NCBI RefSeq assembly: GCF_000150275.1
Contig: NW_002060952.1
Span: forward strand, 1,601,927 to 1,665,926
Reading direction: 5' to 3'
DNA length: 64,000 bases
DNA from: Trichoplax adhaerens
Lineage: Eukaryota > Animalia > Placozoa
A program made the position numbers and the translations under genes. Below the pieces are notes generated by a model. That model saw only the letters and a program-made list of their open reading frames with translations. It was not told the DNA's origin and did no database searches. Shown here one piece after another: positions 1 through 64,000 of this stretch; position 1 is the first letter of the stretch, and each line of letters starts with the position of its first letter.

Positions 1-3000
1 GTTTTGAAGAATGCCCAATTCTTAGAGCCAACTGCTACAGAGCGATTACGCACTGGTAGCAAAATGTTTATACTAACCATGATTTAGATCAATGGCAAAA
101 AGCTGAAGTTTTAATGCTGTCCAGACTTAATGAGAGGGCATAATTATCACGTAGCTTTGTATTTGGTCTTAGATAGGAATCTAGATAATCTGGATTTAAG
201 TGTAATAAGTTTATGATTTAGAAATTCTTTCTTCGTTATTCAGTAAGGATTTTATGATGTCATCCGTGGGGACCATTACCACCGCATCCTAATATAGATA
301 TTGACTAAAAGAGTAGAAGTTGTGATTATTTTTGATTATAATGAAGGTTTTACATTTGTAGTGCAAAATTTTTAATCTCGGAAATTAATTTTGAATTTGA
401 GTTGCTTCTTGTTAAAAATGTGGCAATGAATTGGCCAATTACGCATGAATATGTTTTATTACATTTCAAGCTCTAGTTTTCAATTTAAATATGAATACCG
501 ATAATTATTCCCATTTGTATAAAACTATGTCGGGTAAATCAAGAAATAAAGAGTCGATATTTTATATAATTAAAGTGCTATGACATATCTGTATCCCTAA
601 TTGCGACTACAAAGAGCCTGAATAATGGGTAGAATTATGTCTATGATAGAGTTGTCTTTTGCTTTAGTTCAGTAGCCGCCCATAAAAACAAGAGCATATT
701 ATGATTAAGATGACAGACATCAATACGAAAATAAGAACATCCCTTCAGATTCTATTTATTTCTTTGCCGTATAGATCGGAAATTTAAAGCAATTTCCAAC
801 TATCAGTATGTTTGCATATACTTAAGATTTAATATGCTGATTTGTATAATAGCTAGAAGTATAAATAATTGATTGGAAGGTAGCATTAATCTATTTATAG
901 TCTATAACTAAATAATATGTTTTGAAATTCGTAAATTATCTTATAAACAGTCTTGTTATACGCGTACATATGTAAACATATAGTAACTAATGAATTTCAT
1001 CTCAATATAAAGAGGCTTCGCTTTTATCGTTTTATTTTCATTCCCCCATGTTTGTCGCTTTTGAGATCAGTACTATAAACTAACATCCTGTTGACAAGTT
1101 ATAATTTCGACTGAGTTGGTATTAGCTAGTTTAATTTCTAAATCTATATTGTTTTCAATTTTTAAGTGTTTCAACATAAGTTTTAGCCGCATTTCAATCT
1201 TAGAAGCTTAAACTAATATCAGAATTCTGCTCAATTTAGAACAGTGCAAAGTGATTCGATACTGGAATTATAAATTAACAGCAATTAAAAATAAATTTTT
1301 TTAGTTAGTAAAATGTGCTAATGCATCGATATCGATTAATTATGGATAAGCAGTTCGAATTATGATTGATATTAATTATTTGAATATTGTATTACTAAAG
1401 CTACGTTAGCTTGCTATCTTCAATGTCATCGTTAGGGTCCATATTTATGATAAATGTATTGACAATAAATATTTATGATCCTCAACGATAGATACGTACT
1501 TATAATTGATTTAAAACTACTTAGAAACGCGCTAAAATATATGTGAAATATTATAGGCAACTGTATTAAATTGGATGGTAGAGCTAATTCAATCAGACAA
1601 TTGCCTTTACTTAGTGTTAAATAACAATTAAAATTATATGCCGTTTGTATAGTAATCTTCTTGATTTACCCGTTATTTTTAATCCTTGTTAATATTCGCA
1701 CTGTTGAATATTTGTTAAGTAAATGGCGAGAAGGCTTATTTATATCGATAAATATAATTTTGTGCTAACATGAAAGGAAGATGGTGGAATTATAATATGT
1801 TCGCGATAGCATAAATATCTATTGGCAGTTTTCCCTTTATTTTGTATACAATAAAAATTTTGATTATTTACAGTACTTTATAAGCTTTTGTGATCGCTGG
1901 GGCGATGACTAACTTTTAACTTTAAAACTATGATTAATTGAAAGATAACGATCTTCCATTCATAAGTATTATAATAATCAGAAATATTGCATTAACTATC
2001 AGAATAGTTAGTAGAATATTAGTATTACTGGTAGCTCAATCGCTGTATTAGTCTGCATATTCCCATATTGTATATTATTATAAGTGTTGTTTATTATTGG
2101 CAGCCGTTCTTATTGAGGATACCATTTAACCTATTCCTTAAGCGAAATTAAGTAAAATCTTCATGTTAGGGATTTATCTTATAAAATAAAAAATAGTAGA
2201 GTGAAATAAGTTGAGGCATAATTATGTCTAAAATCAGCTAAAATAATTATGGTCTGACATGGCAATCAGAAAACTGTACATGACATGAAAATTTTGAGCA
2301 GCATTCACATTATATGTGTAAAAACTAGCATTAGAAGGGTAGTTGTAATTAATAGATAGCTACGAAATGGATTTGCTAATTCCACGAAGAATAAGCACAG
2401 GCACTTTACATTGTCTTTTTGTGTCACAATCTAGATCTGATAGTAACATAAATCAGGAAGTTTTCAAGATTTAAATTAGATCGTTATTAGTAATACTGTA
2501 TAAGTTTAATGATTAGTGCAAGATGCCATGAAATCTGTACTTGCTATTCGATTTCATTGCACCTACACTGGTATATAACCCTAGAAGTCATAAGAAATTG
2601 GTAGATGCTGCTGTATTCAAGAGTATCATATTAATTAACAGCTTGAGGATTAAGATACTTTGGTGGCAATAACCAGGCGTAATATGCTAGCATTTCTTTT
2701 TCTTGAAAATTATATTCAAGTTCAATCTTCAAGATTTTTTTGATTCTACATAATGGACGATTTTTAAAATAAAAATCCGGCTAAGCTAAGCCTTAGGTTT
2801 GGTTTATTTTAGGTTAAATTTTTCAGTATTCTATTAATATAATATCGACACAGTCTTTCTGTAATAGTTACATCGGCAGAAAATGAAATGGACGGTACTA
2901 CGAAAATCTTCCTCTTTGCGAATTAATGATCTGATATCACGGTACATCAAGACTAATCCTTAATTTCGGCTACTTTAAGCATAAATTTCAGCATTTAAAT

Positions 3001-6000
3001 TAATTAATAAAACATTGATGCAGTCTTTCTGTGATAGCTCGATCAGTAGAGCAAAACTAAAACTTAATTTTGGTAGTGTTAGGCATAAATTTAGCATTGC
3101 ATTGATAAAGTGTTGATGCAGTCTTTCCATAACCACTACGTTGGCAGAAAATGAAAAGGTACAATTAAAATGATCCCCTTGTGAGTAAATGATCATTATA
3201 TTTTTAAATTATTCTCCATTCTCGATAATGGTGTTGTCACAATTTCAATTCTGTGACAAGGTAACGTACAGTAAAGTCTATAAGTAGCGACTGACTTAAA
3301 CGCCCTTTTACTTAACGTTAAATACACACTGCCAAATACTGTAAAGATAAAACTTTTATTAGCAAAGATACATCTACAACTTTTCACCTCACCACTCAAA
3401 TCAAATGTTCTTGTTTATATAGGAACCGTCAAATTTGTAAACAACAACATTATTATTATTATACCTTACTAGGAGGGACATCTCGAACAGAGATGTTCCT
3501 TACATAGCTTTTCCATCAGCAAATTTTGAATCTCTTACTTATACTTAATCTTAATCTTGGCACGTAAGCTGTCTAATTCAACTATCATCAACTAGAACTT
3601 GAATCATCTTACTAATATCTATCCCACAATAACAATCAATGTCAAATATGTAATAAACTATCACAAATAACATCCACGTTGAGACATTACTTATCTTACC
3701 TAGCACTGCAAACATGGATATTTCCCATATTAGCCCCTACTGTATTTATTAAACTATCCTAATGGCAAGGCAACACCATAACAGGTGTACATTAGTGTTA
3801 TACTTTGATTCAATCAGCATTAAATCAAAGGATGGTAATTAAAGCTTACGTGAGAAGTCATTGATAGTGAATTTACTTTTATGTATAACAGAGTTGAACG
3901 AAACAAATGGTTGCTGACAATGTACATTCATTCTGATAGCTAAAATTATATTTAAGTCTATGAATTAGTGTCTATATTGTGAAATGGTGATCTTGCTTGA
4001 ATTTTTATGGGAAAGTCGAAATGGAGCAATAAAACTAGATTTGGATCATGGATAATGATAATATTAGCTTTTATTAAAAATAATTTAAAACAGATGTTAC
4101 TATATCGATAGAATAATCAATGCAACGAAAATTAATCGCTGCATTATATTCTACCCTAGAAACAAGAAATCAAATTGGTTGTTATTGACAAACGCAAGAA
4201 CTTGTGTGATTAGATCGATATTTTGATGAACGGATGATAAACATTTCCATCCATTGTCTCTGTAAATCATTATCTAGTCACTAGTTTAGATATTGCTTAA
4301 GGATAATACGTACGTGCAAAATAGAAATCACGTCATATATGTCTAAAGTTACAGTCTATAATTTTCTCATTCTTCAAAATTGAACAATTTATTCGACGTA
4401 TGCTCAAGAAATAAAAAAAGAAAGCTGTCTTTGTATCAATAATTTATTAATAAGTTTATAAATGATCAATGACTGGTAATTATAATCAAATGCTTTATTG
4501 TTTAAGGTTGATAATTATAATTTCAAGTAAAAATTACAGTTCATCTAGACCAAATGCAATCACAACGCTACTATTTCCATTTCAGAGCTAGAACCTTGTA
4601 TTTCTAATTTGAATACTATTCGTTTCAACATCAATAACGTTGGGGTGATAAATTATGGTAAGCCTTAAGTATTTGGTATGTATTTGATTTCTTAACATTT
4701 TGATTTTTTTCACTTTTGATATGATCTAGATTTTTTTTGAATTTTTATTTCTCTCTTGCATCTGGGTAGCGCTACTGCTGTTTCTAAAGTATTGGCAACG
4801 TACCTAATAGAATATTGAATAAAAAAACAAATTTTAGCTAATAATTTCATGTGAAATAGCTATTAATATAAAGCTTGAGTTGAAGGCAAATTACGAACCT
4901 AGCCCATATCTTTAAATCAACCAGAACAGTTTTTATTAAAAATAAAAAATTTAATTTTATTGGATTATTAGCATTAACAAAAAATACTTTAATCTGCTTC
5001 ATCATAGCCCTAGCATTGTCGATTTGAAATTAAATCTATCCAGCTACACTTATAGAGTATAAGTTATTAGTTTACATGTACGATAGCTGTACTCTGGCGC
5101 ACACCAGCTCCATTCGACATCTCACGCTGATGATAAAATATTCCTGCCGTTTAGCTTTGGTTAATTATAAGCCATACTATCAGAATCTAACTCATGGTGT
5201 TCTACGTATTTTAGTCACTATGTATAAGATACCATTACTTAAGATTGAAAGATTGTAAGAATAATACTGGTAATCAAAAATGTACTCTAGCATTAGACAT
5301 AAGGCCTATTACGGAAAGCGATCGCATTTCTTTTATTTAATATCGGCACAGTCCAATTTAATATAGTTATTTTCCGTATATTTAAATATTGTGAGTGAAA
5401 TAGCTAATATTCAAGTAGCAATATTTATTATATATTAGATGGTTTTACTGTTTGATGAAATTGAATTTACCTTTAGTCAACGCCTTGTTACTTTCACTTG
5501 CAATACTGTATTAATGAAATGAAGATCACTTGTGTATCATTGAAAAACTGATGCCAGTTAAAATGCAATTTAAGAATTGGGCATGATTATAATTAATGTT
5601 GTACTATACAGATTACTTTCATGACTAATTATTGCAATACTTAATTCGATAGTTCTAAATTTGACTCTGTTGAACCCTGTTAATTTTCATTGATTTCCTA
5701 CGCATGCATCCAACTCATTGCTAATTAATGAAACTAGATCGGGATTTGTAAAAGTTAGTACTTTAAACTGTCTATGTCTTTATTGCAAGAAAAAATTTAC
5801 AGTTTGAACGTGTTTTATATATTTTCATTTACGTAAGCAATTTATAAACAGAGCGCTAGCTAGAACATCGCTTAAAGGTGATATGGCTTTTATCTTAGCT
5901 TATCTAATGTGATGATATTAAAAGTACTAATTTTTCTAAACACTTTAAAGATAAAAAATAATATCCTTAATCTTAGTTGATCGCAGATTTGTATTTTATA

Positions 6001-6276
6001 GTGGAACATCGTTAGTATTTAACTTAAATTTACTAAAATTTTCTGAGAAGGTTCGAAAATTTTGCTTATACAGCTATCTTAAAACAAACGAAAAGAAACA
6101 TTTCAAAGATAAATTATAATTTTTCAAGCAGATTTATAAATTTGATAGATCTATCTAGCGAATACTATCTTATTTCAAGAACACTTATATTAATATAAAG
6201 GCTAATTGAAATTAGTTAGTGTTTCTATATGGCTGGAGTGTAGCAACTAGTTATAAAGTATTGCTTAGTTAAATGT

Positions 6277-9200
6277 ATGGTAATTTTTATGTATTGATTG
6301 ATTTTGCGTTAAAAATGTATTTATGAGCTGTATTTTGAAAATATTTTCAAACCAACTCAAATCCATTCTGTTTGGGCTAGCAAATGAGACGTTGATTTGC
6401 TAAATTAATTTAATGATGTTTTTTTTAGAATTTATGCTTGGTATGGATATTTTTGAGAAGCTTAATCTGTGTTTCTGCTGTTGCTATAGTAGGAAAAAAT
6501 GAAAAATTCGGTAAGATATACAAAATCGACAACTTTATTTAAATTTACAAAACTGAGGCAATATATATATTATATATATATAATTTCTAATTAAGGACAT
6601 AGGCAACGCTGAAAGCACTTAGAGTTTTAACGCGATATCCAGCTCAACTATAAGTTGTTAATTTGATCGTTTTTAGAATCAATTACTGTTATAGTTAGTC
6701 ATTACTCATTTTAATGAGAATGAAGTAGCACTATAGTCAAATTAAAGATAGAAAAATGCACTATGCGTGGTACAAACATCTGCAAAATAAAGTAGCTATA
6801 ATAGCAATAATATTTAATCTACCAGTAACGCCATTTTAGGCAAGTGATGAATTTATTCTTACAGTCGATAACGCGTACAGTATATTTTCCTTAATTAAAT
6901 AATTTGCGGAAAATTGATAAATAAAGAAAAGTAGGAATAAGCTACAAATATGGCGTAGATAATAATATAAGCGATAAATTATGGATGTCTTGAGCTTCTA
7001 TTTATAAATGAGATGCTTGCAGGATAGCATTACTAAAACTTCTATCTTGGTCATTTAATTTAGACATGGAGTTGTTTTGGCTTAGTGCAGTAATTAATAT
7101 TGGTAGTATTGAAACCTTATCCATTCAGAAATAATCCTAGTCATCGCATTAATATGAGTATCTACTGCAATGTATCTTTGGAAATAGTCTAGTGTAAAAC
7201 TTCAAAATAACCAGTTTTTAATGCTCGAATTAAAATTAAGTTCTTTTATGAATTCTAAAATATTTCGCCATTTTCCATATACTATTTGGATTCGCTTAAT
7301 ACTCTATCTTTTCATTAACAGATAGCTGGTTTACTCATAATTTCAAGCGTTATTTCATCAGCTCGTCCGAAGCTAAATTTTCCACTGCTGTTAATTACTG
7401 TAAAAATAATTACAACGGTAGCTTAATAGAGATTAATGATGCAGCCGAAAATATCGCTCTTAATAAAATAGTAGGAACATTAACTAATAGTACTGGTGGC
7501 GCTTCCAGCTTATATTGGATTGGACTGGTAGATCAGAACGGGACATTCACTAATGCAACTTGGATCGACAGTAATACTACTGTTGGAAGTTGGAATACTT
7601 GGCATCAAGGAATCGTAGTAAATTCATCGAAATTATGTGCTGGTGTGTCGTATGGAGCTCATGCCATTCAGCTAAATTGGACTAACTTACGATGTTGCGA
7701 TCATTATCGTTTCATTTGCCAGCTTGGTAAGAATAAATGGATTGCGTTTAATTTATTTCTTTGTATTGAAGTGAGATTGAATCAAATTGAAAATAAGTAA
7801 CAGCATCACATCAAAATAAAAGCTGTTTTAAGTATCTGTATCATGACTGAAAGCTAGTATTTAAGATTTATTGTTTACAGAAGTTTAAATTGCTCACGTA
7901 TTAAGTTCGAATTCGGTGCGTGATTCCAAGAACTCCTAAGAGAAACGCTGTTATAAAGAGTTCTTGATGATTTTTGGTTATGCATACGACATATTATCCT
8001 ATAATAAACCCATGATATTGCAGATCACAAGCCATTTTCTTACCATAAGGCGATCAATTTTTGTGATAGAGCATCTTTGAAATAATATAAAATAAGAATT
8101 ACAGTCACTTCCAACTTTTCTTCATGACATCAATTCGGCTCGTCTTACAACTACGAAGGACTATCTAGCCGCAATTAGACTTTCTAAATTATCTAAATTA
8201 TTGCAACCAAATTCATAATTTTTACATAATCAATAGCAGAATGATTCTTTTAGCAATACAATGCAATCTTACTACTTAAGTTATAAAATTAAATCTCAAT
8301 TTATTATCATGATCTATTCTTTATTCACGTTTCTAATTAAGTATTACAATACAAATCTTACGGTATCCACGTACTGGGTACACTCTATTCATGTCTCGAA
8401 ATCTTAATATAAACGTTTCAATGGAATTGCCAAAATCCTATAATTATCTTCTATAAATAGATTCACAATCTTGTAATCTGACAAACAAGTTAACATTCTC
8501 GTACAATCTTCATCTTAGCTCTATTTGGGATTGCACTAGAACGTTATACGCGTAAATCTAGACGATAAGGGGTGATTATCTGAATGAGTTTGTATCGATA
8601 ATTTTACTCATAAAAGTTAGAAATACTTGGCGCAATCTATTCATGTCTCCGAATCTCAACGTAAATACCTCGATAAGATAGTAAAAAATCGTGCTATTGT
8701 AAACATCTTCTAAAAAGAAACAGTTAAACAATTTAATAATCTAGCATACTAGTTACTATTCTCTCACTATCTTAATCTTAGGTCTACTACGGATAGTAAC
8801 ATAAAGTTGTGCGCTTAAATCTCTAGATAAATAGTAATAATCTTTATGAGTTTATGTCGATAATTCGTTGATAGAAATTGGAAATACTTAGCGCAGCCTA
8901 TTCATTTCTGCAAATTTTAATACAATAATTCATTAGAATAGCTAAAATACGTCTTATAACCACCTTCTGCAAATAGATACCTACAAAATCTTATATTCTA
9001 ACATGCAAGTTACTATTCTCGTACAATCTTAATCTTAGCTCTGTTTGGGACTGCACTGCAAAGTCGTACGCATAAATACGTATCTACAATATGTAGTGAT
9101 CGTCTTAATGAATTTGAGTCAATAATTCACTCATAGAGGTTGATATTTTGGGAATAGATTGGATTTTCATGATGCTAATGTTAAGATTGAGCTACTAAGT

Positions 9201-12200
9201 GAAAGAAAAAAGCTATATTTCTATTTACTATATGTGTATATATTAAGTCCTATTGGATATTTTTGGATTGGACTGTGCATTTCTTAGCTGAAAGAAATAG
9301 CGTAAATTTCCACTTTCTGTTATGATTAAAATTTCTCATTTAGATTTAACTTCTAACAATTCTCAATCTGAGCTTTCGTCGTATCCTTTATCCGGTTATC
9401 ACTTACCCACACAAGCTAGTAAGTTATACATGTAGAATGAATATTAACAACAGTACCGTGAATATTTAATATAAAGTTTATTGACTGATTTAAGTTTTCA
9501 TCAATCGTCTACGTAATAACTAGGTGTAAATAGCTGCAACCCTCCATCAATGCGCTATAATAAGACTTGCATTACTGCAATTCATGACCCATTGCCGTTT
9601 TCCTTATGCAAAGACTATTGTGAAGCTGTGGGTAAGCGATTAATTCAAATTGAATCTAAAGAAAAATTGCAAGCTATAAAATCAGCTATACCAGCAGCCA
9701 TCTACTCGGAGATGTGGATTGGATTAAGAAGTCTAAAGACTACGGTAACGGGTATAGCGGACTTTCAGTGGTTAAATAGCAGTTTACCACCATTTACCAA
9801 TTGGGAAAAATTTCGTCCGCTCAAAGAACAGGATCCTCAGTCTGGAAAATGTGTTACAATGAGCAGTAAAACTTTTTTATGGAATAATCGACGTTGTACT
9901 TCCTTTTATCCATTTTTATGCGAGCAAGGTAATCCTTGCCAAGTTAAAATACTCAATCCCTTGTGGTAACAAGATTAATTGCTTTATATTACTCATCACT
10001 TTGCTAAACAGTACACTAATATATCGGTTTAATCATTTATGGGAACTGCGTAGAGCTCACTTGTCCCGTGGGATGGTGGCAACTTGGAGAGAAATGTTAT
10101 CAGCCTTCCAGCAGTAATTTTAAGCAATGGTCTACGGCATTTTATCACTGTCAGGAAAGCCACGCTCGCTTAGCCATTTTGCATGATGAATCCGAATTTA
10201 ATTTCGTTGCTAGTATAGTTCGATCAACGGGAAAGTCTGTTTGGATTGCTCTCAAGTCGAATACTAGTGGACTACAGTGGATTAACGACATTTTATTTGA
10301 CACACATCGAAACTTGAATACACTAGATCTCTGCATGGTAGTTAACATAACTAGCAATGTTGTCTATTGGCAGCTACAAAATTGTCTTAATAACTACAAC
10401 TTTTACTCGCTATGTGAGAAAGGTATCTCCTATTAGGGTAAAAAATAATTTACTCTGTTATGATTTAGCTAGTAACAGAATGGAAATATTACTTGAAAAA
10501 TCGGATTTTATTCTAAATTGTCGCAGTCCTTATTATAAATGGTAATTATTTACTCTATCTATTTGATACACTAATGTAGATACTGACTACTCGATGATAA
10601 TCCAATCCATGGTAAGTACCTTAATGTATGCCCAAATTTAGTAACCTCTTAGCTCTTTCTTCTGGTAAATGTCTACTGTTAAAAGATAATACGTGATTAA
10701 TGATGGAGCTAGTTAGAATTAAATCTTTCTTATTAATAATTTGTTACACTTACAAACATATTCTTGAACTTTCACCGAAATATATATAGCAATCTATTTT
10801 AGTTACATGAAATAAAATTGGCTTATGAGAAACTGTTTTATCTTGGCAGTTTTCAGTTCTACATTAATGTTAGTTACTCGTAATGGTTTCAAGTATGTGA
10901 CAATAATTTACATTATATTTGCTAGAATACTTATACTGCTGCAGGAAATATTTCGTCAGGAATTGGAAGATATTATTTTCGTGAGTAGTCCATGTAGAGG
11001 GTTGATTAAAGAGCTGAATTTAACGAATTGAAGTTAAATGAAATTGAATGAATGGTATTTACTGCTTATAACAGCTACATGCCCATATGGTTGGCTTGTC
11101 TACAATAAGCGATGCTACGACTTTCATACTGGTTTAGTCCCTAACTCGGAAGTGAGTAAAGAATGCTCACTGGGATCTCAGCCGGTTATAATTAATGATG
11201 CAAATACGGGTGCCATCATTAATGCGATGATCAGTAATGGAAAAGAAGTATGGATTGGTTTGCAGTATGTTAATGGATTCTTCTTCTGGTATGGAAGTAA
11301 CCTTGGTTTAAATTATTCCGTATGGGCCAAGAATCAGCCCAGTCTTGGAGGTAAAGACTGTGTTTCATTACTGAAATTAAATCGTACTGATGCCAGCTGG
11401 TATACAAGAGACTGTAATCGTTCATTTTCTTTCATTTGCCAAAGATGTAAGTTAGAATTTTAATTATCCTATTTATCAGACTTAATCAAACAAGAATTTA
11501 AATTAATCAAAGTATAGATGATATCGTGTTGATCGGCAACCATAAGTTAGAATATAACGTATCCAGTACAATATATTGAACTTCTTTGAGTAAGAATTTA
11601 AAATAACTAAAGTATAGATAATATCATATTGATTGGTATTAGTAAGTTAGAAAATTACTGATCCTAATTATCAAATTAATGGGGCAAGGATTTAAAATAG
11701 CTCGCGTTGATTGGAATTAATAAGTTAGAGTATTACTAATCCTAGGTTTCAAATTTAACTGAGTAAGAATTTAAAATCTTTAAAATGCAAATAATATGGT
11801 ATTGATTGGCATTAATAAGCTTTTCTGCCAATAATGGTCTGCTTATAAATCACTAGAAATGGATAAGTTCAAGCTACTCAAACTAAGAATAGAACATTTT
11901 AAACATGTCAATGAGATTATTAAGTTATTAAAGTGTTACTACTATATTTATGCACTTTTAAATGATCAAAACTCAAAGAAAATTTGCGCTGTATGTACGG
12001 ATATCTTACTACTTTATTTAACGATAAATACTCTACAGATGCGTCCGGATTAACAACAGACATCATCATCGATTCTAGCATCTATCGTAAGTATTTTAGA
12101 ACATACTATTGATTTCAATCATTCTATTAGCTTGACTGAAAAAGATGTTAGACTGAGCCTCTATTATGTATGTAATATACTTACTTACCTGCAGCATACT

Positions 12201-15200
12201 TCTAGTGTGTAATTAGGCTGTTTCTTGACGATGTTGAGAACTATCTCGTTAAGATGACGAACCGTCTGTAATATTGATTTCTAATAAACAATATAGGAAG
12301 AGCACATTCTAAATGCCCCACTTTTTGGAATAATAATGGATCTAGTTGTATTAGAACTACCTACCTTCCAATGAGCTTTTACGAGGCGCGTGAACTGTGC
12401 GGTTATCACAGTTCGGATCTGCTTATACTATCATCAAAAAAATTGCAAGATTTTGTAGAAAATTTGATACTACTAGAAACACAAAATATGTCAGAAAGTA
12501 TCGATTTGGACGGTGCATCCTTTTGGCTTGGGCTATATAAAACCAATCAAACATTTCGCTGGTTACAGGACTCGAGTATACTACATCCAGTTACCAAATT
12601 AGGGATCAATAGTAGTAATAATCATCACCAGTGCGCTGCAATGAAATATGTTTCCTTTCAAAAGTCTTGGGTCTGGTATCCGGTAGATTGCATCGGTCAT
12701 AAAGCATATCCAATTTGTCGAAAGATTCTAACCAGTAAAGGTATACAAAATAAGGAATATATAAATAGTGCAGCATAAAACTACATTTCATTTGAATAGA
12801 AAGCGGCTTGTGAATCACCTCTTGGATAGTTTTGCATTATTAGGAAGTTAGTATTATCTTCATCAAAGTAAGTTAATTAGCCGCTGATTTCGATAGTAGC
12901 ACTCACAAAGAGTTTGTTATTCATAATGATTGATGCAAAGAATAGTTTTAATGCTGTTAGAAGGTTAGCAATATCTTCCTGAAAGCAAGTCGATTAGCCT
13001 CCGATTTCGATAGCTTTAATAGCTAAGTGTTGGTTATTCGGTACTGTAGCTAAGAGGTTAATACTGAATATCGTAGAACTTTATCGCTTACCAGGTGTTT
13101 AATAGATAAAATTATTACAAAAATAGATATTTTTAGAAATAAATTCTTTATTAGCATGTTAAGCTTACCAGTATTAATTCTACTATTCGGAAAGAGTGAT
13201 ATATAATACTTATTTGAAAATAGGCCAATTGCCCTTATACACGCGTATCGTAATCGTTAACAAGGAATAGCATGTATAGAAAATCAACTATAAATCTTCT
13301 TTTTAAGACTAGTTAAGACTACAATAACTTAATTATTTAGATGAAGTAAAATATTTAAAGTTGCAGAAATGCATATTGTTTAAGCATTGAATACTCCAGT
13401 AGCGTGTTAAAATTATAAGTATTAATTCTACTGATCGTATTGAGTGGTAGTAGTTATAGTATTAATAGAAAATCAACTATATATTTTCTATTCAAGATTA
13501 GGCCAGACTAGACTAGCTTTATCGCTTAGATAATGTTCAAAAATGGATATAATTTAAGAATTAAATTCTCCATGAGCAAGTAAAAATTATCAGTACTAAT
13601 CGGAGTGAGGAAAAATAGTTATTTGAAAATAGGCCCATTTAACCATCTACTAATCGACATATGAATAGAATGCATAGCATAAATTTACCGCACGTTATTT
13701 ATCCTTAGTATCACAATATACTATATCTCTTAAGCTGCAAAGTAACCCGTATGTTTCGACAGAATTTAACTTTAAGATAAACATGTTTGAATAAATTTAT
13801 TGACAGGAGCATCTACCACGATACAGCCAGCAGTAGCTACGACTACTAAATCAACTCTAGCTTCAACTTCGACACCAAATAGTATCATTCAAGATGATAA
13901 TTACGATCAAATTGTCGATGATTCTGGATTAAAATTAGCGGAAGGATTAAATTCTACAAATTCAAATACTGTCCAAGCAACGAAATATAACAAGACCTTA
14001 GGTAAAGATCTCTAAATTAAATAAAGTAATTTAAAATCTTACAGACAGTAATATAATTACATTAGCCTCGATATCAATTGCTTAATTTATCTATGGTTAA
14101 TTTATTTGCAACATTTACACTGATGTCTCCAAGGTGTTCTGTGTTTCTTAAAATTTCATAGATTTCCAGAAAAATATATAAAGTTGCTGTTTTGTTTTCT
14201 GATAGTCTGTATAAATTTTTATGAGTTTGTTTTGAAAATTTTGGTTAATTATTAATTATACTTGTTAATATGTCAGATAGCAATCAGCAGAACCTTAATT
14301 TAATTGTTAGAGTCACAAACTGAAATTAACCGTAGGAAGATTAGTAGCAGACGATTTTGAGTTCAAATTACTAGCTCTTTTATAAACAGAGAATTTAAAT
14401 TGGTTTCTTCTTCATAAATATTTGTTCACTTCAAATTTCCAATCAGATATTTTTCTATTCTAGACGTTCATTATTTTGTAATGAGTGGAATTAGGATAAA
14501 CTTCAAAAAGGATATCGATGTTGACGTAGAAGATAGATTAGCTACCGTACAGTTCAAAGGGCCAGAATACCCACAAAAGATTGAGATTCCACCATCCGTA
14601 GTGCCAACTGATTTTAGTGGTAGGCAATTAGAATCCATTGAAGTAGGACAAGTCTAAAGATGAAGTTATTAAATCTGCACTTTACAGCCATTTAATGTCG
14701 AATATTTTATGTATATTACCTAAAATTATTTTAGGGAGGTTTCATATGGCTGTAGGAGTTTATAAAACGACACCCAATCAATACAAAAGCAGGTGTAGTA
14801 AATAACAAATTGAGGTTGAATACCAATAGTGATTAAGTCTACCTCTAGAACATAATATATAAAATTTGAATATTTTGAGAATTAATTTCTGTGCAATTTA
14901 GCGAAGTTATAATTTAGCCGTTCATGAGAAGAGCATAAGATCGGTAGAAAATTAGCTTGCATTTTAGTTCTTTGTTTATGCTATCAAAACTGTATCGAAT
15001 AAGGCCTTATATATAGCTAGTTTGAGCATAGACGTAATCAAACCTGTATCATCTCTCTAAAATCTATTGATGCTTTTAAAACAATTACCAAGCTGTTTTA
15101 TAAAGAGCAATAAATGTTTAATATCAAAGTAATATGGCATTTTTTTTTCTTATTTCATATTTTGAATAAGAAACCTTCCTAAAAAAATGCCTTTTTACTC

Positions 15201-18200
15201 ATATAGTAGTATGAATGTGATTTCAGTCGAATATTTTGCTAGCTTAAGCGTTTTAGTTGTTTAATAAAAGAATTATTTTTTTAGCTCATCGATACCATTA
15301 AAGTTTGCTATTTCGTGCAGTATTAAACCTATGGTCGAAGGAAGATTAAGTAATCCTGTCGTAATTTATTTTAGAATCGAACAGGTAGCACGACAATTAA
15401 CAAGATAGTAAAGTAGAATCTCGTATAATAATTAATTATTAGCAAGCAATATGGAAGATTGAAATGTAAGGAATTTATCGCTTATTCTAAGATAATTTTT
15501 ATTTTTTGAAACTAGGATAGTAATGTAAAAGCTCTTTGCGTCTACTGGAAAAGAACGTATGAGAAGTTTAAAAAATAACCACTATCTTTGAAAAATAGCC
15601 ATGACCACTAGTATACAGTATAATTTATACCATAATTGAAATTTATTAAGTGAATTTTACAACCTTAATCTTGGAAATAGTGTTCATAATTGGGCATCGG
15701 ATGATTTATTTACGGAAAGGATCAATAGCACTGTCGTAAAATGTATCTCCTATCATTTAACAAGCTTCTCGGTCTTGCTTCAATATAGTAATAACACGGT
15801 ATGGATATTTAAATTTCAACACGGATCAAGAATTGATTGATAACTTATTCCTAACCCCTAGTTCTTTTCTCTAACTAATATTTGTAAAATAGATTCCTGC
15901 AGTTCATAAGCGAATATTAAGTATCTTAACCTACATTGGATTGTCAATTTCTTTGATGTGCCTGCTATTTACATTTATAACCTTTACGGCTATCAGGTAA
16001 ATCTCGCTAATTTGAGATTAGTAAACTCCATTATGTAGTTATATCGGCCTGATCCCGGCAATTTGGAAGTAAACATTTAGTGATAAGACAAAGGCAAGAT
16101 CATTTCTTAGCTACAACTTATATTATCATTTCTTGGGGTGTCATATTTGCAAGCTATGTCAAGTTAATATTCTTCGCGATAAATTACAAAATAAGTAACC
16201 CTGACGTAGGTAGATTACTTGTTAATATCTGATCGGTAGTTGCGGTCAAATAATATTAATAGACGATTAGAAAGCGCTAAAATAAATTATCACTACTAAT
16301 TTTAATATACACTTGTACGTATAGACGATTTCATAGCATCCGTGGTATGGTACATGCTAATTTAGCGGTATCGATGATCATTTCTACGTGCATATTTTTA
16401 TTTGGAATTGAAAAGACGCACAACGAGGTAAGTTGGCAAGTGGTTGAAAATAAGCTAAATATAAGCTATTGCTAGTAAAAATTAATTTGGAGGAAAGCTT
16501 TATTACAGCAATAAAAGTCTATTTCGAAATAATTGAGGTTCATTAGAGTCTTAAAATCCGATGCTATTCAGAAAAAGTAATAGAAAATACTTTCTAATTT
16601 AACCTTTGGAAATATATTAAATTTCTTTTAGGGAACTAATGAATATTGAGTTTAGTTCAGCTCGTGAATAGCGATTTAATTTTAAAATTAAATTTAGTTT
16701 CCTTCACAAATCCCACTTGTGATTTGGTTATCTCATGTGCTATAGTAATTGTGTAAGGCTTCCACTGACTTGGGAGTCTTCTACTTAGGGAAAACTAACT
16801 CTTTCCACACAGTCACACACAACTACTCAGGTTTCTTTCAAGCCACTAGTACTTTTTATTCGGCCATCCGATTTCTAGTCTCTACTAGTTTGTCCTAGCC
16901 CGGAGCAACTACTACTAGCGAATGGCAATTCGCTCGGTCTTTTATACCATCCCCACTCATTTGTGGGGCATACTAGTAAATTGCTCCTTCTACAAATTGT
17001 ATATGTTACTATGGGAGTTACTCCCAGACAATTAACATAACTTAGTATGAGCTTCATGGTTGTCTACCAAAATGGTAAGCAACCGGGTTAATCAATTATT
17101 ATTGCCTAATTTATAATTTACAAAGCTACACTTCGTAACAGTTTCCAATGATTACTATCACTTCTTTTTAAGTTAGCATGGTCAACATTGCATATACGTT
17201 ACAAGACCATAACCAATAATTCTTGTTTAAGATTTTCGATCTTCATTGCTATTTATGATCTAGGGGCTATGTCAAGCCATCGCTTTTATGCTGCATTTTT
17301 CATTTCTGGCTTCCTTTTCCTGGATGTTGGTAGAAGGTATTGTTACTTTTAAGATGTCTTATTTCTGGCCAGAGAAAATTTCTTCTGCGATCTTGTATCT
17401 TGTTGTTGGATGGGGTAAGGGCAATAGTAAAGTCATAAATACTAACATATTAGGTTTTCGATTTGATGATTAACATAATTTGGACAATTTAGGCACACCA
17501 TTAGTCACTGTTCTTGCTGCCTTCCTTTCCAATCAAGGATTATACGGCACAGCGGACTAGTATGTACTCCTAAAGTATTACTAGATAATTGACGTAGCTT
17601 TAAAAGAAAATTGATCTGGAAATAAATTGATAATTATTTACGTATACTATTACTACAGTATATCTATTAGCTAATCTTATACTGCTAGAAACTCTAAAGC
17701 TGCTTTATTAATGTAGTTGTAGGATATTTTACCTATAATTTGAATAAAACTTGATGCTACTCTGATCTTTGTTTATTTGTAGTTGTTGGATTAAGCCCGG
17801 TAACTTTTTACTTTTGGCTTTCGGCATTCCAGTTATGATTATCATAGCTGTAAGGATAAAATGAATGATTTCACTAACTTGAAGCTGAAATGCAAGTATT
17901 ACATCGCAGTATTATAAACTGACTTATTTCATTTCCTTACAGATCAATCTTATTCTTATGGCACGAATTACTAAAACCTTAATAGGAATTCGTGCTGTTG
18001 CTAATAAAAGCAGCTTACAAAAAGTCAAGTAAGTTTCAAGTGGAAAGCTGTAAAGGAAAAATTACTATTCTATCTGATTATAAGTCCATAAGGAATGATA
18101 GCCGTTTCCTTATTTCAAGATATAATTTGATCATTTTATTCTGTAATTATATATATAGTTATCCACTCTTTGCTAATATTTCATCTTGTATCTTGATGTC

Positions 18201-18926
18201 TAGGGTCTCCCTTCGTGCTGCTGTTGCTTTACTGCCGTTGCTTGGAGTTACATGGGCATTTGGTTTCATATCAGCTAACAATTCTACGGTTACATTTTCT
18301 TACCTTTTTGTTATATTTAATTCACTACAGGTAAGCTAACAATCTTAAAGGCATGGAAATATTATATCCAAATAATCAGGTGTTTTACTCTATCTATTTT
18401 ATGGAATCAATGCAATCTTGGAAGGGGACATTCGTTTTTTACTTTCATTGCTATAACTATAAAGATGTAAGCTTAAAGAGCATATTGTTACTTTAATTTT
18501 GTTGCTAAGAGAAATTTTGACTTAAAAATAAAGGTTTAACTACTGATATTTTTGTGAGTTAACTTTTGAGATTTGATTTATCATCCTTAGGTCAAGAAAT
18601 ATTATATGAATTGCTTTGCAAAAGGTCGAAATGTTATTTCTTCCATGAAAAATTCCGATACTGGAGGACTGGGTGCAGCTTCCAAGGTAAGGATTTAAAT
18701 TGATACATTTATAAAAATAAAGCTCTGTACGCGTATATTCCTTAAGCTGATATAAATTAATTTGAGTATATGTTACACTACGTATTTACATAATCAGGCT
18801 ACTCGTACAATAGCCTTCATAACGTCAGTATCTGAAATTAAAAAAGTCACTATCAATTATATTCTACTTAAGCTTCGGAAACCTGCCTGGTCGAATGATA
18901 TCAACTCAAAATCAAATAAGAAGTAA
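6277..18926 (+). CDS. Gene A: adhesion GPCR (class B2) with 5 C-type lectin domains, GAIN/GPS and 7TM; ~1259 aa, 26 exons
   Basis: Hand-spliced GT-AG exons: 6277-6279 (ATG, tentative), 6429-6510, 7322-7726, 9524-9928, 10054-10422, 10580-10611, 10926-10980, 11075-11446, 12039-12086, 12297-12740, 13807-14001, 14464-14619, 14735-14792, 15285-15384, 15516-15556, 15681-15798, 15893-15996, 16325-16427, 17264-17414, 17493-17559, 17783-17849, 17943-18028, 18204-18330, 18425-18466, 18591-18686, 18873-18926. Total 3780 nt with consistent phases. Motifs: WIGL-type CTLDs, GPS KCISYHL|TSFSVLL, HANLA, LHFSFLASFSWMLVEG, GWGTP, LLPLLGVTW, NSLQGTFVFYFHC. Confidence 0.9.
6429..6510 (+). CDS. Gene A signal-peptide exon (NLCLVWIFLRSLICVSAVAIVGKNEKF)
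   Basis: ttttttag acceptor and gtaag donor; 82 nt, the same length as the equivalent exons at 33450-33531 and 48443-48524; hydrophobic core. Confidence 0.7.
7322..7726 (+). CDS. Gene A CTLD1 exon (absent from the ORF track because it has no start codon)
   Basis: DSWFTHNFKRYFISS...AVNYCKNNYNGSL...LYWIGLVD...KLCAGV...NWTNLRCCDHYRFICQL; phase 1-1; homologous to 32506-32916 and 52076-52486. Confidence 0.92.
8375..9145 (+). repeat. Three degenerate tandem units of ~260 bp in a gene A intron (CTLD1-CTLD2)
   Basis: Recurrent CTATTCAT(G/T)TCTC at ~8385/8637/8898 and ATTCTC..ACAATCTT.ATCTTAG at ~8495/8758/9015. Confidence 0.85.
9524..9928 (+). CDS. Gene A CTLD2 exon
   Basis: CNPPSMRYNKTC...YCEAVGKRL...MWIGL...NWEKFRP...GKCV...WNNRRCTSFYPFLCEQ; ag/gt boundaries. 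Confidence 0.93.
10054..10422 (+). CDS. Gene A CTLD3 exon
   Basis: CPVGWWQLGEKCY...VWIAL...LCMVV...WQLQNC...LCEK; 369 nt in all three paralogues. Confidence 0.93.
11075..11446 (+). CDS. Gene A CTLD4 exon
   Basis: CPYGWLVYNKRCY...VWIGL...WAKNQPS...DCV...WYTRDCNRSFSFICQR. Confidence 0.93.
11490..11820 (+). repeat. About four degenerate tandem units of 80-100 bp in a gene A intron
   Basis: Recurrent AAGAATTTAAAAT...TTGATTGG...TAAGTTAG. Confidence 0.75.
12297..12740 (+). CDS. Gene A CTLD5 exon
   Basis: CPTFWNNNGSSC...FYEARELC...FWLGL...QCAAM...WYPVDC...PICRK. Confidence 0.92.
13165..13645 (+). repeat. Degenerate internal repeats in the gene A CTLD5-stalk intron
   Basis: AGTATTAATTCTACT (~13170, ~13418), TAGAAAATCAACTATA (~13277, ~13466), TATTTGAAAATAGGCC (~13211, ~13620). 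Confidence 0.65.
13807..15798 (+). CDS. Gene A S/T-rich stalk plus GAIN/GPS exons (6 exons)
   Basis: S/T-rich segment, helix QIVDDSGLKLAEGL, beta-rich exons, then LCVYW...WASD...VKCISYHL|TSFSVLLQ (His codon 15754, Thr codon 15760). Confidence 0.88.
15893..18926 (+). CDS. Gene A 7TM and C-tail exons (10 exons), ADGRD1/GPR133-like
   Basis: TM1 ILTYIGLSISLMCL, TM2 VHANLA, TM3 LCQAIAFMLHFSFLASFSWMLVEG, TM4 GWGTP, ECL2 CW, TM5 FGIP..IN, TM6 LLPLLGVTW, TM7 NSLQGTFVFYFHC; stop TAA at 18924-18926. Confidence 0.92.
16704..16782 (+). mobile_element. Dispersed repeat fragment (family 1) in the gene A TM2-TM3 intron; sister copy at 44163-44244
   Basis: CCCACTTGTGATTTGGTTA...GTGCTAT.G.AATTGTGTAAGGCTTCCACTGACTTGG.AGTCTTCT is shared with 44163-44244; this intron is much longer than in the paralogues. 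Confidence 0.75.
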
Positions 18927-19547
18927 TACTGATATTCAGTAAGGTCAAAATATAAACTTTCTATATACTTAATTAAGTACGGTAGAGTTTATTTTATTTT
19001 AGACAGATTACTTCAATCATAGTTTCTCCTTTCAATTTCCGCTATTAGTGATGGCAGTATTGTCATGATATTCTGTACGCTGCAATGTTTTTCAACTTTG
19101 ACGCTTTATTTCCTGAAAAACTAAAAGAGGGAAACGTATTTCTGCCATTTCATTCTAGTTAATTTTATGACTTCAATATTAAGAGCTGTGATTCTTATTT
19201 CAGCAAGCATTAAGCAAATTAATTTGTGTTATAGAGCAACAATTCGAATATGATAGCATAATATGAAATAAATAAATTGGCTTATATGATAGTTGAAGTG
19301 AGGTAAAGTCTCAACTATCAATTATATAGCTATATATGTAATTGAATTAGTAATCTTTGAACACCTCAAGCATCGTTTCAACGGTAACTATACTTGCATT
19401 ATCTTAGATATGTATGTTAGTAAATCATAAACTGATATATTTACCTCCATGTTACACTGTATGAAAGTATAAATATTTAAAATAAATAGTTAAAGCGATA
19501 ATTTAGTAACCGATGATATTCAATTACTAACAAAGCACTGCCACGAG

Positions 19548-19990
19548 TGTAACGTAACATAGTAATAAAGTTGTAGACTATTAGCCATGTTTATGATCGT
19601 GTACGATAGCAAAACTTTCTATATTTATCTTAAGATATTTGCAGTAGCTTATACGTAAACTGTAGTGGATGATTCTATGTTAGAGTAAAAAAGACTATAT
19701 TTAGAAGGGTGTTGAGTTACTATTAAAGATAGAGATAAAAATAGATCTATAATTTATAATTATTAGAATATGTTTACTTTATCGTGCTGTTACTATATGA
19801 CTGATAGGAATAATGTCTAGGTAAATACTGTAGTCATGTCCACATTGAATTAGTGACGGTCTGCTGTAAAATGTTGTTAGTAATTATAATTTGAATTATG
19901 TAAAATATAGTAGAATGTTGCCATGTTGATTTTTGCTACGAATGCTACGAAAGGCATATAATCTAGCAATTTAAATTATTCTAGTAGCTC
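19548..19990 (+). mobile_element. LTR-like dispersed repeat (family 2), 5' portion; homologous to 62221-62648
   Basis: Starts TGTAACGTAAC; co-linear blocks TTGTAGACT.TTAGCCATGT, ACTGTAGTGG, GAGTTACTA, GTTGCCATG, CTACG.AAG are shared with 62221-62648. Confidence 0.75.
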
Positions 19991-20845
19991 TTTCCATGAT
20001 AGATTAAAAGCAACAACCATCTCGCTTGAATAAAAAAATATCGTATACTATCACAATAGAACTTGAATAGAACATTAGAATATTGTAATAGGATTGTCAC
20101 AAAACAGCTTTGCAACAAGATAACGTAATGTACGATCAATAAATCAATTCCTTGAACCACTTATCAAGGAATGATATCTGCACTATCACAAACACTTTTG
20201 CTCTACTAGCAGACTACACAAAGACTTAAACGCCTCGTATTTTACGTTAAACACTAAGTTTGAGAATCCTCTTTATTGCACGATATACTGCATTTATATA
20301 CTATTCCTCAATAGTTCATGAGTCATAGTTAGTACGATTAAGTTTGGAATCATTTACTGAATTAGATATTAATCATAGCTACTGCTCCCTTAATGCAGAC
20401 AACAGTATTTACGAACATAGACATCTGATGACTAATACAGAATAGTCAGATTACGATATGTCCTATCACGGAACATTTCCACGATAATTTACAATCTATC
20501 ATAAGTAAGTTACAATCACAATGATTCGAACTGTAAGTAGATGATTTTCATTCTTCATTATAGCTATTAATTTAGTATGTGTATATGTGTCTCTGTCATA
20601 AAAAGTCAATGCTATATTAAAATACAGTATATCCAAATTAGAAGTTAACTAAATAAGGATAGGCTAACAGAATTATCCTAACATAGATATTTCTACTGTA
20701 ATACAGTATATAACACCGTCACAAGGATGAATGCGAAATATCTTAAAATGATGCTAAAATAGAAACCATAACATAGATATCTATCTCCATATTACACCGT
20801 ATGAAAGTATAAATATCTCAAATAAACAATGTAACGATAATTTAG

Positions 20846-21255
20846 TGTTACATCTTTGCAATAGCGTATCCCAACTATCATGGGGATTCCTAAGGTACTC
20901 CAGCTATACTGCTAAAAGACACACACGTATGATGATTATATTAATACAATTTACCTTTATTTAACGTTGCCGATTCTCGATTCCAATACTTCTAATCTTC
21001 CAACTTATACACTTATGATTTGTAACTCATCTACCGATCGACTCACTTAAACCTAACGTTACATGTATTATATACTGCACTTAGTGTACAGTAGTACAAG
21101 TCTTAATCCTGTATCGATCAGGATCGTTGTAGTTGCAATACGTGATATTGTACTACTCGAATGTCCACCTAGCTTACTATCCATCTAGTAAAGCAGATAC
21201 AAGTACATTCACTCACTTTTCAGTGTGTAATACGTTTATTATAACAATCACAACA
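20846..21255. mobile_element. 410-bp solo-LTR-like insertion with TGTT...AACA termini and a 5-bp TSD (TTTAG/TTTAA)
   Basis: Interrupts a local duplicate whose empty-site version is at 19496-19525 (ATAATTTAG|TAACCGATGATATTCAATTACTA). Confidence 0.75.
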
Positions 21256-22759
21256 TTTAATCACCGATGATATTCAATTACTAGCAACACACTGTTAAGG
21301 ATGATAAAATTGTTAAAGTGTCAAGGAGAAGAGAGTAACAAGCAATCATTAAATTTTATATCCTCTCTATTGTAGGTTAAAGGTATTTTCAATCTCGCTT
21401 GAATTTAAAATAATATCATATGTAATCACAATAGAACTTGCATAAGAAATTAGAATTTTACCGAAATAAATACGAAATATGTTAAAATAGTGTTGAAATA
21501 GAAAGTACCTCAGGGTTTTTCCTTCTAGTCCTTTATATACTAATTCCACATTTACTTAACTCAGATTATCTCATTGAAAAAATAGCAATAACTTCAAGCA
21601 TATCAGAGCTTTTCCTTCTGGTCTACAATACTAGATCATTAAGAAAAGTAAAGTTAAACGATAAACTAGTCACTCCAATTTAAGAAATCAATTATAATTA
21701 TATAATCAATGAACGAATCTCAAGGTAGAATATCACGACGGAGTTAATGATAGAAAAAGGGTTACCTTGACAAGTTGAGGGATGACTGCAAGTTTTAGTC
21801 TTGTCTGCCTTCTGTAGGAAATTTCTTACCTCTTATTGGATACTCTAATACACTTAAAATACTTTTGATTCCGTAAACAAATACCGTAGTACTGGCTTTG
21901 GCTGTTTATAAGCATCTTTTTCCTTCTGGTATTTAAATAATCACTTTGACCCTTGGTGAAATCGTACGATTTGAAATTTACACGTTGAATTTATTTTTAA
22001 CTTCAATATATAATACAGAACTTAAATTCCGTTTTTCAATAATAAATTAATCAAGATACTATTAGAAATCAATGCATCTTTAACTTAGCTATGATATACA
22101 CTAAATTTTCGTCTTCCGATAGAGCGATGTTAATCTTCGATAGTAGTTGTTAAAGATTAGTCAGATTTGTTAGCGTAGTACCTTTATATTAGTTTGCCTT
22201 AGCTCTACTATTTCTTTAGTGTTATATTAGTATTTAAAGAAACACCTATTAAAGTAACCCTTAATAAAGAATAGGGATTAAGTAATTTTAATCGTAAGGC
22301 TGCTTGATAGTTAGAGTAAAGCTGTGCCATACACCTAGCATCTTCTTATAGAATGTTATCATTTCTTTATTGTTTAAGCTATTTTGCTTTAAATGGTCAT
22401 TATTTTTTGACCCATTAGTTGATATTGGTTAACAATTAAAAGAATAAGAGTTTAATGCAAGTTCTTTCTAATAATTACATCTAGACTAAAACCTATCAAT
22501 AATTAATGGTTCAATATTTAAGGTTATCAGTTAATTTAGCATTGGGTGGTAAATTATTAGCGATGATTATCATAGCATTCTGACAGACGGTAAATTTTTT
22601 GGAGGTGAAGAAACTCTGGAAGAGCGACGATAACCCGAAATGGATGTTGCTAATTCTAATAACACTTCTTAATAATAACATTTCTTAAAGTATGGATAGT
22701 ATGTTGCTGTACTGAAAGTAGTTGCAAAAGTTACTGAAAGTATATTGAAGAAGAAATTT

Positions 22760-22905
22760 TAGATGATTTAGCAGTTGTTTCTAAGAAATTTCTACGCACT
22801 GCATTCGGCTAGGGCAGAGCTGTGCGTAGTCTATCTTAGAGTAAAGATCGAATCAAGTTTCTGATTTCTACAAATCTTTGAGATTAGTGATCAATTTCAT
22901 CGCGA
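22760..22905 (+). mobile_element. LTR-like dispersed repeat (family 2), 3' portion; homologous to ~62620-62770
   Basis: ATTCGGCTAG.G.AGAGCTGTG..TAGT..ATCTT..TAAGAT.GAAT.AAG shared with 62670-62725. Confidence 0.65.
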
Positions 22906-23167
22906 TGGTCCCACTTAAAAGCAATTTTAGCTGGTAACAATGAAATTATTTTGTGCTACATTGATAGGTTGGGAAAGTAGAAATTGTTCACATGTTTCAA
23001 AATTGACAAGTTTTTAACTTATAGAAATTTAACATAAGAACATGTTGTTTTTCTAGCTTTTGCTAGTGCATTGAAATAGTTATAATGACGCGAGCATATA
23101 CTTCAGTAATATTAATAAATGCTTATAAGTTGTTATGTGGAGATGAAAATATCCTTTTCCTGAATGA

Positions 23168-25783
23168 TTACCTTGACCAAGCAGATCTGGGATACTAAAT
23201 ACAATATTAATATGGTAATTAGCTACCATTTTCGGCATTAGATAGAATTGCTACTACCCAAAAGCTTGTCTAGAATAATTGCCTTTCTTACATGTGCTCT
23301 GGAACCCTGGATTCCAATACTACTAGAAGTCTGGGTAGTAGCGAAAACGTTTCGACATTTAATAATGCAGGATTTATAGAATTTTTTCACCTTCGTATTA
23401 CAAAGTAAAAATTTTGTAATTAGTTTAGCATACCTAATTATAATGAGTAACTGTAATTTGTAACGCTTGATACGACAAATCAGGGTAAAAATCGATATTA
23501 AATCACGCTACTTTAAGCTAGTAAAGACTGTAATAAAAAAACTCTGACTTACACCTTTATACTTTAAGCAATGAAAGTAAAATACAAACGTCCCCTGAAC
23601 AAGATAAAAAAAGAGTCTTGTAGTTTAGGTACAAATAAATAATGCTAATATACGGCAAATGTACTTTGCAGTCATTTACCTGCAAAGAGTTTAATATAAC
23701 AAAGATATAGGAGAATACTACAGTCTTATTCTGAATTGCTACATAGCCAAAAATCCAAGTAATTCCAAGCAGAGGTAGCAAAGCAATCGAAGCCCTTAAT
23801 GACACCCTATACATTCAGATTGACAATATTAGTTAGACAAAGTAATATTATCGGTGATTGAAAGCTATTTGAGGGTCAATTTTCATTAGATCAACAACAT
23901 AAAATATATACTATTATCAATTAATGTTTCTTTTAACCTTCAGAATAATCATGGGAGATATGTAACGTATGACTCTTAAGACAATCAATTATAAGATTAA
24001 AGATAAAGATTATAACGAGTATCGCACTAAAAACATACGAGAACACTAACTATTATTATGAAGGTTGCGGCTGCAATAAATAATTTAGTAATTGCACCTT
24101 AAATTGGTGTTCGTCATGGTCTTATTTATACAAAAAAGGCTCAATAACATTTTTAGGCATTTTTGCGCATAAGCACTAATATTGCATTTCACGGTGCAAT
24201 GATCTTTTCGAGCATATCATTAATGGACAACAAAATATACATTATTATATATATGAATCAATGTTTCTCGTAGCTTTCGGAATAATTATTGATAAAAATA
24301 TATAAGCATGGCTATAATACGATCAATTGCGTGATTGAAGATCATAGCGAATTGCATTTTAAAAAATAAATATGAGAATACTAGCTATTACTAAGAGGAT
24401 TGCGGCTTAAATAAACAATAGACTATTTACAATTTAAATTGGTGTTTAGTCTATTATTATTTGTAGGGAAGAGACCCATAAATATTTTAGGCAACTATAT
24501 CAGCACTAATATCACGTTGTGGGACGATGATCTTGTCAATCATATCATAAGTTGGCTTTAATTGTTTTTTTAGAGACAATATTGAATCTTATTCGCTTTA
24601 TTATAATCTAAATCAATTTTTATATTATGAAGTAACCTTGTCTTCTGAATCTTGGATTTGTTTGCCATTGCGCGGATTCCCATCAAAGTTCGAGTAATCA
24701 GAATCATAAAAATAAGATTAATCTAAAAACAATCAGAAAAAATAAATTTATGCCATCGTTATATTTAGTAATTACCTTTTACTATAAATAGAAAACGGTA
24801 AAAGATTTATTCTTCTCTTGCGACTTACACCTATAGTCACTAAGCCGGGAATTCCAAAAGCAAATAATAAAAAATTGCCAGGAGCTATCCAGCAACTGAG
24901 TTGGAAGTCAAAATTGAGGTCAGCGTTAGTTTGTGAAACAATAATTAATGATTTAACATACTAATTACTGGTCCCATAAAATTCTTTTCTCAACAGGAAA
25001 GCAACAAGGACAATGATAAATGGTGTGCCTTGAATTATAAATGATCAAAATTATGACGTCAAATTCATCACTAGTATTTGCACAGAATTGAATATCGATA
25101 CGAACCCCATCCAATTATGACATATATTATACAAGAAGCCATTTTCTCCGTCCAATGGATAGACATTTTAAAGGTCACAATTCCTTCAACCAACATCCAA
25201 GAAAAAGAAGCCAAAAATGAAAAGTGAAGCACAACGGCAATGATTTGACATAAAACCTAATGCATCCAAAAGTATTGTGAACGGGACATTAGTCAGCTAT
25301 AATATCTGTCGAGGAGTAGATATCGGTAAATTAACAGCCATCACAAACGCTTACTTTTCATTAGATACGCATTTATAGCATTATTCTCTCTACATTAATT
25401 TTTTTTAACGAGTAGCACTGGCAATATCTTATCTATTATACCTCGTTATCGGTTTTTTGAATTCCAGCTATATAAACAGAAGTCGAAATGATTAGAGATG
25501 CTGCCAAGTTAGCATGGACTACGCCTCGGATACTATAGAATCGCCTGCATTAAAAAAAGTATATTCCACGTTCTTAGATGGCATTGAATCTATTAAATTT
25601 GACTCTATTTTTTTTTTTAATTGCTATATTAATAATTAAATTCAGTAAAGGATTAATCAGAATCTTCAAACTATCATACCTGACTATTGTAAAGGTTAGA
25701 AGTGTAAGAATGAGGCAAAATAAAGAAGTAGATAGTCCAACATAAGTTAAAATGCTTAAAAGTTTCTGATGGATAGGATCAAT
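23168..25783 (-). CDS. Gene B 7TM and C-tail exons
   Basis: VHANLA, LCQIIAVVLHFSFLASFSWMLVEG, GWGTP, CW, LLPLLGITW, NSLQGTFVFYFHC; ends YPRSAWSR-stop. Confidence 0.92.
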
Positions 25784-28700
25784 CTTATTTATTTGATAAT
25801 GAAAAGAGTGCTATAAGTATCTTTATTAATTAATTAATTAATCTATAATGTGGTATAAGTAAATTTCTTGTGACTTACCTTATAACTGTCAGTTTGCAGT
25901 AAGACAGAAAAGCTTGTTAGATGATAGGCTATACATTTAACGATGGTACTGTTTACTTGCTGAGTTTCTACCCCATCTGTTGCCCAGTGTCTAAGAAACA
26001 TTTAAGGGGAAACGAAAATAGTTTAATTCATCTTATTATATTCTTGTCTAGCCAGCAAAGGTAAAAGTAAATCTTGTTTACTCTACTGGATTGAAAAATG
26101 AGAGTAGCGGTACTTACTTCTCCTTCCAATAGGCACACAAGGGTTGGATTGTAGTATTCTAAAGTATAAATGAAAGAATACATACAGTTAATGCATCTCA
26201 ATGCACGAAGCTTGTTAGTAATTGACTAATCAACTCGTAGATGCCCAATATAGATCTTATTGTACTTATATTAGGTCTCATTACCAGAGTAATTTTAAAA
26301 TAGAATATGACCGGATCTGGAAATCTTCCCATTATTAAGGGTTTAATGTTGCATGATATGGAATGCTGCATTAATGGCAATTTACTACAAATCGAGAAAA
26401 GCTATTGATTAAGTAACACGACCATATCATATCTATCTTTAAAAGTACGAATACGAGTAGCAGCGACATTTTAAGATCTATTCAGTATTTTCTATGCTCA
26501 ATCATATCAGAGAAATCTAGTGTAACTTATATAGAAATTGAATTTATTCAGTCTTAATTACACCGATAATCTGATTTTAAAATTTCAATTTTCAACTTTT
26601 CATATGAACCTGTTATCAATTCAGGGCTCGATTAAAAGAACAATTACTTCCTTATTTTAAAATGCGTATTACTATTTATATATTTCTACCTGCTTTCAAT
26701 TTGAATCGGAGTAGTTTTATATATTCCTAAAGCCACTTGATATCTCTCTACGAAGCGTCAAATAAAGGTTACGATGGCATTTAATGATAAGATGAAAAAT
26801 TGTGGTATATCATCGTACCGCTAGGTTCAGTAGGGACCACTATTAGAGGTATTCTAACTCTCAGTGGATATCCATAATATGTAGATAATAACCGTAAGGT
26901 TTGCTTTTCTAATTTAATATCAGTTATTTGGCTGCCATTGCTTTTCAAAGCATTTACAAGAACATAATAAACCCCTAAAAAGTAATAGTAGTCTTTAAGG
27001 CTAAGCTTTCTGATCATGTTAACGATTACATTAGTTATGAAAATCTGCTGAAAATAATATCAGTCTATGAAAAAAATAGTTATTCTCTATCGCTATTTAA
27101 TCTTAATCGATATAAATCTAGCACATGATAAATACACCGTAAAAACTTCCTCGGTAGTTTAATTTCCAATAACAATTCTGAAATATCTAATAGTTATCAA
27201 AGGTACTGCTACATCTATTTCGTTATTTTCTGAATTATGGCATATAGAATCCTATTTGCTAGACGCTTAATCCGTTTTAAAATTAAGGTTTAATTACAAG
27301 CTACCGATCTAATCTAGGTATGCTGAGTCTCTAAATCATAAATCAAGTGGAACAAATTTGCAAGATACTATACTTAGGCAAAAAATGAATCTACAACTTA
27401 ACTGATACGTGGTATTAATAACCAAATATACCATTATCGAATACAAAATATTTATTATTTTAATAATAAATATTAAGGAATGAAAATTTTAAAGGCAAAA
27501 TTAGTTATATGATGAGTTTTACGAATAAATCTCTACCTAAAGCCTCATCGTGATAGGATGATTGCACCATGCTGGAATTAGTGGGTAAATTCTGTGCTAA
27601 TTGTAATCCAGTCTTTTCTACCAATTCAATATAATTTATTTTTTCCGTAAAGTCGTTTTGATGTATTGAACTTAATGTTTGATTAGATATTAAATTGGAT
27701 GCCAAACTGGATGTAGAGAGGGATTCTGCACTAGAAATGAAAGCAACAGTTGAATCGGAAGGTGCTGGTGATGGCGTTGTACTTTCTGTTTCTTAAAAAC
27801 ATAGTAACAAATTTAATAAATTATGCCTTAAAAATGCTATTTTAATTTCATAAGATGGAGTAAATTGACTTTAGATCTATAAAATGTCTTAAAATTATCA
27901 CGAAAAGATAACTACTGTTTTGTAGTCTATTTAATTAGATGAAACTATAGCTAACAGTAATAGCAGACAATTAAAAATTTTAACTATATTATCCTTAAAA
28001 TTAGTTTAGGTTAAAGCAAGGATTTTGATTGTATGATTGGTGCAAGTAGAAAGTATGTGACTGAATAACATGAATGGTGTTTGGTAACGTTGGTAATTAA
28101 TAGCTTGAAGACTGCATGATGTGGTTGAGTTACTTTTCTTACCTGTAATTATTAACGTTTTTCGACAGATCGGGTAGGCTTTATAATGAAAGCAATTTGC
28201 TGGATACCATTCCCAGGATTCTGTTTCCTTCATATATTTCATAATCACACATCGATGGGTAGTTTCGCTAGAGTTGGCTTTCAATTTTGTAACCACGAGG
28301 TGATCAAGAGATCTACTTTGTATCCACATATAAACTTCGCTGGATTTTTTGTATAATCCAATCCAAAAAGACTGATTGGTATAGCTAATTGATCGAAATC
28401 TAATTTTCATTTCATATGGTATTAGATTTTCCACGAAACTTCGAATTTCTGGAGAAAGTATAACCAAATCCGATCTATGAATACGACATAATTCGCGTGC
28501 TTCATGAAAACTTAACTTTGCATAAAAAATTTTAATGCAGCTGGAATCATTCATAAGCCAAGACTTTGGACATTCAAAGGTTTTCCCGACTATTATAAAA
28601 TAATAATAACGTAATTAAATACCATTAAATTCGTCCTTAGTTATCGGGTATAATACAAAATACTGTGATTATTGACCGAATATATAATATCAGATATCGA

Positions 28701-31700
28701 TACGTGTATAGAGGTAAGACAAAGACCGAAATGATGACTATAGCAAGTTTTGATGCAATTACTACCAAAAAATTAAGAGCGCATTTGTTTTATGATTGAA
28801 TTTTAAATACTAGAAGAATAAATAGTAGAAATCAAACTTATACCAAATTTGTTGTTTAGTCTGAGGAGATTTTTCGTTAATGAAATTGAATCTAGACCAA
28901 GAATAAATATAACATATTTATAAAGCAATTTATTTAACCAAGCCAATAAGATCCATAAATTTGGTTTAAAAATTTCTTGCCTAAAAATAAGGCTAGAATC
29001 TATAAAATTGGCAATCAACTGATGTGTTTTAATATGCTTACAAGACTAATCTTTTTTATATACCGGTAATTTAATTTGCCTTATGTCACCAAATTCAGTT
29101 ACTGTATTTAAGGTATGGTACATTCAGATATTAATGCTACAGTTAAGTTCTGACGAACTATCAGAATTATGGTAACTAACAGCAACAATTTATGAATTTA
29201 TCAGTGTTTCATATGGAAATCTTTACTATTTAGCTAAATTACACCTGTTGCATTGTATGAAATAAGTATACTTATGATGAGATTATCAAGCCTAAAAACT
29301 CTTTACTATTTAACTAAATTACCTACACTGTACCGTATAAAATTCACGTAACTATGAAGGAATTATCATGTCTAGTCAGATTAATTACAAGACAACCTAA
29401 TATCAGAACTAATATGCAAACTACCTTCTTGTACCCGTAGTTATAAAGGTTAAATCAGAATTGTACTAAAACATCTTTTTTGACTCAGTTATAAAAAATT
29501 TGGTACTGCATAGAGCTATAGGAATTTGTTACTTTATACAGCCATCTAGTACACTTAAATCCACTGGAATTTTTCAAATTTATTTCTTAACATATTTTTG
29601 GGGGGAGGCAAAGAATTCACGAAGAAAATAAATTTTCTGAAGCAAACAGTAAACTACTTCAGTCTCTAATTACCTAATTATTATGCGTTAGTAACTTTTA
29701 TTTGAAAAAATAATCATCAAAACCAATAAATTAACGAAGCAATATGTGTTAATTATAGCTACTTGAGTGAAATATTTTAATGGGCTTAGTTCATAGAATA
29801 TCTTCTAGTACACAATCTAACTATGAAAGGTAATGAAAATAGTATAATGAAATCGAAATGTTTCTTACGTCTTTGGCAAATGTATGCGTATTTTTCTTCA
29901 CAATTTCGAGTATACCAATAGCTCTTGGATTCATTATGCCTTTGTAAAGTTACACATCGACTTTCATTAAGCAACCTTGGCTCTCCTTTTGCCCAGTTAG
30001 AATAGTTAAGCATCGTTTTATTATCGAACCACGAAAAAAAACCAGATTTGTACTGCAAGCCGATCCAAGCTTCATCTCCATCACTTAGCATTGAAGTGAT
30101 CATGGTTTCAAGGGTTTGATCCAGAATAATGGCAGGATAAGAAGCCAATGTATCTTGACAATAATTCTCAGATAATGAATTTTTTATTTTAGTACCTTTC
30201 AATCTAAAACAGTATCTTTCATATAGAAGCCAATTGTTAGAACATAAACCTATTAAAATTCAGACAGATATGAAATTTTTTGTTAATGTAATCAGTACGC
30301 TGTATTACATATGCAATTATTGTTCTTTGCTAATGCAGATAGCGAAAAGTTTTACTTTACTTACGGAACTGCTTTGTTCCAATCGAATTTAAGATAGCAT
30401 CTGTTTGCTTATTCTATATTAGAAAAAAGAGTCTGATGAAGGAAAAAATCGAACTATAATACCACCTATGACCATAAAATATAACGCCCATATAGCTGAT
30501 ACCTACTGAACTGCAGGATTATTTATAATTGAATATTATCGTAGGTTAGAAATTATTGAGGCATCATCTTGATCAGTGCTACTACCGACTGAAGTACCCA
30601 AGAAAAGCTAATTATGTGCAAGTTTTCGAAAAATTACACTGTATCATAAATACACTCTCATATTAAGTCAACATAAACTGTTTATTGCATCGCATCGTAG
30701 TAATGAAGAACAGTTTAGATCTACAGTATACTGTAAGATTTTAATAGCTTGATTACTATATAATTTTGCAAAGATTTACAATATTTAACCATATCAAAAA
30801 ATATAAAACTTGAATTTTTAGCTGTGTTTAGATGAAAATTCTGAGGTACTAATTGATGACAGAATTCGTACCGAAATAATATTGGTACCGTCCGGTGATG
30901 TTGCGCCTGTCAGACAATATGAAACAAAAATTTAAATCGAGCTTTACAGAAAATGCAATCTAGAATCTAATGCAGTTGGAAAATAATAGGTTTATACTTT
31001 TTATATAAATATTTTTGATTTACCTCGCATGCAAAGTGGATACAAATAATGAATGTTTAGACATTTTTGCAACTGCCAGTAAATGATACCATTGCTTACA
31101 TTGGCTACCATGCAAATATCCTTTGCATTAGGATGTTGATGTAGTTGATATTGGTCTTCACTTATCCACTGTAGTCCACTCATGTTCGATTTAAGAGCGA
31201 TCCACATCGATTTATCTGTCGATAAAGCTAGGCTCTTGACAAATTCATATTCAGATTGATCATGGACAATGGCTAAACTAGCATTCAAATCCATGCAGTA
31301 TGCGAATGCATTAGACCATGAATTATAACTCGTTGATGAAGGTAGATAACACCTTTCACCAATTTGCAACCAGTCTATAGGACATCTGAGCTCTGTTAAA
31401 TTGTACAAAGTCGTTAAGTAGCTTATTAAAACGTAACGTATAGACAAGTAACGAGGCAAATAACTTTCAGAATTAATACATAATTCTTGCTACAGTAAAA
31501 TAGATTATTTACTTTGTTCACATAGAAATGGATAAAATGAATAGCAGCGCCGGTTAGTCCATAAAAGAGTTTGACTATTAATAGTAACACATTTGCCGGA
31601 TTGCGGATCTCCGGTTATCAGCGGATTAAATTTTTCCCAGTTGCTAAATTGTTGAGAGAAACTTGAAGTATCAGGCCATAGCCACTCGTAATCGCCAATA

Positions 31701-33736
31701 CCTGTTATATTATTTCCAACAGCTTCCAAACCAATCCACATTTCAGAAAGATTGGGTATAGCTGGTTTTAGAGCTAGTAATTTATCTTGCGATTCAATCT
31801 GAACTAGTTGTTTGCCAAGTGCTTCACAGAAACTTCGGGATAATTTAAAAGTTAGACTATCGTAATACGAAGTAATGCAAGTCCTGTTAAATAAAACCGA
31901 TGGTGCCTTGCAATACCTATTCTCTATAAGTAAGAATGGAATGAATATGGCGCTCTGGTCAGATTTTAACATGTTACCAAATTTGGATATCTATAGGGCT
32001 TTACTTGAAAGAAAGCTAAGCTAATGTTGGAAAAGACTTACTGAATTGTATTTCGTATCCCGATAGAATATACGGTGAAATCATCGAATTTGGAGTGGTT
32101 GTGTTCAAGTCTTGGCATGAAATGAATTTATAGGTTAGTTGTGGAAAGATATTGAGATACTAGCACTTGAAATTGGTCAGAAATCAATTTAACTGACATC
32201 ACTGGATAATTAGACTTGAAATCGCTATCAGGGAAATTTTAAATTCTTAGCTTAACAGCATAGTATGCTTATACTATAAAGTATTGCTGCATAAACTATA
32301 TACGTTTACATGTATTATCTGTTCACTAAAACAACTACGAAATATACGGCAGAATTTATATCTGACTAAAATTAAGGTGATAGCCACTTAGAACCTTCAT
32401 ATACAAAATAAATTTTAAATTGAAACAATATATGATAGACGTTGTTGTTAAGCTACGTATTCATACATTGAATCTTTGAAAAAAGCTATTCTATCCTTTC
32501 TTTACCTAGCTGACAGATGAAACGAAAATGGTCATTGCAACTAAAATTCATCCATTGCAATTGGTTACTAGAATATCCTAAGTAAAGCCAGGTACACAAG
32601 ATTGATGAACTGCTCGTACTGTTTTGGTCCCTTAAGGTCCAATTCTCAGAAGTAAAATTACTATTAATCCGATCATGATGAATTAACGTGCTATTTAAAT
32701 CCACCGAATCAATCCAGTACAGCTCAATTAATGGACTATCGCTGCTCTCATTGAAAGTCTGCACCATATCATAAAGAATATCGATCTCACTTGCAGAATT
32801 AATCTGCAATAAAGTACCATTATAAGTAATTTTACAGTAGTTGACCGCATTAAAGATTGATGCTTGGGATTGACTGATGAAATAGCGCTTATAATTATGG
32901 CTAAACCATCGATCACCTGAAAAATAAAGAAAATATAAATATTTATCAATCCCGAATAGCTTAATAGTAGTCATTAATTTAATACGGCTAGCATTTAATC
33001 CTATGTCGAAGGCATTTAGATAAGATGTTTGAGCCTATTAGAATTCTAAATTCATAGGTGGATGTTAACAAGTTCGTTGCGGATATAAAATAGGTCGACA
33101 AGAACTATTCATAAAGAAAGTTCACTAACTTTATTTTAATCTTAATTAAATGCTGTACTAACGGCAAAGATATAATAGCTTGATTTCGAACGCAGCTTTA
33201 TTACTGATACTTCTTTCTGCTTTAGCAGTTTAAATTTCAAATTGTATAATATTGTTTCTTAGCTGACAGATCTCTTACTGTGGCTATGAGACTGTTAAAT
33301 ATGACTAAAGCGTATATGTAAATATTACTGAGGAGTTTTTATGCGTACGCATCGCTTGAAAACTGTTGATATTTATGTATGTAGTATTTGGGTATTTGTG
33401 ACAAATATTTAAAAGAGTAGATGAACTAAAGAAATTATACCAAACTTACCGGGAGATTGTATCATTTGAACATAATTTAGCATAAAGAGATAGACTAAGC
33501 TTCCGAGGGCAATCCATAACATGCTGGGTTTCTATTTACGAGCAAATATGATAAAACTTTAGTACAACTAATAACGTGATGTAATAGCAAAGAATTCGAA
33601 ATTATAGACTTATCTGAGTTGTTTAAGCTCAGGTCTATCTATGAAGCAATTTAATCATTTAACTTAAAAGAATACAGTTACAAGTGTAATTTGTCTTGAA
33701 ACTTAAAAGATATTTGTTATGGTGTTATCTCACCAT
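23168..33736 (-). CDS. Gene B: adhesion GPCR with 5 C-type lectin domains, GAIN/GPS and 7TM; ~1276 aa, 26 exons
   Basis: Minus-strand exons in transcript order: 33734-33736 (ATG|gtgaga), 33450-33531, 32506-32916, 31513-31923, 31024-31392, 30872-30906, 30365-30413, 29869-30249, 28844-28891, 28143-28589, 27537-27791, 26819-26974, 26690-26747, 26285-26384, 26118-26158, 25879-25990, 25680-25783, 25442-25544, 25106-25256, 24962-25028, 24829-24895, 24637-24722, 23680-23806, 23553-23594, 23292-23390, 23168-23194. Total 3831 nt with consistent phases. Confidence 0.91.
24050..24550. repeat. Degenerate direct duplication (~335-bp spacing) in a gene B intron
   Basis: TTGCGGCT..AATAAA...TTAAATTGGTGTT...TTTTAGGCA...AGCACTAATAT...ATGATCTT...CATATCAT occurs twice. 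Confidence 0.75.
25879..27791 (-). CDS. Gene B stalk plus GAIN/GPS exons
   Basis: ETESTTPSPAPS stalk; LCAYWKEKHWATDGVETQQVNSTIVKCIAYHL|TSFSVLLQ. Confidence 0.88.
28143..28589 (-). CDS. Gene B CTLD5 exon
   Basis: ECPKSWLMNDSSC...FHEARELC...FWIGL...RCVI...WYPANC...PICRK. Confidence 0.92.
29221..29375. repeat. 80-bp tandem duplication in a gene B intron
   Basis: CTTTACTATTTA.CTAAATTAC at 29221 and 29301, each followed by ATTATCA. Confidence 0.75.
29869..30249 (-). CDS. Gene B CTLD4 exon
   Basis: LCSNNW...AWIGL...NWAKGEPR...RCV...WYTRNCEEKYAYICQR. Confidence 0.93.
31024..31392 (-). CDS. Gene B CTLD3 exon
   Basis: CPIDWLQIGERCY...MWIAL...ICMV...WQLQKC...PLCMR; 369 nt. Confidence 0.93.
31513..31923 (-). 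CDS. Gene B CTLD2 exon
   Basis: YCKAPSVLFNRTC...MWIGL...DPQSGKCV...WTNRRCYSFYPFLCEQ. Confidence 0.93.
32506..32916 (-). CDS. Gene B CTLD1 exon (WIGL motif degenerated to WIDS)
   Basis: GDRWFSHNYKRYFIS...AVNYC...LYWIDSVD...LCTW...QWMNFSCNDHFRFICQL. Confidence 0.9.
33450..33531 (-). CDS. Gene B signal-peptide exon (KPSMLWIALGSLVYLFMLNYVQMIQSP)
   Basis: aaatag acceptor, gtaagt donor, 82 nt, hydrophobic core. Confidence 0.75.
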
Positions 33737-36700
33737 TTGAATAGATTTGCGTAATCTTAGCTAATATGGTAGAACTGATGATATCTTGATGTTGTTGTAT
33801 ACTAATTATTGTCGATATATGAATATGTTATGTTAAATGGATTGTTTGACAGTATCGGTAATATGTAATAATGATTACTATGACTTAATAGAATAATCTC
33901 ATACTATCCCTTAGTCGTAATCATGTGTAATGAGGTATCGAAGTTGTATTTGTTATTGTTATGTTCGATTATCATCGAGCCTTATAAAAGCGAGTGCGCT
34001 GCGCAAAAGGCTCTAGTTGTTGTAGTTCTCCAGTTCGTAAGTCGTCTTTACGTAAGATGAAAGGGCATTTAAGTCATAAGTTTGCTTAAGGACTTTTATC
34101 TTGCGTTTCCTTGCCACAAACAATTCCGGTTTGTGACAATAGTATAGGTCATATATTTTAGTGTGTAAATTTGAGTTAAATATCTAATCTCCATTACACG
34201 CTTTTTCTTCGTTCTTGGCTATATAAGATATAATAACAAATGTCGTTATAACGATTCCGTGACCATCCCAGTAATAATAACGTACAAGTATGTGTCTTAT
34301 TTTTATATCAGTTAGCAAAATTTCCCGGTAGACTTCTCATCTAGTGAGCAATATTTATACCGAAGTGGAATATGGAGGCATAAAGAATTTCTTTGGTATA
34401 TCAAGTCAACTATTATTGTGAATCAGTTACTAGAACTAAACTATGTTTTAGTAGATACCCCGAAAACTAGATGATTATAAATATTTTGTTCATATTCAAA
34501 GTTTGCTACTAGATTAAGTATCTTTTAATAGAGAGTTTAAATTTTACATTTAGATATCAGCAGTGTTGCATATTTTTACCGCTATTATGAAGAATAATTC
34601 AATTTCCATCACTTTTCATCATGCATTATATGCCTATATAGTTCACAAACAATATTAGACGGAAACTTGTAAAATCAATTAATATAGACTATAACCAACG
34701 TTTAAATATCGCCAATAATATATATTCAGGGAATTAAAGCTGTTTGGTTAATAAATACCTTGTAACTTAGTAAGTAAATCTTTAAGCCTAATAAAAACAT
34801 TTAATAGACCATTCGTCAAATCGCTAATTTTATACAGTATTAATTATCATATTACACTGCTGGTGTAGTTTCCAACTATAGCATCATTATAGCGCCTTTG
34901 CAAATATGCAAAGCCTTCTCTCATTCATATTAAGAGCAGCCCAGCAGGATTCTATTGCCTCTTTGATAAGTTTATGATAGATTGCTTAATGTGGAATATT
35001 AGATTCATGATTATTAGAATAATATTCGTATGGAATAGTTTCAGCAGATTAACTGAACAGCCAGGTAAATATTTCAAAACTAGATGATACTAGTCTAAAA
35101 CGAGTACAAAATAAAAATAAATCTTTAAATTATCATAATTATTGTACTTTGCTCTTTCTGTATTTTAATTACGCTCTTCTACAGGAAGTAGAATGACGCG
35201 GCTTCTCCTTTGCAATTATATTAATTAATACAACTAAAGTACTGTCACTACATTAGGATATTTGGGTAAAATTATAAAATTAGCTACAGTAAATGAGTTA
35301 ATTCAAGCTTTCAATATACGAAATAAAAATGAAATTTACGATGATAATTATAAAATCCTATAGCAATATTTAATTTAAATTTTAAAATTAGAATTTGCAT
35401 TTAACGTCAGTTCGTATTCTTACGTAAAAGATGCAATTTAGATAAAAGATTCTATAAACATTACTGAATGATATCAAACGTTATTTACTTTGTCAAAATA
35501 AATACAAAATCAATTTTCATTGTACAAGTAATATCGCATTTCGATGGTTATACATAACAAAGTTTTTCAATTACATCGGAATCTATAGATATTATTACGT
35601 AACTATTCTACTATAAATGATCGTACATCAATTAACACAATTTAACCCTAAAACGAACATAATAAGCGCAGATTGACTTTCTGATGAGATGGTTGATGGA
35701 AATAAGCAAATTTTTAATTATCAAGCAAAAGCAAGAGTAAATCATTTTGATAAAGATTGATAATTAATTGTACAAGAATGGAAATAGTAAATGACTGTGA
35801 TACAAATTATTACCCATACGAACAGTAAATATAAAGCAATGAAGAACTTGTAGAAAACTATTTTAATACGTGAATTTCTTTAAGCCATCGATCCAGCTTA
35901 GATAATACTATTAAAGAAGTGCTGAGATTTTATTAGTGTTATCAAAAATGTTAAATTAAAAAAATTGTATTTAACCGTTTTGCCTATGGGTAATTGTCAG
36001 ATCTAGGGTGGCGTGAGTACATTTCTACATCATATTAGTTACATCCGTATAGCAAATTTTGAAAATTTTATCGATATTCAATTAATAAAAGTGAAACTTA
36101 TTACCAAAGCTTCTCTTTAACTTTAGGTCATCAATACAAAGATATTTGTTTTAGTTGGTGAACGCGAATATGTCCCAGTTATCAAGTTTTAGCGATAAAT
36201 ACTTAAAAATATCATTATTTTCACATGCTACGACATATGTTTTTAATAATTAGTGAGCATTAGTGCAAAATCAAACCGATTTATTTTATTTTAATTCCAA
36301 AAACCAGAATGAAAATATAATAACTCAGAAAATTCTGAAATAATAAGTGCTTACTTCATACTTACTGAATAAAGGGAAAACTTTGACATGGCTTCTAGAT
36401 TCTTATCAGTCTTGTGTTTGATATTATTCGCATTCGAATTATAAATACTGGTATCAACTGCTAGAATATAAAGCAAGTGAGCTAAAAAAGGTAGGATAAT
36501 TCATTGACTGTCTGGAAATATTCACTTACTGTAGTCTTAATCAAATGGTATTATTAAAGCATTTCATCTTGTGAAATATTATATAGTTTAGTATTGGTAA
36601 TTGTTACCATGCTTGTAAAATAAATACTTGACTATAACAAAGTCGTCACTAAATCACTATTGATCATTGAGGACAATAAGCGGCAATCATTTCTGTTGCG

Positions 36701-39700
36701 AGTTGTTTATCATAAATAATTACTACTATCATTATATTCCAGTAAAATGGTTCCTAAATTTTTATCATTTATCGGACTAAAGGCTTCAGACAATAGAATT
36801 GACTAACTATGAATAAAATTGTTACTTCACGAACGATAGGCCCTCAAACAATATATGAAATAGAATTATATTATCAATTACAGTCATCTAATTAAATACT
36901 TAACGATTATTATTTGCAATCAACTAATTAATCAAGTTTAATCGAGTTCGGAATGAATAATGTGTCGTATTGCATTCTCATTCCAAGGTAAGTGTCATTT
37001 GTATTTAACATCTGTTTCAAATTGATTCGTTTTTAGTACGTGGCAGATAAATTTATTTAACATCCGTTTTAGTAGAGTTTTAATTGGGGCTGAGAAACTG
37101 GTAGTAGCTTGATGACCATGTAAATAATAAAATATTTACGCAAATTAGCAATAATTACGGTATTACTGGCAGCGTGAGCTTCTTATCACGTTAACGAAAG
37201 TTAATTAGTAAAGTATTTAGACGATATCACTTTTAAGTATTTATGAAGTATTGTAATGTAGGCCACATTTTACCTTTTAATGCGTTATTAACATTCCGTA
37301 CTTCTACATTATATTGCTAGCAAGCAGAATCATAGTAGTTAATTATAAAGAATAGCGTTTTTTGCATTCAATGATATGATTAGTAATTACATTTCTAACT
37401 AATTTTCGACTTTCACCTCATGCAGTCAGATGATCTATCGGAAATCCATTCAGAATGTTATTTTCTTTAGAGAAGACGATTGCCATTATAATGCGTCATA
37501 CAATGCAGGTTGATATTCTGATCATCTTAACAGATATGATAAGCTAAATAGATCTCAATTTCCTGATATACTATAAGAAAAATACTAAAAATAACTGTTG
37601 ATCCAGTTGATTCTTTTAAATTGAATTCTATCGTTACAATTTTGATATTTTCTAGCAAATATTGTAGTTTGCTTAAGTATAATTCTTATAAGATTCAGAT
37701 TTTATACTTATTAATAGTTTCTGATTAATATGAAATTTAATAAATGGCAAATGTAAAATTTAAGTGTTTACTTGCCTAAGTTAATTTATTTAGGATCAAG
37801 TAAAATCTTAAAATTGAAGCCATTAATAATGGTTAATACCTATTACTGAAAAAAGACTATTTAGCGATGCTATGGAAACCTTTTATAAGCTATATATGGT
37901 GCGTTACTTTCATACTAGAGCTATATTTTCGACTACTCGACCACAACAATATATGAAAAGTTTTAAGTTTTTATAGTATAACAGTTTCTAGGAAGTAAAA
38001 TTGAGTATACTGCCAATCATTCTGAAAGTGCCCAAAATCTAACTAAAAATTAAACAGAGTATAATTATATTTCTAATGTTATTCACTTTTTAAAGAAACG
38101 TTAATCATTTCCATTATTTGCGCGAGTCTAAGAATATCGTAAATGTTATGATTTCAATCCATTTTCATGTATTAAGCTTTTTTAAAGCTGGTACAAATGA
38201 ACAACAATATATTTACACATACCGTACTACTAAAGAACCTTAAGATTGATGTCCGTATGATAAATGCCAATTTCTAGCCTTCATTGATATAACGTGCAGT
38301 ATAGTAAGCCTTGCGAAAGATAAACGAGGTCATGTAGGGCAAGCTATCTACTTTCTCAAACTGTAAATGTCTTGATTAAAATTCATATTTATATCATCTT
38401 GATGAGTTGGCTTTATTGCGTCTTATCTAATAAAATTCTGCATAATATTATTTCGTATATCATCTAGAAAGGATTAAATCCTGATGAAAAATCAATATTT
38501 TTTTCAATAGAGGATATATAGGTGACAAAACTAGAGGTCAAAGAGTGAGTAGATATGACCATGGTATACTAGAGCCATGCGGAGTGCAAATATTATACAA
38601 TGAAAATTAATAATATAGGAAGATGGATATATAAAACCATTTTTTAAAATTAGCTTTAATAGATCGCTCTAAGTCAGGTTTATCGCAGATAAAGTACGGT
38701 ACATGCTAATATCTACGTAGGTGTATGAAATATTTACATATGCAGTTAAAACGTATTGAATAAACTCACAGTCGGGTAAATTAATATCAAACTTTATGAT
38801 CTTAGTAGTTTGATAGTACATAGGAGGGTGCAAAATGTAAATTCGACGGGAAGTAATCCTATCTATTTGAGATCGTTGCAAAAAGGCATTCAATACTGTA
38901 AATACTGAATTCTAAACCTATAATACATATATGTCCTAGGAAATAAATTGTGTACCATTACAGAATGATCGGCTTTTAAGTCGTAGTATATTTTTTTCTC
39001 TAACAAACATTAAGAAAGATGTTTCCATCTTATCGGAATTTTGATGTATAGCTTAATATAAGATCAAAAATCTTGACAATGCTTATGTAGGAAAACGAGA
39101 TTACGCAGAGCCCCGAGTAAATAAGATAGTAGATTAGTGGTGTTAGGGGCACTCTATTAGGCTTATATAGAAATGTATAAACGGCCCACTCCTTGGAGCA
39201 GGAGTAGGTCGGTAGCCCTGAGCAAATTGTGCGTGTGTAGTTGCGTCATCTAAGTGTAATAATTTAGCTTAATTTTGCTAAGATACACTAAGGTTGGTGA
39301 CACTTTGAACCAAGATAGAGATTAGGGGAAAAACACCAGTTTATTTAATATATTTTACTTTATAAATTAAAAAGCCGTTTAAGTGAGTCTTGCAATAGGT
39401 ATAACATTATACTGTCTGACACAATCCTTCCACTATCATCTACACTAATTTGGATATTACTTGCAAGTCCTACACTAAAATTTTAAATCATCTTATAATA
39501 CATTATTAAATAAAGAAATATTCTATGAAGGGGAATACTAAATATTAACCTTCATTACATAAGTTCTACTACTGTAAATTTCAACAGTAATATTTTTAAG
39601 TAATAAACTTTTTTTAACTGCCGCATAGTCGGACAATTCCTTGTGTGACTAGATGCCGTAGGGTTCAATCGGACATTTTAATAAAATAGCTTCTAGAATA

Positions 39701-41013
39701 AAGTTTTGATCCTTAACGTGAGTAATCTATCGTCTAAGACTCGAATCTAAGTTTGGTTGATTAAAGAGTGCTTAGAGTTAGTTGCTTAGATAGTTAAGTC
39801 TACTTTAGAGGAAAGAATCCCGTTTAATTCTTGTGTTACAATCTCGGTTGTGACACAGCCTAATTTCAGAACGCTCTTAGGATGAGAACTAAATCTTATT
39901 TTTCTTTGTAAACTTTTACTGCTCTTCTATCAATATTATATAGCTACTGTACTGTATCAACTATTAGTGATGTAAGGTGCTCTTACTTAAGTAACTCCAT
40001 TATACTTCGTGGACAATTTCCTATTGGTTTACCGTAATAAAATTTAAAAAACGTATTATAAAAGATGCGTAGAAAAGAATAAATTTATTTCTCTTTTCTC
40101 TATCTTAATTGCCTAATTACTATATGCTTGTAATGAAATGAAATATGTAGAGATCAAGCTACGAAACTTTAACAAACTTTGATTCTACTTTCGTTGCACT
40201 CCGGTCGACTTAACGCTAATACTTTGACACCAAATAAAATTTGGGGAAATAACCGAACAACAATTTATTTCAAAACAAAAATGGAGAGAAGTATAAACCG
40301 AACAACCTTACAAATACTTAGCTTTAAGTATTATTAAAATAAATGACAGACAAAAAAAAAACTGTTAACGACCAAACAACCTTTCAAAAAGAAGAACGTT
40401 TTAACTTACGACAATTCGACCCCGAAGGCCTTTTAAATTCAACAAGTTCTTCAAATAAAATCTTCTTCTACTCTCCCTCTAAATTTTCTAATTGCACTAT
40501 CATTTATAGGCTTCGTAGAGCCGTCAGAGGTATTTAAAACTAAACATTTGCTAACCAATCGCTCTTAAGATCCGTTTTAGAAAACTACTTTGCACCATTT
40601 AAGAAAACAAAAATCATTCAAAGTTCAGACACAATTTACCCTACGATTCCCTTACAAAACACTATAAAAGTAACAAGCTAACTATAAAAATACATCAAAC
40701 TTCATTTCTAACATAATTTCTATCATTAATACACTATAAAAGTCTAAAAATCAACCTTTAAACATCAAGATTTAGTCATAAAAACAACATTCTAACTACC
40801 TAACAATCAACACAACCTCTACCAATTTCCATCTTATTTTCTATTTTCCTCACTAAATCTCCTAATGTGACTTCAAGTCACGTCATAAAATTCCAAAGTT
40901 TCAAATTCATGACAAAAAGTCCAAATCTCAAAATCAACTCCTACGATATTTTTCATGAACAAAAATCCAAAAATTAAAACAGAAAAATTATAATTCAGAC
41001 ATAAATTAAAAAT

Positions 41014-41103
41014 AAACCCGACCGGTTCCAAAACAGGAAAATTATATCGGACACAAACCCGACCGGTCCCAGAATCCGAAAACTATATCGGACACAAATC
41101 CGG
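41014..41103 (+). repeat. 41-bp tandem repeat, about 2.2 copies
   Basis: AAACCCGACCGGT.CCA.AA...GAAAA.TATATCGGACAC at 41014-41054 and 41055-41095. Confidence 0.85.
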
Positions 41104-44100
41104 AAAAATTCGCTTTTTATGAAGATCACAGTAATCGCTTATCAAAAAAATTTATATGACTACTACGACTACTTTTCTGACATTAATATCGCTTAGTATT
41201 CGCGAGTATTGACAGTTGATGTTTTAGCGTCAGATTGTACTGTAACTGTACGAGTATAGACTACATTACAGTACTTTATCGTCATGTTATAAATCCCCTT
41301 TCTCTAAGGATAGGGTTTTGCTACTAAGTCAAATTTCTTTACAATTTGAATAGACGATCAAACGCCCTTTCTTTAGATTAGGCATTTGCTCTATAGGGCT
41401 ACTTCTATAGTAATCTATATAATACCTTGCAAAATAATGAAGAAGAAAAGATGGCGACATGATGATTTGGCAGGGGAAAACTTAAAGACACTATCACTTT
41501 CTAGGTATTTCTATAGTAAAATAATACTAATTACATACTAAAAACTACAAAGGACTCTACTTTTAGTCCTTTTACTACATACTTTTATACTTTCTAAAAT
41601 TTACAAACAGGTTACAATACTAGTTAATCTAATACATTTGTACATTAACATATCAAAAATATCAATTATTGTAATATAAGATATCTGTTGCGAATGTACA
41701 ATGCTTCAATGCGAAATATCAATTATAGCAATATTAAGCTTAACTCAAGATAACCATTCATACAATACTTTAATGAAAAACATCAATTATTAAAATGTCT
41801 TAAAGCAATATTTCAATTATTATTATAACTGTAATTCTATGTTCTTGACGCAGTAATTATGGTACCGTAATAGGTATTTATTTATTTTTCGAACTCATAC
41901 AGATAGCTACCTGCGTACGGTTAGCGATATGAACTAGTTTGCAAAGTCACGGACTTCTAAGTTATATTTTTAGAGGCGCACCGATTAGTATTTGGGTCTT
42001 TTAACCATGAAGGAGGTATTTATATTGCTGGCAAGATGACTAAAAGAGCATGTCGAGAGGCAAACTTATTCTATGTTGTTCTCATTCCCAAGCTAATATT
42101 AACAATTTTATGCTTGTCGTAAGTAATACTTTGTGCTTACATCGTTTTTGATTAATTTCATTTTGGAAGAGTATTTCGCTAAGCATGTAATACTATAATG
42201 CACCTAAATGTTATGTTTGAAGCAGGTTGGTACTTACAAATGAATCATATTTTTAAAGGTATCTTAACACAGACTATTACATTTGATAAAGTCAATCACA
42301 AAGTATGCTATGATTTTGTATAGCAATTATACTATAGTACGGTAACTAGATCCATACTGTAGCTTAAGGATAGGTTATTTATAATTGCCAGACACGCTGA
42401 GGTTCTGTTGTTGCTAAGTACTCATTTAACTGGAAGGTATTTGAATGAATTGAACTTGTAGTAATAAAAATCATTCCAAGCTATCCAAGTTGAAATGCTT
42501 AGTGTCTCGTAGTGAACAACTATCGGTGATAACTATCGGAGTACCTAAGAACTGCCAGGCTTTCATGCCCTAGAACGCTCGTCATAACAAAGTAGCCTCG
42601 ATAATTTTTGGGCTATTAATAATTTAATAATAGTTAATGTTATCGTACCTTGACTCATGATCATTATTGGCTAGTTATAACTTTGAATAGATTCAAAGAT
42701 GGGAGTAATATCTGATTTATAGTTATCTTTTAGCATCGTACTATATGATAAGTTAAAAAATAGTGCTTTTTGTCGTGAACTGGGTATTACGTCAACTGGA
42801 GAGAAAGCTATTACGAATGATTATTAGTATACCTATTATGATAGTAACGCAACTGAATAAAAAAACGGCTACAAAGGAGATACTTATTTATATCAACAGT
42901 ATTATTTACACTTTATAATCCTTTACTGGCTAGGAATACGAATTTAAAGCTGCTAAATTTCAAGCTAGTAGAAACTGACAGAACGAAATACCAGTATAAT
43001 ACCACAGGCTAAATCATGAAGAACTCGGAAATTTTACTCTCGCTTAAGATAATTCTTTACTAAACCGTCGCTAATTATAAAAGTGGTTGAGTAACGGGCC
43101 ATTTCATCTTTTAAGTAATGCATTGAAATATTTAGTATTGGATCAGATTTAGAAGATTTCATTTTTAAAACTGATACGAGTATATTTGAAATTCGTTCAT
43201 ATAAAAATACAGCAAATAAGGTAGGTTAGGATTTTGGAGATTAATGGAAAGATTCTTGCATTTAATTTAAAACAGCCTAATAATAATGGGCCTGAAAGCA
43301 CATGTTTGCGCTCAAAGCAATATATTGTTATTGGATCAAATTGATTTTTAGTTCAATTACTTAAATTACAGTCTAATGAGATCATTCTGAAAGTTCATAC
43401 CAATAATTAATTCGTAGGATGAAATTTTAATTTTTACTAGGCTTTAACAACTGAAAGTTATGACGAGGCTACATTGCTAAGAATAGAAATCATAAACCAA
43501 TATATTACCCATATGAGTTCATTCGATGTGTTGTAAATGCCTATTTGACTGTCTAGAGATAATACCGCATTTACTTGAGAGTCTTCATTGCTCAGTATTG
43601 CACTAGAAAGGCAACAATATCTAAGATTTATTTGGTCGAAGTACTACAAGATATTGCTAAATCGAATGTAATTTTATTAACTGCACAATTAATAATGACT
43701 AGAAACAGTGCTCTATTCAATGTTGCAATTTTGCAAAACATGCCATCCTTAACATATTTTAATCTTCTTCTGCACCTTTAATGCCGAATCTCAAATGTAA
43801 AAATTTGTTAAATTGAGCCAATTAAGTTATTGTTACGGAATAACTTTAGTGTAGCTGTAATATGCACTTCCTTTAGCCCTACGATATCTGGTTACCCGAT
43901 GATTATTCCTCAGTGTAGCGGTTAAAAATAGTTTATTACTTAAAATTTACTATTGAACACTAAAGTAGTAGAACTTCAGATTACGCAGCTAGACACAGCT
44001 AGCTCGAAGGCTATCGACTCCCTTCGTCTCTAAAAGAGTCGGCTTTTAATACATTTCTTGAAGGCCTATTGACAAATATGTTTATTGAATCCCTCTTGCA

Positions 44101-44162
44101 GTCAATTCAAGTAAAATTCTATTTAACCTATCCTATAATATTCCCTACGCTACTCAATATGG

Positions 44163-44373
44163 TGTCACAAGTCCCCACTTGTGATTTGGTTAGGTCAAGT
44201 GCTATGGCAATTGTGTAAGGCTTCCACTGACTTGGAAGTCTTCTGACTCTCTTAACATTAGGACTAACATCTCAAACATCATCCACTAACTATTTACGAT
44301 GAACATAACTCTTAATAGGTGATTCTAACACCCTAGTCTACTGTACTATCTTATTTATCACTATCGGGGCCTC
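44163..44373 (+). mobile_element. Dispersed repeat family 1 copy starting TGTCACA (LTR-like end); 44312-44373 matches 39107-39170 inverted
   Basis: Shared block with 16704-16782; the reverse complement of 44312-44373 resembles GCCCCGA..TAAATAAGATAGTA..TAG.GGTGTTAG at 39107-39170. Confidence 0.6.
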
Positions 44374-47300
44374 ACTATAACCTACTTTCCAGGAGTAGCG
44401 AAGTTATCATAAGATTACTTATCTACAAATGTGTTGATATTAATTTATCTATGACGTTTTCATATGCTTCCAATAGATAACATCTTAGCATTATAATTTA
44501 TCTAAGTACTGATAATTACATATTTTGTATATTGATTATAAATTGGTTGGCATTTTAATAAAAGTTTAGGTTTAGTTTAGTCTAATAGGAGATCGTTAGT
44601 ATTTACTGTGGAGTCGTATTGTGGGTAGATGTCGGGGAGGATAATTCTGATAATAGATTTCCAGTGTTAAGTTTTAATTTTTCTCGATACAAGATTAAAT
44701 TTTCATTGTTATTTGCTGATTTAATACAATAGCACACAATTTACTTCGGTTGGAAGTAGAATGTAAATAAACACAAACCAACTTGATCGAGTTAATACTA
44801 GTAGATGGAGGATCTCTAATATCGCCTTAAATTGAGGTTAAGAATAAAAATGCGATTGCTTTGAGAACATTTTAGTAATTTTGAAAGGCAATAACTTATG
44901 GCCATGTCGCGAGGCAATTTTGTAACAGTAACAATTTTGTTTAATGACTTTACATGAAATTCAACGATAACAAATTTGTTTATTCTTATACATGTGTTTT
45001 ATAGATATTAGAGTATTTCTATAGAGTTATCATAGCAATGGTAACTGATGTTTATGTAGTTTCATTACATATTGGTGTTTATTTCAATGAACGATTGAGT
45101 TTCATAGACTATTTCGTGTGGAGGTGTATACTGATAAAATATAGTCTTCTGGTAATAAAAAACTTTCAGTAATATCAGTTTTATAACGGATTCTTTACAG
45201 TACTAGAGAGAACAAGTCAGGCCGCGGACTTAGTATTTTGCTATAGTTGCAAACTTTATATGTAAGAACGTGTACGAAAGGAACTTAAGCCTACGACATT
45301 AAATGATTCGCTATTTTATTGTTAATGCGCTAGCGGTAATTACTTTAAAATTAGCTATCACATTCCATTCAATCTTCTGCTTTCGTTATAGTCAATCATG
45401 CCAGTATTTTATGTAATGAAGTGTAGGCACATGGCAATTTGCAAAAATAGAGCCGCCATTTTAGGCTATCCATTCATTTTTTTAATAAATGAAGAAGAAA
45501 ATAATATGTTGTTGCGTCGAACCGTTAGTCATAAATTCTAAACTTCTTACACTTTTAGTTTACAATAATTAAGATTTGATTGGCTGCGTTGCTCAGCAGT
45601 CTGCTGCGTTGGGATAAGAATAATTTGTTGCATTTGTACGTAGAATTATGCATTAAAAGAAAACAATTGTTTACTGAATGATACAAAAAATAAACATAGA
45701 TTTGAATGAGATTAATTGTTGGTATAGATTTCCAAGTTGATTATAGAATCTGTGTTACTGAACTGGCTGAATTGATCGTAAAGTTATTCTTTCTGCCAAG
45801 TTGAAGTGAAAAATTTAATGGAAGAATAGGCTTAAGCATTTCTGTATTTCACTGTCAAGCCTTGGTCCTCGATTATATTTCAGTGATAGACTAATATCTC
45901 TGAAATCTTACTTTGAAATAGTTTCAAAAGATATTGCGCTAGTAAACAACTTTTATTAGACTAAGCTTGAATAGAATGAATTTATCAGCATCAACTCGTT
46001 CTATAAAATCGATTTCGATGGACTGGTGATTAGCCTATAATAAAATATTAAAAGTGAATCGCCATTGTTGAAATATAGGATAGCTTTGATTCTGTTAAGT
46101 TAATCCGTCTTATCGGCAATTTCTTTTTTGAATGTTTTAGTTGTATAGTCTCGAATATAATAACGAGTAAATTCTATAGTGTCAACCTAGTCGCTCGCGA
46201 AAATTGATCATTATTATTTCTTGGAAACGGTAACAATTAAAGCAAAATCACTAAAGCATTAAAGCAAAATTTTTAATAAAGTCATTGCACCTTACTGACG
46301 TTTTGTGATTGATAATTGACTAGAAATGAATTGTTACTTTACTCTTTTATAATAATGAACAATATTTAGTCTGCTACAATAATAATTATATAATGCATCT
46401 AACAAAATGTAAACGCCATTATCTCATAAAATTTGAGGCATTTTATCTATCATTGTTTAGAAGTATCATAATATAAGAAATACGCTGAAAACTTTTATAG
46501 AACATACGAGCATCGATGAATTACAAAAGCAGAATTTTGTATTTTTATCCCGCATATTAGCGAGTGACGAAGTGAATCTAAGATTGATGAATCATGTCTT
46601 ATAGACCAATTCGTAAGGTAAGCAGCAAAACTAGTTACTATTAAAATTTAGGATCTGTTTTTACAAATTTGCTCGATGATATATAATCTACACTAGATTG
46701 ATATAATGACAGCCCTGCTATTTGCACTTGACCATTAAATATTATATCATACCTGAATATTTCCCTTAACACGGCAAACATTATGCATTATCGGCCGATT
46801 TCAGAGAAACTTTCTCCGTTTTATGAATTAAAATGCTTTGACGCTGTTACTTACTTTAGTACTCAATAATGTACTTTACTTTAATTTAAGAACTCTGACT
46901 AATCTCGAAATGTGCGATTCGAATAGATAAGTTAACAATAAACTAAAATAACTTCTCAGGCATTGCGAGATTCCTAAAAGCGTCTTTAATAAACTGTTTC
47001 ATATATTATACTCTATAAATTGATGACATGCTAAAGTTGTCTGGCAATTTACGAATTACTGCAATGATACAAACTTAAGCGTAATCTATGGTTTTAACAG
47101 AAAATGAAATCATTTAGAATTCAAACCGTGCTTTCCGAGAATTATTTAATTTCGATTACCGTAATTTTTAGCCCTTATTCTTGCAAAAATGTCTTTTCAG
47201 TTATTCTATTTCATCATTCATGCAGCTGTCTTTATTTTTATTGAAAAATTCTTCAAAGATGGATATATGTGACTTGCTGTCGCTATCAGAAAAACTTTTG

Positions 47301-48136
47301 TTGAAAATAATACTATAATATTTTATTGAAAAACAAGAGGCATATTATTGACTATTACAAAATACCCTAATTTTGTGTTATAAGCTATAGCTATAGCTGA
47401 TTTAATGTAATCTTAGGATTGTTAATAGCTATCATTCTTGAATGTTGAAATATTAATCAATTTTTTAAGATTCAACTTATTTTACTGTTATTTGCATACT
47501 CTTATTTTCTTAGAATAGCTATTAGATCATCGTTATTTATCACTTTATGCTATAGAAAGCGCACTTTTAGTAAAATTTTTACCTAAAACTAAGATACTAT
47601 ATAATACAAAATACTTTAGATAACTTCAAAAAAAGGTAGATAGACGGTTATTTTCCGCTATAATATTTAATGATAACGACAATAATGTAATATAAGCAAA
47701 CATACGTATATTGGATCTATTATTAATACAGAAAGTTGGGAAATGAAATTATGATCAAATTTCAAGGAATAAATACTGGTGTATTGGCTAAAGCAGAAAA
47801 ATTGACGAAGTATAATATATAAAAGAATCTATGCAATATGTATGGATACGATACAGATGTTACCGTTCAGTAGTTTTAACGTATTGTATGAGAACTATTT
47901 CATTCACAGATGCTAGAAACTCTCGAAATACTCTTACTAATGTATTAATTGGACTACTTCTAAACAATATCTGTTAGTCCTACGTTACTCTTTATTTGAG
48001 ACCAATTAATTATCCAAAACGATGTTGAATATTATTTGACCTTACGATCTAAGTAAGACAATATAGATCACGATGGATCTCACTAAGGATCTCTAGATTT
48101 CACTACTGAAAGTAACTAAATCAAACAGCGCACAGG

Positions 48137-49807
48137 ATGGTGCTTAGACTTCGCAAGCAAATATAATTACTTATGATTGCCGGTAACTGGTAACTACTAA
48201 CTGCAACCCTAATGAGTTATAACATGTTTCATAACGTATCGACAAGCCCGCATTATCAGAACAGTACGCAAATTTACAAATTATAATCATTCCCAGTACA
48301 TAGATTCAATGTGTGAACTTTAAAGCTTTAAAATCATATTTTATTAAATAAAAGGCACTGATAATTCATTAGATTGTTTTTACATTTAGCTGAAATTCAT
48401 ATTACTGTTAAAGCTGCTATCTAATTTCTCCGTTCTATTTAGATTTCTGCTTTAAAATGGATTGTTATCGGAAGTTTGTTATGCTCCGTTGCATTTAACA
48501 ATATTAAAATGGCAAATGCATCTGGTAATAAAATAGGTCATAGAAGTATTAATTATGTAATTGTTATAAATTTTAATTATCGTATAGGAATTATAGTATA
48601 ATAAATCAAGAATAAAGCTATTATTAAGTCATTTCTTTTATCTCTGACCAGGTGATAGATGGTTTAGCCATAATTTCAAGCGTTATTTTATCAGCCAATC
48701 ACAAGCATCATTCTATAGTGCTAGAAGTTATTGTGAAAACACTTATAAAGGTAGTTTAGTGGAGATCAGCGATGCTGATGAGGATACTATTCTTCTTGGT
48801 ATAATACAAGCATTACGTAAAAGTATGAATAGCTTGCATTTGGCACATTACTGGATCGGCCTTATGGATTTAAATGGAACATTTACTCATGCTAAATGGA
48901 TAAATAGCAATAATACCGTTGGAAATTGGAACTCATGGCATGAGAATATAGTTATTAATTCAGCAAAGTTATGTGCTGGTGTATCTTTAGGAAAATCTAG
49001 TACTCAGCTGTCCTGGATCAACTTAAATTGCGCTGATAACTTTTCCTTTATATGCCAGCTAGGTAAGGACGGGCAAAACTGTTACCTAGTATTACACAAA
49101 GAATTCAGCTTTGCTGGTAGATTAAGTAAAATATTAAAAGTCATGAATTGGTTTGAAATACTTACAGTTTGGATTGAAATTAAATCGTTAATCTAACGAT
49201 CGTTTCAGACGAACTTAAGCTACAAAATAGAGATTAATAAAGTATAGTAGTTATACTATATAGTTCTATTACGGCATAAACGAATTCTGAGATGTTAATG
49301 CAATCATAATCTTGCATAATTATTAAATTTTTAAATTCGATCTACGTTAAGATCTGAGAAATACCTCTTCAAACTGGACTCTGACATCGTATCTGCTGTC
49401 TAGTTATTTTATTCCATTCAGTAAGCTCTTTTCTTTATTAAAAGTTGATGCAATTTATAAATTACTACAAACAACGTATAAATATAGGAATTGTTAATAA
49501 ACTAACCCAGTGACTATACTAACGTTGTATTTTCGTTTAGGGGATGAATTCTGCAAGGCTCCATCTGTGCTATTTGGCTCTACTTGCGTAACTTCATATT
49601 ATGAGAGCTTAATTTTTAGTCTATCCAAAAAGTATTGTATAAGTCTTGGCAAGCAGCTAGTCCAGATTGAATCATATAATAAATTACAAGCTTTAAAATC
49701 GCTTATGATACGACGATCTGAATTATGGATTGGCTTAAAAGCGAACAACTCANAAGCCGACAGAATTTCAACAGTTTAAGTGGTTAATGCCAGACTTTTC
49801 TATTTAT
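48137..49807 (+). CDS. Partial second copy (copy A) of the 5' end of gene C: signal exon, CTLD1 and the start of CTLD2, truncated by the assembly gap
   Basis: Exons 48443-48524, 48652-49062 and 49541 to the gap; closely similar to 51870-53228. The extra N base at 49753 is probably a read-end artefact. ATG at 48137-48139 is tentative. Confidence 0.75.
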
Positions 49808-50674
49808 NNNNNNNNNNNNNNNNNNNNNNNNNNNNNNNNNNNNNNNNNNNNNNNNNNNNNNNNNNNNNNNNNNNNNNNNNNNNNNNNNNNNNNNNNNNNN
49901 NNNNNNNNNNNNNNNNNNNNNNNNNNNNNNNNNNNNNNNNNNNNNNNNNNNNNNNNNNNNNNNNNNNNNNNNNNNNNNNNNNNNNNNNNNNNNNNNNNNN
50001 NNNNNNNNNNNNNNNNNNNNNNNNNNNNNNNNNNNNNNNNNNNNNNNNNNNNNNNNNNNNNNNNNNNNNNNNNNNNNNNNNNNNNNNNNNNNNNNNNNNN
50101 NNNNNNNNNNNNNNNNNNNNNNNNNNNNNNNNNNNNNNNNNNNNNNNNNNNNNNNNNNNNNNNNNNNNNNNNNNNNNNNNNNNNNNNNNNNNNNNNNNNN
50201 NNNNNNNNNNNNNNNNNNNNNNNNNNNNNNNNNNNNNNNNNNNNNNNNNNNNNNNNNNNNNNNNNNNNNNNNNNNNNNNNNNNNNNNNNNNNNNNNNNNN
50301 NNNNNNNNNNNNNNNNNNNNNNNNNNNNNNNNNNNNNNNNNNNNNNNNNNNNNNNNNNNNNNNNNNNNNNNNNNNNNNNNNNNNNNNNNNNNNNNNNNNN
50401 NNNNNNNNNNNNNNNNNNNNNNNNNNNNNNNNNNNNNNNNNNNNNNNNNNNNNNNNNNNNNNNNNNNNNNNNNNNNNNNNNNNNNNNNNNNNNNNNNNNN
50501 NNNNNNNNNNNNNNNNNNNNNNNNNNNNNNNNNNNNNNNNNNNNNNNNNNNNNNNNNNNNNNNNNNNNNNNNNNNNNNNNNNNNNNNNNNNNNNNNNNNN
50601 NNNNNNNNNNNNNNNNNNNNNNNNNNNNNNNNNNNNNNNNNNNNNNNNNNNNNNNNNNNNNNNNNNNNNNNNNN
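49808..50674. other. Assembly gap (N run)
   Basis: Run of n characters. Confidence 0.99.
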
Positions 50675-51562
50675 TTCAAAGATAGATATATGTTACTTGC
50701 TGTCGCTATCAGAAAAACTTTTATTGAAAATAATATTATAATATTTTATTGAAAAAGAAGAGGTATATTATAGACTCTTACAAAATATACTAATTTTGTG
50801 TTATAAGCTGTAGCTACAGCTGATATAATGTAATCTTAGGATTGTTAATAGCTATCATGCTTGAATGTTGCAATATAAATCAATTTTTTAAGATTCAACT
50901 TATTTTATTGTTAATTGCATACTCTTATTTTCTTAGAATAGCTATTAGATCATCGTTATTTATCACTTTATGCTATAAAAAGCGCATTTTTAGTAAAATG
51001 TTTACCTAAAAATAGGACACTATATAATACGAAGTAGTTTAAATAACTTCATAAACAGGTAGATAGACGGTTATTTTCCGCTATAATATTTAATGATAAC
51101 GACAATAATGTTATGTAAGCAAACATACGTATATTAGATCTGTTATTAGTACAGAAAGTTGGGAAATGAAATTATGATCAAATTTCAAGGAGCAAATACT
51201 GGTGTATTGGCTAAAGCAGAAAAATAGACGAAGTATAATATATAAAGGAATCTATGTAATATGCATGGAAACGATACAGATGTTACCGTTCAGTAATTCT
51301 AACGTATTGTATGAGAACTATTTTATTCGCAGATGCAGGAAATTCTCGAGATACTCTAACTAATGTATTAATTAATGGACTACTTCTACGCAATATCTGC
51401 TAGTCTTAAGTTACTATTTATTTGAGATCAATTAATGATCCAAAACGATGTTGAATATTATTTGACCTTATGATCTAACTAATACAAAGTAGATCACGAT
51501 AGATCTCACTAAGGATCTCTAAATTTCACTACTGAAAGTAACTAAATCAAACAGCACACAGG

Positions 51563-54500
51563 ATGGTGCTTAGACTTCTCAAGCAATTATAATTACTTGT
51601 GACTGCCGGTAACTGGTAATTACTAACTGCAACCCTGATGAGTTATAGCATGTTTCATAACGTATCAACAAGCCCACATTATCAGTATAGTGCGTAAATT
51701 TTACAAATTATAATCATTCTAAGTACATAGATTCAATGTGTGAACTTTAAAGCTTTAAAATCATATTTAATTAAATAAAAGGCACTGATAATTCATTAGA
51801 TTATTTTTAGATTAAGCTGAAATTCATATTACTGTTACAGCTGCCATCTAATTCCTCCTTTCTATTTAGATTTCTGCTTTAAAATGGATTGTTATCGGAA
51901 CTTTATGTTCCGTTGCATTTAACAATATTAAAATGGCAAATGCATCTGGTAATAAAATAGGTCATAGAAGCTTTAATTATTTAATTGTTATAAATCTTAA
52001 TTATCGTATAGAAATTATAGTATAATAAATCAAGAATAAAACTTTTATTAAGTCATTTCTTTTATCTCTGACTAGGTGATAGATGGTTTAGCCATTATTT
52101 CAAGCGTTATTTTATCAGCCAATCACAAGCATCATTCAATAGTGCTAGAAGTTATTGTGAAAACACTTATAAAGGTAGTTTAGTGGAGATCAGCGATACT
52201 GATGAGGATACTGTTCTTCTTGGTATAATACAAGCATTACCTGAGAGTATGAATAGTTTGCATCGTGCACATTACTGGATCGGGCTGATGGATTTAAATG
52301 GAACATTTACTCATGCTAAATGGATAAATAGTAATAATACCGTTGGAAATTGGAACTCGTGGCATGAGAATATAGTTGTTACTTCATCAAAGTTATGTGC
52401 TGGCGTATCTTTAGAAAATTCTAGTACTCAGCTGCGCTGGATCAACTTAAATTGCGCTGATAACTTTTCCTTTATATGCCAGCTAGGTAAGGACGGGCAA
52501 AACTGTTACCTAGTATTACATAAAGAATTCAGCTTTACTGGTAGATTAAGTAAAATATTAAAAGTCATCGATTGGTTTGAAATACTTACAGTTTGGATTG
52601 AAATTAAATCGTTAATCTAACGATCGTTTCAGACGAACTTAAGCTGCAAAATAGAGATTAATAAAGTATAGTAGTTATACTGTATAGTTCTATTATGTCA
52701 TAAACGAAATCTGAGACGTTAATGCAATCATGATCTTGCATAATTATTAAATTTTAAATTTGATCTATGTTAAGATCTGAGAAATACTTCTTCAAACTGG
52801 ACACTGACATCATATCTGCTATCTAGTTATTTTATTCCATTCAGTAAGTTCTTTTCTTTATTAAAGTTGATGCAATTTATGAATTGCTACAAACTACGTA
52901 TAAATATTGGAATTGTTAATAAACTAACCCAGTGACTACACTAACGTTGTATTTTCATATAGGGGATGAATTATGCAAGGCTCCATCAGTACTATTTGAC
53001 TCTACTTGCATAACTTCATTTTATGAGACCTTAATTTTTAGGCTATCCGAAAAGTATTGTAAAGATCTTGGCAAGCAGCTTGTCCAGATTGAATCATATA
53101 ATAAATTACAAGCTTTAAAATCGCTTATGATACGACGATCTGAATTATGGATTGGCTTAAAAGCGAACAACTCAAAGCCGACAGAATTTCAACAGTTTAA
53201 GTGGTTGATGCCAGACTTTTCTATTTATCCATCGTTCACCAATTGGGGGCAGTTTAGTCAGCCAAAAGCGACTGATCCACAGTCAGGAAATTGCATTACG
53301 ATCGACAGCGCAACTTTATTGTGGAATAACAGAAGGTGTAATTCATTTTATCCTTTTATTTGCGAACAAAGTAAGAAAGGGACTAAATCGATCAATCTGC
53401 TCTCAAAATAACGAAATCTATAATACCGATGTAATAATTTCAGCTAATTGCAGTAATAAAGTGAGCTAAAGTAGCCGTAGGTGGTAGAGTAATCTATTAT
53501 ATTGTACTTAACGAGTTAATTGTATGGTGACTGTTACGATTGATAAGCCATATTTATAGTTTTTAATTTTTAGTTAAATGTGATGTTCACCTAATTTATA
53601 TCACGTTAGAGATATGCTCAGTTTTAATAACTCGAATTTTGAATTCGTAATTGCTAGTTGAATGGGTTATAGAACCCATCCACCACATAATTTTTCGCTT
53701 GTCTACATTTCAATGTTTGATAAGTGAATTTTATCATCTAAAAATCGTATAGATCTAAGCTGTCCAGTAAACTGGTTGCAAATTGGAGGCAATTGTTACT
53801 ATTCCCCTGCAACTAACTTTAGTTCTTGGTCTAATGCATTCGCATATTGCATCAGTATGAACGCAACCTTAGCGATTATACGTGATAAGTCTGAATTTAA
53901 TTTCGTTGAGAGTATAGTCCTATCTACAGGAAAATCTTTATGGGTTGCCCTAAAATCAAACAGTAGCGGTCTAAAGTGGTTTGGCAAAGATGAATATCAA
54001 ACATATCCACACCTCAGAGCAGTTGATATTTGTATGGTAGCCGGAGTGATTCATTCTACCATTCATTGGCGGCTACAAAAATGTCTAAATAATCGACATT
54101 TTTATCCGCTTTGTATGCAAGGTAATTCAATTTCAGATACACGAAAGAGTCTAATCTGATATAAATTCATCTATAACTTACACTTACATTATGGCGCTGG
54201 TAATCTAATGCTATCTTTCACATTTTTATCGTAAACATGTATGCATATTTTATTTTATTTGTTGTTTACCATAGATGCCAGAGCTCAAGCCTCTACTGAT
54301 ATTTTGGTATGATAGCACCGAATTTACACATGCATAATTAATTAAAGTTTTCTATCAGATTATTGTAATAGAAAAGCTGACAATGATATGATATTGTATT
54401 ACAATAATAAATTTGACCTGCAGACTGTTAATACAGTTGCAAGATAGCCTTGACTGTTGCTACAAAATTGCACATAATATTCGATATTGACTTGTGTTAA

Positions 54501-57500
54501 TTTCAGTTTTATTGATCCTTTAAGATTTAATACTAACAGGGCATAAAATATATCCGCACTATATGAACGAATAAATAGTACTAAATTATTTGTTTTAAAG
54601 TTTATTTAGAATTTTTGCAATCTTAATATATTCGTATGCTAGTCTCACGAGATTTCTGCTATCAATTAGGCTTTTTTCCTATTTTTACTAAGCATGCTAA
54701 TACTGTGTTGTTTTGGCAGTAGTAATTTCGAAAAGTAATGTTCTTTACATAATTTATTTTAAGGAAATCAATTTTTGACTTGTTTATTTCGAATTTAGAG
54801 TAACCCCACCACCAATATTGTTGCATCAATGGGAAGACCATTTTTCGTAAGTAAAATACTTATATCAATTAAGGATATTATTGTAACCAGAAATAAAGCG
54901 GGTTTGCATATCTCATTCGTCACTGGCAATCTTTTACTGTATATAGCTTACTATTTAATAGTTCAGAACGTCTCTTCCTATAGAATGCTACTAAAAAATA
55001 AATTATGCAACTTAGACCGCAAAGATAAATCAACATTATCACCATCCTTAGATAGCAGAATCACAAAAATAGTTATTAGTTAGTAATAACAATAAATGAT
55101 GTTTGTAATTGAGTTAAATTTCGGCATGGCTACATGAATTTAACAGCTACCTGCCAGGGACGTTGGCTGCTACATGGTAAATACTGCTTTGACATTATAA
55201 GTAGCAAGATAACGTACGGAGAATATGAGAGCCAATGTCAAGATTCTCAAGCTTCCCATCCCGGAATTATTTATGACCATAAAGTTGGATTGATCGTAAA
55301 TACCATACTAAATGATGGGGATGAAGTTTGGATAGGATTACAATCGAGATTAGATTCTTTCGTGTGGTATGATAATAGAACACGATTTAACTATTCTAAT
55401 TGGGCAACTGGAGTGCCAAGTGTAGCTAATGGGACTGGCTGTGTTACCTTGAAAAAGTATAATGAAGCAATCAGTTTTTGGTATATTCGAAATTGTGACA
55501 ATAAATATAAAGCCCTTTGCCAAAGATGTAAGATATCATTTAAATATGGTAGCCCAATTTGGTGTCATGTTGATAATAGCATGCCACGCATAATACATTT
55601 ATAACTATTAATATCATTAAAATTACAAATAGTTTATCATTTAATTTGGAACGCAGTACCAGCTTACTAGTAGCTCTAATATTATCGAGGTATTCAATAG
55701 TTTAGTTTAGGTAGTGCAGGAGTAAAATACCAGTTATTGGTTTTAGAAAGATACCTTTCTTTAAATAAACTGCAGAATACTCGAACAAATAATTTTGTTT
55801 CTCATCCTTATTAGTTATATTATCGTATATATTCAAAAACTTTGTATTTATCGATCATTTCAGTTGCAACTGGAACATCCAATGATATCCTTAGAAGTCC
55901 CAAAATATTTCGTAAGGGTTGTAATAAGATGTGTAATTTTCCTTATTTTATAATGGAACGATCACTTTACTCTAAAATATTCTATAATTGTGACGTTAAG
56001 GATAATGTCTAATAATTTATAATATAATCTATCAAAACTTAATTAATTATGTTAATGTCATTTCATCGCAGATAAGCAGCACTCCGTTTGCCCCAATTCA
56101 TGGGATTTTCAGAATTCTAGTTGTATTAAAATATTCAATTCACTCGCAGCTTTTTATGAAGCTCGCGAAATTTGTCATTATTGGAATTCAGATTTGGTCT
56201 TATTAAACACTCGAGAAGAGCAAAATTTTGTAGAAAGCGTAATACTAAATAAGGTGCAATTTAGAGCCAAGCCTTTTAGCTATTCAAATCAGTCGTTTTG
56301 GATTGGATTATTTCAGAAAGATCCACAAGATTACTTTTGGATCCAAAAAAACGCTAAAGTTTATCGAAATGATACTACAAAATTAAAGACTAAACCTAGT
56401 GGCCATCAATGCGTTATTTTGCAATATGATATTGAGACGGAGTCTTGGAGTTGGATTCCAGCTGATTGCATTAGTCAATTAGCTTACCCGATATGTCAAA
56501 AAGCACTAAATGACGACGGTAATGAATTTTATAGAATAATTTAAATCTATAGATTATAACACACCCATAAAATCCATCTATTTCATGTAGCTCAATCTCG
56601 CTTTATCATCTTAGTTCTAAAAATAGATTTGATTAATTCTAAGAATACTTTCAAGGCATGATTATGAATTTTGTAATTTTCTATCACGAAAATTACCAAT
56701 CATTATGAAGTAATTATTTCTGGTTCTAAATGAAGATACTAACTTAGCTAGATTATACTTTCACGATTTCGATATTATATTTTTTTGAGTATGGGGTGAA
56801 TAGATAGTTTAACTACAGTAGTTGATTCGCAACTATATACTATGATTAAATAATTTTTACCTCTCATTCATAATCTCAGTTTTGCTCATAGTTAGGAGAT
56901 GAATATGAAATCTTAAGAATTTTTCTCAATACTCATCATTTTTTCTAGATCTAATAACAGCGATACCTTCGATAGCACCTGCATCGACTACATCAAAATC
57001 AAATACACATCTATCAACATCAAATCCTATTAATAGAACTAATATCGATGCAAATACAAATATCGAAGACCTGGAAAGTGCTGGCTTACAATTAGCACAA
57101 AATTTAGCAGCGAATAGTAGTATCGTACAGCTATGGTATCACAACAAGACCTTAGGTAAATATAATATGAGTACTAAATTTAATAATGATTTCAAAATCG
57201 AATTATCACTCAATATGCTAATAAAGTATGATCACTTAAGCGGTTATCCTTATGTTTCATGATAATTTTGACCTTTATATGTTTAAATACAATATTAGGT
57301 ACTTGTAATTGCCACAGTCCAAATATTTACTGATGTAATTAGCCAATTTTTGTTGGTTTGCAATTGTTACATAGAATATTGATACTAGTACACTATCAAT
57401 AGATTATATTTACTATATTTTCAGCTAGTACAATGCAGATTCTCATAGCATAGTTGCTGTGTTTGAAAATTCGTGATTCACACTGATCACGTTTGTAGGC

Positions 57501-60500
57501 TTACTTGCAAGATCACGCAGTACTTGTCTTCGAATACATTTACATTAAGATACTACTAGTAGTACGTAAATTATAGCACTTTGACGATAGATGTAACAGT
57601 TTTACCGGTATAGTTTCGATCTCGACGGGCAAGTTAGCTAGTGAGTTATTAATAGCATAAATTAATTGGTTTAGACCATGAGAGCATAGTATTATTGAAT
57701 TAAACGTCTTAGTGGTTGTAAATACATCGATATTCTATTGTAGCAAAGTACATACGGTATCACTAATTGGATAGTCCTTAATTAAAATCAGTCCTTAAGA
57801 TCTGATTTATTGTAAAGTACGATAGCATTTAATAGGAAATTAGAGTAGTTATTGCCATTTTATAATATTAACGTAGTATTGCACAAAGTAGATTATATTT
57901 GTAAAATAGATAGTAATGTATTTCTAAACATGCTCTATTTTCGATTGCACTTTAACAACCATATTTGAAACACATATCATTGCCGTAGGTTTAGTCACCA
58001 ATGTAGTTGCATGCCAATCGAAATTTGATATTCGTAAACGTAACGANNNNNNNNNNNNNNNNNNNNNNNNNNNNNNNNNNNNNNNNNNNNNNNNNNGTTA
58101 TATCTTTATTTGGGATTACATAGACTAAAATAGTAATAGCCAACCAGCTAAATTGGATTATATCTATCACCTCCAAGGTTGATAAGGTTCAAAGTACAAT
58201 TTCTAAGTTTAGAGGAAATGTCTTAGTAGAGTAGCTTTATATGTATCTGTTAAACTGTTAATAAGCATTGTTTATTTTAATACTGTTACAGTAAATGTAA
58301 TAGGATTAGACTGTATCTAATCTGTACAGATAAAATTTCTTTAGGGTATTAATTTGGTTAATTTCCAATAGACAAGATAACTTATGTAGCTAAATTGGTT
58401 TTAGGTCCGAAACCTATTTAAACGGCAAGTTCGCCGACAATAAATTAGATTGCGATTTTTTAGTAAGTCTTGAAGGTCTCCCTGTGTTAAACCCTATCTG
58501 TTTTTATATATCATTTGTTTGATATTCGAAATAACAGTGGTAAAGGGTAGAAATCACTCTCTCAATTCTTGTCGCAAGTTAGAGCTATTCCTAGCTCGTA
58601 ACATATGCCTAAAAAACTATATAGTTTCATAAAACTAATAATATTAATGTCTTAGCTATTTAAATTCGAATATGCGGCCTTAGAAACTTCTTTTGTATTT
58701 TAGGAGTCTATTATTTCTTAATGAAAGCATTTAGAAATGATATTAGTGAATCGATAACTGTTAGCTTGAAGGGAAAAAATCCATATTTGCAGTTTACAAC
58801 CTTTGGTAGTCCAGTAAAGGTTGAAATACCAATATCTGTTGTGCCAAGGGAATCTTCTGGTGAGAGATATATACGTATTCATCTTCAATAAGTTTATGGT
58901 ATTAATGCTAGCTGTAATAGTTGATTTTAATGATCCTACAGAGAGATTTCAACTGGTTGTCGGCGTTTATGAAACTTTACCGGTTCAAATAAGTAGCAGG
59001 TTAATAAAACTGCTGAGCCTATTTGTTAATATTTCATTCTGTATGATCGATTTAAAGTAAAATATGCAATGAAAGTACCGCAATATCTCTATACTGTAAT
59101 TAAAATTCTATATTTGACAAGTTTTTAAATTACAGTATAAATAAGTGACAGTAGAAAAGAAAATTGGCAAGTTATCGTAATATTAGAATGCTTACAAACT
59201 GTTAAAACCGTCTGATGGTAATCTAACAGAAAACTTATTGCACAAATTATGCTATTGAAGAATATTAATTCCGTAGCAAAAAATGCCATATTAAATAACT
59301 GTATGAATCATGCTTCTGTATTGCACTAGTAAACTTAAACGCGAATACAATCTAAGATCATAATTCGCTTCTGGAAAATGTTTTATTTTAAATTTACTGT
59401 TCTAGTGCTGTTGCTGCCTAAGTATGGTATTTCGATACTATAGAGAGAGAGAGACTAATAATTTGCATCTTAAATCAATTTTCCTTTAATTTTGTAAATG
59501 AATATTATTTTGCTACAAAATACGAATGTATTAATTTTTTTAAGACCAAAGGGCTGGTTTTGCCAGTTAAAATTTTCTTTTCGATTTGCAGTAAATGGCC
59601 ACCACTTAAACATTCCGTATTATGTAAAATTCAACCTTTAATAACAAAGAAATTTCAAGATCCAATTATCTTTTACTTTAAAATCGATGAGGTAGTGAAA
59701 GTTGAAAGAACTAAGTTAACAAAATAATTGCATCTGCTATCAATGACGTAATCTTTCGCTTAATCTATGTGATTATCGCTTATTATAGTTTACTACTTGT
59801 AGTTATTAACTTTCTATCGTTTTTAAACTAGAACAGCACGATTCAACCTTTGTGTAGTTATTGGAATGGAAAGTAAGTATTCCTACCTTCAAATCTTTAC
59901 TGCAATAAGACTTATTTCTGCCTTTATTCACTGAAATTTATCTTAAATTAAATACCTAAACTGACTTATTCTTATCTTTTCTCGTTAAATATTTATTAGT
60001 CAATGGGCTACAGATGGAGTTGAAACTCAGAGATTAAATAGTACAATAGTCAAATGTATTGCCTATCATTTGACCAGTTTCTCAGTTTTACTCCAATTTG
60101 CTCAATATTTGGTAAACTCTAGAGTTTTACATTTATATTTCACTATGAATTGGCTATTTAATTAAAAAGTACTAGCTGATAAAACAATCTTTTGCTTTCT
60201 TTCCAATAAAGATTGATCCTCTTCATCTGAAGATTTTAAGTATTTTAACATATGTCGGATTATCTATTTCGTTATTTTGCCTACTAATAACCCTCTGGAC
60301 TTTCACTACTGTCAGGTGTTATTTCTATTAATTTCCAACTAACTGGGCAAATACACAAATTTATGTTGTTTTTGTTACCTAGATAAGAAATGTACTGTAG
60401 AGTTAAATAATTTATTATTATTTTTTATGCTAATATTGAAATTAAACGATTTACTTAAAACAGACGATTTCATAGCATTCGCGGTATGATACATGCTAAT

Positions 60501-63500
60501 TTGGCAGGATCTTTGATTATTTCCACTTGTATATTTTTAGCTGGGATTGATAGAACTGATAATATGGTAAATGATTCAATTAATTTAATATCACTAATTA
60601 AGATTTGCTTAGACTAAAAATCCATCACGATGATATAAATAGAAGACTGACCTCAGCTATGAACAGATTATATTTTAATAGTAATCTGAGTTCTAAAAAA
60701 ATTAAGAATTAACATAAAATCAAATATATCAGAATGTTCAAATATAAATAATGTAGATTTTTAATGTACAAACTCATTTAAGGCATCTTTTTCTATGAAG
60801 ATAATATTTAAAAATAGATTTCACCTTATTAAAGTCCATTGTCGGCGATGATTATTCGATCGATTAGGTATTATGTCAGATTATTGCCGCAATTCTTCAC
60901 TTTTCGTTTTTGGCGTCCTTTGCTTGGATGCTGGTGGAAGGAATCATTACTTTTAAAATGGCTACTCAATGGCCAGAAACGGTCTTTTCTTGCGTGATAT
61001 ATAATGTTTTAGGATGGAGTAAGTGCTCAGTAATGAAATATCGGAGTAGAGGAATTGATACTATAACTCTAACAATTTACGTCTGCAATTTAAAGGTGGG
61101 TCGATTATCATTGTTCTTGTGGCTTTCCTGCTGAAAAGGGAATTTTATGGCAGCAAGAATTAGTATGTTTCAGTGATAGCATGGACATATAATGACTACT
61201 ATTCGCCTTATACTGAATCCTCTTCTAAATTCCCAATAACAACAGCTACGATTAAAACAGTCTCTATTGCATCAAATAAATGGGTCGTGTAAATCAGTTA
61301 GAATAAGGAGCAATACAACCAGTAGCATTCTCTACTAGCTATCTCTAATTCTAATTCTAACTAATATCCATCTAATCTTCTTGTTTTGCTATGCTATTTA
61401 CTCCAATATTGTAAATATATGAAATAGCAGGTTTTATATTTATTTATTATTTAGATTCCAGAGTTCATTAGATCATATGTAAATCATGTACAGACGAAAC
61501 ATATCCCACCTTCTATTTCCAATATTATTTATCGCTATTACATTTTCTATTATCACTTTATTATACAGATTGACAATTTTAGTTGATAAATTATCAATAC
61601 ATGAACCTAATAGATGACATCTTATCTTAGTGATAACTACCATTATCCTACAGGAAAAAATTAATAAAATAAATTAGATTATTTAATGGTATAAGTATAA
61701 GTGATTTAAAGTTACACAATAAGAATCCTAATTATTTTTGAAGAACTAATTATAATCTCTGATGCAAATATCAACCTTTGTTCTTAGTTGTTGGATTACT
61801 TCGAATCCATTCTTATTGTACGTTTTCGGAATTCCCGTTCTTGTAGTCATTATTGTAAGTGAATATAAGATACGATAATCTGCACTACGGAGTTTATTTG
61901 GATTAGAACATATACAACCATACCTCTATCTTTAATACTCTTTCTGATTTTCTAGATCAATATTATACTTATGATAAAGATAACTAGAATTCTAATGGGA
62001 ATTCGAGCCGTGGCAAATAAATCTAATTTGGAGAAAGCCAAGTAATTTCAGACTGTTTCATAAGTTTTAATTAAAGTAGTGTAACTAATCTGACAGATTT
62101 AAGATTCAGCCTTATAGTTCAGTTTTATTTGTATTGAAGCTTTTAATTATATGGTTGCATTGCAAATTCTCACAATTCGTATATTATAATAATCTATTTA
62201 TACGTAGTATATTTAGGTGTTGTAATGTAACTTAGTATTGTGATTGTAGACTGTTAGCCATGTGTAGTATAATGTACGGTAGATATTTATCCTAAGAGAT
62301 ATTTGGTAGCTGTAACTATAGACTGTAGTGGTAGAGACTCTATGCTAGAGTACAGATGACTATATACAGTAAGCTGCTGAGTTACTAATATGGCTATAGG
62401 TAAAAATAGAACTGTAAATCATATATTAGGATATGGTTAATTCATTGTACTTTGGCTGGTGTGAATAATGTCTACGTAAGTACTGTAGTCGTATCCATAT
62501 TGGATTAATGATGGTCCGCAGTAGAATAGCCTTACTAAGAATAATTTAAATATGTGTAAAATAAGGTAAAAGGTTGCCATGCGGATTGTAGCTGCGAATT
62601 CTACGGAAAGTATAACAGCATGCAACTTTAGATTATTCTGTTAGTTCGTTGTAGAAGTCTTTAGAAGTAGTATTCGGCTAGAGTAGAGCTGTGTAGTTAA
62701 TCTTTGTATAAGATTGAATAAAGCCCTTATTTTTCTAAAATTTGGAATTTTGTGATTGGTATATATCACACCAATCATTAGTATTCACTAGTGTACTGTA
62801 TTTGGGGTAACAAACGAGATGTATCAACATGTTTGTGAGGGCGGGTAGGCGGTGGGCAAAATAATTTGGTAGGAAATTTAATCGAGCAAAATATTTAATC
62901 AAATGTAGGATACTGGTACTTACTGTAACCTTTTAATTTACCATCACTAACGTAAATTATGAAAATACTAAACTTAATATAAAATTAAAATTCAGGTGGA
63001 GAAGAATTTTAATAACTAAATTTTCTCATTTTACGTATAGAGCATCGCTGCGCGCTTCCCTTGCTTTGTTGCCTCTGCTTGGAATTACCTGGCTGTTTGG
63101 CTTTCTAGCAATCAGTAATGGTACTCTGGTATTTTCCTATCTCTTCGTTATATTAAATTCCTTACAGGTGAAAAAGTTTTCCTTCTCTATTATATTATGC
63201 TTGTCTTTCATCGACTCGTAGAAAATTTATGATATAGTAATATCTTTTTCATCATATACCATATAGGGAACATTTGTATTTTATTACCATTGCCTTAAAT
63301 ATAAAGACGTAAGTCCTCAATATATATATAAAGAGCAAATTTTGTTAGATTTTACATGAATTTTTCTTTTACTCATATAATTTAAGGTGAAAAATTATTA
63401 TCGAAGATTTCTTACAAAATGTCGGATTACTGTCAGCTCTATGAAAATTTCCGATGGTAGTAAAAGTCATAATACTAGAGCAAAAGAGGTAAATGATCAC

Positions 63501-63633
63501 CAAAAGACTTAATAAACAAAAATAGATTAGTCTAATATGGTAAATAGACTTTGCTCAGATTCTACAATATTTCTTTACTCAAAGCTACGATAATTTGTTT
63601 TAGCATCCAAGATCTGCTTGGTCAAAGAGATAA
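51563..63633 (+). CDS. Gene C: adhesion GPCR with 5 C-type lectin domains, GAIN/GPS and 7TM; ~1260 aa, 26 exons
   Basis: Exons: 51563-51565 (ATG, tentative), 51870-51948, 52076-52486, 52963-53370, 53753-54121, 54275-54306, 54799-54846 or 54850, 55147-55527, 55864-55911, 56072-56518, 56949-57155, 58704-58859, 58942-58999, 59592-59691, 59832-59872, 60000-60111, 60212-60315, 60464-60566, 60868-61018, 61096-61162, 61788-61854, 61956-62041, 63041-63167, 63267-63308, 63387-63488, 63604-63633. Open frame (3783 nt) if the donor at 54851 is used. Confidence 0.87.
52076..52486 (+). CDS. Gene C CTLD1 exon
   Basis: GDRWFSHYFKRYFIS...HYWIGLMD...KLCAGV...WINLNCADNFSFICQL. Confidence 0.93.
52963..53370 (+). 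CDS. Gene C CTLD2 exon
   Basis: LCKAPSVLFDSTC...LWIGL...DPQSGNCI...WNNRRCNSFYPFICEQ. Confidence 0.93.
53753..54121 (+). CDS. Gene C CTLD3 exon
   Basis: CPVNWLQIGGNCY...LWVAL...ICMV...WRLQKC...PLCMQ; 369 nt. Confidence 0.93.
55147..55527 (+). CDS. Gene C CTLD4 exon
   Basis: TCQGRWLLHGKYCF...VWIGL...NWATGVPS...GCV...WYIRNC...LCQR. Confidence 0.93.
56072..56518 (+). CDS. Gene C CTLD5 exon
   Basis: VCPNSW...SSC...FYEAREIC...FWIGL...QCVI...WIPADC...PICQK. Confidence 0.92.
56949..60111 (+). CDS. Gene C stalk plus GAIN/GPS exons
   Basis: Helix IEDLESAGLQLAQNL; LCSYWNGNQWATDGVETQRLNSTIVKCIAYHL|TSFSVLLQ. Confidence 0.88.
58047..58096. other. Assembly gap (50 N) inside a gene C intron
   Basis: Run of n characters. 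Confidence 0.99.
60212..63633 (+). CDS. Gene C 7TM and C-tail exons
   Basis: IHANLA, LHFSFLASFAWMLVEG, CW, LLPLLGITW, NSLQGTFVFYYHC; ends HPRSAWSKR-stop. Confidence 0.91.
62221..62770 (+). mobile_element. ~550-bp solo-LTR-like element (family 2) in the gene C ICL3-TM6 intron
   Basis: TGTAATGTAA...ATATATCACA imperfect inverted termini, AATAAA near the 3' end (~62717); halves found at 19548-19990 and 22760-22905; no clear TSD. Confidence 0.65.
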
Positions 63634-64000
63634 TTCAGTCAAGACAGGACCATCATCGTCTTTTATTTATTAATAGTAGATTTTCCTTGCACTGATAGAC
63701 GTTACATTATTATTCTTTTAAGCTTTTAATCATTTATACCCAAGGAGTATTTTAAGAATTCAACTTGTGTTTTAAAATTTATTAAGAGTTAAAAGTTTGC
63801 AATATATGATAAATTTGTTAGGTGCAGCGTTTTCTAAACAATAGAATAAATATTCATGCGGTAAATAACATCATCTTCAAAAATTAGCTATTTAAAAGGC
63901 TGCAGTAAGGCAGTATGCTAGTACTAAATAGTAACTTATATTGTAATTAATATCTATCATGTTAACTACTCATTAAGATCAGTTCTCTATGACAATGTCA

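What the first reader, a model, noticed from the sequence alone, without database searches (positions are those of the whole stretch)
6277..63633. Cluster of three adhesion GPCRs, each with five tandem C-type lectin domains: a candidate lectin-array sensing receptor family
Seen in sequence: exons that look like unrelated short lectin ORFs splice into three ~1260-1280 aa receptors with the same layout (SP, 5x CTLD, S/T stalk, GAIN/GPS, class B2 7TM), arranged tail-to-tail (A/B) and head-to-head (B/C). Established: vertebrate adhesion GPCRs use EGF, Ig, TSP1, pentraxin, SUEL-lectin, cadherin or LRR modules, and multi-CTLD arrays are typical of mannose-receptor-type scavenger receptors rather than GPCRs. 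Inference: a mannose-receptor-like recognition array coupled to a cleavable tethered-agonist GPCR and expanded by local duplication, possibly for microbe, food or self/non-self recognition. Lectin-GPCR fusions have been noted in some invertebrates, so novelty must be checked.
Basis: partly seen in the sequence, partly recalled or inferred. Interest (0 to 1): 0.9.

Follow-up and report, generated by a model that had tools for sequence, protein, structure and literature searches.

The report
Known placozoan lectin-domain adhesion GPCR cluster
The window holds three real Trichoplax adhaerens genes, each joining five C-type lectin-like domains to an adhesion-type GPCR, but this receptor family was described in placozoans in 2019 and two of the genes are already annotated.

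Summary
Three paralogous intron-rich genes each encode a signal-peptide-like exon, five C-type lectin-like domains (one per phase-1 exon), a Ser/Thr stalk, a GPS motif with HL|T, and a secretin/adhesion 7TM. They are A (+, about 6277-18926), B (-, 33522-23168) and C (+, 51870-63633).

For gene B, spliced contigs from three studies show GT-AG joints at every intron from CTLD5 to the last exon. One 3397-nt contig joins lectin, stalk, GPS and TM exons.

The window is Trichoplax adhaerens. Gene A is TRIADDRAFT_59344 and gene B is TRIADDRAFT_59345. The Trichoplax sp. H2 orthologues are annotated "ADGRL3". Kamm et al. 2019 (PMC6321704) already reported 28 CTLD-plus-7tm_2 receptors in placozoans and proposed the same recognition-coupled-to-GPCR idea. 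The architecture is therefore not new.

- The trio is part of an array of at least 7 genes.
- About 30 such loci exist genome-wide. The scan's first readers noted similar arrays on two other pieces of this genome.
- Public H1 models are truncated.
- None of the 15 CTLDs keeps the EPN/QPD and WND sugar-binding motifs.
- Gap 1 is flanked by a 93% repeat, probably an unmerged haplotype.
- Gap 2 is intronic.

The parts
4655..4675 (+). Gene A, alternative first coding exon used by the JGI model (seven codons, then GTATGT)
   Evidence: One search found the pattern. Residues 1-7 of P0001 belong here. Not RNA-verified.
6277..6279 (+). Gene A, alternative one-codon start (ATG followed by GT).
   Evidence: Not RNA-verified.
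6429..6510 (+). Gene A signal-peptide-like exon (hydrophobic core, phase-1 donor)
7322..7726 (+). Gene A CTLD1 exon (phase 1-1)
   Evidence: Pfam Lectin_C 3e-11; boundaries
9524..9928 (+). Gene A CTLD2 exon
   Evidence: Lectin_C 3.1e-13
10054..10422 (+). Gene A CTLD3 exon
   Evidence: Lectin_C 1.2e-8
11075..11446 (+). Gene A CTLD4 exon
   Evidence: Lectin_C 1.1e-10
12303..12734 (+). Gene A CTLD5 exon. A short linker exon probably precedes it (candidate 12039-12086, uncertain).
   Evidence: Lectin_C 7.9e-11
13807..14001 (+). Gene A Ser/Thr-rich stalk exon
   Evidence: no Pfam family
14464..15556 (+). Gene A juxtamembrane (GAIN-B-like) exons: 14464-14619, 14735-14792, 15285-15384, 15516-15556
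   Evidence: same lengths and phases as the RNA-verified B exons
15681..15798 (+). Gene A GPS exon with HL|T. It is omitted from the public JGI model.
   Evidence: Pfam GPS 1.9e-5. P0001 has no GPS hit and skips this exon.
15893..18466 (+). Gene A 7TM exons: 15893-15996, 16325-16427, 17264-17414, 17493-17559, 17783-17849, 17943-18028, 18204-18330, 18425-18466
   Evidence: 7tm_2 hits
18591..18926 (+). Gene A cytoplasmic tail exons: 18591-18686, then the last exon 18873-18926. The last exon is inferred; the JGI model uses 19201-19263 instead.
33450..33522 (-). Gene B signal-peptide-like exon with in-exon ATG at 33522
32506..32916 (-). Gene B CTLD1 exon. Inferred; it is absent from both public B models.
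   Evidence: Lectin_C 7.7e-10
31513..31923 (-). Gene B CTLD2 exon
   Evidence: Lectin_C 1.3e-10
31024..31392 (-). Gene B CTLD3 exon
   Evidence: Lectin_C 2.7e-10
29869..30249 (-). Gene B CTLD4 exon
   Evidence: Lectin_C 5.5e-13. Best PDB matches are PLA2R and FcRY, about 2.5e-23.
28844..28891 (-). Gene B 48-nt linker exon between CTLD4 and CTLD5. The 3' boundary is RNA-supported; the 5' boundary is inferred.
   Evidence: Loose end of spliced contigs, located
28143..28589 (-). Gene B CTLD5 exon (RNA-verified boundaries)
   Evidence: Lectin_C 6.1e-13; joints
27537..27791 (-). Gene B Ser/Thr stalk exon (RNA-verified)
   Evidence: joints 27791|28143 and 26973|27536
26118..26974 (-). Gene B juxtamembrane (GAIN-B-like) exons: 26819-26974, 26690-26747, 26285-26384, 26118-26158
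   Evidence: The 41-nt exon was deduced from contig arithmetic and GT-AG sites. Atlas features resemble GPS/GAIN-B clusters.
25879..25990 (-). Gene B GPS exon with HL|T followed by a TSFSVLL tethered-agonist-like sequence
   Evidence: GPS 7.4e-8 in P0153
23553..25783 (-). Gene B 7TM exons: 25680-25783, 25442-25544, 25106-25256, 24962-25028, 24829-24895, 24637-24722, 23680-23806, 23553-23594. All are RNA-verified.
   Evidence: joints; 7tm_2
23168..23390 (-). Gene B tail exons 23292-23390 and 23168-23194 (stop codon 23168-23170)
47252..49807 (+). Partial second copy of gene C's 5' end: upstream DNA, signal-peptide exon ending at 48524 (the counterpart of 51870-51948), CTLD1 48652-49062, and the start of CTLD2. 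It ends at gap 1. Probably an unmerged divergent haplotype, possibly a true partial tandem duplicate.
   Evidence: 93.3% over 2561 columns; uniform 5-7.6% divergence; Lectin_C
49808..50674 (.). Assembly gap 1 (867 N). It cuts the left copy's CTLD2 exon. The sequence is not continuous or in frame across it.
51870..51948 (+). Gene C signal-peptide-like exon (phase-0 acceptor, no ATG; the start-codon exon was not found)
52076..56518 (+). Gene C CTLD1-5 exons: 52076-52486, 52963-53370, 53753-54121, 55147-55527, linker 55864-55911, 56072-56518
   Evidence: Lectin_C on each; boundaries
56949..57155 (+). Gene C Ser/Thr stalk exon
58047..58096 (.). Assembly gap 2 (50 N), inside intron 7 of gene C
   Evidence: Bridged by the copy at C1405:1710605-1713817.
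58704..60111 (+). Gene C juxtamembrane exons (58704-58859, 58942-58999, 59592-59691, 59832-59872) and GPS exon 60000-60111
   Evidence: GPS 1.1e-5
60212..63633 (+). Gene C 7TM and tail exons: 60212-60315, 60464-60566, 60868-61018, 61096-61162, 61788-61854, 61956-62041, 63041-63167, 63267-63308, 63387-63488, 63604-63633 (stop)
   Evidence: 7tm_2

Best explanation
The window is Trichoplax adhaerens DNA carrying three members of the placozoan family of receptors that join C-type lectin-like domains (CTLDs) to a secretin/adhesion GPCR. Kamm et al. described this family in 2019.

Each gene has about 23 exons. Each encodes a type-I ectodomain made of a signal peptide, five CTLDs (one per symmetric phase-1 exon) and a glycosylated Ser/Thr stalk. 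A short juxtamembrane region follows and ends in a GPS motif with an intact HL|T site and a TSFSVLL tethered-agonist-like sequence. Then come a 7tm_2 domain and a short tail.

Shown here: the domain content, the gene structures, the paralogy (CTLD position n matches position n across genes), and the splicing of gene B from CTLD5 through the 7TM.

Inferred: ligand binding to the CTLD array is coupled to G-protein or arrestin signalling and internalisation, possibly through GPS autoproteolysis and exposure of the tethered agonist. The ligand is more likely a protein or particle than a simple sugar, because the canonical sugar-binding residues are absent.

The three genes are part of a tandem array of at least 7 genes made by whole-gene duplication, with ectodomains diverging faster than the 7TM.
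For: Domains: Lectin_C hits on all 15 CTLD exons, plus GPS and 7tm_2.

Splicing: GT-AG joints from CTLD5 to the last exon of gene B in spliced contigs of runs X4, X5 and X6, from three studies. No joints appear in the DNA-like run X1. One 3397-nt contig spans upstream exons, CTLD5, stalk, GPS, TM1 and TM2. Open reading frames of 1244, about 1232 and at least 1231 aa come out with canonical splice sites.

Identity: exons are 100% identical to TRIADDRAFT_59344 (gene A) and 95-100% to TRIADDRAFT_59345 (gene B). The H2 orthologue RDD37619.1 carries 5 Lectin_C + GPS + 7tm_2 in one model.

Prior description: Kamm 2019.

Paralogy and divergence: positional CTLD identity is 40-58% against 14-26% between positions. 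TM exons are 64-80% identical against 38-57% for CTLD exons.

Family size: further 5xCTLD-7TM genes flank the window, and about 30 co-linear Lectin_C/7tm_2 loci occur genome-wide.

Topology: seven hydrophobic segments after the GPS and 21-25 N-glycosylation sequons in each ectodomain.
Against: RNA support covers only gene B, and only from the linker/CTLD5 onward. It comes from assembled contigs, not reads.

Expression of A and C was not examined. Gene C's start codon was not found.

The GAIN fold is unproven. No Pfam GAIN hit appears at E<=1. The AF2 model has mean pLDDT 33. Two of the four GPS cysteines are missing, so autoproteolysis is uncertain.

There is no canonical sugar-binding motif, so the ligand class is unknown. 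No functional data exist for these genes.
Confidence: 0.85

Rival explanations
1. The lectin exons and the GPS/7TM exons belong to separate transcription units: a secreted or membrane multi-CTLD protein next to an orphan GPCR. The fusion would be a gene-prediction artefact.
For: The public T. adhaerens models are inconsistent. P0001 lacks the GPS exon. P0153 and P0161 lack CTLD1 (and P0153 part of CTLD2). Alternative lectin-only isoforms cannot be excluded from contigs.
Against: Spliced joints CTLD5->stalk->juxtamembrane->GPS->TM1 appear in three independent RNA-type runs, and one contig spans them all. Intron phases are compatible and the frames stay open throughout. The H2 model RDD37619.1 has all the domains.
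Confidence: 0.03
2. The block 47252-49807 is a genuine partial tandem duplication of gene C's 5' end. It would be a fourth, truncated lectin gene, or extra CTLD exons that can splice into gene C to give a 7-CTLD isoform. It would not be an assembly artefact.
For: The gap has a positive mate-pair-type size estimate (867 N, against the 50-N default gaps). The 6.7% divergence is high for alleles. Both CTLD1 copies keep open frames, with pN/pS about 0.46. Phase-1 exons would splice in frame.
Against: The homology runs exactly from the first base of the right contig to the last base of the left contig. That is what an unmerged overlap gives. Divergence is uniform over coding and non-coding DNA. A second piece of gene C (57373-60467) also exists as a stray 96-98% contig between two 50-N gaps, so this assembly does hold split haplotypes of this very gene. 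Run X1 shows two contigs differing at 6 of 161 positions in gene B's intron.
Confidence: 0.35
3. The receptors act mainly as endocytic scavenger receptors, like the mannose-receptor family. The 7TM would serve as a membrane anchor and arrestin-dependent internalisation module, without tethered-agonist G-protein signalling.
For: The CTLDs are closest to PLA2R, FcRY, MRC1 and DEC-205. Two GPS cysteines are lost. Kamm 2019 stresses endocytosis and a large arrestin expansion.
Against: HL|T and a Stachel-like TSFSVLL are strictly conserved in A, B and C. The 7TM exons are the most conserved part. This argues for selection on receptor activation, not just anchoring.
Confidence: 0.2
4. One or more of the three copies is a non-functional pseudogene.
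For: Gene C has no identified start codon and is interrupted by two gaps.
Against: All modelled exons are open with canonical splice sites and conserved phases. Conserved cysteines and the WIGL motifs are kept. Gene A's H2 orthologue is a full model.
Confidence: 0.07

Closest known systems
Placozoan CTLD-containing secretin/adhesion GPCRs (Kamm et al. 2019, BMC Genomics 20:5; 28 genes in Trichoplax sp. H2, Dataset S3A)
   Same: Same phylum and same architecture (CTLDs + 7tm_2). Genes lie in clusters of neighbouring locus tags. The functional proposal is the same. Genes A and B have 94-100% identical H2 orthologues (RDD37619.1, RDD37614.1).
   Different: Nothing essential. The paper works on H2 and gives no exon-level models, no GPS or sugar-motif analysis, and does not name these genes. 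Public H1 models of A and B are truncated. No full-length model of C was found in these limited searches.
Mannose receptor family (MRC1, PLA2R1, LY75/DEC-205, MRC2, avian FcRY)
   Same: Tandem arrays of CTLDs, most of which lack sugar-binding residues. These are the best PDB matches for the CTLDs here (E about 1e-23). The recognition/scavenging role is the same idea.
   Different: That family has an N-terminal ricin-type domain and an FNII domain, 8-10 CTLDs, a single TM helix and an endocytic tail. Here there is no ricin or FNII domain, there are five CTLDs, and the anchor is GPS + 7TM.
Adhesion GPCRs (class B2), for example latrophilins ADGRL1-3, the name given to the H2 orthologues
   Same: 7tm_2 core, a GPS motif directly before TM1, the HL|T site, a Stachel-like sequence, and a long modular glycosylated ectodomain.
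   Different: No RBL/Gal_Lectin, olfactomedin or HRM domains, so these are not latrophilin orthologues. No detectable GAIN subdomain A. Only two of the four GPS cysteines remain. The ectodomain is built only of CTLDs.
Amphioxus adhesion GPCRs with a Lectin C-type domain (Nordstrom et al. 2008, PMC2246102)
   Same: A CTLD in the N-terminus of an adhesion GPCR.
   Different: A single CTLD mixed with other domain types, according to Kamm 2019. It is neither a pure five-CTLD array nor a large expansion.

Membership tests
Adhesion GPCR (class B2) | Secretin-type 7TM domain (Pfam 7tm_2) | tested here: met
   Exon hits in A, B and C. Full-length 7tm_2 with E about 1e-48 to 1e-50 in the public models of A and B. 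Seven hydrophobic segments.
Adhesion GPCR (class B2) | GPS motif immediately N-terminal of TM1, with the HL|T/S cleavage consensus | tested here: met
   Pfam GPS above cut-off. HLT followed by SFSVLL in all three genes. Actual cleavage cannot be tested here.
Adhesion GPCR (class B2) | Four conserved GPS cysteines (two disulfides) | tested here: not met
   Only the C-x-x-W cysteine and one cysteine of the C-x-C pair are present. The other two positions are V or L and A or S in A, B and C.
Adhesion GPCR (class B2) | Complete GAIN domain fold (subdomains A and B) | tested here: inconclusive
   No Pfam GAIN hit at E<=1. The AF2 model has mean pLDDT 33. Language-model features of residues 560-745 resemble GPS/GAIN-B clusters (score 0.97). 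Only about 150 residues lie between the stalk and HL|T, too few for a full GAIN.
Ca2+-dependent carbohydrate-binding C-type lectin (CRD) | CTLD fold signature (Pfam Lectin_C, WIGL, conserved cysteines) | tested here: met
Ca2+-dependent carbohydrate-binding C-type lectin (CRD) | EPN or QPD motif plus WND motif (Ca2+ site 2 and sugar ligation) | tested here: not met
   Alignment of the 15 CTLDs with an EPN/WND-bearing MRC1-like CTLD4: 0 of 15 have either motif.
Mannose receptor family | N-terminal ricin-type (CysR) and FNII domains, 8-10 CTLDs, single-pass TM | tested here: not met
   Pfam finds only Lectin_C/UL45, GPS and 7tm_2. There are five CTLDs and a 7TM anchor.
Latrophilin / ADGRL3 (public name of the H2 orthologues) | RBL (Gal_Lectin), olfactomedin and HRM domains before GAIN | tested here: not met
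   None of these families is found in P0152, P0153, P0161 or P0002 at E<=1.
Placozoan CTLD-7tm_2 receptor family (Kamm 2019) | Placozoan gene with one or more CTLDs (IPR001304) and a 7tm_2 domain | tested here: met
   The window is T. adhaerens. Domains are shown. H2 orthologues are found.
Placozoan CTLD-7tm_2 receptor family (Kamm 2019) | Listed by locus tag in Dataset S3A | not tested
   Dataset S3A gives TrispH2 locus tags. I have only GenBank accessions (RDD37619.1, RDD37614.1) and no mapping between the two.

The most novel reading that the evidence does not exclude
The two stray copies of parts of gene C are pieces of a second, strongly diverged haplotype. They are 47252-49807 (93% identical) and a contig matching 57373-60467 (96-98% identical). 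If so, this CTLD-GPCR cluster is hyper-polymorphic within one clonal animal line. That would suit a variable self/non-self or microbe-recognition locus under balancing selection, and not only a large paralogous family.
Probability: 0.15. Interest if true: 0.55.

Novelty: already known. Interest (0 to 1): 0.2.

Why it matters
The fusion of a mannose-receptor-like CTLD array with an adhesion-type GPCR is a striking feature of placozoan biology. It may link recognition of microbes, food or symbionts to G-protein signalling in an animal without nerves or dedicated immune cells. It has been in the literature since 2019, and two of these genes are in GenBank, so the scan gains no new kind of system here.

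The practical gains are:
- Corrected gene models. The H1 annotations omit the GPS exon (gene A) or the first CTLDs (gene B), and gene C has no full-length model among those found.
- All 15 CTLDs lack the canonical sugar-binding residues. This redirects ligand hunting toward proteins or non-canonical ligands.
- The five-domain array predates the gene duplications.
- Both assembly gaps are explained.

Tried and rejected
1. AlphaFold2 of the public gene B protein (P0153) with a 6-sequence alignment gave mean pLDDT 32.9 and pTM 0.24. It is unusable, so no fold search was run and nothing is claimed about a GAIN fold from it.

I could not read the public annotation around gene A or find gene C's annotated model.

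3. A search for gene C's start-codon exon and for conserved first exons found no convincing candidate to the right of gap 1. A mini-exon at 46594-46617, upstream of the left copy, is only a guess.

4. My first greedy exon finder failed at the short linker exon and used uncorrected joint coordinates. It was redone with GT-AG-adjusted coordinates.

5. My first guess that exon 26244-26384 was one 141-nt exon was replaced by 26285-26384 plus a 41-nt exon at 26118-26158.

6. The linker candidate 12100-12171 in gene A creates a stop at the junction. 12039-12086 is kept, but only as a candidate.

7. The search for homologous proteins with P0001 and P0153 found no orthologue of gene C and no non-placozoan protein with both CTLD and 7tm_2. 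Given the word index and the length window, this is not evidence of absence.

8. Literature searches for the gene names and accessions returned nothing. The search for 'CLECT' together with adhesion GPCRs also returned nothing.

9. Rfam found nothing in the window.

Joined models were built only inside local scripts to check frames and lengths. All searches used single exons by reference or public protein ids.


Full report
**What is in the sequence**

The window is AT-rich (about 30% GC) and has three N runs: a single N at 49753, 49808-50674 and 58047-58096. Stop-free frames on the expected strands fall into three collinear series. Pfam scans of single exons, given by reference, find Lectin_C in five exons of each series (E 1e-8 to 3e-13). 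GPS is found in series A and C, and 7tm_2 in all three. Reciprocal comparison of all open frames shows exon-for-exon correspondence. CTLD exons are 38-57% identical and TM exons 64-80%.

**Is it one transcript?**

I laid four runs on 23100-28700, which covers gene B from CTLD5 to its 3' end.

- Run X1 covers exons and introns alike and shows no joints, so it behaves as DNA.
- Runs X4, X5 and X6 come from three studies, and X6 is recorded as RNA-seq. They give spliced contigs whose skipped parts all read CT..AC on the plus strand, which is GT..AG for a minus-strand gene.
- The joints connect CTLD5 (28143-28589) to the stalk (27537-27791), to four small juxtamembrane exons, to the GPS exon (25879-25990), to eight TM exons and to two tail exons.
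- One X4 contig of 3397 nt holds CTLD5, the stalk, the GPS exon, TM1 and TM2, plus 1992 nt that lie upstream of CTLD5. The expected upstream coding length is 1693 nt.
- The contigs' upstream loose end maps to 28845. This reveals a 48-nt linker exon between CTLD4 and CTLD5.

The refuting scenario, lectin exons transcribed apart from the 7TM, is excluded for gene B from CTLD5 onward. These are contigs, not reads, so transcript ends and minor isoforms remain open. Genes A and C were not examined with reads.

**Gene models**

Joining the RNA-supported exons gives one open frame. The upstream CTLD exons were placed using the rule seen at CTLD5, that every CTLD exon is phase 1 on both sides.

- Gene B has 23 exons, and all 22 introns are GT-AG. 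The ATG is at 33522, the stop at 23168-23170, and the protein is 1244 aa.
- Searching A and C for exons with the same phase and similar peptide recovers every exon from the stalk onward, with the same or nearly the same length.
- Gene A comes to 1216-1247 aa, depending on which linker exon is real.
- Gene C comes to 1231 aa plus an unidentified start-codon exon.
- Each model has an N-terminal hydrophobic exon, 21-25 N-glycosylation sequons in the ectodomain, seven hydrophobic segments after the GPS, and a tail of about 50 residues.

Joined models were used only inside local scripts.

**The gaps**

Gap 1. The 2556 bases left of the gap (47252-49807) are a 93.3% direct copy of the 2554 bases right of it (50675-53228). 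The left copy carries a signal-peptide exon, a complete CTLD1 and the first part of CTLD2, which the gap cuts. Right of the gap come 1.2 kb of upstream DNA and then the complete gene C. Nothing is continuous or in frame across gap 1, and gene C does not need it, except perhaps for its missing first exon.

Divergence between the two copies is uniform: upstream 7.6%, introns 5.3-6.3%, exons 5.3-5.6%, and pN/pS about 0.46.

I favour an unmerged divergent haplotype (about 60%) over a true partial tandem duplication (about 35%), for three reasons:

- The homology runs exactly from contig end to contig end.
- Another piece of gene C (57373-60467) exists as a stray 96-98% identical contig at C1405:1710605-1713817, boxed between two 50-N gaps.
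- Run X1 shows two contig variants differing at 6 of 161 positions in a gene B intron.

Against this, the gap has a sized estimate of 867 N, whereas the other small gaps carry the 50-N default, and 6.7% divergence is high for alleles.

Gap 2. It lies in intron 7 of gene C. In A and B the flanking exons are adjacent, and this is RNA-verified in B. The stray contig bridges the gap collinearly with 154 bp.

**Identity of the genome and genes**

A representative-library search with gene B's CTLD5 exon returned Trichoplax adhaerens proteins first. Local tblastn shows that TRIADDRAFT_59344 (XP_002115300.1, 1123 aa) matches gene A's exons at 100%. TRIADDRAFT_59345 (XP_002115426.1, 1041 aa) matches gene B at 95-100%. 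The genome has 105.6 Mb in 1414 contigs, and the window is C1405:1601927-1665926.

The Trichoplax sp. H2 orthologues are RDD37619.1 (1331 aa; five Lectin_C + GPS + 7tm_2) and RDD37614.1 (1111 aa). Both are named 'Adhesion G protein-coupled receptor L3'.

The public H1 models are incomplete:

- The model of gene A skips the GPS exon and truncates CTLD4.
- Both models of gene B start inside or just before CTLD2.
- No full model of gene C was found.

**Prior description**

Kamm et al. 2019 (PMC6321704) state that 28 of 36 CTLD receptors of Trichoplax sp. H2 are secretin/adhesion GPCRs and that the combination is unique. They note one amphioxus adhesion GPCR with a CTLD. They propose that CTLD-mediated pattern recognition is linked to GPCR signalling, trafficking and endocytosis. 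Dataset S3A lists the genes, many with consecutive locus tags.

Other papers bear on this as well:

- Nordstrom et al. 2008 confirm Lectin C-type domains in amphioxus adhesion GPCRs.
- Mayorova et al. 2025 note that certain peptidergic, astacin-expressing metacells express one or two CTLD-GPCRs.
- A 2025 Mnemiopsis paper lists GPS, HormR and 7TM among the domains combined with CTLDs.
- No paper names these particular genes.

1. The trio is part of a larger array. Lectin_C and 7tm_2 searches of the whole genome, plus tblastn of 184 kb around the window, show further 5xCTLD-7TM genes at C1405:1673631-1682174 and 1691999-1704369. There are minus-strand members around 1710-1735 kb and one upstream at 1572.8-1581.3 kb. 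About 30 loci genome-wide have Lectin_C upstream of 7tm_2 on the same strand, on C1387, C1411, C1401, C1408 and other contigs. First readers of the scan noted similar arrays on two other pieces of this genome.

2. CTLDs at the same position are 40-58% identical between genes. CTLDs at different positions are only 14-26% identical. The five-domain array therefore predates the gene duplications. The ectodomain diverges faster than the 7TM.

3. None of the 15 CTLDs has EPN/QPD or WND when aligned with an MRC1-like CTLD4 that has both. The closest solved CTLDs are those of PLA2R, FcRY, MRC1 and DEC-205. Canonical Ca2+-dependent sugar binding is therefore not predicted.

4. The GPS keeps HL|T and a Stachel-like TSFSVLL but lacks two of the four cysteines. 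This agrees with a separate first-reader note. Only about 150 residues separate the stalk from the cleavage site. No Pfam GAIN hit appears, and AF2 failed. Language-model features point to GPS/GAIN-B. At most, a reduced GAIN consisting of subdomain B is likely.

**Mechanism**

Shown: the domain order, the membrane topology by hydropathy, and the splicing of gene B.

Inferred from established knowledge of adhesion GPCRs: ligand engagement or mechanical pull on the CTLD/stalk fragment exposes the tethered agonist after GPS autoproteolysis, and this activates G proteins. Arrestin-mediated internalisation is an alternative or additional output.

The ligand class is unknown. The missing sugar-binding residues and the resemblance to PLA2R favour a protein or non-canonical ligand.

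**Verdict**

The novelty class is 'already known' and the interest is low (0.2). The least ordinary reading still open is that gene C is present as two strongly diverged haplotypes, hinting at a hyper-polymorphic recognition locus (probability about 0.15).

Noticed in passing
window 57373-60467 and G000:C1405:1710605-1713817 (L005 about 4679-7891): A 3.2-kb copy of gene C's intron 7 through the start of the TM2 exon (96-98% identical) sits about 51 kb downstream. It is boxed between two 50-N gaps inside another, minus-strand CTLD-GPCR gene. It looks like a misplaced alternative-haplotype contig. It supplies 154 bp at the position of the window's gap 2.
   Followed up: partly
window 62212-62772: A repeat of about 560 bp in the intron between gene C's exons 61956-62041 and 63041-63167. 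At least five further copies (93-98% identical, both orientations) lie within the surrounding 184 kb. Probably a short transposable element.
   Followed up: no
window 27586-28388: Contigs of X1 (DNA-like), X4 and X5 show a non-canonical joint 27611|28353 (TC..GT, only 26 letters on the short side). Their long loose ends at 27586 and 28388 match nothing in the laid stretch. Probably contigs of a paralogue or a structural variant; unexplained.
   Followed up: no
window 27273-27433: Run X1 has two contigs over the same 161 bases of a gene B intron. One is identical to the window and the other has 6 differences (3.7%). This suggests high local heterozygosity in that sample.
   Followed up: no
window 41014-41102: A 41-bp tandem repeat (2.2 copies) in the 13-18 kb spacer between genes B and C. 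The 40001-42000 bin also has a strongly negative GC skew (-0.225).
   Followed up: no
G000:C1405:1665927-1672312: A 6386-N gap starts at the first base after the window, 367 bases past gene C's stop codon.
   Followed up: no
G000:C1405:1686462-1686593: An isolated TM3-like 7tm_2 fragment lies between two full CTLD-GPCR genes. It may be a gene remnant.
   Followed up: no
window 46594-46617: A mini-ORF (ATG plus 7 codons, then GTAAGC) lies 1.85 kb upstream of the left-copy signal-peptide exon. The spacing is similar to that of gene A's JGI first exon. It could be gene C's start exon if the left copy is allelic. This is pure conjecture.
   Followed up: no
window 19201-19263: The JGI model of gene A ends in an exon here. 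The exon at 18873-18926 encodes a C-terminus more like those of B and C (the P/S-AWS motif). Which one is used is unknown.
   Followed up: no
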